DNA of 53,797 nucleotides from Lama guanicoe (lineage: Eukaryota), in contig MU053653.1 of the NCBI GenBank assembly GCA_013239625.1, positions 124,001 to 177,797 of the forward strand, read 5' to 3'. The notes beneath the pieces were generated by a model that was not told the DNA's origin, searched no databases, and saw only the letters and a list, made by a program, of their open reading frames with translations. The translations under genes and the position numbers were made by a program. Below are positions 1-53,797 of the stretch, in pieces. How positions within the stretch are numbered: position 1 is the first letter of the stretch; the number at the start of each line of letters is the position of its first letter.

Positions 1-364
1 CTCCCAGCACAGTGGTTCCCCTCCAGTGCCTGTTCAGGGAAGCTCAACCCAGGGCAAAGGGAAGCTGGAGGTGTAGAACTCAGGCCCAAATCAGGCCCCT
101 TGTGGCTTGGCATCAAGTCAGGCTCAGGTTCTGGGAGCTGCTCGTGTGCTGGGGTCCTCCTCCTCCACCAGCACCTCCTCAGCCTGGGCTGCTTGCCCTT
201 AGCCGTGCTGGCCTGGTGCCCTCTCAGAGACGCCCAACCTGCAGCTTCTGGAAGGATTCCAGGCTGGGTCCTGCCAGCTCCCTCCTGGAGGCCCTCCGGG
301 GACAGTCAGGACACGCCTGGGGATGGTGGCTTCGCTCTGCTCATAGCAGCTTTGCGTCACTCAC

Positions 365-493
365 ATGCCCAGTGAGGCGCTGAGCTCCCCACCCACTGGG
401 CGGCAGAAGGAGGATTAGTCGTGCTGCTGGGGGTGACACGCACGTGCGGGTGGCGGCCAGGCGGATGTCTCCAGGCGAGCAGCGCTCCGCTAC
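365..493 (-). pseudogene. Non-repeat exon [42 protein letters not shown] with +1 frameshift and stop
   Basis: ctgcag acceptor, gtgagt donor, phase-0 start matching the previous exon; extra C in the run at 429-433 and TAA at 415-417 in the Cys-containing frame. Confidence 0.75.
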
Positions 494-3400
494 CTGCAGG
501 AGGGTGTGGAAGGAGAGTCCTGGCTCGGGCACTGTGCAGGTTGGGGGTGCGCCAGAGAACACTCCAGAGAACATTCCAGAGACAGAGGAAGGGTCTCTGG
601 GGAACCAGTCTCCTCCGAGAGGTCATTTAGTCAACGTGCCAAGACTAGGGTTAGGCTGGAGGGTAGAGGGGACCCACACAAGTAACAGGAGACAAGTCAG
701 CTCCTTGGAGAGATACACGGGAGGGAGGTCTAGCTCTGGGGAGACTGACCTGGGTTCCCACGCCACAGCAAAGGTGACCTCCCAGGAAGTAAACATGGAT
801 GGGAGGAGGGAAGGTGGGGGCTGGTCATGGCGAGACCAGTTTAGAGTAAGACTGAGGGCAAGATGGCCCAGAGGGAGGGCAGCCCAGCGGTCGGAAGGAC
901 CAGAGTGTCAGAGGAGCAGCCCAGTCGGGGGGCAGGAGGGAGCAGCGTCAAAGGAGCTGGTGCGCTGGCTGGGCCCACACTGCCCTTCTGCCTCCGGAAG
1001 GTGTGAGTCCAGGGTGGAAGGGGTCTGGGGAGCTGCAGTCCCTTCCCTGGGGTCACGTCAGGGAAGACATGCTCCCTCCTGAAAAACCCAATTTTTTAGG
1101 CCAGTGTGTAGCCAGACTTTCGATCATGCTGCCCAAGAGTGAAAATGACTGTGAAAAGTATTATTACAACATATGCTAGACAGTGTAAAAAAATACACAA
1201 ATACAAGGGAAAATCTCATGAGAAGGAAATGAACATGAACAGTTTTGATATTTCCTTCTTGGACCCCAGTGGCTTGAGCACACCGATTTTGGGATGGGCT
1301 CCGTGAGGCCAGAGTGTTCCCTGTTCTCTGACCAGGGTAGTAGGGGTAACGGGTAAGGGAGTTTGCCCATTAAAATCAGGGGTGAGTTTTAGGTGCTACC
1401 CATGAAACCAGCCGCACCTCTGGGGAGCTGATCCGTATGTGATCCCATGATACGTCAGAGGTGAGCCCTGCCTCTAAGTAGCTGAGTTTTGTCGATAACC
1501 TGGTTTGCTCTCTGCACTTCACTCTCTTCATGTGTAAAGGGGGCAGCTTTGACATTCTGGGGACCAGAGGCAGGCCAGGCAGTGTGTCAGGCTCCACGCA
1601 GGGCACTGGGAGGCCACCTGAAGGCCTTGGGCTGGGCAGCAGCTCTGTGTGGGAAGGAGGCTGTCTCTGAGGGTGGGAGGGCTTGCGTCTGCAGGGAAGT
1701 TCGAGAAACAGAGATGATGGGGCAGGTTTGGTTTTCTTGGCTAGGAGGGCAGGCGGGAGGGGGCCCAGCTCCTCACAGACCTGAGTAAGGGTGCTGGGAG
1801 CCAGGGCCGGGTGGCCACGTGAAGGACAGACGCCCAGACCTGTCTAGGGAGCAGCTCCTTGTCCAAGCTGAGCGCCCTCAGCCGAGCTCAGACTTGCAAG
1901 GCCTGGGAGCCAGGCTGGTGAGCGGTTTTCAAATGTCAGTGACTGTCAGAAACATTTGGAGGCCTGAGGAGACCCAGCTGCTGGGTCCCCCTCCCGGAGT
2001 CTCTGCTTCACTCCGCCAGGGGCAGGGCTCAAGGATGAGCATTTCTGACAAGCTTCCAGGCTATGCTGATGCTGCTGGTGCAGAGACCACACCTGGAGAG
2101 CCACTAGTCCAGCAGAAGGAGGAGCAGAGCCTCTCGCACACAGGGGAGAGGGGCTCAGACAGCAAGGACTACCTGACTTAGGGCTCCAGGCATGTTGGAA
2201 GCCAATCAGGCTGGGGCCATGGCCAGGGGCTGTGACCGTCCCCCTGGGGGAGACGGTCACAGCCTGCCTCACCATGTTGGCTCTTCTCCTGTTTAGCAGC
2301 AGGGTCTGCAAGGGGGAAGGTAGACCCGCCTGGAATGGCACAGGTAGGGGAGAAGAAGGGTGGCGAGAGAGCAGGCGTTCAGGCTGAGCTCCTGTTGGAC
2401 CTGGGTGGGTGGACGGGGTCCTGACTGTCATCTTGTTTTTCTGTGGCTCAAATACAGGATTAAGATGACTGAAATTGGAGATTTGGAGTCAAGGGGGAGA
2501 CCTCTGCTGATTGAGCCCGGGACAGCACAGGGGCTTCTTTGCCACGTGGCTGGTTGGGCGAAGGGGCCCCCATACAGGTGTTGCTGCCTTTCAAAAAAAG
2601 GTCAGGTCCAGGGCCTCCAGAGCTGGCTATGAGAGGAGGGGTTCCCGGCTGCCCCCAGGGCTCTGTGCCAGGGAGAGGCACTGCTCTTGTTCTAGCGACC
2701 CGTCCCACCTGGGACGTGGCCCTTCCTGCTGTTTGTGACTCCTTGTTTCATGTGCTCCAGGGACAGACCCCTGCAGGGGCGACTCTAAGATCCTGTACAA
2801 GGCTGAGTTTCTGTGGTTCTCTGATAAGGAGAGACATGTGTCTGGACCTGAGCTCTCTGCAGTCTTCCCATTTGTGCAGGAGCTAATCCCCGGGCACAAA
2901 GGGCTGGACGGGAACCAAACAGCCAACGGAGGTGCCTGGCACACAGGGCGGCCACCGAGGCAGTGCTCCCTTCACCCCCCAAGCCTCCCCTCCCCGAGGC
3001 CCCAGTGCGCTCGCTACCTGGGGCTGACAGTCCTCACCACTGCTGCTCTTGTCCTCGGACTCGTGTCCTGCCTGGCAGATGCAGGAACTGTCTGACTTCT
3101 GGAAGACCCTGTTCAGGCCTCGACATGTGCAGTGGGAGGCACCTGGAGGGAGAGAAGTCCCCAAGCTCATCATAGGCTTCTGACAGGGAGCCAGAGACAT
3201 GAGGCAGCCCGGTAGGGCAATCAGACACCTGCCTTCACCAAAGTACTGACCTGAAGGGTCTCTGAGGGGAAAAATGAGCTCTTCCAAGTCTGACTTTGCA
3301 TTAGAATTATCCAAGAAGCTTTTTAAAAACATTTGTCCCCTTTAGACCAATTAAATAAAAATCTCTGAGGGGAGGCCAGGACATCTACCTTTTAAAAACT

Positions 3401-6400
3401 TCCTGGAGAGCTTTATTGTGCAGCCAGGGCTGAGATCTAGCTATGCAGTTGAAAGTCCCTGACACCTGTGGAAGGCGCTGTTCCTACCAGGGTCACACAG
3501 AGCCTCGGGGGTGCAGGGGGCCGTCCTGAAAGGCTGGCCCAGGCTTCTGTCTCTAGGCAACGAAGGGGTGAGATCTACAGACTGAAGGCCCCTCGAGACC
3601 TTGAAGGATGGCCTGGAATGCGTGGACGGAGCTGGGTAAGGAAGTTAGGGTTTTATTTGATTGACAGAAGGAGCCCAGGTGGATGTTCCTCTGGGAGAGG
3701 CAGTTGTGGGGAGGCCGAGACTGGGACCTTGCAGGGGACTGAGGTTCACTGTGGCTCTGGCCGGTTTGCCCCTGTTGGGATTGGTGTCTGCTCAGGGAGA
3801 TTAAAAACTAATCAAAGTTTAGCCCCTGCAGATACCACTTGGACATGGTGCACAGTAGCCAAAAGATCCTCAGCAGAATTTGTTGACTGAATTGATTAAG
3901 GCTGAGATTTTTTGCCAACATGGTTACAATCTCCCCCTGCATTCCCAAATTTAGGGACCATTAACAAGAAGAATTATTTTTACTGTAGAGAAGGATGGAA
4001 GTTACTCAACCCTGAAGTGACACAGGGGGTTTTCTCCCACAGTCAGATTGTCAGCTCTCTCCACTACCCTGAAGGCTAGAAAGTGCTTTGGCCCATCTGG
4101 ACCCGCCCCCGCTGGGTGAAACGTGGGCCCCATCATGATCCAGGGGTCTTCCATGTCTTCTCTTTGTCCAGAGCCGTGGGCTGCAAACCTGGGAACCTGG
4201 GTGCCGGGGAACTTCTTGCATGAAGGAGTGACTAGATGGGTGAAGGAGTGACCAGTTATGAGACCTCACCCTCAGTGTTTTATAATTCAATTATATTAAT
4301 TTCCTGAATAACAAATGCAGAGACCACACCTGGAGAGCCACTAGTCCAGCAGAAGGAGGAGCAGAGCCTCTCGCACACAGGGGAGAGGGGCTCAGACAGC
4401 AAGGACTACCTGACTTAGGGCTCCAGGCATGTTGGAAGCCAATCAGGCTGGGGCCATGGCCAGGGGCTGTGACCGTCCCCCTGGGGGAGACGGTCACAGC
4501 CTGCCTCACCATGTTGGCTCTTCTCCTGTTTAGCAGCAGGGTCTGCAAGGGGGAAGGTAGACCCGCCTGGAATGGCACAGGTAGGGGAGAAGAAGGGTGG
4601 CGAGAGAGCAGGCGTTCAGGCTGAGCTCCTGTTGGACCTGGGTGGGTGGACGGGGTCCTGACTGTCATCTTGTTTTTCTGTGGCTCAAATACAGGATTAA
4701 GATGACTGAAATTGGAGATTTGGAGTCAAGGGGGAGACCTCTGCTGATTGAGCCCGGGACAGCACAGGGGCTTCTTTGCCACATGGCTGGTTGGGCGAAG
4801 GGGCCCCCATACAGGTGTTGCTGCCTTTCAAAAAAAGGTCAGATCCAGGGCCTCCAGAGCTGGCTATGAGAGGAGGGGTTCCCGGCTGCCCCCAGGGCTC
4901 TGTGCCAGGGAGGGGCACTGCTCTTGCTCTAGCGACCCGTCCCACCTGGGACGTGGCCCTTCCTGCTGTTTGTGACTCCTTGTTTCATGTGCTCCAGGGA
5001 CAGACCCCTGCAGGGGCGACTCTAAGATCCTGTACAAGGCTGAGTTTCTGTGGTTCTCTGATAAGGAGAGACATGTGTCTGGACCTGAGCTCTCTGCAGT
5101 CTTCCCATTTGTGCAGGAGCTAATCCCCGGGCACAAAGGGCTGGACGGGAACCAAACAGCCAACGGAGGTGCCTGGCACACAGGGCGGCCACCGAGGCAG
5201 TGCTCCCTTCACCCCCCAAGCCTCCCCTCCCCGAGGCCCCAGTGCGCTCGCTACCTGGGGCTGACAGTCCTCACCACTGCTGCTCTTGTCCTCGGACTCG
5301 TGTCCTGCCTGGCAGATGCAGGAACTGTCTGACTTCTGGAAGACCCTGTTCAGGCCTCGACATGTGCAGTGGGAGGCACCTGGAGGGAGAGAAGTCCCCA
5401 AGCTCATCATAGGCTTCTGACAGGGAGCCAGAGACATGAGGCAGCCCGGTAGGGCAATCAGACACCTGCCTTCACCAAAGTACTGACCTGAAGGGTCTCT
5501 GAGGGGAAAAATGAGCTCTTCCAAGTCTGACTTTGCATTAGAATTATCCAAGAAGCTTTTTAAAAACATTTGTCCCCTTTAGACCAATTAAATAAAAATC
5601 TCTGAGGGGAGGCCAGGACATCTACCTTTTAAAAACTTCCTGGAGAGCTTTATTGTGCAGCCAGGGCTGAGATCTAGCTATGCAGTTGAAAGTCCCTGAC
5701 ACCTGTGGAAGGCGCTGTTCCTACCAGGGTCACACAGAGCCTCGGGGGTGCAGGGGGCCGTCCTGAAAGGCTGGCCCAGGCTTCTGTCTCTAGGCAACGA
5801 AGGGGTGAGATCTACAGACTGAAGGCCCCTCGAGACCTTGAAGGATGGCCTGGAATGCGTGGACGGAGCTGGGTAAGGAAGTTAGGGTTTTATTTGATTG
5901 ACAAAAGGAGCCCAGGTGGATGTTCCTCTGGGAGAGGCAGTTGTGGGGAGGCCGAGACTGGGACCTTGCAGGGGACTGAGGTTCACTGTGGCTCTGGCCG
6001 GTTTGCCCCTGTTGGGATTGGCGTCTGCTCAGGGAGATTAAAAACTAATCAAAGTTTAGCCCCTGCAGATACCACTTGGACATGGTGCACAGTAGCCAAA
6101 AGATCCTCAGCAGAATTTGTTGACTGAATTGATTAAGGCTGAGATTTTTTGCCAACATGGTTACAATCTCCCCCTGCATTCCCAAATTTAGGGACCATTA
6201 ACAAGAAGAATTATTTTTACTGTAGAGAAGGATGGAAGTTACTCAACCCTGAAGTGACACAGGGGGTTTTCTCCCACAGTCAGATTGTCAGCTCTCTCCA
6301 CTACCCTGAAGGCTAGAAAGTGCTTTGGCCCATCTGGACCCGCCCCCGCTGGGTGAGACGTGGGCCCCATCATGATCCAGGGGTCTTCCATGTCTTCTCT

Positions 6401-9400
6401 TTGTCCAGAGCCGTGGGCTGCAAACCTGGGAACCTGGGTGCCGGGGAACTTCTTGCATGAAGGAGTGACTAGATGGGTGAAGGAGTGACCAGTTATGAGA
6501 CCTCACCCTCAGTGTTTTATAATTCAATTATATTAATTTCCTGAATAACAATTTTTTAAAAAAGTTTTCTTTTGCTAAAGAATACTTTGAACAAACGTCT
6601 GAACGCTTGGTGTGGCATTCATGCCTATAGATTCGACCACAGACCTTGAAAGTATCATTTTATGTCTCTCCCCCACCATCCCAGCCCAGTGGGGTTCTAC
6701 TCACCCCCAGGTTCCTGTTTAAATACGTTTCCCAGAGCTTGCCCTGCCCCTGCCCTGCAGAAGCAGCTCTTTTCTGATTTGGAACCATCCAGACCTTTAG
6801 GCTCACTTCCTGTGGCGCTGACACTCCTGCTAGTTCTTCCTGTGTTTTCTTCCTTCTTCCTGTGAGAGCTGTCTTCGTATCTTTCACAGTGCCTCTGTGG
6901 CACTAACAGTTGGAAGCTAGTGTCTGTGGGCTGACCTTTAAATACATTAACTAAAAGACCCCCACCTAATCCTGAAAGGGAAAGAGGCAGTTTACAAATG
7001 TGCATGTGCCTGCCAGACTTTTTCCTACCTGTGGCAGAGAGTAGCTTATTTCAGACCCATCTTCCTATGACATACAACTAGAAAAGCCAGAAAAAATACA
7101 GAAAACTTCTGTCTGAAGGCATAAAGAACTTAACTACAGACTTAAGAAAAAGGGCGGGAACACACAGAGGACCGGCCCACATTTGGGACACACCCCCTGA
7201 AAGCCGCTGGGCTCTCAGTTGACAGGCTGAGATGCGCACAGCTTCACGATGGCCCTCGAGGCCCTGGGGACACCGAGAATGGGGGGCCTCCGGTCAACAC
7301 CACGACCTTCAGTTCGAGCCACTGAAGATCTGCAGTCAGGGATGCACTGACTCTCTCAAAACCTGGAGCCCAGGACTCCTTTTCTGAATCCCTGATGAAC
7401 GGAAGGCTTTTGTTGCTACTGTGACTGCCTTCCAAAACGAAAGTGACTCCTCCATTCTGGAAGGTAGCAGCATCCAGAATTTCAAAACTTCGCTACAATT
7501 TTCAGTCACAAAGCCTAGCATCCAACTGAAGTCTTTCCCCCACCATCCCAGCCCAGTGGGATTCTACTCACCCCCAGGTTCCTGTTTAAATACGTTTCCC
7601 CGAGCTTGCCCTGCCTCTGCCCTGCAGAAGCAGCTCTTTTCTGATTTGGAACCATCCAGACCTTTAGGCTCACTTCCTGTGGCGCTGACACTCCTGCTAG
7701 TTCTTCCTGTGTTTTCTTCCTTCTTCCTGTGAGAGCTGTCTTCGTATCTTTCACAGTGCCTCTGTGGCACTAACAGTTGGAAGCTAGTGTCTGTGGGCTG
7801 ACCTTTAAATACATTAACTAAAAGACCCCCACCTAATCCTGAAAGGGAAAGAGGCAGTTTACAAATGTGCATGTGCCTGCCAGACTTTTTCCTACCTGTG
7901 GCAGAGAGTAGCTTATTTCAGACCCATCTTCCTATGACATACAACTAGAAAAGCCAGAAAAAATACAGAAAACTTCTGTCTGAAGGCATAAAGAACTTAA
8001 CTACAGACTTAAGAAAAAGGGCGGGAACACACAGAGGACCGGCCCACATTTGGGACACACCCCCTGAAAGCCGCTGGGCTCTCAGATGACAGGCTGAGAT
8101 GCGCACAGCTTCACGATGGTCCTCGAGGCCCTGGGGACACCGAGAATGGGGGGTCTCCGGTAAACACCACGAACTTCAGTTCGAGCCACTGAAGATCTGC
8201 AGTCAGGGATGCACTGACTCTCTCAAAACCTGGAGCCCAGGACTCCTTTTCTGAATCCCTGATGAACGGAGGGCTTTTGTTGCTACTGTGACTGCCTTCC
8301 AAAACGAAAGTGACTCCTCCATTCTGGAAGGTAGCAGCATCCAATTGGAGGTGTGTGACATATACTTTAAACTGTGATTTGCATGTTTGATAAATCAAAC
8401 GACAAGATGGAGAATTTCACCGGGGGAATAGGGAACTATAAAGGAATAACAGAAAATCCAGAACTGAAATATTCAATAGCAAAAAATAAAATATCATTAG
8501 ATGCATTTAATAGCAGATTATATGGAGCTAAAGAAAATAAAGTGAAATATAGGTCTGAAAAAACATCCCAATTGAATCTCAGGAAGAGAACATAAAAGAT
8601 GAAAAATGCAGCAAACAACGCAAGAGACATGTGTGTGGTAAAAAGAGGTAACATGTGTAACTGGAGATCCAAAAGGAAAGGGAAAAAACAAGGCAGAGTA
8701 AATATTTAAAAACATAATGGCTGAGAATTTCACAAAGTTAAGATACATCAAACCACTCAGGAAGTACTAAAGGAACTCAAGTAGGATTAACTCAAATAAT
8801 ACAAACAAAGTTTGCAGGAAAAAAAACCTCAGTTTTATTCTTAAAAATCAAAGACAACGAGAAAATCTTAAAACTACTCAAGAAAAAGTACATTTAGCTG
8901 CAAAGAGCAAATATAGGTGCTTAAATAAGACTCCTCAACAGAAACAATGGAAACAGAGGCCCTGGAAGCGCGTCTTTGAAACGCTGAACGAAAATCACTG
9001 TCAAACCAGAATTCTAGCTCAAGTGTGCCTTACGACTAAAGCTGAGGAGACATCTTTAGACAAACAAAACATCAGCCGATGACAGTTTAAAAGCATTTAC
9101 AATGGCATCAAGATACACGAAACGCCCAGGAAAACTCTGATTCTACGTCGGTGTAGACACAGTGCTGTTTTCTTCACTGTGCTCTGATTAGGCTTCTCAA
9201 CTTCCACAAGACGTCCCACTCTAGTTACTACATTTTCCCTTTCTGTTTTCTAAAAGCGTTGTTGACTTCTTGTATAGGACACGAGTTAAGAGTCAGAATT
9301 CACCGTTCCTAAGTAGATCGCCATGGCATGGCCCTTTTATTGAGGAAACACTCATGTTTGTCATCAACCACACATCCTATATATAGCGGGTCTGCTTGAG

Positions 9401-12400
9401 ATCTGTCCTGTTCCGTTGGTCTTTTACCCTGTCCTAGTCAATGTAGCTTTATAATAAATCTTCGTATCAGTACTCTATGTCTCCCAACTTCATTCTTCTT
9501 TTTAAGATTGTCTTAGCTATTTGTGGCCCTGGAATTTCCACATAATCAGATCATATCCACAAAGACCATTGCTGGAATTTCTATGGGGTGGCATAGAATC
9601 AACAAATCCTTTGGGAGAGAGATGATATCTTTATTATATTAAGTCTTCTTATCTTTGAACGTGGCTTAACTTTCCTTTTATTTGTGTGTTCTTTATTTTT
9701 GTTCATTTTGGACAGCACTTAGACAGGACAGTACCTGGTAATTGCGCTTAATACTCTCCTAGAGAAAGTCTGCCGACTTTCAGCCTCCATTAGGGGGCAG
9801 GTCTGCAACGAGCTAAATATGTATGATGCGAATGTCTTCAATTCCCCATTGTGGGACTATCTGGTTACTTCTCCTGCTTGCACAGTGGAGAATGGCTCAC
9901 AGCAAAAACCACATGAAGACCACCTCTTCGAAATGAGGGAGGTGAGGAGTCAGCAAGGAGCCACTGGCACAGGCCGAGAGCTGTGCTGACAGCTCTGCAG
10001 CTGCCTCTACCACATGGATTCTAGGATAGGGACGGGCTTGGGGCCTCAGCAGTGTCAGACCTGGACTGGACAGCCTCAGAGCGGAGACCCAGCTCCCCGA
10101 CCAGCATGGTGCTGTGGAGCAGGTGGCTCAGCCTCTCTGAGTGTATTCCTCACCTCACTCATCTACGTGTGGAAGTCACTGTGTGGACTCTTACTCTGTC
10201 CACACACACCACACCGAGACATAGTGTGGCTTCCATAGAACAACTACACTCAACGATATGGTGGCTTTCTGAAACCACTGACCCTCAAAGCTGCAAGGGA
10301 AGGAGAACTGGTGTATTTGGAGCCAGTATCTGCAGACAAGAGCAACCAGCCAGCTGCGGGCAGGCAGGCGCCCCGAGACTCACCTGGTGGAGAGAAAGCA
10401 GAACTCCCGCAGGGGAGGCAGCCCTTCTGGCCTGGATGGGCACTGAAGGTGCTGGCGGGGCAGGGCAGGCAGTCTCCAGCTGCCCCTGCCTGGCTGCTGT
10501 TTCTGAAGGTTCCCGAAGGGCAGGGCCTGGGGCTGTGAGTCCCGGCAGGACAGTAGTGCCCCGCTGGGCAGGGCTGGCTCTGATAACTCTCTGTCCCTGG
10601 AGGGAAATGAGGGGAAGTTCTGAGCCACAGACTCCAGCTAAGGCAGGGTTTGAGCAATGGCAGAGGGAGTCCAGTGGAAGAATGACTTGCTGGGGGATGC
10701 GTGGAGGTGCAGGAGAGACAGCAGAGCAAATACAGGGGAGAATCTACATTGTGGGGAGGACGGTGGAGGCCCTGTACCCGTTGTACCTATCCCCCACTTC
10801 CAGCAGTGCCCTCCTGACACCTGAACACGCCTCCATCTCTCTCCGCAGACACAGGGCAGTGTGCCTCGCATCCCTCACAAGCTGGGCAGCCATTGTCTTA
10901 TTTTCAGGAGCACCTGGGCCGCAGGCTCCAGTATGCTAATTTGTGTGGTGTTGTGCACAGACTGTAATTTGTAGGTCTTTTAACCTAACATCAAGACAGG
11001 TGCGGCAGCTGCCTGCTCTGAATCCTCCTCGACCTGTGTTGTCCCTGTGTTCTTGGGTCTTTCTCCATCAGGTGGCTGGCCTAGCCGAGAAAAACTACAG
11101 GCCTGTCTCCCGCCACACTCCCCAGGACCCTGAGGGTCTCTCCCTGCCTGACACCTCCACCACCTCACCAGGCTCAGCCCAGTTCTGACTCGAGGCCAAA
11201 GCCCTCCCCTGCTTCCCAGACTCACCCTGGTGGCAGCTGAATCCGGGGGGGCAGGGCTGGCAGGGCAGGGCGTCCAGGGCCCAGCTGCGGTAGGTGCCCG
11301 CTTCACAGAGGCGGCAGCAGGTCTCCTCAGAGACTCTAAGGCCGCTTCCATTCAGGGGCTCAGAGCCCCCGGGGCACGCACGTGCATGGGTGCTGCCCGG
11401 AGGGCAGTAATAGGGAAACACGCAGCTGCGCAGAGACACAGACCCCAGACCCGGGTTTCACGCTGGTTGGGTCTGTGTGTGCTGTTGCTTCTCATCTCAC
11501 TAGCAGAGCCCCAACACTCCCCAGGCTTGGGCCGTAAGCTGGCGGGGGGAGGGGAGACTCTGATGTTACCCTGGATAGGGGGCTGTGGGGTTGACTTGTG
11601 TCTAATGGGGCCTAAGCAGGTCCGGGTGCCTTCTTGGAGAAGGCTGAGCCACGTCCAGGTGACCAGACTGGATTTCCTGAACTTTCACTTGCCAAATCTG
11701 ACCACCCCACGCAGGATGGCCCTGGAAACTGATGAAGGACATCTCAGTGCAATTTGCTCCGTCATCCTCCTTCCCTGGGACAGAGGCAGGGACAACCAAG
11801 CAAAGGGTTACCTGTACTTGTCTCTGAGCCCTGCTGTTTGGCCTGAATCCTCCGGGAAACTGAGAGGGTGGACCCCTATCGGGAGAGCCCGGAGGCTGAG
11901 ACACAGCGAGGAGCCTCTCACTGATGGGAGAGGTACTCACAGCTGCCCGGGGCCAGTGTAGGTGGAGGAGCCAGCAGGGCAGGCGTAACCCCCAGGACAG
12001 AGTGGGGGGATCCCAGTCTGGGGTCCACAGTAGGAGCCAGCTCTGCACGTGACCTCAGCCACAGCACCTGCGGGAGGCAGGAGCAGGCATCGTGGTCTTG
12101 GGGAGGTCTGGGTGGTGGGACCCAACCAAAGATTGGGTGGACCTTGCGGGCTGGCCAGATGGCTTGCAAAGGCAAGCAGGTGGCCATGGGGTTTCTGCCT
12201 GATGTGCCCTGGGCCTCCTGTGTGAGCTCCTGGCCAAACCTCAGGGGTGAGGGTGTGAGGGCTGGGGGCAGGGCTGGGAGGGAACTAAGGGCCGGCAGTC
12301 TCACCTGCAGGGCACTCAGACCCCGCTCTGCAGGGGATGGCAAACACATTTGCGTGGCTGCTCAGCTCAACCCCTGGGCAGTAGTAGCCAGCGGGACACA

Positions 12401-15400
12401 GCTCACAGTCTTCCAGCGATGATGCCCCTGGCTCTGTCCGAAAAGTTCCCGGTGGGCAGAGGAAGACACCCTGACCACCTGGACACCAGTGGCCTGGAGG
12501 ACATGGGTGGTCTTCGAAGGAAGAGAGACCTGGGGCAAAAGCAGCAGGCAAGGAAGCGATGCCTCACAGGGCCTCCTGATGGCGTCTTGACTCGCCTGCC
12601 CAAAGGTCTGAGCATCTGGCCAGGACATGACCTCTCACCTGGGGACAGGCAGTGGTACCTGGCAGGGCAGGGGAGGCATTCTGCCAGACTCTGGGCCCCT
12701 TCTGCTGCCAGGTAGGTGTGTTCAGGACAGGCCTGAGGGGCTCCTGGGTTGGTCTCACTACCTCCAGGGCAGTAGTGGCCGGCGGGGCAGGGGCGGATGG
12801 CCGTGGTCCCTGGAAAGCAAGAGCTGGGCTCACATTCCATCCTCCACCCCGTGCCTTTCTCAGGACCAGCGCTCTTCGGGCTATGGCACAGCTGCCTCAC
12901 CAGCTTGGCACCAGCGCCCGGCGGGGCAAGGCCCACAGTCCTCTTGCTTCTTGGCTCCGGGGGCTGCGGCCACAGTATGAGGAGGGCACAGGATGGGTTC
13001 TCCACTGCCCTCTGGACAGTAGAAACCTGAAGCACAGAGGGTCATGTTGGGAAGGCAGGGAGGCTGCTCCACTGTGGCTTGTGGGGAACAGCACCAGGAC
13101 TGTGGGGTGCATGTGTCCAGGGGTGGTCTGGGGGTTTCCACTGACCCAGGAGCTGAGAGGTCTGGGTGTCAGTCTTGGCTCCCCTCACCTCTGCACTTGC
13201 CAAATCAGTAGCCAACTGAATTGCATCAGGAGCTTGTCACATTAGATACCACATACATGCGGTCTATGTAATGACATACATATGCATATGCACATGCACA
13301 TACCTACTAGCTGTTCAACAACTGGGATCAACTGTTTTTAGAGTCTGTGACACAAGAGATCCTTTGCCTGGGTGGGACTTGTGGTCACTGCCTCTCACAC
13401 ACACCACAGGCAGGAAACGAGCATGGTTACCTGGTGAGCACTGCTTGGCACAGAGCTGTCCCTGGGAACACGTGGTCTGGGGCTCCCTGGGACCTGGTGC
13501 CGTCACTTCAGAGGTCCCAGGTGGGCAGAAATAACCAGCAGGACATTTCCCCAACACCTGTCCACCTCTGGCAGCCAGGAGGAGGGGAGAGAGAGTGAAA
13601 CGAAGAGAATGGAGGGCCCGTCTGACCCCAGTGCCCCAGCGCCAGGGGAAGCTTGCCCTGAATTCGGAGTTTTGCCTTTGACCTCTGCCCCGGGAGCACA
13701 CGTGAATACATCCAGGTATATGATAGGAAAAGGATGAGATACCTCATCTAGCTGTAAAACAGGGCATGAGGCTCACACCCAGGGGCCCCGGGTCCAGCGC
13801 AGCACCCGAAGCCCCACCCCTGTGCAAAGTCCCGCAGGGGCTGGGTTCCTGGGTGTCTTCTCTCCACTGCATTTGTGGAGCCCCGGGGATAAAGAGCAGG
13901 ACCCGGGCAGGGCTGCCAACAGCAGGACAAGCCCCTCCAGGAGAGGCTCTGCGGCCCTGCTGCACTCACTATGGGATGAGGAGGGAGAGGACAGGTGGGA
14001 TGAGGAGGGAGAGGACAGCAGGTGCTCCAGGGAGCACTTGGGGCCTGCCGGGGACTGAGCCCTGGAGACACCCATCTTATCTCCAGCTCTGCAGCAGGAG
14101 AAAGCAGGCCAGACCTCAGGATGAACTTCCCGAGACAGGGAGAGGCGCCTCCAGAAGGGGACACTGAGGGGCCCTCTGCTGTCCCCTTGTGCGTAGTAGA
14201 GTCCACTTTGAAGCAAGTACACCCCTGCCAAACGTCTAGCAACTCCTCTTCTGATGAGCCCTCTTCCCAGTCTCCAGAAACTGCCTTTAACAAATGTTGG
14301 GAGATTTCCCTGGACCAGAGACCACCAGGGTGCTTTCATTTTGTCTGTGAGTCTCTGACTCCCAAGGATAGAGTTCTTGCAGTGATTCCTGCTGCTCCTT
14401 TGCACAGACGGGTAGGCCAGGTGCAAGTGCGCACGTGTCTTACACACAGTGAATGCGTGGAGGACATTCTGGTGGAATTTGGGCCCTAAGGCCTGCTCTC
14501 TGATCCTTCTGTTTAAAGACACTATGTATTGTATCTCCAGCCCAAGCAATTACGAAAGCTACTCTCATGGTGGAGAACTCAGAAATAGGGGTGCAAGGAA
14601 GCACTGTGCATCTTTCCCCTGGAGTGTATGTGCAGGACACTGGTGTCAGCTAGAGGCACCAAGCAGTTCACTTGTAAGGAGCTGCCCCTGGTTTTGCAGA
14701 GCAGAGCTCTTTTCATTTCCTACAGAGCCTCCCTCAGTTTGAATGTGTTTTGTTTTTAAATCTAGATCTGTGCTGATTGTCCTGGCTCTCTTTACCTGTT
14801 TAGGCCTGTGCGGCCAGGTGGGACTCTGGTCTCACAGAAAGCCCCAGCCCCTTACACATTAGCTCCCCTACCCACAGTCTGGGGGCCTTGGGGCAGGCCC
14901 GGGGACACCCTCGGCCTCTTCCTCCAGAGGGTGCACTTTGCTGGCAGTGGCAGGTGAGTGACTCTGGGCTGTTACTGACCTGCAGTAGTGACCAGGGGGA
15001 CAGATGGAACAGTCACCCTCTTCCCGGAGGCCCAGTGTGTCCTGGGGAGTGAAGGTCCCTAGAGGACATGGAGGCGGGGACCCCGTTCCTGGAGGAAGGG
15101 GAGCAGCTAGTGAAAATGGGCAGCCCAAGGCTCAGGTCACACCCGTGCCTCTGGACCTGCCCGGGCCCGTCAGTGTCCTGCTGCCCCTGATGGTGCTGAG
15201 TTTCTCGTGCTGCTTTCCCAGAGCCGATGAAGTGATGACACAGTGGTGAACTCAGTCTCTCTCCCTGTGATTATTGTCTCTTTATAAGAGTAACTCCCTA
15301 GTGGAGGGTTTTCAGATAGCAGTGAAGCTATTTTGGGGAGAGGGGCCATTCATCTAGTTGATGGGATCACTGAGCTGCCTACCGTGAATCGGACACTGTG

Positions 15401-18400
15401 GGCTCTCTGGGACTGAGCTGGACCCGCATCTGTCCACACGTCAGCGTATCTCGTTTGAAGACTGCCTCCTCTCTGACCTGCCCTCTGTCCTCAGTGCCCT
15501 GCTGCCTGGCCTGGGTGGGTGGGTGTGCCTGTGCTACTTCCATCCTCCTCCGGCTCGGCACCCCCCAACGCCCTCACATCCTCAGCCCTCATCCTGGGGG
15601 TGTCCTCTGGCTTTGCCGGTCTCAGTGTTTTCTTGTGCACGTGGGCTGTGCTGGTAGGTACCAGTGCATATGCCTTGAATGGAAATAGAAGGAGGAATTT
15701 CTCGACAGCGAAAAAGGTTTACAGGCACCAGCTAGATCTACTGAAAGAAAATCTGACCAGGAGTGGGAGTAAGGAGCTGAAAGGTGTGAGTTTAGTTTGG
15801 GGCCGTTGAGAGTAAGAGAGTCAGCACCTCAGCAAGGGCGGGTGAAGGTCTGTGTGGTGGGCCTGAGAGTCCAGGGCAACGGTGCTCCTCAGACAGGGGC
15901 CGTCCTCCCTGTGTGTGTGTGTGCAACTAGTCTGACACGTAACCATCAGGACAACAGCCCAGGTTGTTTGAGCTTGGGACATTCTAATATTCATGGGTAG
16001 GAGGTCACTCATTAAAAGGGGCACACCTTTACACCGTACTCACAGGACGAACAAACGTATCCACCACCTGTGGATCAGACACCTGTAATGTACTCACCCC
16101 TTCCAAACTGGCAGGACTTTCTCCCCCGTTTACCTAACACGTGATGAGGATTATGAACTTTTGTGGACACCTACCTGTCTGCTGGGCTGCCTGCGGACGA
16201 CATGTGTATGTGTCTGTGCATGTGTGCACGCACGTGCATTTGGGTGCACATCCTGTGTGTGCATGTCTGTGCATCTGTAGGCATGTGTGCGTGTGAGCTG
16301 TGTGCGCCTGTGTTTTGTGTGCATGTGCACTGTGAGAGTGTGCCTGTGTGTACGTATTTGCATGTGCACGTGTGAGTTGGTGGGAACATGGGCTCACGCA
16401 ACGTGTGTTCTGGGTTAGCGAACTGGTGGCCGTTGTGGCTCTGCTGTCTTACTTGCTGCTTCCCCACCACAGGCCCTTCCCCCTGCAGAGCTGAGGAAGC
16501 CCTCCCCAGACTGTCGACCCAGACTGGCACAGGCGATGACAACTGTTTGCCACCGTCTCTGGTCCAGGTGCTCTCTCAGGGGCCCTGGCTGAGTGCGGGG
16601 AAGGGGCAGGACACTGAGCATGGGTGAGCCGACTGGTGGAGAAAAGAGATGCGACGGTCTGGGTGGGAGGGTGAGGTGGGGTTGGGGGAGCGAGGACCAG
16701 GGCTGTGAGTGTGCTCTTCACTGTCTCCCCAGTGCAAACCAGGGGTGGACTTTGGATATGAATGAAGGAAAGGGAGGCACGGAGGGAGGCACGGAGGGAG
16801 AAGGGGGAGTTGCAGCTCCTGGGCATACCAGCTGGGCAGTAGGCATGTGCTGGGCAGAGTGTGGGCACTCTGCTGCCAGGATGTGGACAGTGAAAGCCAG
16901 CTGGACACTGCAGGCAGGTGTCTGAGCCCAGGGAGGGCTGGTACTCTCCCGGGTGGCACAGGGCAGGCCAAGCAGCCCCTGGTTGGCAGAAGTGACCCTG
17001 GGAGTTGAACAAAAAGTAGCACCTCTGAGAGCCAGGCTGGGTGTGGTTTGGGTGCCCAGGGGCTTGGGAGGGTCAGTGCCTTATCCTCCCTTCTGGTTGG
17101 TTCGGGCCCTGGCGACTAGAGTCCAGGAGACCAGGAGGCTGGATGGCGCAGCTGGGGAGAGGATCAGGGTCTAGGAGATGGGGGAGTTGAGGTCCCTCTG
17201 GTGAGGCACTGAGAGCTGGCCAGTGGAGGGTTCCAGCCTGAATCCTGGGCAGGGAGCCCTGGCTGCCCCGGGGGTTGGTGTTTGGGCCCCCTCCCGCCAC
17301 TCCCCGGGAGGTACCTGAGGGCAGAGGAGAGCCATGGGGCTAGAGGCACTGGGGTCCGAGGGACATTCAGAGCCAGCCACACAGGAGCCAGGGGGAGAGC
17401 TGAGGCCCAGGCTAGGGCAGAATGAGCCAGCTGGGCAGGGCCTGCAGCTCCCCTCAGAGATGCCACCTGGATAGAGAGGTCCCCTCAGGGAGTACCAGCC
17501 CCTGAAGACAGACCTCCCACTGCTCGGTCACCGCGGTCCCCTGGGGCCAGGACGGAGCCAGCACAGTGTGTGTCCAACGAAGCGGCTGTTGGCCAGGACC
17601 TCCCTTGGACTGCCGGTGGCGCATTCTGGCATTTTGCAGACAGAGCCCTGCCTTGGGCACAGCCTGTCCTGGGGGTGTAGGCCCTCAATCCACACCTAGG
17701 CACAGCCTGTTGCCTGGACCCCAGCCCAGCCTGTGTCCATCCCAGTGGGAGCCCCAGAGACCCTGGCCAGCAAACGCTCCGTGGGCTGTTTGTGTCTGTC
17801 TGCTCCTCGGGGCTGGAGGGGGCTCTGAGGGAGGAGCGGCCCCCCGCTGGGAGGGGACGCACAGACCAGACACTCACCTGGGCTGCCCCTCGTCATTCCC
17901 GCGGGGCAGGGTCCAGGATACAGAGTCCCCTGTGGGCAGTAGTGGCCTCGAGGGCAGGGCCCATTGAGGGGGAAGGCAGGGATTCTCCAGGGAGTGGGGC
18001 TGGCTGCACCCCCCTCACAGTAGTAGCCGGCTGAGCAGGGTCCTTGAACATAGAGAGATGTAGAATGTTAGGGAGGCAACAGAGACCCAACCAGCTGCCT
18101 GCACTACGCAGAGCCCATGTCCTGCCCTTCCTGCCCTCAGTCCTGGGGAAAGACAGAAGTTAAACTAGGAGGAAGGAAAAATGCAGGGGAGCCAGGGACT
18201 AGTTCCACATGGAGCCCAGGCGAGGGGTGACAACAGGAGACAGCAGTTGCGGGCACTGCTGCGTACCAGGTGCCACTCTCAGCTCCTGGTCTGTAAGGAC
18301 CGCGCTCTCCTCAGCAACCGTTTTACAGGGGAGGAGACAGGCCCGTGAGGTTAGGTGACCCGTCCAGGGTGACACTTGCAGGAAGTGCAGAGCCAGGGCC

Positions 18401-21400
18401 AGAAGCCCACTGGCACCTCTGGGAGCCCCGTTCTCGGCCACAAGGCTGAAGCACCTCAGGAAGGCAGGAAGGAGCAGGCTTCAATGGAGGAGGTGGCAGG
18501 AGGCGGCCAGTCCGCTCCAGACCTATGCTGTGGTCCTGCCGAGGCGCATCCTGGGGGAGGCTGTGCTCTGCTGGGTTGCTGTGCTTACCCTCGGGCTGCC
18601 CGTTGCCCTCCCCAGGGCAATACCTCCCTGCAGGGCAGGGCTGGCAGGCCCTGGAGGAGAGAGTGCCTTCTCGCGGGTTCAGGGTTCCCTCTGGGCAGGG
18701 AAGAGGAGAGGGTGTCCCTGTTGGGCAGTAATGACCTATGGGGAAGGCCAGAATGAATTAGCGCTGTGTCCTGGCCCCGCACGGCTCCCTGACCCCACAG
18801 CTGGAGGGCGTGGAAGGGGGCATGGATGGGATGCTGGCCCAGGAGGCGGGAGGAGGCCGGGAGGGCTTAGAATCCAGGCAGAGGGGCGGGGGCTCTGCTG
18901 GAGGCCTGTCTGTGGTGTGCCTGCGTGCCTGTGTGTGCACTTGTGCGTGAGTCTGCGCAAATGTGTGCACGCAGGGACATCAGATCTGAGGTTCCCGGGG
19001 TCGTCACTCAGTGATGAGTAATTATGTGTGTGGTCTGGCTCTACAGGGCTGAGAGAGGAAGAGAGTTTCTTGTCTTGGAGGAAGTGGGGTCGTGTACAGA
19101 CCCCAGTTTTCCTCTGGAGAAGTGGCTGCCTTTGGAGCACCCCCAGCAGGCAGCCTCGCCACCCAGATCGCTGTGGCGTCTTCTCTGGGGGCTTCCTGAG
19201 CGGGGCCCCTCTCCCGAGGAGGAGTGCTCCCAGGCCCTCTGGCCTCGCCTTGCAGACGGATGGAGGCCGCCCAAGGACAGCGGCACTTAGGGGCAGGGCA
19301 GGGACTGGCCAGCACACCCTGCCTCTCGGGCCTGTGCTCTCCCCTCCGTAGCACAAGAGTCACCTCCGGGCCCTCGCTGGAAACTAGTGGTGAGCAGGAA
19401 GGAATGGCTAAGAGAGGCCTGCCACAGACCATGGGGCAGGACTGGCACCCCAGGGGGTGTGCTTCCTCGATGAGCTTCACCCCACGTCTTTCCCCTGCAG
19501 CACAGCTACCCCCACTTCATGGGTGGGCCGCTGGCTGCTGGGAGGGCTGAGGCCTTGCCATGAGGCACGGAGACTGGGAGAGAGCCGAGCTCTGGGAGTC
19601 AGGGGTCCCACCCTTGGTGGACCCTGAGCTGCACCCTCCATTGTGGTCATGCCCGTGTCCCTCTGTCCCCAAGAGACCGGCCTGAGGGCATTCACCACCT
19701 TTTGGGCAGGTGGTGGGCTCCACGGTGGCAGCCTTTTGGCAGTAGGTGCCCCCTGGGCAGGGCAGGCAGGTATCAGCTCCAGGCAATGGGCTGAAGGTGC
19801 CAGGTTCACAGGGCAACTCGCTGTGGGCCCCTGGGGGACAGCGGAAGCCAGGAGGACATCTGTATCCGTGAGTTCCATCGGAGGGTGAGGGGACAGCACT
19901 GCCTCCCAGGCAGATGTACCTGAGAAAACGGAGAAGCGCGGCTGAACTTCCTCCAGCACCACCTTGGGGTCCTAGTCCGGCTGAAGGTGAGGGCCAAGGG
20001 TGGACTTTGGAGCCCCAGGCTATCAGGGCTGTGCTGAGGAAGGCCAGTGTGGCTGCAGCCAAGGGCCATCCCTGGGATGAAAGGAGCTCCCCTGGTCCCT
20101 GAGATAGGAAGCTAAGCAGCAGGGGCTCAGGAAGACAGTTCTGGAAAGGGTCTGACATTTTCCAGAGTAAGCATGACTTCCCTCTCCAAATGTTCTCTGT
20201 CCTCAGGGCCCCTGAGCAGATGGGCCAGGTCTTCCTTTGCACAGGACCTGGCCGGAGCTTACTGGTGCTCATGGCCAGTCTCCATCCAGCCCTTTGGGCA
20301 ATGCGGGGGATGCACCTGAGTCAGAATCTCAGACACCTGTTGGCAGAGGGTGTTGGCCAGTGGGATAAAAACCAAGGCCTGGCAGAGGCCACAGAGCGTG
20401 TAGAGGCCACCCTGGGGCTGAGCACACCCAGAACTCCTTGGACCTTGGAAGGTTAGTGCTGTGAGGGTCAGTGAGGGTGTGTCCAGTTCAGCCCCGTATC
20501 TGAGGGATGGCACACTGGAGGCCCACATGCCTCAGGGAGATAGTCACCCTGACCTGGGCTCCTCAGGGGGTCTGGGGAGAGATCATGGGAACTTAGGATT
20601 GGTATGACTTGAGGAAAGCCTAAGCTGGGGATGCCCCTCCCTCCTCAGGCCACTGCTCACCCTGCATCACAGGTCCCTGCCTCCAGGATGTGCGACAGCC
20701 CAGGATGGCTGCAGTAGTGCCCTGCAGGGCATGGCTGGCACTGGAGCCCACTGGCCAGGCCTGGAGCAGAGGAGTAAAACCCAGGCAAGCATGGCACCGG
20801 GGAGCCTGTTCCCCTGGGGCAGAAGAAACCAGGGGGGCAGATGTCATTCCCAGAGAGTCCAGGAGCCTCCACCACCTGTGCATCCAGAGAGAAGGAAGAA
20901 AGGACATGAGGGCAGGGCTTGGTCCCAGGCTGCAAACACCACTGCTGGCTCCTGGGGGAGAAGACGTGCGGAGTCAACTTAAATGAGGCTACTTTGCAAA
21001 TAAAAATGTTACCTGCAAAATCTCCCTGTTAATATGTGTTTTTAACTGTGCCAGCGGAAGCGTGGGAGGCTGGTCTCGGACATCTGGGAGGGGCCTCTTA
21101 CTTCCTAAATCATAGTGCTGACTCAGTGGACGCCCCTCCCTCCCTAGCTCATCTCCCAGCCCAGTCTCCTGTCTGGTTTTGCTGTGGAATCAGTGACTTC
21201 CAAAAGAAGGGGCAGTCTCTGTTCTAAAGGGGACGCAGTGCCCAGAGAGGGCAAGGCGCATGTATGCTCATAGTCATGCAGCCAGTCAGTGACAAAATGA
21301 GGATCAGAGCCAATTAACCAGCACACCAGCACCCGTCTGTCCATCTGTCTGTCCAACATGCATCCTCGCATCTACCTGCCTGACTGACTCCACTGCCCTG

Positions 21401-24400
21401 CTCTGCGGAATAATCTAACACACCGATGGTCGCTTTCTCGCCGTGTGGCCTTGAGAAAGTCCCTTACCCCATGGGTTCCTGAGTTTATTCCTGCCTAAAC
21501 AGGGTCACCCTGGGGCCTCCCACGGGGCCACTGTGAGGCCTGCAGTTTCAACGCGTGCACAACACGTGACGCTGCCAGCACGGAGTACAGGATCTGCACG
21601 CGCGACTTGCTAATATTGCCATGTGTCTCAAGCCCAAGCTGCCATGTACTGGAGGGAGAGCAATTTAAAAGGAAAAACATCACTGCCATTATGGTGGCCA
21701 GTTGCCAAGGGCTATGAGACGCTGCTGGTTTTAGAGACGGTAGATGTGAAAAAGTGGCCCGTCTTAGGGTCTGCACCAGGCTCTGCACAAGGCCCTGGGG
21801 ACACTTAGGTGAGGGGGGTCAGGCCCTCGGGGTGCTTCGACCCTGGTGGGAGAATCAGGCAGCTCAGCAGGCACCTCAGCCAGCTTTGTGGTCCAGTACA
21901 CACATGGGTGTTGCAGGGCGGACTCTGCCGCCTGTCTGGGGTGCTGTGCCCAGCTCTTAGTACCTTGTGTTTGATGGGGGTGGGAGACACTGCTCCCCCT
22001 GAGCAGTAGTGGGCAGAGTGGCAGAGCCCCGATGGCTGAGACAGCCCTTCTGATGAGCAGAACATCCCTAAGAAAAGCAGACCCAAGGGGCAAGTGACAG
22101 AGGGACTTCCCTCACCTCCCCCCTGCTCTGGCAACAGCCCTGCCGCCCCTGGGCTGTGCCCCTCCCACCTCCCCTGCCCCCTCCCAGGGTGCTGCTCTAA
22201 TGGCCAGACACTCAGGGCATGAGGGGCAGTCCTCTTTCTCCAATAATACCAGGCCTCTGAAGGGGACATGGGTTGGCCTTGTCTTGAGCCCTAGAGGGCA
22301 AGTGGGCTGGACTGGGGCACAGGGCAAGAGGAGGCCCTGGGAATCCAAAGGACGGTGGGGGCTGTAGGCCTGTTGAGGGTTGGCAGGGCCCGGCCCATGT
22401 GTGGACCTGACCTTGCGGTCCTTGATTCGGCCACTGGGCTCGTGAGGTGCTGCCGTGACAACATGGGCCCAGGGGACCTTTCACTAGCCCTCCTACTTTT
22501 CCTCATTCTCTCCTCGGCTTCTCAGCCTAGGCTTCCTGAGGGCCTACATCAGGGTCCACGCACCTGCTGGGCACAGCTCGCAGTCCAGCTCTGCAGCAGC
22601 CCCTTGCCTGGGCCCAAATGTCCCCCGAGGGCACGGGTGGGCAGTGGCGGAGTGGGAGCCGGGGGGGGGGGGACAGAAGTAGCCCCAGAGGCACAGTCTG
22701 GGGCCACTGGCCAAGGCACCTAGGGGCAACGGCAGGGTCAGCCTGAGTTTGTGGTGGGAGACTCAGGACCCCCAGGCTCTGAACCTGCCTTAGCCCAGGC
22801 CCTCAGTCAAGGTGCTTTATGCTTTGTCTAATTTCTGGGCTTGTTGGCTGCCATGGGCCCCTCCATGGCTGACTGTCTGCATTGTCCAGGAAACCTCCGC
22901 GGGCCTCTGAGATCTCCAGCCCCCAGAAGGCCTGTCTGTTGAGCATAAGGCTCCCTTTCTCCAGGACATGGCATTTGCCCATGCTGGTCATACTACGGCT
23001 GCCCCCCTGGGCTTGCTCAGTGGCTTGCGGACCCCACTGCGCAAGCTTCTCTATCCTGCATTTAGAGATGGCCCAGGCCATCACTGGGGAAACTGAGTAG
23101 GGCCATAGCCAGCTGGATCCTAGGGGCTGGATCTCAGACTGTCCTGTCCTGCACCTTGTGCCTACCGTCCTGATGAGTCTCCATGTAGTGCCCTGTCCTG
23201 GGTCAAGTCCCTGGCAAGCCTTTCCCTCTTACCTGGCCTGTTTCAGGGACCCCTTCCTCTGCTTTTCTGTCGGTTGTCAAGGGCCACATGAGAATCATAA
23301 CACTATGACCGTGACAACCAAGTTCCTGGCATAAAAACTCCCAAGATACATTCTAAAGCCAAAGCTGAAAGAGCACATACAGGGAGGCATCAGGGTCTCC
23401 TGAGGCCCTGAGCCCACCCCCTGTGCTGGCTTTGGCAAGTCACTCCCCTCTCTCTCTAACAGGGGAAGTGAACATCTTGGTCTTCAAGGGGCCCACGGAG
23501 AGCTAGGTGCTCCCACCACTGGCACCTTGCCCTGGGGCCCAGTGCCCTGCTGCGGCCTCCTGCTCGGCCCCAGTGAGCCCACCTGTGCTGGAGGCCTCAC
23601 AGTAGAATCCCGCAGGGCAGGGCTCACAGGAGTCCTTGGCCTCCTGGCGCTGGAATGTTCCGTTCTCACAGAGCCTTGGCTGGGGAGATCCCTCAGGACA
23701 GTAGAAGCCTGGTGGGCACCGCAAAGATGAAGGGGTAGCTGAGGTCTGGCCAGGAGGACAGTAATAACCTGCTGAGCATGGCCCGTCTGGGAAGCGTTTC
23801 CCAGCTCCTGTGGAGAGGGGGTGGAGACAGTGGGCCTGGCATCAGACAAGAAGGGAAAGGAGGAGAGGGGCTGAGCTGTACCCACACTTGGAGGCCATGG
23901 AGCTCAAGGCGCAAGGCTTTGGAGCCAAACTCTGCGTCCCTGCTGGCTCTGCTGCTCACTGACTACGCAGCTATGCAGGGGGCCTCTCTGAACTCAGGCT
24001 TTTCATCTATAAAAGAGTAGCCTTATTGTGAGGATAAATGAGTTAAATGGCCTGTCTGGACACATCCCATGGGGTCATGGAGCCAAAGTGAGAGTGCTGA
24101 CTGAGGAACCTAGAAACACAGGCCAGGCTGTGGCGGTTGAGGTATGCAGAGCCTTGCCGCCCTGGCTGCAGGTGATGGGCCAATGCCTCACATCCCCAGC
24201 CCTATTCTGGTGTGACACACTCAGGCCCTTGTGGGGACCCCTGGGGCCTGGGGCCATTTGAGGGAATACACACTTCCTTTCTTCTGCTTCTCGGTGTCAT
24301 CACTACTTACTGCCCACCTCCATCTTCTGTAGGTAGTTTATATAGAAACGGAGTAGCCAATGAAAATTGACAAACTCTCATCACAATCTTCTCTTCTTCC

Positions 24401-27400
24401 TCTCTCCAACATGGCTACAGCTTTGTCCACCCTCTCATCTGTGGGCTCAGTCTTGGTGGGGTCCCCTGAAGTCCTGCCCCTGGCTGTTCTGGCCAGAGTC
24501 CCTGCTTCCAGAACAAGGCTGGTAACCTTCAAAGCCTGAAGCAAGCACTCCCTGATTCCTCCCTGAGACACTCCAGAAATCAGGGTGCTCCTGGGCTGGA
24601 GCACTCGTCTGTCTCAGTCCATCCCCTTCCCTTCTGTGAACTCACAGGGGCTGGGGCCAGGTCACCTTTGCCTGCCTCTCCTGCCCTCCTGTCCAGGCCT
24701 CAAGCAGTGTCCCTTACGGGGCTGCAGATTGGATATAATGTGAGGGGACCTGGGATGTCCACCCTCAGGGAAGTTAAGTGTCTTTGGGACCACACTTGTG
24801 GTCACTGGGGTGACCACAAGGACATTGCAAAATCCCAGAGAGAGATGGCTCTCGCTACCTGAATCCGAGCAGAACTGTCCTGCAGGACAGGGGCTGCAAT
24901 CCTCAGTGCTGCGTGCTCCAGGCCTCTCTCGGAAGGTGCCCCTGGGACATGGGTGCTGGGTGGGAGTCTGGGTACCCAAAGGGCAGTAGTGGCCAGCAGG
25001 ACAGTCCACTGGCCAAAGAGGCCTGGTTTCCGGCTCCCAGGTCCCATAGGGACAGAACCTGTGGACACAACCAGTGGGTAGTCAGCAATGAAGGATCAAA
25101 GACTTCTTTATCTCCAGGCTTCCTAGTAAGTAAGGCTCCTGCAGTGCTCCCAGGACATGGAGGGTTTGGCAGAAGCAAATCTGAGGTCAGAGGAAACGGA
25201 CATTAAGACAACGGCCTTCTGTCTCACTGAGTCTTGCGCGTGAAGCCTGCAGCCCTCCAGACCCTGCACTGGCTATAGTGTTTATTACGCTGGGCCTTGT
25301 GGGGTGATTGGGGCCTGGAGTGCTCATGGTCACTGGTTCCTGCAACCTGTCTGAGCCCTTCCGGCACCAGGGGAGGGCAGGAAAAGTCAGAGGTCACTCG
25401 GATCGAGGAGGAGCCCCAGCCCAGTCCCCGCTCCTCACTTCCCAGCAGGGCACGTCTTGCAAAGACTCTGTCCAGGTTCATCCTGATACTGCCCTGGGGG
25501 GCAGAGCTGTGGCTCCAGGCTGCCTGGGGGGCACAAGTACCCAGCGGGGCAGAGAGCGCCTAGAAAAGCCAAGAGAGACAGTTATTTCCTCTCAGGAGAC
25601 TCCCCATCTCCTCCAGCCAGAACCCAGAACCGCCACTTCTTTCTCCCTCCTTGTAAGTGTGGCCGAGGTGGGGGGCGTGATTCGTGGTGCCTATGGCGCA
25701 GGACACTCCTGGGCGCCTCACACCTCAGTCCTGTGAATGCCTGGAGGGGAGACAGGTTCAGGCGAAAGCCAGCCTTGTACGGAAGGGCCGTGTGGTGGAA
25801 GGAGTCAGGTCTGTCGTGGCCGGGCTGAGAGGGGTGCAGGGACAGAGCTCCCCCCAGGCTTGGAGTCGGAGCCTCACTGGGTACGCAAGGCAGTCTCAGC
25901 TTCCAAGTCAGAACACTTCTCACAAAAGGTGTTCCCAGGGGTCCTAGTACTATGAGATGTTCCTCAAAACATAGCTTCTTTTGGGAAATGCTGCGTCAGC
26001 AAAGCCCCCGGGAGACCCCGTGCTCACAAACCGAGGGCTCTTGATTGACGGCAGCATGAGACGTCAGGCTGCGGTGGGCTAATTTAGGCCACGGGAAGGG
26101 ATGGGGCCAGATCAGAAAACTGTACTGTGTCCATATTCTGGAGGATGAAGCTGTTTTCACGCTTTCATATATTCACTTTGTTCATTTCCTGGGATACGTA
26201 ATGAATGTTTTTGAAGATGCCGTCCTAGATTGGCTGTGCCCCAGAGTCGGGGCTGAGGCCAGAGCTTAGAGGTGGGGACTGTTGGTGGGGGGGACCCTCC
26301 TGAGCACTGCAGTGTCAGAGGAGCCTCGCCCTCGGGTCAGGAGCCCCTGCCTCTCTGACGCTGTCAGGTTGGAGCTTGGTGAAGGCAGGGACGCAGTGCC
26401 GTGCCTGGCACACAGGCGTTATCATGAGTGCTGGTTGGCAGACAGCCTCTGAACGGGGTCACCACCGTTGCTGTGCAGGCTGGGTCCCATCTCCCTTGCT
26501 GAGCTCCAGGCACACGAGGAGCCTCCCTAATGCATGTTCCCAGCCCTTTCCCAGCAGCCTCGGGTTCACAAGGGGCTGTTCCATTGCTGTTGGGCTATAG
26601 GGGCCTGAATGCACAGGGAGAGCCCACAGGGCGTGTCTCCCTTCCAGGCCGGCCCACTGCAGATCCCACAGCACCCAAGCCCTTCCCAGATTGTGCGGAG
26701 AGTCTGCCCTTACCTGGACTGTGCCCAGAGACAGAGGCCCTGGGGCAGAACCAGCCTCCTTCACATGGGGCCTCCGGGGAGCTCAGGCCAGCTTGGGAGC
26801 AGAACCAGCCGGCTGGGCATGGCTGGCAGTCCTCCAGCGACGTGGCCCCAGGGATGGGCAGCAAAGAGCCTGCAGGTCCACACACTGTGGTCACCACAAG
26901 GAGGCCTCCCAGATGCAGACTCGTGGTGGCCCACCTCAGATTACAGAGCAGATCCTGCTCCGCCTGCGAGGCTGCCCAGCCTGCCAGCCACCTTGTCATG
27001 TGGTGTGCTGCACAGCTGAGATGTGCCTCATCCCCCGTCTCTGCTGCCGGGACCACTCACTCTCACTGTGTCTCTGCTGTCCACCTCTTCTTGTGCAAAC
27101 CTCCCCCGGAGAGCCTGGGCCCAGGCTTTAAGTCATCCCGTTTATCACTGCGGCCACTAGCCCCATGCTGTGTGGATGCAGGGCGGAAGCTGCCCTTTAA
27201 GAGCAGTTTGGGGGTTTCTTTTGTGTCTTTCCCCAGGAGGCTCCCCAAGGCTGGGCCTCTACTCCCTGCCCCTCTTATGGGCCCAGAGCAGACCCCCGTA
27301 CTGCTGGTGCTCATCCAACAGTGACTTACCAGCGGGGCACGGAGTGGGCCTGGGGCTGCCCTGGGAACAGAAGTGGCCTGAAGGACAGAAATCTCCTGTG

Positions 27401-30400
27401 ATCCCATCCGTGGGATTTGGGACAGAAGCTCCCTGAATGCAGTGGAATCCTGCACTGCAAGGCCCAGGCACGGCCTCTAGGCCAGACAGGAGACAGTAGG
27501 AGCCTGTAGGGGAGACGAAAAGATGGGATCCCTGGACTTGAGGGGCAGAGAGATTGGGGCACCCCACACCCAGCTAGCAAACGTGGGCTGATCTAATGCG
27601 CACTGCAGGCTGTGGCCAAAGCACCCGCATCTGAGCCAGGCCTGAGTCCTGCCCTCACTGGCCAGGGGTGATGTGGCTTAAAGTACCTCCTTACCTGGCT
27701 CACAGGGGGTGCAGTCTGACCGCTGGACAGCCCCTCTCTCTGGCTGATAGGTGCCCCTGGGGCAGGGGAACTGAGAAGCAAAGGAGGTGGAGGCAGGACA
27801 GTAATGGCCAGCAGGACACTCGTTCCCCACCACAGAGGAGGTGTTTGCCGGGCAGAAGAAGCTACAGAGGGGACAAGGTGGGAGAACGGGGCTCGGAGAG
27901 CTGCGGTGTTCCTGCGGCACAGAGAAGAGGGGAATGGCCGCCTTCCTCCCACAGCCTCAGCAGCTGCCCTGGGCTGCAGACACAGCTCTCCTGCAGCTCC
28001 AGGGACTGGTGGGAGGGTTTGTGGGGCTTAAATGGCTTAAACTGCAACAAAAGAGACCCAGGTTTGGAATTAGGAATGACTCAGCGATACCCAGCAAAGA
28101 GATCAGAGACACAAAGATGGCAAGAAGCTGTGGAAGTTCTGTGGCTTCTTAATGTCAGCGAAAACTCTTTAGGGAGCGTCTCGTCTGACCACCTCCTGTA
28201 GCAGGAACGCAGACTGTGTGCCAGCTGCACATGCGGGCCCCTGGGATGCCTTTTAGCACTTACCCCTCAGGACAAGGCTCACAGTGGCCCTGGGCAGCCA
28301 GCCCATTGTGGGTGCCTGCTGGGCAGGGCCTGGGGGTACCAGTGCCGGGGGGGCAAAAGTGTCCTGAAAGGGAAGCAGACCCAGCAGGTCAGGGCCAGGG
28401 AAGCCCCACTCCCTGGTGCTTGGAGCGGCCCTGTTCTAAACCCGACTCCTGGAGGGCCCAGAGGCCCCTTGGCCTCTGCCTGGGAGGCAGCCTTGGAGCT
28501 TGCTCCTTCCCCACCTCCGCAGGCTCCTCCTCAGGCCAGCGCCCAAGGATACCTGCAGGGCAAGGGCCACTGGTCCAGTCCTCCAGGAGGCCGTTGGGTG
28601 CGAGGGCCCCACTGAGGCAGTGGAAGCCTGTGCTGCAGAGCCCAGAAGGGCTGGCGAGGCCAGAAGAGCCGCAGTAGTAGCCAGGCGGACATGGGGAGCA
28701 GGCAGCCTGCAGGAGATGACCCCATTAAGATGTACGACTACTTTTGACCTCAGGGGCAGTGCGGTTTGGCTGGATGCAAACAGGCCCTCTCCACACCCAG
28801 ACTTTTCTCCAGACTGGGGTCTGCCTACCTCTGAGCTGAGCTTGAGATGTGGGCTGAAGGTGCCAGGTGGGCAGGGCTGGGGCACGGCCGAGCCCCTGGG
28901 GCAGTAGTGTCCCTGAGGACATGGGCCAGCTCCCTCTGCAACCAAGAGACAAGTCAGCCTGGTCACTGGGAAGGACAGGGTGAGGTGTGGGTTCTCTAGC
29001 AGCTCCACCTGCATCCCTGGTACAGGCTCTGGGCCCAGGGGGAGTCGGTCAGCTGTTTCCCAAGGCACACCTGTCACTGGTGCTGCCTGTGACCACACCC
29101 TCTGCACCTGGCTATTCCACTCCAGCCCATCCGCTCATAGCAATGGGACAGAGGGCACTGGTTGCCATGGGTTGGTGGCATCTGGAAGGGGCCCCTGAGC
29201 GGGGGGGGGTGCTCCCTGGAAAGCTCGTGCCTTAGGGGATGGATGGTGTCTGAGACCGAGGCAGGGGCTCAGCCAGATCACCAGCCACTTCAGCTCTTGC
29301 TGCAGGACCCTTAGCAGACCTCCCTGTGCTGGCTAGTGCACTAACAGTTTTCCTAGTTTCTGGAGCTGCCTCGTGGTTTCTTCCCTTCTCCTCTCCTTCA
29401 CCTCACATGGGCTGTGCTCTGAGTGGCCCGCCACCAGGGCAGCTCGCGGCAGAGGGTGGGAGGCAGCTGGTGGGCTGCTGCTGAGCAGACCGAGCTGTGG
29501 GAGCTGGGGCACGGGCTGTGCATCAGTGACCCCACCCCACAGCACCCGGGCCTCCCCGAGGGTGGTGTGACCCTTGGGGCTCACAGGAAGCTGCAGAGTG
29601 GCAGATAGCTGGACCTGGGTCAGTGGGCCTGACATCCAGCTTGGCTACTGACTGTGTGACCTCAGGCAAAGCAGACCCTATTCCTGAGCCTTAGTTTCCT
29701 TTTCTGTCAGAGGCAGGGGTTGGACTGGATCACAGGATTTTGTCCTTTGGGGCCTGGATTCAGAGCTCTAGGAACTCCATAAAACATAGTGAAAGTGTTG
29801 CCAGAGCTGTTCCAAGTCTTTGCTCAAAACATGCTAACCCCCACCTTTAGCAGGAGTGAACATAAATCTTTAAGTTGAAGAGTCCTGAGATAAGAAAGGA
29901 AGCTCCAAACAAAAAAACCCGGCTGGGACCAAGATGGCAGGGCATCTGACCTCCTCACACGCTGGCTTCACTACATCAGTGTACTGAATGACACAGCTGA
30001 CGGTGGAGGTCACTGGGCATCAAGGATAAAAGGGGGCGGTGCCGCCTCCCCCAGGAAGCCCCGCCCCCTCCGCAGGGGACGAAGGCATCTGCCTCCCCAT
30101 CATGAGCCTCACTCCTCCTTCCTTAGTCTTCTCTCTTTATTATCAAATACCCCTCCTCAGGTGGATGAGAAGCTGATCTATGAACTTAGTTCCCGCTTCT
30201 CCATTCTGTGGCCACTGAATGAAGCTTGGGCTGTGTCGATCTCAGATTCAATTTCGTTATTGGCTACTCGAACCTGAATGGAAACAGAACCCTCCCTGGC
30301 AGAGGCAGAGAACCTTGGCCAGGCTGGGGCCCATATGACTTAATTTGGTAACAAAAGCTTTGGGTGTTTTCCCTGGACATGTTTTCCTGGAAGTGTGTCC

Positions 30401-33400
30401 ATAGATTCCATCAGTTTTCAAAGGACGCTTGGTCCCTAGAAGACTAAAAACACTGGAATAATCTCTCGGCCACGCATGAGAACTGCTTGGGAAGGTTATC
30501 AAAGTGACGTACCTGGGCTGGTCTACACCCCAGAAACTGAGATTGGTGGCTTGCTCCCCTGCCCCCACCTCCCCCCGCACCAGTAGGTACTGGTGCACCA
30601 GCAACTCAGATGCACCACCATGGCACTTCACCATGGCCCTTAAGGTGAGCTTCCTCAGGCCTGGCCAGTGTGGGGTGTGGTGGTCCTTGGGGGTCCCACT
30701 GAGGATGGACAGTGAGTGGAGGAAACAATGCCAGGGCACTGTTCATTGCTGGGCCACAGCGTTCCTTCCCCCAGGAACACGAGAGGCCCAGGACAGGTGC
30801 CAGGTCTCTGGAAAGAACAGACTCCTCAGTCTCTCTGGGTGTACCAGTGAGTGAACGGGGGGCTTTGCATCTGCCCCTCGCCTCCCAGTCGAGGGCCTCA
30901 GGAAACAGGGCAGGGGCTCAACATCCATCAGGGAGGGGTCCATTATCTTCAGTGCCAGCCTCCGGGTTGGGCCGGGTGGACGCTCTGGAGCAGAAGCAGC
31001 CCTCCCAGCACTCCCCGCCAGCCTCTGTGGCATTGGCCCTGGGGCAGAACCTGCCCCCGTCACAGGCTCGACATCCCTGCAGGCTGCTCAGTCCAGGCAC
31101 AGGGCCATAGGTGCCCGCGGGACAGGGCTGCCAGTTGAGCTCTGTCCCTTCAGGGCAGTAGAAGCCTGTGAAGGGGCAGGGACGAGACTAGGGCCTGAGA
31201 AGGCAGAGAAGGGGAGGAAGCCTGGAGGAGGCCGGAGGAGGGAAAGCTCTGGGTGCTGGGCTGGGGCCTCTTTGCTGCAGGACTCCTGCCCAGGAAATGG
31301 AAATGTTCCATAAACTTATTATCATAATGTACAGCCCAAGCCTTTGCCTGAGGGGCCTGGGGGGAGATAACTGCCCTGTAGGCAACTGCCCCCACTCCTC
31401 CCTTCCGCTTTGGACCCTCCGCTCAGTCAGCTGGGCTGGCAGGACACTAACCTCTCGGACACAGCTGTGGCCTCAGCCCTGGGACACAGTAGTGGCCACT
31501 GGGACAGATGTGAAATTTCGTTGTGTGGATACTGGAGGCGTAGGAGCCAGGAGGACACAGAGGGGGGTCAGCCATTCCTGGAGGGCAGAAGTGCCCTGGG
31601 GAGCAGGATCTCCCAGAAAGCCCCTCCACAGGGGTGACGAGGACAGTTCCTCCACTGCAGGAAATGCTGGAAAAAATATGTGCTCTCAGCAGAGAACCAT
31701 GGGCAGCAAATGGACTTTAAGCATGGGCCTGGGACCTTTCCTACCCTGCTCGCTCTGGAAGCCTCCCACCTCATGTCCTCCCACCCTCCAGTCCGGCCCC
31801 CGGAGGGTCAGCCTGGCTCTTCTGAGGGGTAGGGTGGGTGGTGGCAGAGATGAGATGTGCTGCCACAAGTCTGGACACCAGTGTCCTTCCAGTGACCTGT
31901 GCAGAGCAGTCAGATCCCAGCACACGGCACTCAGCACAGCCTGACCTTTGCAGGTCTACAAGTGGCCTGTAGGCCAGTGGGGGTGGCTCCTCCCTGACCA
32001 GTAGGGATTTCCTCCTCTTGCTCTCTGGTAAGAAACCCTGAAACGGAACCAACTCCTCACTCTGTGGACGTGTCCCTTGCTGTCAGAGGAGGCACAGTGT
32101 TTGCCCACCCTGGGTGGTAGGGGGCTGGCCAGATTGGCGGGTGGCCACCAGGGCAGAGTTGCCCTCCAGAGCAGTCTCGACATCCCCTGGGGTTCTGTTT
32201 CCTTCCTCAGACCAGGTTCCAGGGGGGCATCGGGCTGGGACGGAGGCGCCTGTAGAAGTTGGAGTGACAGGTGAAAGAGGCTCTGCGCTCTGCTAGCTCC
32301 CTCTGGCCCCAGGAAGACCTTGGTCTGGGCTGGGCTCCTGTCCCCTGAGCCTCTCCCTCCGGACAGTCAGACCACGGAGGAAATGCCTCCTCGTCTCAGC
32401 TTCCAGAGGGCAGGGACCGGTTCAGTCCTGCAGTCGTCACTGAGTAAATGAAATACTTTTGCCACCCTCTCTGGTGAGGACCGAAGAGGGGGGGAACACC
32501 CAGGCCTTTAAAAAACATCCTGGGTGGGGAGTAATTGAGGCATGAGGTGCCAAGGAGGAAGGCCAGTCACCCAAGTGAGGTTTCCTGAGATCCAGGCTGG
32601 AGGAGGGTTCTTGGAGAGGGGGAAGGTGAGGACTGTTGAGCAGAGTGGGGAGGGCATCGGGGGAGAGGGGGCCTGTGCTCAGCCCTGTACAACTCAGCAC
32701 TGTCCTTCATTTAGGGGCCCTGTGGCCTGTGCTGGAAGAGGGGCTCAAAGCATGTGGAGACCCGCCTTTAACTAGCAGAGAGCTGGAAGGCAGTGGGCCT
32801 TCTGCCCTGCAGTGGTTGGCAAGGCCCCAGAAGTGGTGAGGTACCCTCTAGGCAGTAGTGCCCGGCGGGGCATAGGAGAAGAGGATGAGCTGTCAGCTGT
32901 TCCTGCCATGCCCCTCAACAGCATGAGGACCGTGGCCCCTCACCCTTTCCCCTCTCCCCACCCCCCCCCGCGATGGCCACTGGCCGTAGGAGTCCCTGGC
33001 CTGAATCCAGTCCTAGCAGCCCGGGGCCCTGGTTCAGCAAGGTCCTGAACGGGCCCTCCTCTGTTCAGTACTCAGCTCCTGGGTCAAAGCAGGTGTGCGG
33101 TCTGGGGCAGTTTGAGATTTGCCCTCCTCAGAGACTGTCAACTTTCAGGCCTGGATTTTCCTTATGTATTAAATCATTTGCAGCCATTTTACCCAGAAAC
33201 TGCCCAAACACCCCCAGAAAGTGTCCCCCTCCTTCTGCTTCCCCGAACCAGCTAAGGGGGGGAAGGGTGTGGGGTAGGGCAGAGACACTAAAGATCCTCT
33301 GAGAGAACCCTGAACACAGTGCTGGGAGGGGTGGTGGAGGCGCCTCTGCTGAGAATGGTGACTGGGGTACACTTCTGCTCTGAGGCAGGCGTGCAGCGAT

Positions 33401-36400
33401 GAGACACTCCCAATTCTGGGTGATGTCAGGATCACCTGGAGAACTTCCTAAAGCCAGACAGCTGGGCCCAACCCCACACCTCCTGGCTCTCTGAGGCGGG
33501 TCTGGGGAAGGCAGTGGAAATGCAGCCCCCTTCTAGTCCAGCAAGCCCCAGCTGCCCTGACCCCCATGCTGTCCAGCGGTCCAGGTCCACGTGTTTCCCC
33601 TGAAGCGTCTCCTCCTCAGCCTGGTCTGGGAGCCACCGCTCAAGCCCACCCGCTGCCTAAGGACTTTTCTGCCCCGGAGGACATACCTGTTGGTGCAGTG
33701 AGCCCTGCCCGTGCACAGAATTTCCCAGCAGGGCATGGCTGGCATTCAGCGATGCTCCTTAGCCCCTTCCGAGGGCCATTAGTGCCCAGTGGGCAGCTGT
33801 GGTGTGTGGCTACAGATGTGCCCAGGGGGCAGTAGTAGCCTTGAGGACAGGGGTACAGGCTGAAGTCCTGGATGGGCCCAGCACTGGAGTCACAGTAATA
33901 ACCTGGTCGGGAGTGAGGAACACTCAGGACTCCCCCTCCCTGCCACCCTGGGACGTTTAGTCCTAGCAGGGGGCCATGGAACCCAGTGCCCTGGGAACTG
34001 TGCCCCTGGAGCTCCACTCCCAGCCGCATCTCCTTTGCCAACACCCCTAGGTCTTTTCTGCCTCTCACCTGCTGGGCACTGCCCACTGGGGGCCTGGAGA
34101 CCAGCCTCCTTGCAGTAGAAGCCAGGTGGGCAGGCCTGGCACGCAGAAGGCATGGTCTGCTCCGGTAGGCTGGAGAAGGTACCAGCAGGACATGGTGTGG
34201 GTCTGCACGATGCTGCAGCTGAGAGCACAGGGTGGCCTGGATAAGGGGAGGCCACCGGTCCAGGGAGTAGGCTTCTCATGGGCAGCAGGTGTGGACCCAG
34301 CCTCAGAGATGGGCCTGTAGGACCCATCTCTGCCCAAACTCCCAGAGGCCCGGTCCCCTCTGCCACACACTTAGAGACCCCAGACCCTTTACCTGTGGCT
34401 GGAGGAGCATTACCAGGATTCATATCCCTGAGAGCGAATGAGGCTTCTGGTGCCACAAGGCCACAGCCACTGGTCCTCAGCTGTCCACACCAAATAACTC
34501 AAGCCACAGCAAACACCCCAGGTATATTTTAACCATGTCCCTCTGCAATGNNNNNNNNNNNNNNNNNNNNNNNNNNNNNNNNNNNNNNNNNNNNNNNNNN
34601 NNNNNNNNNNNNNNNNNNNNNNNNNNNNNNNNNNNNNNNNNNNNNNNNNNNNNNNNNNNNNNNNNNNNNNNNNNNNNNNNNNNNNNNNNNNNNNNNNNNN
34701 NNNNNNNNNNNNNNNNNNNNNNNNNNNNNNNNNNNNNNNNNNNNNNNNNNNNNNNNNNNNNNNNNNNNNNNNNNNNNNNNNNNNNNNNNNNNNGGCTGAG
34801 AGTCCAAGAAGACACTCACGGCAGAAGGTTCCGGGGGGGCAGGGGCCTCCTGTCAGCCCATCCTCTGGAGCTGGGGAGGCTGCTCCTTCTGCACAGAAGT
34901 AGCCACCTTGGCAGGGCCCACTGGGTGTGGAGAGGCCTGGGGGCGAGAGTAGACTCACTATGAGAAGAGGTTGATCCTGCAGGGCAGGCTGGGGGCCGTG
35001 CACAGTGTCGGGCCTCGAGGGACTTGGGGCCTCTGGACTGAGGGTCCCACCAGCGGCCAAGCCTGAGTTGAGTGCCTTGTCCCATTCTCCTCTCCATCGA
35101 GCACTGAGACGTGGTACCACTCCTGTCTCACAGGGGCCTGAGGCCCCTGCCAGCAAGCAACCAGGTTCAGTGGACTCGGGCTGGGGCCTTGGCCCCACTG
35201 TGCTCTCCAGGCTGAGAGGGACTGAGAGCTGGGGCAGGAAGAGTCTAGCTCATGTTTGGGTCCCCAGTGACAAGTGGTGTCCAGCCACAGTCGGTTCTCA
35301 GGAAGTGTGCCACAGAGCCCCTCTCTCTGCAGAGACCTGCCCTCCTCCCCGCACTGTTCTGTGTGACCCACCTGAGCTGACTCGACAGTGACGGCCACAG
35401 ATTTACGCAGCACAGCCCTGCCTGTAAGTGCACCAAGCACACCGCGTCGTGAGGCAGGTTCAGGCATCAGCTCTCAGTTTTCAGAGGAAAACCGTGGCGG
35501 CATGCTTGAGTCACACAGCTAGTGAGAGAGGGTCTAGATTCGTGGCAGCTCTCTCACCACCCTGCCTAGCCCGGGTCACAGCACAATGTCCGGAGAGGGT
35601 GCTGGTCCTCACCAGAAGTGGCGCAGAAATATCCTGGGGGGCAGGGTATGGGCTCTGGGCTGCCCTTGGGGCAGAAGGAGCCAGCCGGGCACTTTCCCCC
35701 CGTGGCTGTGGCTGGGCACAGGCAGTTGGTGCTGGTGTAGTTGTCCAGGTCGAAAGGGCGGGCAGTCCACGCTGCCGATACGCAGAACCACCCTGAGGTG
35801 GAAGCCAGCAGGGAAGGGTAAGTGGTGGGGCAGTGGTCCTGGGGGTCAAGGGCCAAGCGCCCCCAGGCCGCAGGCCCACCCCTCCCAGTAGCTGTGCCAG
35901 GGGATAGCCTGAGTCACTCCAGGTCTGGGGACAGAAGGGAGAAGCGCAGGAATAAGTGGGAACTTCTTAAGGTACTTAGGGAAACTCACCTGCATCACAG
36001 GGCCCGGAGGCCTGAGTCAGATTCTCCTGCCCGCAGTAGTGGCCTGGGGGGCAGGGTAGACAGCTGTCCAGGCTCTGGGTGAGTGGGTCTGGATTGTAGT
36101 AGCCCCGAGGGCAAGGGAACTGGGTGGCATACTTGGTGCCTGAGAAGCAAAGTTCAGAGAAGAGGGTCCAGCTTGCTGGAGTCCAGCTGGGCCCAGGGCT
36201 GGGGCGGGAGACAGTGCCACTTGCCGCTGCGTGTGCCCTCCTGCAGGGCCTGTCCCCTCACCAGTCGCTTCCACCGGACCTCCCAGGCTGTGTGGCGCTG
36301 GGCCTGGGGTCCACAAAGCCACTTATCTTCCCTGTGGTCAACTTTACTGGAAGGCATGGGGCCAAACAATTTATAACATATAGGTAATTTTAAATCTTTA

Positions 36401-39400
36401 TTTTTTAGCCAACATAGATCTAATACGGAGTGGAAAGTAAAACTCTCATGAATTTGAAAGATGAGGCAAAGGAAGTGAAGAAACTCCATGTTCAAAGCCA
36501 GCTTCTTTGGGCTTGGCCCAGGGGGGACCAGTCCTCCCCTGGGTCTTTGGGATGGGTGGCGGGAAAGTCTCAGAGGCAGAGAACGTCTGTGTGCTCCTCA
36601 GTTGCCACAGCAGTTTTCAGACTGGCAAGAGCCAAACCCTCTGGCCAAGCCTGGCCCAGGCACTCACCTCTGGGGCAGTAGAAGCCGGCGGGGCAGGGGT
36701 GCTGGCTGTAGGTGGCAAGGTTCTCAGGGCAGTAGTAGCCAGCAGGGCAGGGAAAGCAAGAGGCTTGGCCAGTCAGGTTGCTGTAGGAGCCAGCAGGGCA
36801 AGGCTGGGGGAGGCTGCTTCCCCTGGGGCAGAAGTGGCCTTGGGGACAGGGCCCCCCCTGCTCCGAGTGGCCTGAGGAAAGGAAGGAAGCTGAGTTGGAG
36901 GTGCTGGCCTAGTCATAGCAGAGCATGTTGCAGCCTGGGGTGACCAGGGTGGTGCCACCAGGATGAAAGGGGGACCTGGATTTGGGTCAGAGGCTCAAGG
37001 GTTTTATAAAGAAATAATGCTGATAACTAATGTTTGGATATCCCCTTCCAGATCAAAACACGTGTGTTTACATACATGTTATATCATTAGAGCCTCAGAA
37101 AATCCCTCTTTGGTAGGTGGGCAGTAGTAATGATGCAGCCTTGCTGGGGATGACGACCTGAGAAGGAAACTGACCCTGCCCAGACTCAGGCCCTTTTCCT
37201 GACGTTGCTTATGGTGTCCATTCGAGGACAGGCTCTGTGAGCGCTCACTTTGTAATAACACAGACTTAGAGAGCATAGCTTTCACATGTAGCTGTAACGG
37301 ACCAGGAGGGCTGGTTCTGGTTTTGGTGGGTTGTCCTGGCTGAGCCACCCGGGCCCCCTCCATCACTCCAGCCCCTGCATGGGGGACATGGATTCCATTC
37401 TCTTGCTCCCCTCCTGACATCCAGAACTTAACCTCCCACCCAAGAACAGGACTTCTGCCCCAGGTGTTTTCTGGACCAGTGGAAATGTTAGAGGAGAGGG
37501 ATTTTAAGGGCCCTCGCCAACGCTGCAGCTCTGCTCTGCGCCCAGTCGGACATCCTGAGGATGAGGCACACCCACCGAGGACAAGGGCAGCGGCCACTAG
37601 AGGGAGCCCCTCTGCCTCACTCGTCCTGCTGGGGCGCGGAGGGTCTCCGGCCCCCACACTCAGCTCACCTCTGGGTGGCCCACAGGGCAAATTCTGGTAC
37701 CCATCGGTCTCTGGAAGCTCCCTGGTCCTCCCTGCCCACCTCCTTGCAAATCTGTGACATTCCTGCCTTTAGGCCGATGGGGCCCTGTTTCACGAGATCA
37801 GATGGCCGCGGCGGGCCTGGGGCTGCAGCTGTGACAAGAGCCCTGTGACTGCAGTGCAGGAAGGCAGTGAGCCACTCTGTGAGATGCTGCTGGGCAGAGG
37901 CAGGGGGTGGGAGGCCAGAGGGTCCAAAAGTAGCTGTCAGACCACTAAACACTCGGCCAAGGCTCATCTCCAGGCCTACCCTGCTCACACCCCTCCCTGT
38001 CCTCAGACTGCCCCCACCTAGTCACCTCCCATCACTAGAATGCCTGCCTACCTCTGGGGGTCTGGCCAGGGCAGGGCCTGCTCCTGTCCTGAGAGGACCC
38101 TTACCTGTTGGGTTTGGGGAGAAGACTCCTGCCAAACAGAAGTAGCCAGGGGCGCAGGTTCCAGAGGGGGCAGTGAGGCCAGACGCACCGCAGAAATGGC
38201 CAGGGGGGCAGGACAAGCACTCAGAGGCCCTGGAGAGAAACATCCTGGGGAGACAGAGAGACTCTTGGGGAGCCGGGCCAGGGAGGTGTCCCAGGGCCAA
38301 AATAAGATGGGTCAGGGGACCAGGCACTCTGAGGGTGGAGGGCTGTTCGGGCAGGGACATGCCTTTTTGGGGCCTTTCCACTTCTCCTCTGTAGTCTCCC
38401 TGGGATTCCTCCTGCTTACACGGTATCCAGGGCAGCATCCTGGCAGATGCCTGAGCAAGAGGGTGGCCTCTCTGTCTCTCGCAACAGGCACCTGGTTACA
38501 GTTGTCCTCCTCTATCTTAATCTCCGATTCAAACTCAGGCTGTCTAGGGCCACAGATCTCTGGGTCTGGCAACTACAGTCAGAACACCCAACAGCCTTTC
38601 GGGCACTGGTTCTACTGCTGTCCCCTTGCTCTGGGGTATCCTCTCCCGGGGGGCTGGGAGTTTCCCAGAAGTGGGGAGACAGAGCACTGCTCTCAGGTGC
38701 GACACAGGCAGACATGCGGTGTTCCTAATGCTTTTCTTTCTCGGACATGACTTGTTCTCAAGCTCTCAGCAGTCGGCACTGCCTGCCTTTATTCTGGCCA
38801 GCTCTCTCCTTCCATTGTACTGCTAGTGAGGGGATTTCTGCCCTCACGGGCCACGTGAAACTCCTGCTTTCGAAGACCCGTGATCCTCCATGGAAGAGGG
38901 AGGGGTGTTGGTGGTGAGATGGTCAACACAGGAAGAGAACTAGGAAGAAAACAGTTCTGGGCTGACCCCCATGGGCCTGGGGGCAGTGGCGCTCACCGAT
39001 CCGAGAACGTGCCCACAGGGCAGGGGAGGGGCACTTCCGTTCCCTCTGGACAGAAATGGCCTGGAGGGCAAGGTCCCCCTGTCTTGGCACGGATATCTCC
39101 ATCAGGGTGGGTGACTTCAGCTCCTGCCCAAAGTCAGAGGTGGGTGAGATCACAGAGGAGCCTCTCCCCAGCCAGAGCTGTCACTCAGCAGCCTGTACCT
39201 CATGCATGCTCTGCAGGAGGACATTTCCAGGACGAGCAAGCTGAGTTTGAAAGCTGCAGAGAAGGTACCTCACTCCCCAGGTGGCTCTCAAGCCCAGGTT
39301 CTGCCCAATCCTGATCTCCATGGGGGTGCCGAGTGGTGCCTCAGGTAGGGGTAGGGTCCGGAGATGTGTCCCCTTTTAAACTAATTACGGGTTATCTGGT

Positions 39401-42400
39401 TAGGACTCCAAAGTGGGGAGAAGATATCGGGATGCCAGCATTTGCCCTATCCTGGAGAAATGTAGGTGTGAGGCAGGAGAGGGCTTGGGGGCTCCAGGTC
39501 CAGCTCGGGAAGGAAATCCAAGTGGCCCAACATAGCCCTCTGCGACCTTTGTTTTGGAGATCTGGTCCCATCTTGGCCAAGTTTTCATTTTCATTTGTCC
39601 CCTTATGGTTCGCTCAAGCCTTTTTGGTATGAGATGGGGCAGATAATTATACCGATGACAAACTCTAAGAAGAGGGCTTTTGTACTGTTATGGGAAGAGA
39701 AAAGAGGGTGATGTGTGACTGCCCCCAAAGCCACCAGATTTGTCTGGGAATGCTGCGTGTGTGCACGTCTGCATGTCACCCCTGGATGCAGGTGCCGAGG
39801 CTGGAGGAAGAAGGCTGGGTGGCACGTGTATGAGCACCGTGGCCCCACAGCTGTGTGAACGCCATCTCCACAGCACAGAGGGCACTGATGCGATGGGGGA
39901 GGAGAGACTGCCTCATGTCAGGAGCCTTTCTGGGACAAGGGAGGCCTGGAGTCACGGCCTCACCCTGGTGTGCCCCCAGACCTGCTTGTGAAGCAGAAGT
40001 GCCACCTGGCAGAGTCGTTGGGCCGGTGTTTGTCTTATAAACACATGTGGGCTTGGTGCCAGCCTCGGCCACACAGAATCTGCCCAGGTGGCACTGAGGT
40101 CACACGAGGTGGGCCTTGCTGGGTCACTCCATCAGCCAGACCCAGTCTTGTCACTGGAAGGACATGGTGAGAAGTCTGTTCCCTGAGGGATCCTCCAGCC
40201 CAGGGGTCTGTGATTCATGGTCTTATGGCTCCCCTTGCTTAGCTATGCCCTTAACAGCTCACTTGGCTAGGAAGTCTCCTGATGCTGACCTAGGAGAAAG
40301 CCCGTCTAGGGTCGGGCCTGCAATGCCCCCACCCCGAGGAGGGCAGCAGGTAGGAGCTGCTACTCAGTCTTCCCTGCAGGAGGCCAGCCCCACCCTCTCC
40401 CTTCCGGGCCCGTGTCACTGAGCCCATTCCTCCATCACCCCGATCTACAGAGCTGCTCTCCTGTGTTATGGTCACTTCTCAGGCTCAGTCAGGCTGTGCT
40501 TATTCACTGCCTTCCTGGTCTCTGCTTTATTTAATTTTTACCTCAACATTATGCACTCCCATACTCTTAGCAGTCCTATCAGAAACCAAGTTATGTGACT
40601 TCCTACACTAAGGAGTGGTGACACGGGCCTTCTGCTGAAAGACCCAAAGGCCCTGTCCTTAACCCCTGAGCCAGCAGGGAGAAGAGGTTCCCCGTGAGCT
40701 GCTGCTCCTCAGGCCGCAAGGTACAGCCTTGACTGTCTCCCCAGGAGATCCCATCTGCCCCTTTCTGTCTCCTCCTGTAGGACGTGGATAGCAGCCTCGG
40801 GCTTGGTTTTGGCCCTGACATGGACTGGACATATCCAGGGGACAGGACAAGGGTAGGCAGCCAGTGCCCTGGGAGCAGCAGGTCCATTCTTGGCGGCTCT
40901 CTCGGCCGCTCTCTTGACCTAGAGAGCAAAGTGGGTTTGGTCACCCTGCGCCCTGCCCACCCTGTGCTGTAGACGGTTTCAATAGCAGCTCTGCTCTGCT
41001 TTCCAAGCAGCCCACATACCTGAGCCATTGTTGTGCTGCCCATCCACCCAGGGTATGGCCTCCAGCGAGCCTTCTGGACAGGTATGGCCCTCAGTACCGA
41101 GGTTTCCCCATGCCCCACTGAGAGGTCTTAGACTCTGTGCCCCTCCTGGACAGTAAAACCCTGGAAGCAGAGGAAGCACTCAGGCTGACCTGCTCTTGGG
41201 GGTAGAGCTCAGCTCCTTGACCTCCTGTCCTTGAGGGTCCTGCCACTCCAATAACGGCTCCTGTTTTGCCTAAGCCCAGCGACACTGACTTGGGAAGACT
41301 TCCCCTGGGTTCTGTCCAACCCACCTTAGCCTCAGGGACTGAGGATCCCAGGGCCAGTGCCGAGGTGGCAGGCTGGCCACCCTCTGCTTGGTGCTTTTCC
41401 TGGCCAGTCATCGGGGAGACTCGGGGGCCCTCACCTGGTGCGCATGGGCCCCTGGGGGCAGCCTGGCCCACCTCAGCGCAGAACAGCCCAGGTGGGCAAG
41501 GCAGGCACCAGCTCACATCTGGTGCCCCTTTCTCCGCATTCCAGGTGCCAGCAGGGCAGGGCCTCTGCCTGGGGTCCTTGGTGCCAGCAGGGCAAAAGTG
41601 GCCAGGGGGGCAGAGGTCACCAAAGGGGAGTCCCTCCTGCAGGAAAAGGGGTCTGTCAAGGCTTAAAGTCAGGAGCAAGGGGGTTCTCTCATGGTCCTGC
41701 CTGATCGCCTCTCTGGGGAAGCCTGCCTGGCTCAGCCTGGCCACTCCTGCTCCTGCATGTGCGTTGGTTTGCCCTCTGGGAACCGCTCTGGGAGTTTAAC
41801 TTTGCAGAAAAATAAAGTGAACTGTAATATTAAATAGCCTAAGCAGCCCCAATCCCGTGTCTGTTAGATGAAACTACTGATGCAGAGCCTCAGCTGTGGT
41901 CAGGTAACCTGTCTGTCTGTCTGTTTGTCTGTGTCCATCCATCCATCCATCCACCCGTCCCCTTCACACCAGCAAGCACAACTACTCGTCATTATTAATA
42001 GTTCCCCAGCTCCCCCCAGGCTTGGCATGGCATATCTCTGCCTAGACATTTTCTTATTTCTGGGCCATTGTGTTTTGTATATTTTTGTTTCGTTTTGTTT
42101 TTGCTATTAAGATTTGTGGTTTGAACATCTTTGCATAAATCACTATTTTTTCCCCTTTCAGGCTCCTTTCCACATTGGAGTGACTGGATTGGAAGACCTG
42201 AACTGCCTTGGGGCCCCTGCCATACACTGCCTGGGTACAAAGGACTTTGCTCCCCAGCAGTGCCTGCCAAGGGCTTTGGCAATTGTGTTTACTCTTGATG
42301 ATTAGTAGATGCATGTTGTGAAAAATGGCTTTGCTTCACGTGTCATTAGCTGTCAGCCCAGCTGCGCCCTTTCCTTAGCTGATGACATATTTGTATTTGG

Positions 42401-45400
42401 TCCCTCTTCAGGTGGAAGCTGGAAATCGACGTTAAATACCTTTTCTCTACTTTTTCACATTTTTATTGGCCGTGTGTAATAGTTGTGGGCCTACCAGCTC
42501 TGTCTCTGCAGTAGTTCCATCCTGTCTTTGCTGGGGGCGCACTGTCATCCCATTAGGTGGTGAGCCCTGAAGGGCAGGCACTAGGTCTTGCCCTCTGTTG
42601 CGGCCCCCAGCCCCGGCCCAGGCCTCTGCGCTTAGGCTAGCCTTGCCTCTGGGAGGCCCAGTGGGGCCTGCACTCACCGGGGAAGAGGTGTTGGAACCAG
42701 GCCCACAGTGATACCCAGGATGGCATAGCCCCTGGGGCTCAGCCAGGCCGGCTTTGCCGCAGAAGGTCCCAGAGCGGCATGGCTGGCAGTCCTCCACGTG
42801 GGCGGCCCCAGGGGCCTCTCGGAAAGTGCCCTGGGCAGAGAGAAGAATACCACCAAGATCAAGGTCCTGGAGACCAGAATAGGGGCTCCAGGCCTGAACA
42901 GGTTGGCTACTCTGCCAAGAAGGGAGGAGAGCAGGGCCCCTTTACCCTCACCTGGGACAGGAGGAGCAGGGGAACGGGAGATCCCTGATCGAGAAATGAG
43001 CCTCCAATGAGGGGAGGCTAAGGAAAAAAAAAAAAAGAAAAAGAAGAAGAAGAAGAAAGAAATGAGCCTCCAAGACACTCGCAGGAATGGGTGGGATTTA
43101 CTTTTCGACAGATCGAAAGAGTTTGACCGCAAAGTGCCCATCCGATGAGGAGCGTCGTAGCTAGAAGTCATTCGATCTTGCTAGCAGGCAGGAAAAGAGA
43201 ACAGGCCGCCTAAGAGGTGCGTGTATCTTGGGGAGAGGAAGCCGTGGTGTAGGGGGTAGTGGGGACAGGGGGCTTATGGGGCTTGGAGAGCAAATGCTGC
43301 CCTTCCTGCCCAGGCCCCACCTGGCCTCCTTCCTTTCTCTGCGTCCCTCTCACCCCCACAAGCCTGTGTCACTTTGTCCCTTGTGACTTTCTGGTCTGGC
43401 AGCACTATCAGAAACCAGCTGCAGGAAAGTGAGCGGCCCAGCCCTCATCTGAGCTGGGGTGGGAGGAGGAGGGCTGGGTGCAAAGGCTGGACCGCTGCAC
43501 ACACCACGGTGAAGGGATGCTGTCTGTCCCACCCACCCGGACAGGGCTGATGGCTCTAGAACTTCCCCACCCAAAAGCAAAGAAAGGCTGGAAGCGTGGA
43601 GGGGAGCTTCTCACCCTGGGACAGGGGATGGACAGCAGGCCCCGGGCTGGGCAGTAGTGCCCGGGTGGACATGCAAGGGGGCTAGCCAGCTTTGTCTGGT
43701 TGCAGAGTTTTCCTCCTGGGCACTCCTGACACCAGAGACGACCTGGACCCTGGAAAGAGGGATTGGTAGTAAGGCTGGTTTCTTTCCACACCGCTAACAT
43801 TTGGGCCATGCCTGGTGCATAGCAGGCACTCAGGAAATGTGTTGAATTGCATTGGAGATGCTTCTGGCCTGGGCCCCAGGCTCTGTGTTTGCGCCTTCCT
43901 TTCTGAGGAGGGCAGGGCCTGAGAGTGCCTGAGCACAGGGCAGATGCCAGTAGAACTGAGGTGCTCTCTGGGCATCTGACTTGGTCCACACGTTGTCAGC
44001 GTCCGGAGGGAGGGCCGGGATGGAGCCTCTGCTCTGCTGGCCACCACCCCACCTCCCTTACCTTAGAACCCTCCCATTTCCAGGCCCGCTGAGGGAACAC
44101 TTACTGAGAAGCTGCCAGCACTGCATGGCCGTGGAGTGGCGGTGCCCAGCTCAGGGCAGTGGTGACCAGCTGGGCACAGCACACAGGCCACAGCCAGCCT
44201 CGCACCAGGACTCTGGCGGGAGGTTCCCCTGAAGGAGAAGTAGAGAGCTGAGGGGGTGGGGCCCACAGCCTTGCTGGGGGAGGAGCTGTGACAGCCACAT
44301 GCGGTCACCATTGTCCCCATGCACACCATAGGGTTCAAGAGCAATCAGGCCCCTAGGTAGGGCTGAGGATGTGCCCGGTGTGACCTAGTGGTAGTGAGGC
44401 ACAAGAGAGTTTGAAACCAGGCTGTGGGCTAATTGCGCTTCTTTTGAAGTGTCTGTTCCTTCGCTTTGCTTGTATTTTCCATTCGGTTTTCTCTCTGTCT
44501 TATTTTAACTGATTTGCAATGGCTCTTTGCATAATAAGGCAGTAAGTAGATGGATGTTAGCCCGTCATTCGTGCTGAAAATACCTCCCTGCTTTGTGGTT
44601 TGCCTTTTACCTTTGTTTAGGATGACTTTGAAGGACAGAAGCTATAACGTTGTCCAAATCTTACAGTCTTTTCCTCAATTATTCTGCTTTTCGTGTCACG
44701 CTTAGATTTTCCACACTCTGTCAGATTTTATTAATCTCTATTTATATTTTGTTCGTAATTTTATAATTTTTTTACATTGAAATCCATATTTGTTCTGAAA
44801 TTTATTTTGGTTAATGTTGTTTTCACTTTTTACAAGAACAAGTATTATTTTTTAAATTAAAAACTCTGAGTTTTACTTTTTGACTAGAGGAATAAAAGGC
44901 ACTTCTTGCTAAAAATGTCATATCAACAGAGAACCCCGGAGCTTGGGCCAAATCTCTGCTGAGAACTTGGCTGGCATTAGCTCCCAGCGCACTTGGCCTA
45001 TTGGCTGAGCTGCTCTGAATCAGCTTCTCCACTGGCGTGTGGGCACCTCGCCCACTGACTGCAGCCCAAAGCATTCTCCCTCTATCTATATCTGGGCCCA
45101 TGGGGTCCCGAGCCCTGGCCCCTGCCCATCCTATTCCTGTGTCTTGTCTCCAGAAGGCTGCAGGCCCTAAGGGCAGTCTGTCTTTGAAGATTCCTCAGTG
45201 CCCAGAGCAGCACTGGGCTCTAGCGGGTAACATATGGTCACTTAGCTTCAAGAACAGCCACACCCCTCAGCCTCCTTTACCGTGGGCAGAGCACAGGCTT
45301 GGGTGTTCCACGAGGGCAGAAGGCCCCTGGTGGGCAGGGCAGACAGTCTTCTGCCTGGCTGTTGCCTGCCTGAGAGCTGTAGGTGCCTGCTGGGCAGGGG

Positions 45401-48400
45401 AACTGGGTGCCCCACTTTGTACCTGCGTTAGAGAAAAAAGCAGGGGTCTGAGGAGGGAAGAGGTGGGTGGTCAGAGCTGCACTATCCAGGCACAGCAGCT
45501 CCTCACCTCCTCCCTGGGGACAGGTCCTCAAGGGAGGCCACTGGGGTTGGGCACGGAATGGGGGGTGCCACTCACTGAGGACCCAGCCTTTGTCTGGGCT
45601 GACAAGCCCTGTGACTCTCCAGTCAGGAAGCTCGCTGACTGACCACTCCCAGCCCTCCTCTCAGGAAGGTCTTCCTGAAATCTCACCTTAATCTGGGAGA
45701 CATGCAGGCTGGCCCATGCATATTTCACTCCAAATACTGACCTGTGACCTTGCCAGGGCAGTCTCTGGCCCTACTCACCTTGTGGGCAGTAATGTCCAGC
45801 TGTGCATGTCCCTGAGGGCACCTGGGCTCCACTGACACAGAACCAACCCCCGGGACAGGGCGTACACTCCTCGCCCGCAGTCAGTCCGGTCCGGTTACTC
45901 CAGGTGCCTGGGGGACACTGGAACTGGGTTGGCTGTTTGGTGCCCTGAGGGCAATAATGGCCAGCTGGGCAGGGGGTGGGGGGCCAGGCTGAACCCCCTG
46001 TTCCTGCAAACACAGTCCTGAGCTAGGCCTGAAGGAGCAGCAGCCCCTGCAGTCGCATCCCTCGGGCAGGTGGCAGGGACACTGGCTGGGGCTCAGCCCT
46101 GGGGAAGGGGTGTCTGGGTTGCAGGTGGCCCAGAGGCTGCTCCACCTGAGGCAGTGGGGCAAGACTGGGAAAGCTCTTCCTGGCCCCACCCTCAAGCACC
46201 CAATGTGGGGGAAGGAGGGGCTGTGGGCCAGGGTCTGTTTTCCTGGCCCCTGCCTTGGAGTGCAACTGGTTCTTCGCCCCTAGGCAGGGTATGGCAGGTG
46301 GCGAGGCTGCCTCTCGTGCCCCTCACTTACCTCTAGGACAGGCCAGTCCCGAGGGGCAGATCTCACACTGTGACAGGTCAGAGAGGTCCCTGCGGTTGCT
46401 GAAGGTCCCTGGGGGACAGGCATGAGTGGGAGCGTCGGGACTTGAGGAGCCCACAGGGCACATGTACCTATGACAACCGAGGAGTCAGAGCTTAGTACCC
46501 ACCATGCAGAACCCAACATCCTGGAGAATCACAATAAAATCCCCCTGGGCCCGCAGGCCTGCTGTGTGGCTTTGGCATGGTAACTTGGCCTCTCTGAGCT
46601 GCCTTTTTCCTATGGAAAAGCCAGGAGTTGCCCAGCTGCTTCCTGAGCACGCTCAGGCCCCAGTGCTCCTACAGGAGGTCCAGGAATCCTGGGCTGGTGT
46701 GACCCTGAGCTCTGCTCTGGGGCCAGGGGCTCAGCCCTCCCAAGACACTGAGACAGGTGAATACTTGGAGAAGCCTCACCTGAACCCGAGGGCCTGACTC
46801 TCTAATGGTGGTAGGAGGATTCAGAGCCCCCATCCAGTCACCCTGTCATTGAGAACTCAAAGCCCCTTACCCCGGTGTGCACTCTGTGTCTGGCTGAGTC
46901 AGCCCAGCCTGGGTGCAGGCCTTGCCTGCTGGGCACGGAGTGCAGTCTGTGGCTTCATCCTGGCCTGGGTGGGGACTGAATGTGCCTGGCTGGCATGGGA
47001 TGGGGTGGGTGGTTCCGTTGGGACAGAAGTGTCCTGCCGGGCACTGCAGACACTGGCTGAGAACTGGAGAGAGAACAGCCCACATCACTGTAGTAACAGG
47101 TAACGTATTGTGTGAAGAGAAAATCCTGAAATCTACATACCAAAAAAAAAAAAAGGCACTATAGCAAGCAAATGAAGCAGGTAAGATTAAAGGATACAAA
47201 GTCAACATAAAAAAGTCAATACTAGCCAGGGCCTCTAAGAGATATTTGTACACCCATGTTCATAGCGGCATTACTCACAGTAGCTAAAATGTGGAAGCAA
47301 CCCAAATGTCCATCAGCAGGAAAATGGATAAGCAAAATGTGGTATATATGTACAATGGAATATTGTTCAGCCTTAAAAAAGGGAAAAATTCAGATATACG
47401 TGACACTGTGGATGAACCTTGAGGATGTTATACTAAGTGAAATAAGCTAGTCATAAAAAGACAAATACCGTGTGATTCCACTTAAATGAGATACTTAGAG
47501 TTGTCAAAGTCATAGAAACAGGAAGCAGAATGCTGCTTGCCAGGAGCCTGGGGGGAAAAGGGGAATGGGGGATTATTGCCTAATGGGTACAGAGGTCTAG
47601 GTTTACAAGATGAAAAGAGCTGTGAGGATGGAAGGTGGTGATAGTTGGACATCATGAATGTATTTCATACCACTGAACTGTACACTTACAAATGGTTAAG
47701 ATGGTAACTTTTATGTATATTTTTTACCACAATAATAAACAAATCGAAAAATCCCAATAATAGCTACAAACACCAGGAAATTGAAATAAAAAATACAGTT
47801 CCATTGACAACAACCTCCAGAAACAGTAAACAATAAATCGGGAATAAATCTGACAATGTACGTGCAGGCCCTGTATACTGAGAACTGTGACCCTCTGCCA
47901 ATACTGCGTGTCCAGGAAGGAGGAGAACCAGTACTTGCACGTCTATGGGGCCCACGCGCCGCAATGTGCCGCGTGCTTCCTTCCTCCTGCACTGACTCAT
48001 TGCATTCTCCCCACAGCCCTGTGGGTGTGTTTGGGGCGGGGGTAGCTGGACTCTGCTCCTCAGAGACCACCTGGGCTCCCTGGGGGTGTGCAGGCCAAGC
48101 CGAGCACTGCGGACCCAGCACCGTCCTAGCCCATCCTGGTACAGTCAGGGTCCCCTGCCTGCTCTCACGTACATGTGGGGCAGGGCTGGCAGCCGAGGCC
48201 TCTGTCTGAGAATAAGGGGCCCAGAGGGCAGAAGAAATAGCTACCATGCTGCGGGCGTGGCTGCTGTCTAGGCTGGACAACAAAGAAACACAGGTGAGGG
48301 TGCAGGTAGATCGTGACTAACACCTGTACCTGGAGGCTGCCGATATTTGGGATTCCAGCTCAGGTGCTTACTTTTGTCAAGTGTCTTTGCAGATTCCCTA

Positions 48401-51400
48401 ACCTAAAAGAAGAGCACCGCAACGCTGCTTGCACATGTCACAGTGAGGAGGAATTAACCCTGTGAGCCACAGAGCTTCATGGTGAAGGGGTGGTTCTTAG
48501 TTTCTCCTTCTCCTCTAACTCTTGGTGGAGGCTGCAGCCCCAGGACTTACGTGCTGAGATGTAGGATGGCCTGCCTGATCCTTGTCCTCTGACCCCGTGC
48601 CACACATTGTAGGTTCCTGGTGACACGTGCTGAGTGAATGACTAAGTCATGAGGCGGCTGCTGTGGTGTTTGTGTCACAGCTCTGTAGCTTCTGCCTTAA
48701 CTGCACGCTAAGTGGGAGCAATGGCTCTGAACCTCCCAGCACTCACATGCATCATCTCCTTGATCCCTGCAGTGGCCCCAGAGGCCGGTACACTTGCTTC
48801 CAGGTTACACTGGATGGGTGAGTCCCCAGACTCCGGGTCAGAAGTGGGCAGCGACTGTTGGCTTCCTCACCACGGAGAGGTGCTAACTTCTTCCTGCCGG
48901 CTCCCTTCCCTCCCTGCCAGCCCCTGCCAAGAATGGTTGAGACAAGGAGCTGCCCTCTCCTGGGGATCACCCAGCAGTCCTTCCTTCCTGTGAGTCTGGG
49001 GAACCCATTGCCGGTTCCGGTGGGACATGGCTGAGAGCCGTCCTGCCTGCCAGGCAGCTGCAAATGCCAACAGAAGTTGAGCGACTGAGGAGAGACCCCG
49101 TAGCCCAGGGAGGTGCCAGCCAGGGGACAGTTGGGCCTTAATGGCAGCAGAGATGGCACTGAGGTCCTTTACCCCTGGCCTGGGTACGTTCAGGTTTCCC
49201 ACAAGCCTTGGCCACAGGCTGGCCCACTTTCGGCCTACCCCAACTGGGACAGGATGGATGGAGAAGGGAGAGTGTCCCCAGTTGGACGACTCAGAGCTGA
49301 TAGTCAAGGCTGGGGTCCTGGGGACAGGGTCAGTTCCTCATAGGTCTCTGGGAGGACAGCCTCAGGATGTCTGTGCAGGGTTCCCAGACCAGTCTGACCA
49401 CCCAGGGCTTGTCCTGGGGGCTCGGGGAGAAGGGGTTGAAGTTGTGGAGCCATGGGCTGAGGTGTGACCCCTTCCTCTGGTCTGAGGAGGGACCACAAGC
49501 AGCAGGAGTCACCGACAGTGAACTGGAGAGAGCAGATGGTCTGACAGCCAGCCCCACTTCCCAGGTGAGGACTTACCAGGTCACAGGACTGGGAAGCAGA
49601 GCCCAACCAGGTACCCACCCTGCACCTTGAATTCGATCGAGGTCAGAAGTCTGTGCCCTGGGCAGCCTCTGGGCGATCGACCACCGGGCATCTGTGCACA
49701 CTAGGCTGCGCCCCAGGCAGTGCTCAACCCTTGGGAGCTCATTACACTTAGGGCTGTCATGGGAAGAACCTGTATGGGTTCCCTTTGCAGGTCCCCCTCC
49801 TCCAGAGAGGGGGCAGCCACCTCGCCACCCCTCGTCCTCAGCTTGCCCTTCCTGCCCTTTCCCTCCCCCTCCCTGGGGCACAAGTGTGTCTGCTCCTTAC
49901 TAAAAGCCAGCGGGGCACTGCAGGCAGCCCCCAGCCACAGAGTGCCATTCTGACAGGCAGGCGACGGGGCCCAGGAGGCAGCAGTGGGCCCTGCTGTGGG
50001 GAGAGAGGGCGGCTGTCCCTGTGAAAAGCCGAGGAGAGGAGGGCGGCGCTGGTGTGAGACTGATGCTCCCCATGGAGCCCCTGAGTGGGGCCTTCTCTCA
50101 TGATGGTGTTTCTTCAGCAAAAGCCTGCTGTCATAATGCACCAGTCCGCACTGAGGACATGGGATGCAGTGGCTGGTATTGCGGACCACGGCTCTCCTGG
50201 GCACAGCCAGCGTGAGAGACAAGAAGAGAAAGGCACGAAGATCATGCATCGGGGGCCCCAGGTCGGCTGAGGGGCCTCCCGAGATCCTGGAAACCTGATG
50301 CGCTGAGGAAGCCTCAGGGCTTTGTTGTCCCCCTTACCTGCTCAAATTTCCAGGCTCTCAGAGCACCTGCAGTCAGCAGTGCAGAACAGCTGAGCTGACA
50401 TTTCATCTGGTCAGCCTGCTTGTTTTACACAAGGGGAAGCTGGCATGACTGGCCAGAGCCACGCTGGGACCCTGGTGCAGGGGCTGCGGTCTGTGTCCCT
50501 GCAGGTCCCAGGGCAGGGTGTGCTGCTCCTCCCTGGGCCCTCTGCCCCCACCCTCCCCGACAAGATCTCTGCTGGACTGAAGACCCAAGGAAGGGCTGCC
50601 TGGGCTTCACCTCAGAGCAGCTCAGCAAATCTTTACTTGGGACCCCAAGAGGCCCCAGGCTGTGGTGGCACAGACAGGTCTGGTTCAGATCCCAGCTTCT
50701 CCACCTACTATCATTTAGCAACTTCTCTCTAGCTCAGGTTTACTGGGACACAATACCTACCTCAGAGAATTGTGTGGACAATAAATGAAAATGATGTGTT
50801 TATATATATATATATATATATATAGTTTATATATTAAATACATATGTATTAAATAAATATATATAAATTTATATCTTATAGAAGCTATATATAATTATAT
50901 CTAAGATGCATATTTTAAGTAATCAGATATAAGATTTTATATATGTATCTATCAAACTTTCGTTTAGTAAAGACAATACAAGTACTTATTTCACATGAGG
51001 CCCAGAGAGGCAGACAGTTTATAGAGAAAAACTAATCCCCTTACAGGGCTGCCTGTAACTCCAGAGCCCGGGAGAAGGTGCAGAGAAGGATGAGAGGGCC
51101 AGAGAGAGTCAGCCCCGAGAATTCGGGTCCGCGGAGGCTGTCACTTGGGTTGGAGAGCGGGTGGAGGCCTGCAGATGAGTGCAGGTTACAGGAACCCAGA
51201 GGAGGGGCCCGCAGTGTGTGCCCCCTCCCCTGCTTTCAGGCACTGACCCAGCAGTGATGAAGGCCATGGGTTGGGCTCATAACCTAGACCTGACACTCAC
51301 TCATGCCATGCTCTTGACCAAGTCTTCTGAAAAGTGAGTTTGAGTCATATCCACGCACAGAGGTGATGAGCGTTCTCAGAGAGAATGCAGGCAGAGGCCT

Positions 51401-51527
51401 TACATCCCAGTACACAGCATGCACCCAGTTGTCGTGGCCGTTATTTCACTGCTCTTGTTGACTCACCTGCACTGAGGGCAGCGAGCAGAGGGGCCAGGGC
51501 CATCCAGAGCACATGCTGCGGTGGCAT
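365..51527 (-). CDS. Giant multi-exon gene encoding a secreted or cell-surface cysteine-repeat (GCC2/GCC3, Ephrin_rec_like) protein; partly decayed, possibly a recent pseudogene; 3' end probably outside the window
   Basis: About 48 minus-strand segments bounded by AG/GT translate to CPxG[HYF][YF]C / CPxGT[FY] repeats with matching intron phases, and there is an N-terminal hydrophobic leader exon. Resembles mouse Gm9195 / zebrafish si:ch211-286b4.4 from memory only. Confidence 0.9.
1920..2108. mobile_element. MER5A-like hAT-Charlie DNA transposon relic
   Basis: Recognisable motifs 'gcatttctgacaagcttccagg...gctgatgctgctggt...gaccacac...gagagccact'. Confidence 0.7.
3018..3142 (-). CDS. Exon [42 protein letters not shown] (copy A)
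   Basis: cctccag acceptor, gtagcg donor, 125 nt, phase 1>0. Confidence 0.8.
3285..3441. mobile_element. MER5B-like relic (duplicated at about 5522-5678)
   Basis: 'ttagaattatcc...ttttaaaaacttcctgg...gtgcagccagggctgaga' motifs. Confidence 0.5.
5255..5379 (-). CDS. Identical duplicate of the 125-nt exon (copy B)
   Basis: Same sequence and splice sites as 3018-3142. Confidence 0.8.
6664..8343. repeat. Tandem duplication, 867-bp period (6664-7530 / 7531-8343)
   Basis: Direct comparison shows about 10 substitutions; the second copy lacks a segment of about 50 bp at its end. Confidence 0.95.
8380..9070 (+). mobile_element. Old L1 (L1M) ORF1-region fragment
   Basis: A-rich; translation resembles L1 ORF1 (KMENF...[22 protein letters not shown]; 'aaacaatggaa...tgtcaaaccagaattcta'). 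Confidence 0.75.
9220..9710 (-). mobile_element. Old L1 ORF2 fragment, antisense
   Basis: 'ctcccaacttcattcttctttttaagattgtcttagctatt...tttccacataat' is typical of antisense L1 ORF2. Confidence 0.7.
10384..10596 (-). CDS. Exon [16 protein letters not shown]...[13 protein letters not shown] (last repeat exon)
   Basis: AG/GT, 213 nt, phase 1>1. Confidence 0.9.
11226..11425 (-). CDS. Exon [11 protein letters not shown]...[10 protein letters not shown]
   Basis: AG/GT, 200 nt, phase 2>1. Confidence 0.9.
11941..12067 (-). CDS. Exon [14 protein letters not shown]...TGPGQL
   Basis: AG/GT, 127 nt, phase 1>2. Confidence 0.9.
12305..12529 (-). CDS. Exon [16 protein letters not shown]...[10 protein letters not shown]
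   Basis: AG/GT, 225 nt, phase 1>1. Confidence 0.9.
12639..12809 (-). CDS. Exon [14 protein letters not shown]...YHCLSPG
   Basis: AG/GT, 171 nt, phase 1>1. Confidence 0.9.
12901..13026 (-). CDS. Exon [11 protein letters not shown]...[10 protein letters not shown]
   Basis: AG/GT, 126 nt, phase 1>1. Confidence 0.9.
13431..13567 (-). CDS. Exon [14 protein letters not shown]...CAKQCSPG
   Basis: AG/GT, 137 nt, phase 2>1. Confidence 0.88.
14980..15088 (-). CDS. Exon [13 protein letters not shown]...CPPGHYCR
   Basis: AG/GT, 109 nt, phase 1>2. Confidence 0.9.
16200..16375. repeat. Degenerate (TG)n/(TGCA)n simple repeat
   Basis: Alternating purine-pyrimidine tract. Confidence 0.85.
16829..16997 (-). 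CDS. Exon [11 protein letters not shown]...[10 protein letters not shown]
   Basis: AG/GT, 169 nt, phase 0>1. Confidence 0.9.
17315..17466 (-). CDS. Exon [17 protein letters not shown]...LLCPQ
   Basis: AG/GT, 152 nt, phase 1>0. Confidence 0.88.
17878..18042 (-). CDS. Exon [12 protein letters not shown]...[11 protein letters not shown]
   Basis: AAG acceptor, gtgagt donor, 165 nt, phase 1>1. Confidence 0.88.
18589..18735 (-). CDS. Exon [11 protein letters not shown]...[12 protein letters not shown]
   Basis: AG/GT, 147 nt, phase 1>1. Confidence 0.9.
19699..19919 (-). CDS. Exon [21 protein letters not shown]...TCPKG
   Basis: AG/GT, 221 nt, phase 2>1; an alternative donor 3 nt further is possible. 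Confidence 0.88.
20661..20875 (-). CDS. Exon [19 protein letters not shown]...GTCDAG
   Basis: AG/GT, 215 nt, phase 0>2. Confidence 0.9.
21964..22067 (-). CDS. Exon [16 protein letters not shown]...PIKHK
   Basis: AG/GT, 104 nt, phase 1>0. Confidence 0.88.
22564..22719 (-). CDS. Exon [21 protein letters not shown]...CELCPAG
   Basis: AG/GT, 156 nt, phase 1>1. Confidence 0.88.
23583..23807 (-). CDS. Exon [17 protein letters not shown]...FYCEASSTG
   Basis: AG/GT, 225 nt, phase 1>1. Confidence 0.9.
23912..24050 (+). mobile_element. MIR SINE relic
   Basis: 'ggctttggagccaaac...ctctctgaactcagg..tttcatctataaaa...ttgtgaggataaatgag' MIR core. Confidence 0.65.
24859..25058 (-). CDS. Exon [10 protein letters not shown]...[11 protein letters not shown]
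   Basis: AG/GT, 200 nt, phase 2>1. Confidence 0.9.
25439..25559 (-). CDS. Exon [13 protein letters not shown]...CKTCPAGK
   Basis: AG/GT, 121 nt, phase 1>2. Confidence 0.9.
26714..26869 (-). CDS. Exon [15 protein letters not shown]...SGHSPG
   Basis: AG/GT, 156 nt, phase 1>1. Confidence 0.9.
27330..27503 (-). CDS. Exon GSYCLLSG...[10 protein letters not shown]...PCPAG
   Basis: AG/GT, 174 nt, phase 1>1. Confidence 0.9.
27695..27861 (-). CDS. Exon FFCPANTSS...CTPCEPG
   Basis: AG/GT, 167 nt, phase 2>1. Confidence 0.9.
28264..28363 (-). CDS. Exon [11 protein letters not shown]...CEPCPEG
   Basis: AG/GT, 100 nt, phase 1>2. Confidence 0.9.
28553..28706 (-). CDS. Exon [12 protein letters not shown]...SGPCPAG
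   Basis: AG/GT, 154 nt, phase 0>1. Confidence 0.9.
28829..28935 (-). CDS. Exon [12 protein letters not shown]...KLSSE
   Basis: AG/GT, 107 nt, phase 1>0. Confidence 0.9.
29600..29710 (+). mobile_element. MIR SINE relic
   Basis: 'ctactgactgtgtgacctcaggcaa...ctgagccttagtttcctttt' core. Confidence 0.6.
29796..30353 (+). mobile_element. ERV1-type solo LTR (558 bp)
   Basis: TGTTGCCA...TGGTAACA inverted termini; 4-bp TSD AAAG (29792-29795, 30354-30357); internal CCAAGATGGC and GC boxes. Confidence 0.8.
30947..31165 (-). pseudogene. Repeat exon [12 protein letters not shown]...PEAGTE with dead donor (AT instead of GT)
   Basis: 219 nt open, phase 1>1; the expected donor position reads G|ataatg. 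Confidence 0.8.
31452..31666 (-). CDS. Exon ISCSGG...CSPGHFC...LCPRG (partly degenerate)
   Basis: ttttttccag acceptor, gttagt donor, 215 nt, phase 2>1; one Cys apparently replaced (TTKFHIC). Confidence 0.7.
32109..32249 (-). pseudogene. Frameshifted repeat exon [35 protein letters not shown]...HPG
   Basis: ttctacag acceptor; the Cys motif switches frame at about 32184-32190, and the next exon requires the shifted phase. Confidence 0.75.
32845..32889 (-). pseudogene. Exon remnant [12 protein letters not shown]
   Basis: Clear repeat motif, weak donor, no good acceptor, upstream frame broken. Confidence 0.6.
33425..33560. mobile_element. MER5-like relic
   Basis: 'aggatcacctggagaactt..taaa...gctgggccc...gggtctgggg' motifs. 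Confidence 0.45.
33687..33902 (-). CDS. Exon [22 protein letters not shown]...GLTAPTG
   Basis: AG/GT, 216 nt, phase 1>1. Confidence 0.9.
34069..34218 (-). CDS. Exon [15 protein letters not shown]...GQCPAG
   Basis: AG/GT, 150 nt, phase 1>1. Confidence 0.88.
34551..34793. other. Assembly gap (243 N), intronic
   Basis: N run. Confidence 1.
34820..34936 (-). CDS. Exon [15 protein letters not shown]...CPPGTFC
   Basis: AG/GT, 117 nt, phase 1>1. Confidence 0.9.
35613..35792 (-). CDS. Exon [35 protein letters not shown]...CATSG
   Basis: AG/GT, 180 nt, phase 1>1. Confidence 0.92.
35990..36139 (-). CDS. Exon [18 protein letters not shown]...GPCDAG
   Basis: AG/GT, 150 nt, phase 1>1. Confidence 0.92.
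36668..36871 (-). CDS. Exon [15 protein letters not shown]...GFYCPRG
   Basis: AG/GT, 204 nt, phase 1>1. Confidence 0.92.
38105..38244 (-). CDS. Exon [18 protein letters not shown]...PNPTG
   Basis: AG/GT, 140 nt, phase 2>1. Confidence 0.9.
38997..39123 (-). CDS. Exon GAEVTHPDG...[10 protein letters not shown]...GTFSDR
   Basis: AG/GT, 127 nt, phase 1>2. Confidence 0.88.
39780..40182 (-). pseudogene. Probable fossil repeat exons
   Basis: Fragments [13 protein letters not shown] and TCHPAFF in shifting frames; residual gtgagg donor at about 39963. Confidence 0.4.
41020..41160 (-). CDS. Exon [10 protein letters not shown]...[13 protein letters not shown]...[13 protein letters not shown] (two Cys apparently lost)
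   Basis: AG/GT, 141 nt, phase 1>1. Confidence 0.7.
41435..41636 (-). CDS. Exon [15 protein letters not shown]...GPCAPG
   Basis: AG/GT, 202 nt, phase 0>1. Confidence 0.9.
42678..42830 (-). CDS. Exon GTFREAPG...[10 protein letters not shown]
   Basis: AG/GT, 153 nt, phase 0>0. Confidence 0.9.
42992..43073 (+). mobile_element. Extremely 5'-truncated retro-insertion (50 bp, mostly A-rich tail) with 16-bp TSD
   Basis: AGAAATGAGCCTCCAA at 42992-43007 and 43058-43073 flanks tgaggggaggctaagg plus an A/(AAG)n tail. Confidence 0.85.
43615..43749 (-). CDS. Exon [13 protein letters not shown]...SIPCPR
   Basis: AG/GT, 135 nt, phase 0>0. Confidence 0.9.
44105..44228 (-). CDS. Exon GTSRQSPG...CPAGHHC...CSAGSFS
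   Basis: AG/GT, 124 nt, phase 2>0. Confidence 0.9.
44430..44820 (-). mobile_element. Old L1 (L1ME-like) fragment, antisense
   Basis: T-rich; 'tgaagtgtctgttc...tttgtggtttgccttttac' L1 pattern. Confidence 0.6.
45281..45422 (-). CDS. Exon [15 protein letters not shown]...VLCPR
   Basis: AG/GT, 142 nt, phase 1>2. Confidence 0.9.
45779..46003 (-). CDS. Exon [18 protein letters not shown]...GHYCPQG
   Basis: AG/GT, 225 nt, phase 1>1. Confidence 0.92.
46331..46467 (-). CDS. Exon [10 protein letters not shown]...[10 protein letters not shown]
   Basis: AG/GT, 137 nt, phase 2>1. Confidence 0.9.
46871..47063 (-). CDS. Exon [19 protein letters not shown]...ECTPG (first intact repeat exon)
   Basis: tctctctccag acceptor, gtaagg donor, 193 nt, phase 1>2. 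Confidence 0.88.
47098..47900 (+). mobile_element. L1MB-like 3' end (about 47229-47740) inserted in an older L1 ORF2 fragment
   Basis: 'acacccatgttcatagc...tggaagcaacccaaatgtcc...atggttaagatggtaa' 3' end; flanks 'ggatacaaagtcaacata' and 'ggaataaatctgacaa' resemble ORF2. Confidence 0.85.
48173..48267 (-). pseudogene. Decayed exon candidate SYFFCPLG...GCQPCPT
   Basis: Cys motif with AG/GT; phase incompatible with the upstream candidates. Confidence 0.45.
48551..48616 (-). pseudogene. Decayed exon candidate GTYNVWHG...SGRPS
   Basis: AG and gtaagt donor; GTYN motif with Cys positions replaced. Confidence 0.35.
49901..49993 (-). pseudogene. Decayed exon candidate (ACQNGT and [10 protein letters not shown] in different frames)
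   Basis: Strong acceptor ctctctccccacag and gtaagg donor; motifs split across frames. Confidence 0.5.
50670..50795 (+). mobile_element. MIR relic
   Basis: 'ggttcagatcccagct...aatacctacctcagagaattgtgtgg...aaatga'. Confidence 0.55.
50800..50960. repeat. (TA)n microsatellite and AT-rich low-complexity tract
   Basis: Direct observation. Confidence 0.9.
51467..51527 (-). CDS. First coding exon: signal peptide [20 protein letters not shown]
   Basis: ATG, hydrophobic core with small residues at the likely cleavage site, perfect CAG|gtgagt donor, phase 1. Confidence 0.75.
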
Positions 51528-51954
51528 GCTGGAGCAGTGACCAGCAAGGGTGAACCAGAGAATGTGCCGGATCCCTGGCTGGTCCACGCTGGACATGCGA
51601 CCCATGCTGTAACCTGAACCTCTGTAGCTGCCTTGGACCAGACCCAGAACACCCCCACCAATGTCCCCTGGGAAAGGCGGCCTCCCTGAGCGCATCAGAG
51701 GAAGACAGGTGGGATGTGCTCTTTGTCCAGCTCTCCTGCTCCTCTCCTTCCAGGCTGCAGCCAAGAAGAACCAGACTACCAGCGTCGGGTGCCCTCGTGA
51801 GACTTATCAGCTGTGGGATCCTTGAAATAGCTTATTCTTTTTCTGTTAAGCTGAGGTGACAAGAGTACCTATACCCTAGAATTGCGAGAGAGTTAAAGGA
51901 GTCTTGGGGGTCCCCAGAGCAGTATCTGCACACACGTGTTCAGTGTCATTACTA

Positions 51955-52060
51955 ATTCATTTTCAATCCACTGAGCATTTATTGAGCACGTAGTGTTTGT
52001 CTGGCAGCACACAAAGGCAGAGAAGTGACAGTCTGGACCCATGTCCTTAGGGCTTAACTA
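51955..52060 (-). mobile_element. L2 3'-end relic
   Basis: 'ttcattttcaatccactgagcatttattgagcac' L2 tail pattern. Confidence 0.5.
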
Positions 52061-52649
52061 AAAGTCTGAGACTAGAGAAAGCATTACAAACACAGTCATC
52101 ATAAACCAGTTAGCATTACGTGGCCCCACCGTGGGGCCAGGCATCCTTTACTTTTCTCAGGAATCTTGCCGAGGGGTACAGGCTTAATGGGTGCTGAGGG
52201 AACAGCGACTTGCTTGAGACGCCCCAGGAAGCAAAGGGCGGAAGCCAGGCCGCGTGGGCTGAGGCCCGCGCTGACTCAGCATACTTCCCAAGGTGAAGTG
52301 CGGTTCCGATGACCCCAGGACCCCCTGACGGGAGTGTAGATGTCCCTTTATTTGCCCAGAGCTGGTCCCTCCGAGCAGGTGGGATGCTGGTGGCTGGGTA
52401 GTGGGGCCAGGGCTCTGCAGTTTTGGTTTGGCTTGAGGGGTCACTCCTCAGGTCTAAAGTATTACAACTGAAGTATTTTTATGAAGATTTCCCCTCATCA
52501 GAGATCAGGGTGGGTGTGAGGATGACTGTCATGCTGATTGCAAAGCCATCAGACTTTGCACTGGGGAGGGGCTCAGAGAACCTCAAAGCCCTCCATGCCC
52601 CAGACCTGCCCTCCCTTGCCCCTGTGCCCAGTCACAATGCCACCTTTCT

Positions 52650-52927
52650 ATCCTCGCACATCTGCCTCTTCCAACTTCTGCGGGCTCCAGGCATCCCTGG
52701 GCTTGTCCGTTTCTGCCTCTGTGTTCATGTGGCTTCTCCTCTGTCTGTGTCTCTCCTCTTCTGTCTCTTACAAGGATACTGTCATTGGATGTAGGGTCAC
52801 CCTAACCCTGGATGACCTCATCTCAGATCTGTAACTAACTACATCTGCGAAGTTCCTTTTCACAGATAAGTTCTCGTTCACACATTCTGGGGGCCACGTC
52901 TTTGGGGGCCACTATTTAACCCAGCAT
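52650..52927 (-). mobile_element. MLT1-type MaLR LTR fragment
   Basis: 'ggcatccctgggcttgt...tcttacaaggatactgtcattggatgtaggg...acatctgc...ggggccactatttaaccc'. Confidence 0.8.
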
Positions 52928-53797
52928 CTGTGTATAAAATAACCCTCTCATTTTAGGAGATTACCAAGGTCCCATACAAACTAGCATGGACAGCAGCCAT
53001 GTGGGTGTGGGTCTGTGGGGAACAAGGACCCCTGAAGCACCTGGAAAGGACCAAGGCCTGGCTTTGTCAGAAGGTGAGCTCATCCACTACAGGGCCCCTG
53101 AAAACAACCCCTCAACCCTGTGGAAGGGGGCCTGCTGCCAAGTCCCTTGCAGAGCTGGCTCTTCTGGGATTTCCTCGTCAATAGCATCATGTAACCAATA
53201 ACTGCAGGCTTGGAGGAGTCGCTGGCTGGCACATGATGACAGCGCTGTCACTCTAGGCTGAGCAAGACTGGACTAGGAGTGTTTGGAGAAGAGTCTGGGA
53301 GATTGGGAGGCTTGGTTGTCACAGAAACTGATCAGTTAGTCCAGGTTGTCAAGGAAGCGTCTCTAAGCAGAAGGCAGAGCTGGGGGGTGAACTCCAGGGA
53401 TCTCTGAAAGGGCCTGCTCTGAAGCACTGTTACCTGAGTTGTGGTCTCAGTGTGGGCTGTGGTTTGAGAAAAGTGTGTTGAAATTAAGCCTTACTTTCTG
53501 TTACAGTTGGGGTGGGGTTTGTAAAGCACCTTGGCTTTTAGGGCAAACATCTGTTACTGGAACAAAGTGTCTCCCCACAAAATGGGCTGAAGCTAAAGAC
53601 GCCTCTGTCCCCTTCACAGGAGAATCTGGAGGAGTGGTTGGGTCTCAGGGCCTAGGCTCTGTCAATCCTGTTTCTCCTCCCCCACTCCTGGGTGGGGGGC
53701 TCCAAGCAGCACGGGGTGACCACGTGGGCACCATCCTTCTGTCCTGGAACACAGGCTGGCCAAGGCCCTCACCACCTCTGCCAGTTCCCCTTGTTAA

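Follow-up and report, generated by a model that had tools for sequence, protein, structure and literature searches.

The DNA analysed here, referred to as the window (53,797 nt; C1340:124001-177797 in the guanaco assembly), almost certainly carries exons 1-49 of the camelid orthologue of mouse Gm9195 / zebrafish si:ch211-286b4.4, an assignment that covers both identity and architecture. Considering all evidence, the window is probably best explained as a Gm9195 orthologue coding for a type I membrane glycoprotein with a tentatively proposed rod-and-anchor role. The whole gene would comprise about 63 exons for a product of ~3,200 aa, with most of the gene inside the window.

The repeat signature was strongly strand-specific, and the gene was for this reason assigned to the minus strand. 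The motif CP.G.[FYWH]C occurred 45 times in the three minus-strand frames of the window and 0 times on the plus strand, whereas 50 dinucleotide-preserving shuffles gave 0.14 occurrences on average and never more than 1; the shorter motif CP.G was found 151 times on the minus versus 34 times on the plus strand (shuffle mean ~20). Stop-free segments with the Cys motif numbered 42 on the minus strand. The GC content was ~0.55-0.63 throughout, except for an AT-richer stretch at 6-10 kb. No long bacterial-style ORFs were present in the window, and a search of the whole window against Rfam gave 0 matches.

Exon junctions were placed using 16 orthologue protein templates, all of which chained collinearly along the window. 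The best GT/GC-AG site between adjacent collinear tblastn matches was taken, and exon borders left over were set by phase-compatible sites together with the orthologue sequence. Junctions were supported by up to 13 of the 16 templates, many of them by 5-13 votes. A gene model obtained by dynamic programming (64 exons) was dropped in favour of junction voting, because its exons ran on into stop-free intron. In the resulting model, 49 exons chain in phase, with AG/GT at every border; they have a median length of 152 nt, and of the 48 that follow exon 1, 32 begin in phase 1. Its conceptual product of 2,576 aa contains 268 Cys (10.4%) and 124 CP.G motifs, and among its 14 N-x-S/T sequons are NGT, NRT, NQT, NYT and NLT. 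The initial annotation, made from the letters alone, had described about 50 exons and about 2,500 residues of tandem CPxG modules with many N-x-S/T sites, which the spliced model bears out. Its gene extent of 365 to 51527 was exact at both ends, 51527 being the A of the start ATG upon ORF inspection and 365 the final base of the last in-window exon, directly before a GTGAGT donor; it has to be amended in that the gene is on the minus strand, continues past the low end of the window and has a broken frame as assembled.

In the following, all exons are on the minus strand (exons 19-23, 48 and 49 are described with the lesions below). Exon 1 (51467-51527) comprises the ATG and the predicted signal peptide and ends in phase 1 at a GTGAGT donor, its N-terminus being conserved in templates P0133, P0163 and P0070. 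The signal peptide, which had also been proposed initially, is a well supported prediction, since this N-terminus is common to the Rousettus, Lontra and Tupaia models. Exon 2 (46871-47063), with the first Cys modules, matches P0090 and P0084, and its phase-1 acceptor after a pyrimidine tract was an inferred choice. Exon 3 (46331-46467) was set by anchors and phases and matches the N-terminal sequence of P0133 and P0163, exon 4 (45779-46003) by its acceptor and a donor with 3 template votes, and exon 5 (45281-45422) by junction votes and the phase chain. Template matches, junction votes and the phase chain together define exons 6 (44105-44228), 7 (43615-43749) and 9 (41435-41636); exon 8 (42678-42830) has 6 template votes for the junction from its donor to the next acceptor. 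Exon 10 (41020-41160), a Cys-poor module, is supported by P0003 and P0163, exon 11 (38997-39123) by template matches and junction votes, exon 12 (38105-38244) by 3 and 4 template votes, and exon 13 (36668-36871) by junction votes along with a weak PF07699 match. Junction votes were combined with the orthologue sequence for exons 14 (35990-36139) and 24 (28553-28706), and with template matches for exons 26 (27695-27861) and 44 (12305-12529). Exon 25 (28264-28363) was set by the orthologue sequence and exon 45 (11941-12067) by phase-compatible borders and the orthologue sequence; in exon 31 (23583-23807) the donor at 23583 was picked from the orthologue sequence.

Vote counts were obtained for exons 16 (34820-34936; 5 votes), 18 (33687-33902; 7), 29 (25439-25559; 6-7), 32 (22564-22719; 10 at the donor junction), 33 (21964-22067; 9-10), 34 (20661-20875; 13), 35 (19699-19919; 8-13) and 46 (11226-11425; 7). 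Junction votes also define exons 15 (35613-35792), 17 (34069-34218), 27 (27330-27503), 28 (26714-26869), 30 (24859-25058), 36 (18589-18735), 37 (17878-18042), 38 (17315-17466), 39 (16829-16997), 40 (14980-15088), 41 (13431-13567), 42 (12901-13026), 43 (12639-12809) and 47 (10384-10596), the last repeat exon. An assembly gap of 243 N (34551-34793) lies inside the intron between exons 16 and 17; no exon seems to have been lost in it, because orthologues join these two exons directly. The module corresponds to the GCC2/GCC3 (Ephrin_rec_like) repeat, as had been stated at the outset: Pfam PF07699 matched 4 of 9 exon-bearing segments of the window, one of them, in exon 47, above the gathering score (25.4 versus 23.1 bits) and the other 3 just below it, and 6 of 7 orthologue proteins (26.8-72.6 bits).

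The identity of the gene was established by comparison with orthologues. One exon was 96% identical to a Camelus ferus model and also matched the hamster (Cricetulus) 'putative gene 9195'. With the non-repeat C-terminal region of the bat orthologue as query, 108 proteins of 1,054-3,355 aa were retrieved, spanning mammals, birds, reptiles, amphibians, teleosts and cartilaginous fishes. The names among them include 'Predicted gene 9195' (Peromyscus) and 'si:ch211-286b4.4' (several fishes and a sawfish), so that the names given in the initial annotation hold; other source names (MEGF6, zonadhesin, Notch, SCUBE, SVEP1, SCO-spondin) are mostly automatic mislabels. A repeat stretch of 285 aa aligned position for position with 23 orthologues from shark to mammals at 49-83% identity, which argues that the array is an old fixed structure and not a fast-turnover repeat. 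Mammalian matches of the C-terminal region came from bats, carnivores, artiodactyls, horses, rhinoceros, rodents, rabbit, moles, tree shrew, lemurs, New World monkeys and a marsupial. The orangutan, gibbon and macaque models covered 30-35% of the 411-aa query, and those inspected begin at the transmembrane (TM) segment or the tail; no human entry was found among the 120 C-terminal matches listed. These are hints that the ectodomain may have been lost in catarrhines. The earlier description of the gene as patchily retained finds only partial support: there are models in many orders of mammals, and those of apes and macaque contain no more than TM and tail.

Contig C1340 stops at the high end of the window, and the gene extends past the low end. 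For the remaining ~600 orthologue residues, another ~13-14 exons were mapped below the window, at C1340:123.7-108.5 kb, and the final exon was located on a separate small contig (C53645). Alpaca P0096 is 87-100% identical to exons 48-49 and to those that follow them on C1340, and we infer that the TM and tail exons are on one transcript with the repeats in guanaco as well. Further downstream on the same strand, at C1340:40681-58887, follows a P-type ATPase named ATP12A by a source, 78-95% identical to a dolphin model. Its position agrees with the dolphin and argali models, which wrongly fuse the gene with this neighbouring ATPase; the argali model also takes in a five-Tudor protein.

From its sequence, the product is predicted to be a single-pass type I membrane glycoprotein. 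We are highly confident of the order of its parts, i.e. a signal peptide, ~2,500 aa of GCC2/GCC3 modules, a short Cys-rich piece, a cupredoxin-like domain, a TM helix and a tail. The exons downstream of the window encode the rest of the Cys-rich piece, a beta-rich domain, one TM helix (DWAVISGVLLAAGLATVLLTGLGLVLR in alpaca) and the tail. When the long orthologues were scanned, exactly one strongly hydrophobic segment was found after the ectodomain in 5 of 6; in the sixth, the signal peptide was the only segment at the hydrophobicity threshold. Of the localisation first proposed, secreted or surface, the surface part is retained, as a single-pass membrane protein with the TM exon just outside the window, and the secreted part is not. 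The cytoplasmic tail opens with the conserved sequence LEDF-VRTLYDKLEDQ-LH. A Pfam search at E <= 1 with four C-terminal-rich orthologues gave only chance-level DUF matches outside the repeats; no Ig-type family was found in the orthologues, and no signalling domain was found by Pfam in the tails of the orthologues and of distant relatives.

Predicted folds were obtained separately for the repeats and for the juxtamembrane region. The model of a repeat stretch (mean pLDDT 81.9) is a chain of two-strand hairpins forming disulfide-braced modules. In Foldseek, its best matches were structures of the Chlamydomonas mastigoneme protein (8wa2, 9b4h, 8tx1; seven rows, E 5e-10 to 5e-8), followed by ELAPOR1 (E ~1e-3) and then by cysteine-rich domains of thyroglobulin, the TNFR family, Eph and CaSR (E > 0.01). 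According to the accessible part of the mastigoneme study (PMC10602792), the tandem cysteine-rich domains of MST1 resemble the Eph-receptor CRD, and a ladder of disulfides ~11 Å apart makes the ciliary hair robust.

The juxtamembrane model has a mean pLDDT of 56.6, with residues ~210-300 at 70-83 and the TM helix at 94. All of its top 24 Foldseek rows were of the cupredoxin fold (E 3e-3 to 1.5e-2, with probability 0.99 at E 3e-3). The highest-scoring match in VIA-align was plastocyanin, with 93 of 98 residues aligned at Z 8.4 and an rmsd of 2.9 Å; the top ranks were taken up by cupredoxin-fold proteins, and ephrin-A1 had a Z of ~5.3. These scores are borderline, the Foldseek E values being > 1e-3 and a Z of ~8 being near the typical best score of unmatched models; the membrane-proximal domain may accordingly be described as a borderline case of a cupredoxin-like beta-sandwich in a low-confidence model. 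A match of the module in the ESM Atlas (0.78, to a chordate cluster) was below the meaningful level and was discarded. In the orthologue alignment, the module has the conserved motif PGTYVF-DN, with an invariant Y-V-F-x-D where the Cys-containing loop would fall. The residues that we take to be the copper-site ligands of plastocyanin (His, Cys, His, Met) are absent from the module, in which the Cys-His-Met loop is not present. The domain would hence be similar in fold to the blue-copper cupredoxins (plastocyanin, amicyanin, pseudoazurin) and to the ephrin ectodomain, but differs from the former in having no type-1 copper ligands, and no redox role is implied.

The module was subsequently searched against 1.84 billion representative sequences, which gave 679 matches at E <= 1e-3, 366 at <= 1e-10 and 81 at <= 1e-30. 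Twenty distant matches were looked up. Those with a named source came from a frog, a crinoid, the oomycetes Plasmopara, Albugo and Achlya, the labyrinthulomycete Hondaea, the jakobid Andalucia and the euglenid Entosiphon, the remainder being environmental sequences. A single hydrophobic segment at the end of the module, followed by 750-4,080 further residues, was found in 11 of 11 distant proteins, and CP.G motifs (13-165 each) in 10 of 11, the exception beginning at the module itself. The distant tails have a high content of E, K, R, Q, L and A (10 tails computed) and from this composition may be coiled-coil-like; Pfam gave no family for them. The first ~120 residues of the bat tail are 41% identical to the crinoid protein (E 5e-19), and the LEDF-VRTLYDKLEDQ-LH core is 47% identical to the euglenid protein over 53 residues (E 3e-12). 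Conservation of this tail motif from animals to a euglenid argues for a conserved intracellular partner. Judged by sequence, the layout of repeats, module, TM and tail appears to be eukaryote-wide and distinct from the multi-TM cysteine-repeat modular proteins (CRMPs). The gene had been called ancient, and with module and tail reaching crinoid, oomycetes, jakobid and euglenid its age is deeper than was then supposed.

The literature searched yielded no experiment or functional study on any family member, supplements aside, and a function could for this reason be deduced from shape alone. Within the text available from that literature, Gm9195 appears only in an NKT signature list and a hair-cell chromatin table, and si:ch211-286b4.4 among genes higher in wild-type zebrafish testis than ovary (10.1101/650218), i.e. 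both in gene lists, in keeping with the unknown function noted initially. Among the matches listed, papers with GCC2/GCC3 in the title or abstract were apicomplexan work. The share of the sampled words was 0.22 and 0.17 in two 'reproductive system' RNA-seq runs and 0.17 in another run that is possibly RNA; these values are only a lead on expression, not evidence.

A rod-and-anchor mechanism is put forward tentatively, at a confidence that at best approaches even, and draws on the fold models. The ectodomain would form a stiff, protease-resistant disulfide-ladder rod that extends well away from the membrane; if its disulfides, at most 134, were spaced as in MST1 (~11 Å), it could be some 100-150 nm long. 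Coupling of the rod to a cytoplasmic partner would be through the conserved juxtamembrane module and the tail motif, and the protein would have no enzymatic activity but serve as a hair or spacer on the cell surface or as a contact sensor. The most likely site would be male germ cells or ciliated cells.

When the exons were spliced literally, the frame was intact through exon 19 and broke in exon 20. Exon 19 is a remnant (32845-32889, the acceptor at 32889 being a guess), in which 69 nt including the normal acceptor are absent between two CTCCTATG direct repeats. Exon 20 (32109-32249) is frameshifted at 141 nt, one base being missing near 32185 (GGGG, compared with GGAGG on contig C8791). In exon 21 (31452-31666; junction votes) one conserved Cys is replaced by Phe. 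For exon 22 (30923-31165) a weak in-frame GT donor at 30923 was used; the donor implied by orthologues, with the exon end at 30947, reads AT, not GT. A U12-type AT-AC intron at this site was rejected by eye, the intron starting with ATAATGG and ending with AG. Exon 23 (28829-28935) begins at the acceptor 28935, or at 28929 in combination with a cryptic donor. Exon 49 (365-493) has an extra C in a C run and, at a position where orthologues have a Cys codon, a TAA, and five templates needed a 1-nt 'intron' here at junction voting. The four lesions, i.e. frameshift, stop, lost donor and truncated exon, imply that the guanaco copy may not make a full protein. The window copy retains Cys at 264 of the 268 columns in which orthologues conserve it; the four exceptions are a substitution shared with 1 of 5 aligned orthologues, the change to Phe, an alignment artefact and the TAA.

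Part of this damage is specific to the contig. Contig C8791 of the same assembly, 99.83% identical to the window over 2,330 columns, has an intact exon 19 and an exon 20 of 142 nt in frame; its exon 22 site still reads AT. The only other copy of exon 49 in the assembly, on C51295, is 100% identical to the window. A head-to-tail duplication at 2079-6551 (2079-4314 versus 4316-6551; 2,236 bp, 99.69% identical) contains exon 48, the start of the non-repeat Cys-rich region, twice (5255-5379 and 3018-3142) and is probably a falsely duplicated haplotype. A second one at 6664-8343 (6664-7476 versus 7531-8343; 98.77% identical) is located in the AT-rich part of a long intron, and a similar exon duplicate downstream of the window as well as many redundant small contigs were found in the assembly. 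Head-to-tail duplicates with redundant contigs are a pattern typical of haplotype mis-assembly, and because of them consensus errors are likely. The practical lesson for the window is one of caution, as two apparently gene-breaking lesions vanish on an alternative contig.

On balance, the gene is rather likely intact or damaged only very recently, and the assembly through which it is seen is prone to errors. The alternative, to which we give a minor though appreciable chance, is a recently inactivated unitary pseudogene, or a gene decaying across camelids, with recognisable exons and no full-length protein. This would account for the broken frame at exon 20, the AT donor of exon 22 on both C1340 and C8791, the Cys-to-Phe change in exon 21 and the extra C with an in-frame TAA in exon 49, which the identical copy on C51295 repeats. 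It would also suit the partial camelid database models, i.e. alpaca with 1,563 aa, many skipped exons and a wrong-frame start, and dromedary with 547 aa of the tail only; the dromedary fragment (P0376) cannot settle the exon 49 TAA, because it begins after exon 49. Against such inactivation stand the retention of nearly all conserved Cys columns, with one of the four 'losses' an artefact, the absence of the exon 19 deletion and the exon 20 frameshift from C8791, and the false duplications and redundant contigs. Furthermore, exon 22 is phase-symmetric, so that its skipping or use of the 30923 donor would preserve the frame. That the window instead holds two or more separate genes merged by predictors, e.g. 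a secreted repeat protein and an unrelated downstream membrane protein, is very improbable: many database models are indeed fragments or fusions, such as those with the ATPase neighbour, but the 49 exons chain in phase throughout, repeats, module, TM and tail are joined in a single chain in models from bat, cat, fox, mouse-like rodents, frog and fish, and the same order was found in 10 of 11 distant eukaryotic proteins checked.

Two other roles were weighed against the rod-and-anchor mechanism. Instead of a passive rod, the protein could work like CRMPs, as a receptor triggered by a ligand or as a trigger of exocytosis, with regulated secretion, e.g. in sperm, set off when the Cys-repeat ectodomain touches a target; we consider this unlikely. 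Such a role would fit the shared repeat type, CRMPs being required for rhoptry or mucocyst discharge (PMC9670195, as far as its text was available), as well as the testis-over-ovary expression in zebrafish (10.1101/650218, likewise in part) and the conserved cytoplasmic motif, which argues for an intracellular partner. However, the CRMPs described in the accessible part of PMC9670195 are multi-TM proteins, some with Kringle or MAR domains, whereas the Gm9195 family has one TM and none of those, and Pfam gave no signalling domain in its tail. Less likely still, and speculative, is a vertebrate member of a LECA-age 'surface-hair' family, a membrane-anchored analogue of ciliary mastigonemes. This reading draws on the testis-biased hints and on the fact that the organisms in which members occur have flagellated cells (jakobid, euglenid, oomycete, labyrinthulomycete, echinoderm, vertebrate). 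Here, a rod of ~100 nm or more would stand on a cupredoxin-like foot with a single TM and the near-invariant LEDF-VRTLYDKLEDQ, bound to a coiled-coil or cytoskeletal partner; it might sit on sperm or motile cilia, sensing contact or flow, and may have been cut down to the tail in apes.

Few protein-coding genes so large and conserved from sharks to mammals are still wholly unstudied. With the rod-and-anchor mechanism as the preferred reading, the family now has a concrete putative anatomy, i.e. a disulfide rod like that of mastigonemes, a cupredoxin foot without copper, a single TM and a tail motif shared from animals to a euglenid, which turns an 'unknown giant gene' into specific questions about where the protein is located, how long the rod is, which partners bind the tail and what the fertility or ciliary phenotypes are.

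Among known systems, the closest are the orthologues themselves, i.e. Gm9195, si:ch211-286b4.4 and automatically named LOC, 'MEGF6-like', 'zonadhesin-like' and 'Notch-like' models, which share collinear repeats, the non-repeat module, TM, tail and ATPase neighbour with the window gene; the window copy differs from them by assembly-level lesions. Apicomplexan and ciliate CRMPs are, according to the available text of PMC9670195, likewise very large membrane proteins, in which Cys repeats of the same kind form long arrays and the N-terminus is extracellular. They end in multiple C-terminal TM domains, whereas the Gm9195 family has one TM followed by a coiled-coil-like tail, and for this reason the family is kept separate from CRMPs despite the same repeat. 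With Chlamydomonas MST1 it would share a long ladder of disulfide-braced, Eph-CRD-like hairpins, a structural likeness between the modelled repeat arrays only. As given in the accessible part of PMC10602792, MST1 has an N-terminal tandem of nine Ig-like domains and a C-terminal glycosylated polyproline-II helix, both absent here, and it polymerises without a TM and is anchored through PKD2, whereas the Gm9195 family has its own TM. ELAPOR1 (KIAA1324), SCUBE and SVEP1 contain the same Pfam repeat type in a few modules among other domains; the window gene has ~50 exons' worth of the module and none of those domains.

Parts of the Gm9195 orthologue recurred on small contigs of the same guanaco assembly (C8791, C2279, C54843, C54786, C51295, C53229, C20749, C53645, C40169 and C40486), and the last exon of the gene was located on C53645 only. 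Over 2,330 bp, contig C8791 and the window are separated by 3 mismatches and a single indel, and two of the window's lesions were repaired on C8791. At the gene locus, three exact head-to-tail duplications were detected, two of which carry an exon: window 2079–6551 (99.69% identity between copies), window 6664–8343 (98.77%) and, outside the window, 108482–108622 versus 110549–110689 of contig C1340. These duplications look like falsely duplicated haplotypes; if they were real, a transcript carrying exon 48 (125 nt) twice would be shifted in frame. Exon 48 itself (window 5255–5379) lacks seven codons relative to carnivores and bats, an in-frame deletion that is common to the alpaca model.

The alpaca model (P0096) was compared with window exons 21–47 and was found to lack exon 27, exons 29 and 30, exon 32, exons 40–42, and exons 45 and 46, the summed length of each set being a multiple of three. 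Since, in addition, several felid isoforms (P0126–P0128) of 2,520–2,627 aa are annotated, ectodomains of varying length may arise by the skipping of cassette exons. For catarrhines, the inspected ape/macaque models P0398, P0399 and P0401 consist of the transmembrane helix and cytoplasmic tail, or of the tail alone, and the other two models (of P0398–P0402) reach a low coverage of 30–35%. Judged from these protein models, catarrhines may have lost the giant ectodomain, with the 3′ part still annotated.

No CpG island was present around the start codon (window 50400–53700; CpG observed/expected 0.05–0.45), which is common among tissue-restricted genes. Downstream, a P-type ATPase gene (source name ATP12A) is located on the same strand as the Gm9195 orthologue at positions 40681–58887 of contig C1340, and in the public gene models of dolphin and argali this ATPase is erroneously joined to the orthologue.

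The tail, corresponding to residues ~1507–1640 of orthologue P0074, contains the motif LEDF-VRTLYDKLEDQ-LH, which is covered by no Pfam family. Located in the cytoplasm directly inside the membrane, this motif is kept in mammals, in a crinoid (P0243) and in a euglenid (P0255).

What the first reader, a model, noticed from the sequence alone, without database searches (positions are those of the whole stretch)
28829..51527. Decay clusters in blocks that can each be skipped in frame, suggesting repeat-array pruning
Lesions concentrate at 48-50 kb, 39.2-41.2 kb and 30.9-33.1 kb, while long exon runs between them look intact. Each block is flanked by phase-1 junctions. 51467>47063 gives ...[15 protein letters not shown]; 41435 or 41020>39123 stays in frame; 33687>28935 gives ...[15 protein letters not shown]. 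This suggests the protein rod was shortened by retiring whole exon groups while the rest stayed under selection, rather than uniform pseudogenisation.
Basis: partly seen in the sequence, partly recalled or inferred. Interest (0 to 1): 0.75.

Follow-up and report, generated by a model that had tools for sequence, protein, structure and literature searches.

The report
Staged exon-block loss in camelid Gm9195
This is the camelid copy of a little-studied repeat-protein gene (mouse Gm9195) that mammals likely shortened by dropping whole groups of exons: two decayed groups still lie here as fossils, the third damaged group is likely recent and is spliced in the RNA of a more distant relative, and this particular copy is likely broken further downstream.

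Summary
The gene is the camelid orthologue of mouse Gm9195, a cysteine-rich repeat protein with one predicted membrane helix.

Blocks A (48-50 kb) and B (39-41 kb) are old fossils of exons that are intact in reptile and bird models. Three further segments (about 345, 275 and 145 aa) are gone without trace, so mammals lost roughly 30% of the repeat region.

Block C (31-33 kb) differs. It is whole in 11 of 17 mammal models and spliced in RNA from a more distant camelid. Its largest lesion is absent from a second contig of this assembly and from two DNA runs. Its frameshift varies between animals; its donor loss is real. No listed RNA joint shows the proposed skip.

Verdict: modular pruning is real and larger than proposed, block C is young and unfinished, and this allele is likely null.

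The parts
51467..51527 (-). E1, ATG and signal-peptide-like first exon, phase-1 donor
   Evidence: matches Rousettus, otter, Tupaia and jaguar model starts
49873..50018 (-). Block A fossil exon A1: acceptor present, two in-frame stops, no GT where the reptile exon ends (inferred)
   Evidence: 38-43% to Anolis and chicken N-terminal segment; 51% to jaguar model; sequence
48956..49054 (-). Block A fossil exon, weak match
   Evidence: 34-37% to chicken, Anolis and jaguar
48174..48272 (-). Block A fossil exon, last one detected before X1
   Evidence: 35-39% to reptiles; 58% to jaguar
41435..47063 (-). Live exons X1-X8, all AG/GT and in phase; the 355-nt X5-X6 intron is where reptiles hold about 345 extra aa
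41020..41160 (-). X9, open but cysteine-poor: two of the four reptile cysteines are replaced in 6 of 6 placental models
40773..40918 (-). Block B fossil exon B1: open frame, 5 aa shorter than in cats, donor lost (inferred)
   Evidence: open in cat models and one stoat isoform, skipped in ferret, mink, raccoon dog, otter and C. ferus models
40046..40096 (-). Possible second block B remnant, weak
   Evidence: 35% over 17 aa to alligator
33687..39123 (-). Live exons X10-X17; assembly gap at 34551-34793
32845..32878 (-). X18, 3' part only in the window; the 5' part is present in contig C8791 (whose canonical acceptor reads AT) and 78 extra letters are present in DNA runs X1 and X11
32109..32249 (-). 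X19, one base short near 32185; intact in C8791, X11 and RNA run X17, one base short in X1
31452..31666 (-). X20, open; one Cys>Phe change relative to X11 and X17
30947..31165 (-). X21, open, donor reads AT in the window, C8791, C53880 and X1; 219 nt, skippable in frame alone
5255..28935 (-). Live exons X22-X47, all AG/GT and in phase; reptiles hold about 275 extra aa near X25-X27 and about 145 aa between X29 and X30
2079..6551 (.). 2236-nt tandem duplicate (99.7% identical) that doubles X47; likely an assembly artefact, untested
365..493 (-). X48 with a 1-base insertion and a TAA at a conserved Cys; the shifted frame stops in the next exon, upstream of the membrane helix
   Evidence: identical in contig C51295; intact in V. 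pacos model P0164

Best explanation
This is the camelid orthologue of mouse Gm9195, a predicted single-pass membrane protein whose cysteine-rich repeat region was likely shortened in mammals by in-frame loss of whole exon groups at different times; blocks A and B are likely old fossils, block C is likely a young and still variable lesion cluster, and the sequenced allele is likely null because of a frameshift in X48. Mechanism: about two thirds of the introns are phase 1 (shown), so a deletion or splice-site loss of an exon group often leaves the frame open (shown in silico). Neighbouring exons whose cysteine partners are gone would then relax and decay (inferred from X9). Three stages lie side by side: three segments deleted without trace, two fossil blocks (A, B), and block C. 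In block C the X21 donor loss would force a skip, and the X18 acceptor change and X19 frameshift likely followed under local relaxation (order inferred, about even odds).
For: Orthology: collinear exon-by-exon match to Peromyscus 'Predicted gene 9195', with mouse and rat in the same cluster. Ancestral segments: four Podarcis segments align in place in bird and frog models and in most fish and shark models that reach them, but at 0.0-0.3 coverage in ferret, mangabey, otter and Peromyscus. A and B remnants score above nulls. Old relaxation: block A is 37-58% identical to jaguar, against 76-98% for most live exons to leopard. X9 lost the same two cysteines in 6 of 6 placental models. Constraint on the rest: 243 of 244 ferret cysteines kept; 31 of 1368 aa differ from C. 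ferus against about 5.8% expected if neutral. Block C young: 3 of 174 aa differ from C. ferus; RNA joints X17>X18 and X20>X21, and a lariat-like joint for the X19-X20 intron. Local cluster: P about 0.02-0.03 for 3 of 4 lesioned exons within 4 consecutive exons, computed after the fact. Null allele: X48 lesion in two contigs; 13 window-derived against 4 V. pacos-derived aa changes (p=0.049), 10 of the 13 in X48 or downstream.
Against: No RNA from the window's own close relatives was laid, and no skip junction (E1>X1, X9>X10, X17>X22, X20>X22) was seen in RNA. All other-species evidence is from automatic gene models, not DNA or transcripts. Cat models keep much of block A and B1 in an open frame, and mustelid models keep one block A exon, so 'fossil in all placentals' is too strong. 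Rousettus and Cercocebus show partial coverage (up to 0.7) of some segments in the global alignment. Block B's match to Podarcis barely exceeds its null. The two contigs that carry the X48 lesion are identical over 921 nt and may come from the same reads; this part of the assembly holds near-identical duplicates. The neutral yardstick of 2.8% is my hand sum from the listed rows and assumes those RNA runs are as distant as C. ferus. A Cys>Tyr change in X26 on C8791 lies outside the blocks.
Confidence: 0.65

Rival explanations
1. The gene is still functional in South American camelids; block C is being retired through an X17>X22 or X18>X22 skip, and the X48 lesion is an assembly error or a private allele.
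For: Three splice or frame lesions within about 2 kb. The V. pacos model joins X20 to X22 and has X48 intact. Ferret X18-X21 hold 24 cysteines (even) while X21 alone holds 7. Phyllostomus and yak models both lack X16-X21.
Against: No such joint among those listed (4 joints not shown; the RNA was from a more distant camelid). X19 is intact on other haplotypes. The excess of window-derived changes from X48 onward fits a real lesion.
Confidence: 0.25
2. The whole gene is losing constraint in South American camelids, and the block C cluster is chance among early lesions.
For: X48 frameshift and stop; 13 against 4 derived changes. C8791 differs by 4 missense changes including Cys>Tyr, 3 silent changes and the X19 indel in 2057 exon-region sites. 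The V. pacos model is fragmentary.
Against: Cluster P about 0.02-0.03. The V. pacos branch has only 4 derived changes in 1357 sites. X1-X17 and X22-X47 keep all splice sites and frame.
Confidence: 0.25
3. Block C and X48 lesions are mostly assembly errors, and the real gene is intact apart from blocks A and B.
For: The X18 loss is not in C8791, X1 or X11. 32880-34550 differs from X1 at 35 letters against 6 in 29844-32878. Near-identical tandem duplicates at 2-8 kb.
Against: The X21 AT donor is in three contigs and in independent run X1. X1 is also one base short in X19. C8791 has an AT acceptor at X18.
Confidence: 0.08

Closest known systems
Mouse Gm9195 and its vertebrate orthologues (database labels: zonadhesin-like, SCO-spondin-like, MEGF6-like)
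   Same: Collinear exons, PF07699 repeats, same C-terminal region and membrane helix.
   Different: Mouse, rat and hamster models start near the end of X8 and skip X9 and B1, while the camelid keeps X1-X9. Block C and X48 are damaged here and whole in rodent models.
Evolutionary exon loss by deletion or weakened splice sites (review PMC12992808, passages read: CMAH, TNNI3 exon 3)
   Same: Formerly constitutive exons are lost by genomic deletion or splice-site loss.
   Different: Here groups of exons in one repeat array were lost several times, with deleted, fossil and still-variable stages side by side. No phenotype is known.
In-frame shortening of repeat rods, such as Becker-type dystrophin deletions and loss of tropoelastin exons in primates (recalled, no call)
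   Same: A repeat array tolerates in-frame removal of units.
   Different: Those are disease alleles or single exons; the disulfide-bonded repeat and multi-exon blocks here differ.
Unitary pseudogene or segregating null allele
   Same: X48 frameshift and stop upstream of the membrane helix, with excess missense changes downstream.
   Different: Upstream exons are still conserved, and the V. pacos model is intact at X48.

Membership tests
Gm9195 orthologue group | Collinear exon-by-exon similarity to Gm9195 | tested here: met
   P0126 chain across the window and downstream; mouse and rat in its cluster
Gm9195 orthologue group | PF07699-like cysteine repeats as the only Pfam family | tested here: met
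   Only PF07699 for ferret, alpaca and Podarcis proteins; five single window exons stay below the curated cut-off
Gm9195 orthologue group | Single membrane helix after the repeats | tested here: met
   Hydrophobic exon downstream of the window; predicted helix 339-362 at pLDDT above 90 in the alpaca model
Gm9195 orthologue group | Conserved neighbouring genes | not tested
   The window ends at its contig's end; flanking genes were not compared
Zonadhesin, SCO-spondin or MEGF6 (database labels) | Their own domains (MAM, VWD, TSP1, EGF; recalled) | tested here: not met
   No such Pfam family at E<=0.01 in 3 of 3 orthologues
In-frame exon-group loss | Lost exons are ancestral | tested here: met
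   Present in place in reptile, bird, frog and fish models; remnants in the window for A and B
In-frame exon-group loss | Flanking junction keeps the frame | tested here: met
   weak, since 21 of 44 four-exon blocks do so
In-frame exon-group loss | Remaining exons under purifying selection | tested here: met
   31 of 1368 aa against about 5.8% neutral; 243 of 244 Cys kept; protein-level only, no dS
In-frame exon-group loss | Skip junction is the main transcript, blocks A and B | not tested
   No RNA was laid there; X8>X10 and X9>X10 seen only in gene models, E1>X1 in none examined
In-frame exon-group loss | Skip junction is the main transcript, block C | tested here: inconclusive
   RNA from a more distant camelid includes block C; no RNA from close relatives was laid
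Unitary pseudogene | Disabling lesion in an essential exon | tested here: inconclusive
   X48 lesion in two identical contigs, not checked against reads; an X47>X50 skip would be in frame
Unitary pseudogene | Lesion fixed in the lineage | tested here: not met
   V. pacos model is intact at X48; fixation within the window's own species was not testable
Unitary pseudogene | Neutral evolution along the whole gene | tested here: not met
   3 window-derived changes in about 830 sites upstream against 10 in about 530 from X48 on, p about 0.008

The most novel reading that the evidence does not exclude
A four-exon repeat module is being retired right now in South American camelids: one donor loss forced a skip that unpaired a cysteine, neighbouring exons then relaxed, and their lesions still segregate among living animals. 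With two fossil blocks and three deleted blocks in the same gene, this is a full time series of how a disulfide-repeat protein is pruned in cysteine register.
Probability: 0.3. Interest if true: 0.55.

Novelty: new member of a known kind. Interest (0 to 1): 0.36.

Why it matters
Exon loss is a known route of protein evolution, but it is usually inferred from end points. This gene shows deleted, fossil and still-variable exon blocks together, and block C can be tested in living animals by genotyping and long-read RNA. The case also corrects annotation: database names such as zonadhesin or SCO-spondin are not supported by domains, and one of the striking lesions is not shared by the second contig of the same assembly. 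The protein's function is unknown in print as far as my searches went, which limits the wider importance.

Tried and rejected
1. Phase-1 flanking as evidence of design: rejected, base rate 20 of 44.
2. The X18 deletion as a lineage lesion: rejected.
3. Block C as an old retired block: rejected.
4. Remnants of the three large reptile segments in the short introns: no convincing match, best hits 17-20 bits, not compared with nulls. The ferret's last block A exon has no clear remnant in the window.
5. A home-made frameshift-aware aligner overfitted with cheap introns; only its total scores against 8 shuffles are used.
6. Long own-genome searches were crowded by repeats and did not list the window itself, so they say nothing about other haplotypes. 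Searches for a differing second haplotype downstream found none.
7. Lack of RNA cover over parts of 28.5-35.5 kb is not used as evidence. Blocks A, B and X48 were not checked against reads.
8. The protein atlas gave only an unnamed cluster at 0.77, a lead at most. The fold search gave no match at E<=0.001.
9. Three look-ups in earlier findings returned nothing.
10. Paper searches showed nothing on this gene's evolution; for only 20 of 63, 15 of 17 and 15 of 24 papers were listed. No supplements were read, and supplementary gene-loss tables could hold this gene.
11. The B1 column gave false positives at its 50% threshold; the printed junctions were used instead.

Full report
Identity. The window is G000:C1340:124001-177797. 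It holds a minus-strand gene of cysteine-rich repeats. One exon found a Camelus ferus protein at 97% identity. Wider searches found orthologues from mammals to fish, including Peromyscus 'Predicted gene 9195', with mouse and rat in the same cluster. The window is closer to the Vicugna pacos model (9 of 828 aa differ) than to C. ferus (31 of 1368 outside block C), so I infer a South American camelid. Pfam finds only PF07699 in three orthologues. The gene continues beyond the window's left edge through a predicted membrane helix.

Exon model. I placed E1 and X1-X48 in the window (X29 corrected to 25058-24859). X1-X17 and X22-X47 all have AG and GT and matching phases. The path that skips blocks A, B and C gives 2321 codons without a stop. 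This says little, because 20 of 44 four-exon blocks are phase 1 at both ends and 40 of 47 exons lie in an in-frame skip of one or two exons.

Blocks A and B are real fossils. Lizard, alligator and chicken proteins chain along the whole gene and hit 50022-49873, 49054-48960, 48266-48174 and 40877-40773 in order. Best scores exceed 40 shuffles each, clearly for A and narrowly for B. Identity to cat models is 37-58% in block A and 57% in B1, against 76-98% for most live exons, so relaxation is old (inference). Decay is graded, not uniform. Cat models keep much of A and B1 in an open but cysteine-poor frame; ferret, mink, raccoon dog, otter and C. ferus models join X9 to X10; mouse, rat and guinea pig models join X8 to X10. 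No model examined joins E1 to X1. X9 is open and has lost the same two cysteines in 6 of 6 placental models. That fits loss of a partner in the retired exon, but the pairing is inferred and was not tested.

Three more Podarcis segments (about 345, 275 and 145 aa) align in place in bird and frog models and in most fish and shark models that reach them, but are absent or nearly so from ferret, mangabey, otter and Peromyscus; the dunnart model also lacks the last two. The matching camelid introns are 355, 191 and 460, and 1051 nt, with no convincing remnant. With A and B, about 1050-1100 of about 3650 residues are gone (my sum). The remaining exons stayed constrained: 243 of 244 ferret cysteines are kept, and divergence from C. 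ferus is 2.3% against about 5.8% (4.9-6.9%) simulated for neutral change at 2.8% DNA divergence. The 2.8% is my hand sum (86 differences in about 3110 letters) from the listed contigs of the two RNA runs, whose organisms are coded; I infer that they are Old World camels. X30 was left out of the C. ferus count because that model misaligns there.

Block C is young. All four exons are present in 11 of 17 one-per-species mammal models, partly present in 4 (dunnart, fox, mangabey, lynx) and absent in 2 (Phyllostomus, yak). Identity to ferret equals that of live exons (145 of 174 against 1913 of 2268). I laid 4 of the 24 listed runs on 28500-35500. RNA run X17 joins X17 to X18 through about 70 letters that the window lacks, joins X20 to X21 at GT-AG, and has a contig ending at 30947. 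RNA run X20 shows a back-joint from 32108 to 31685, next to an A at 31686, which I read as the lariat of the X19-X20 intron. No 33687>28935 joint is listed; 4 joints were not shown, and these RNAs are not from the closest relatives.

The three lesions differ in status. The X18 loss is absent from both DNA runs (78 extra letters) and from contig C8791 of the same assembly. C8791 nevertheless reads AT at the canonical acceptor, with in-frame AG sites 3 and 15 nt downstream; the base in X1 and X11 is not shown. X19 is intact in C8791, X11 and X17 and one base short in X1, though with a different letter than the window. The X21 donor reads AT in the window, C8791, C53880 and X1; X11 has one unlisted difference in that contig and is undetermined. 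The V. pacos model joins X20 to X22. Three of four lesioned exons falling within four consecutive exons has P about 0.02-0.03 after the fact, which favours local relaxation but does not prove it.

X48 (493-365) has a 1-base insertion and a TAA where other models have Cys. The shifted frame stops in the next exon, before the membrane helix; nonsense-mediated decay would be expected (established knowledge). Contig C51295 is identical there but may not be independent. The V. pacos model is intact. Window-derived amino acid changes number 13 against 4 for V. pacos, with 2 unpolarised, in 1357 sites (p=0.049); 10 of the 13 lie in X48 or downstream. This fits a real null haplotype. Against it, the region beside X48 holds near-identical tandem duplicates, and no reads were laid there.

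How it most likely works. Shown: phase-1-rich introns, five ancestral segments missing or decayed, conserved flanking exons, inclusion of block C in a relative's RNA, and variable lesions among close relatives. Inferred: that skips are the main transcripts, that the X21 donor loss came first, that cysteine pairing drives the spread of decay (ferret X18-X21 hold 24 cysteines, X21 alone 7), and that this allele is null. The repeat region's rod shape was not tested. A model of the alpaca membrane-proximal part (mean pLDDT 67) had only weak, consistent matches to cupredoxin folds, E>=0.003.

Literature. A search for Gm9195 found 2 papers. I read the single passage in each; both only list the gene (PMC12528612; 10.1101/2022.11.16.516757). 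From PMC12992808 I read six passages on exon loss, which name genomic deletion and weakened splice sites as the routes. PMC4298176 was not held; I saw only its citation. Other papers were seen as search listings only. No supplements were read.

Verdict. Observation partly confirmed; interpretation partly supported. The process is of a known kind, here in an undescribed gene, with a useful side-by-side series of stages. Interest 0.36.

Noticed in passing
window 2079-6551 and 6664-8343: Two near-identical direct duplicates (2236 nt at 99.7%, 813 nt at 98.8%). The first doubles X47, which would shift the frame if both copies were spliced. Likely assembly artefacts.
   Followed up: partly
window 31685-32108 (RNA run X20): A back-joint from the intron's 5' end to a site 19 nt before the acceptor, at depth 15.9: it looks like an intron lariat that maps the branch point.
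   Followed up: partly
window 34551-34793: The 243-N gap is bridged by 141 letters in both DNA runs; a 27-nt and a 2-nt stretch nearby (34293, 34364) are absent from both runs.
   Followed up: partly
G000:C8791 (L010, L011): A second contig over window 35394-24771, nearly identical across block C (5 mismatches in 4033 nt) but 1.4-5% different in the flanks; it carries a Cys>Tyr change in X26.
   Followed up: partly
proteins P0122, P0345, P0347 against P0357: Leopard, clouded leopard and jaguar models lack X27-X29 and X37-X38 (jaguar also X36), which the cheetah model keeps, and their gene is split into two models around X8: possible further in-frame pruning in big cats.
   Followed up: partly
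proteins P0134 and P0165: Phyllostomus and yak models lack the same 349-aa block, X16-X21; automatic models, unverified.
   Followed up: partly
L001, L005 (downstream of the window; model of P0164 C-terminal part): The membrane-proximal domain is predicted as beta-rich with weak cupredoxin-like fold matches (E>=0.003).
   Followed up: partly
searches hit lists: Similar giant repeat proteins occur in oomycetes, brown algae, Toxoplasma and ctenophores; orthology and any link to cilia were not tested.
   Followed up: no
window 22667-22680: A poly-C run in X31 adds two prolines relative to C. ferus and stays in frame.
   Followed up: no
window 28968-29081 and 29701-29844 (RNA run X20): One RNA contig joins two intronic pieces between X21 and X22; unexplained.
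   Followed up: no
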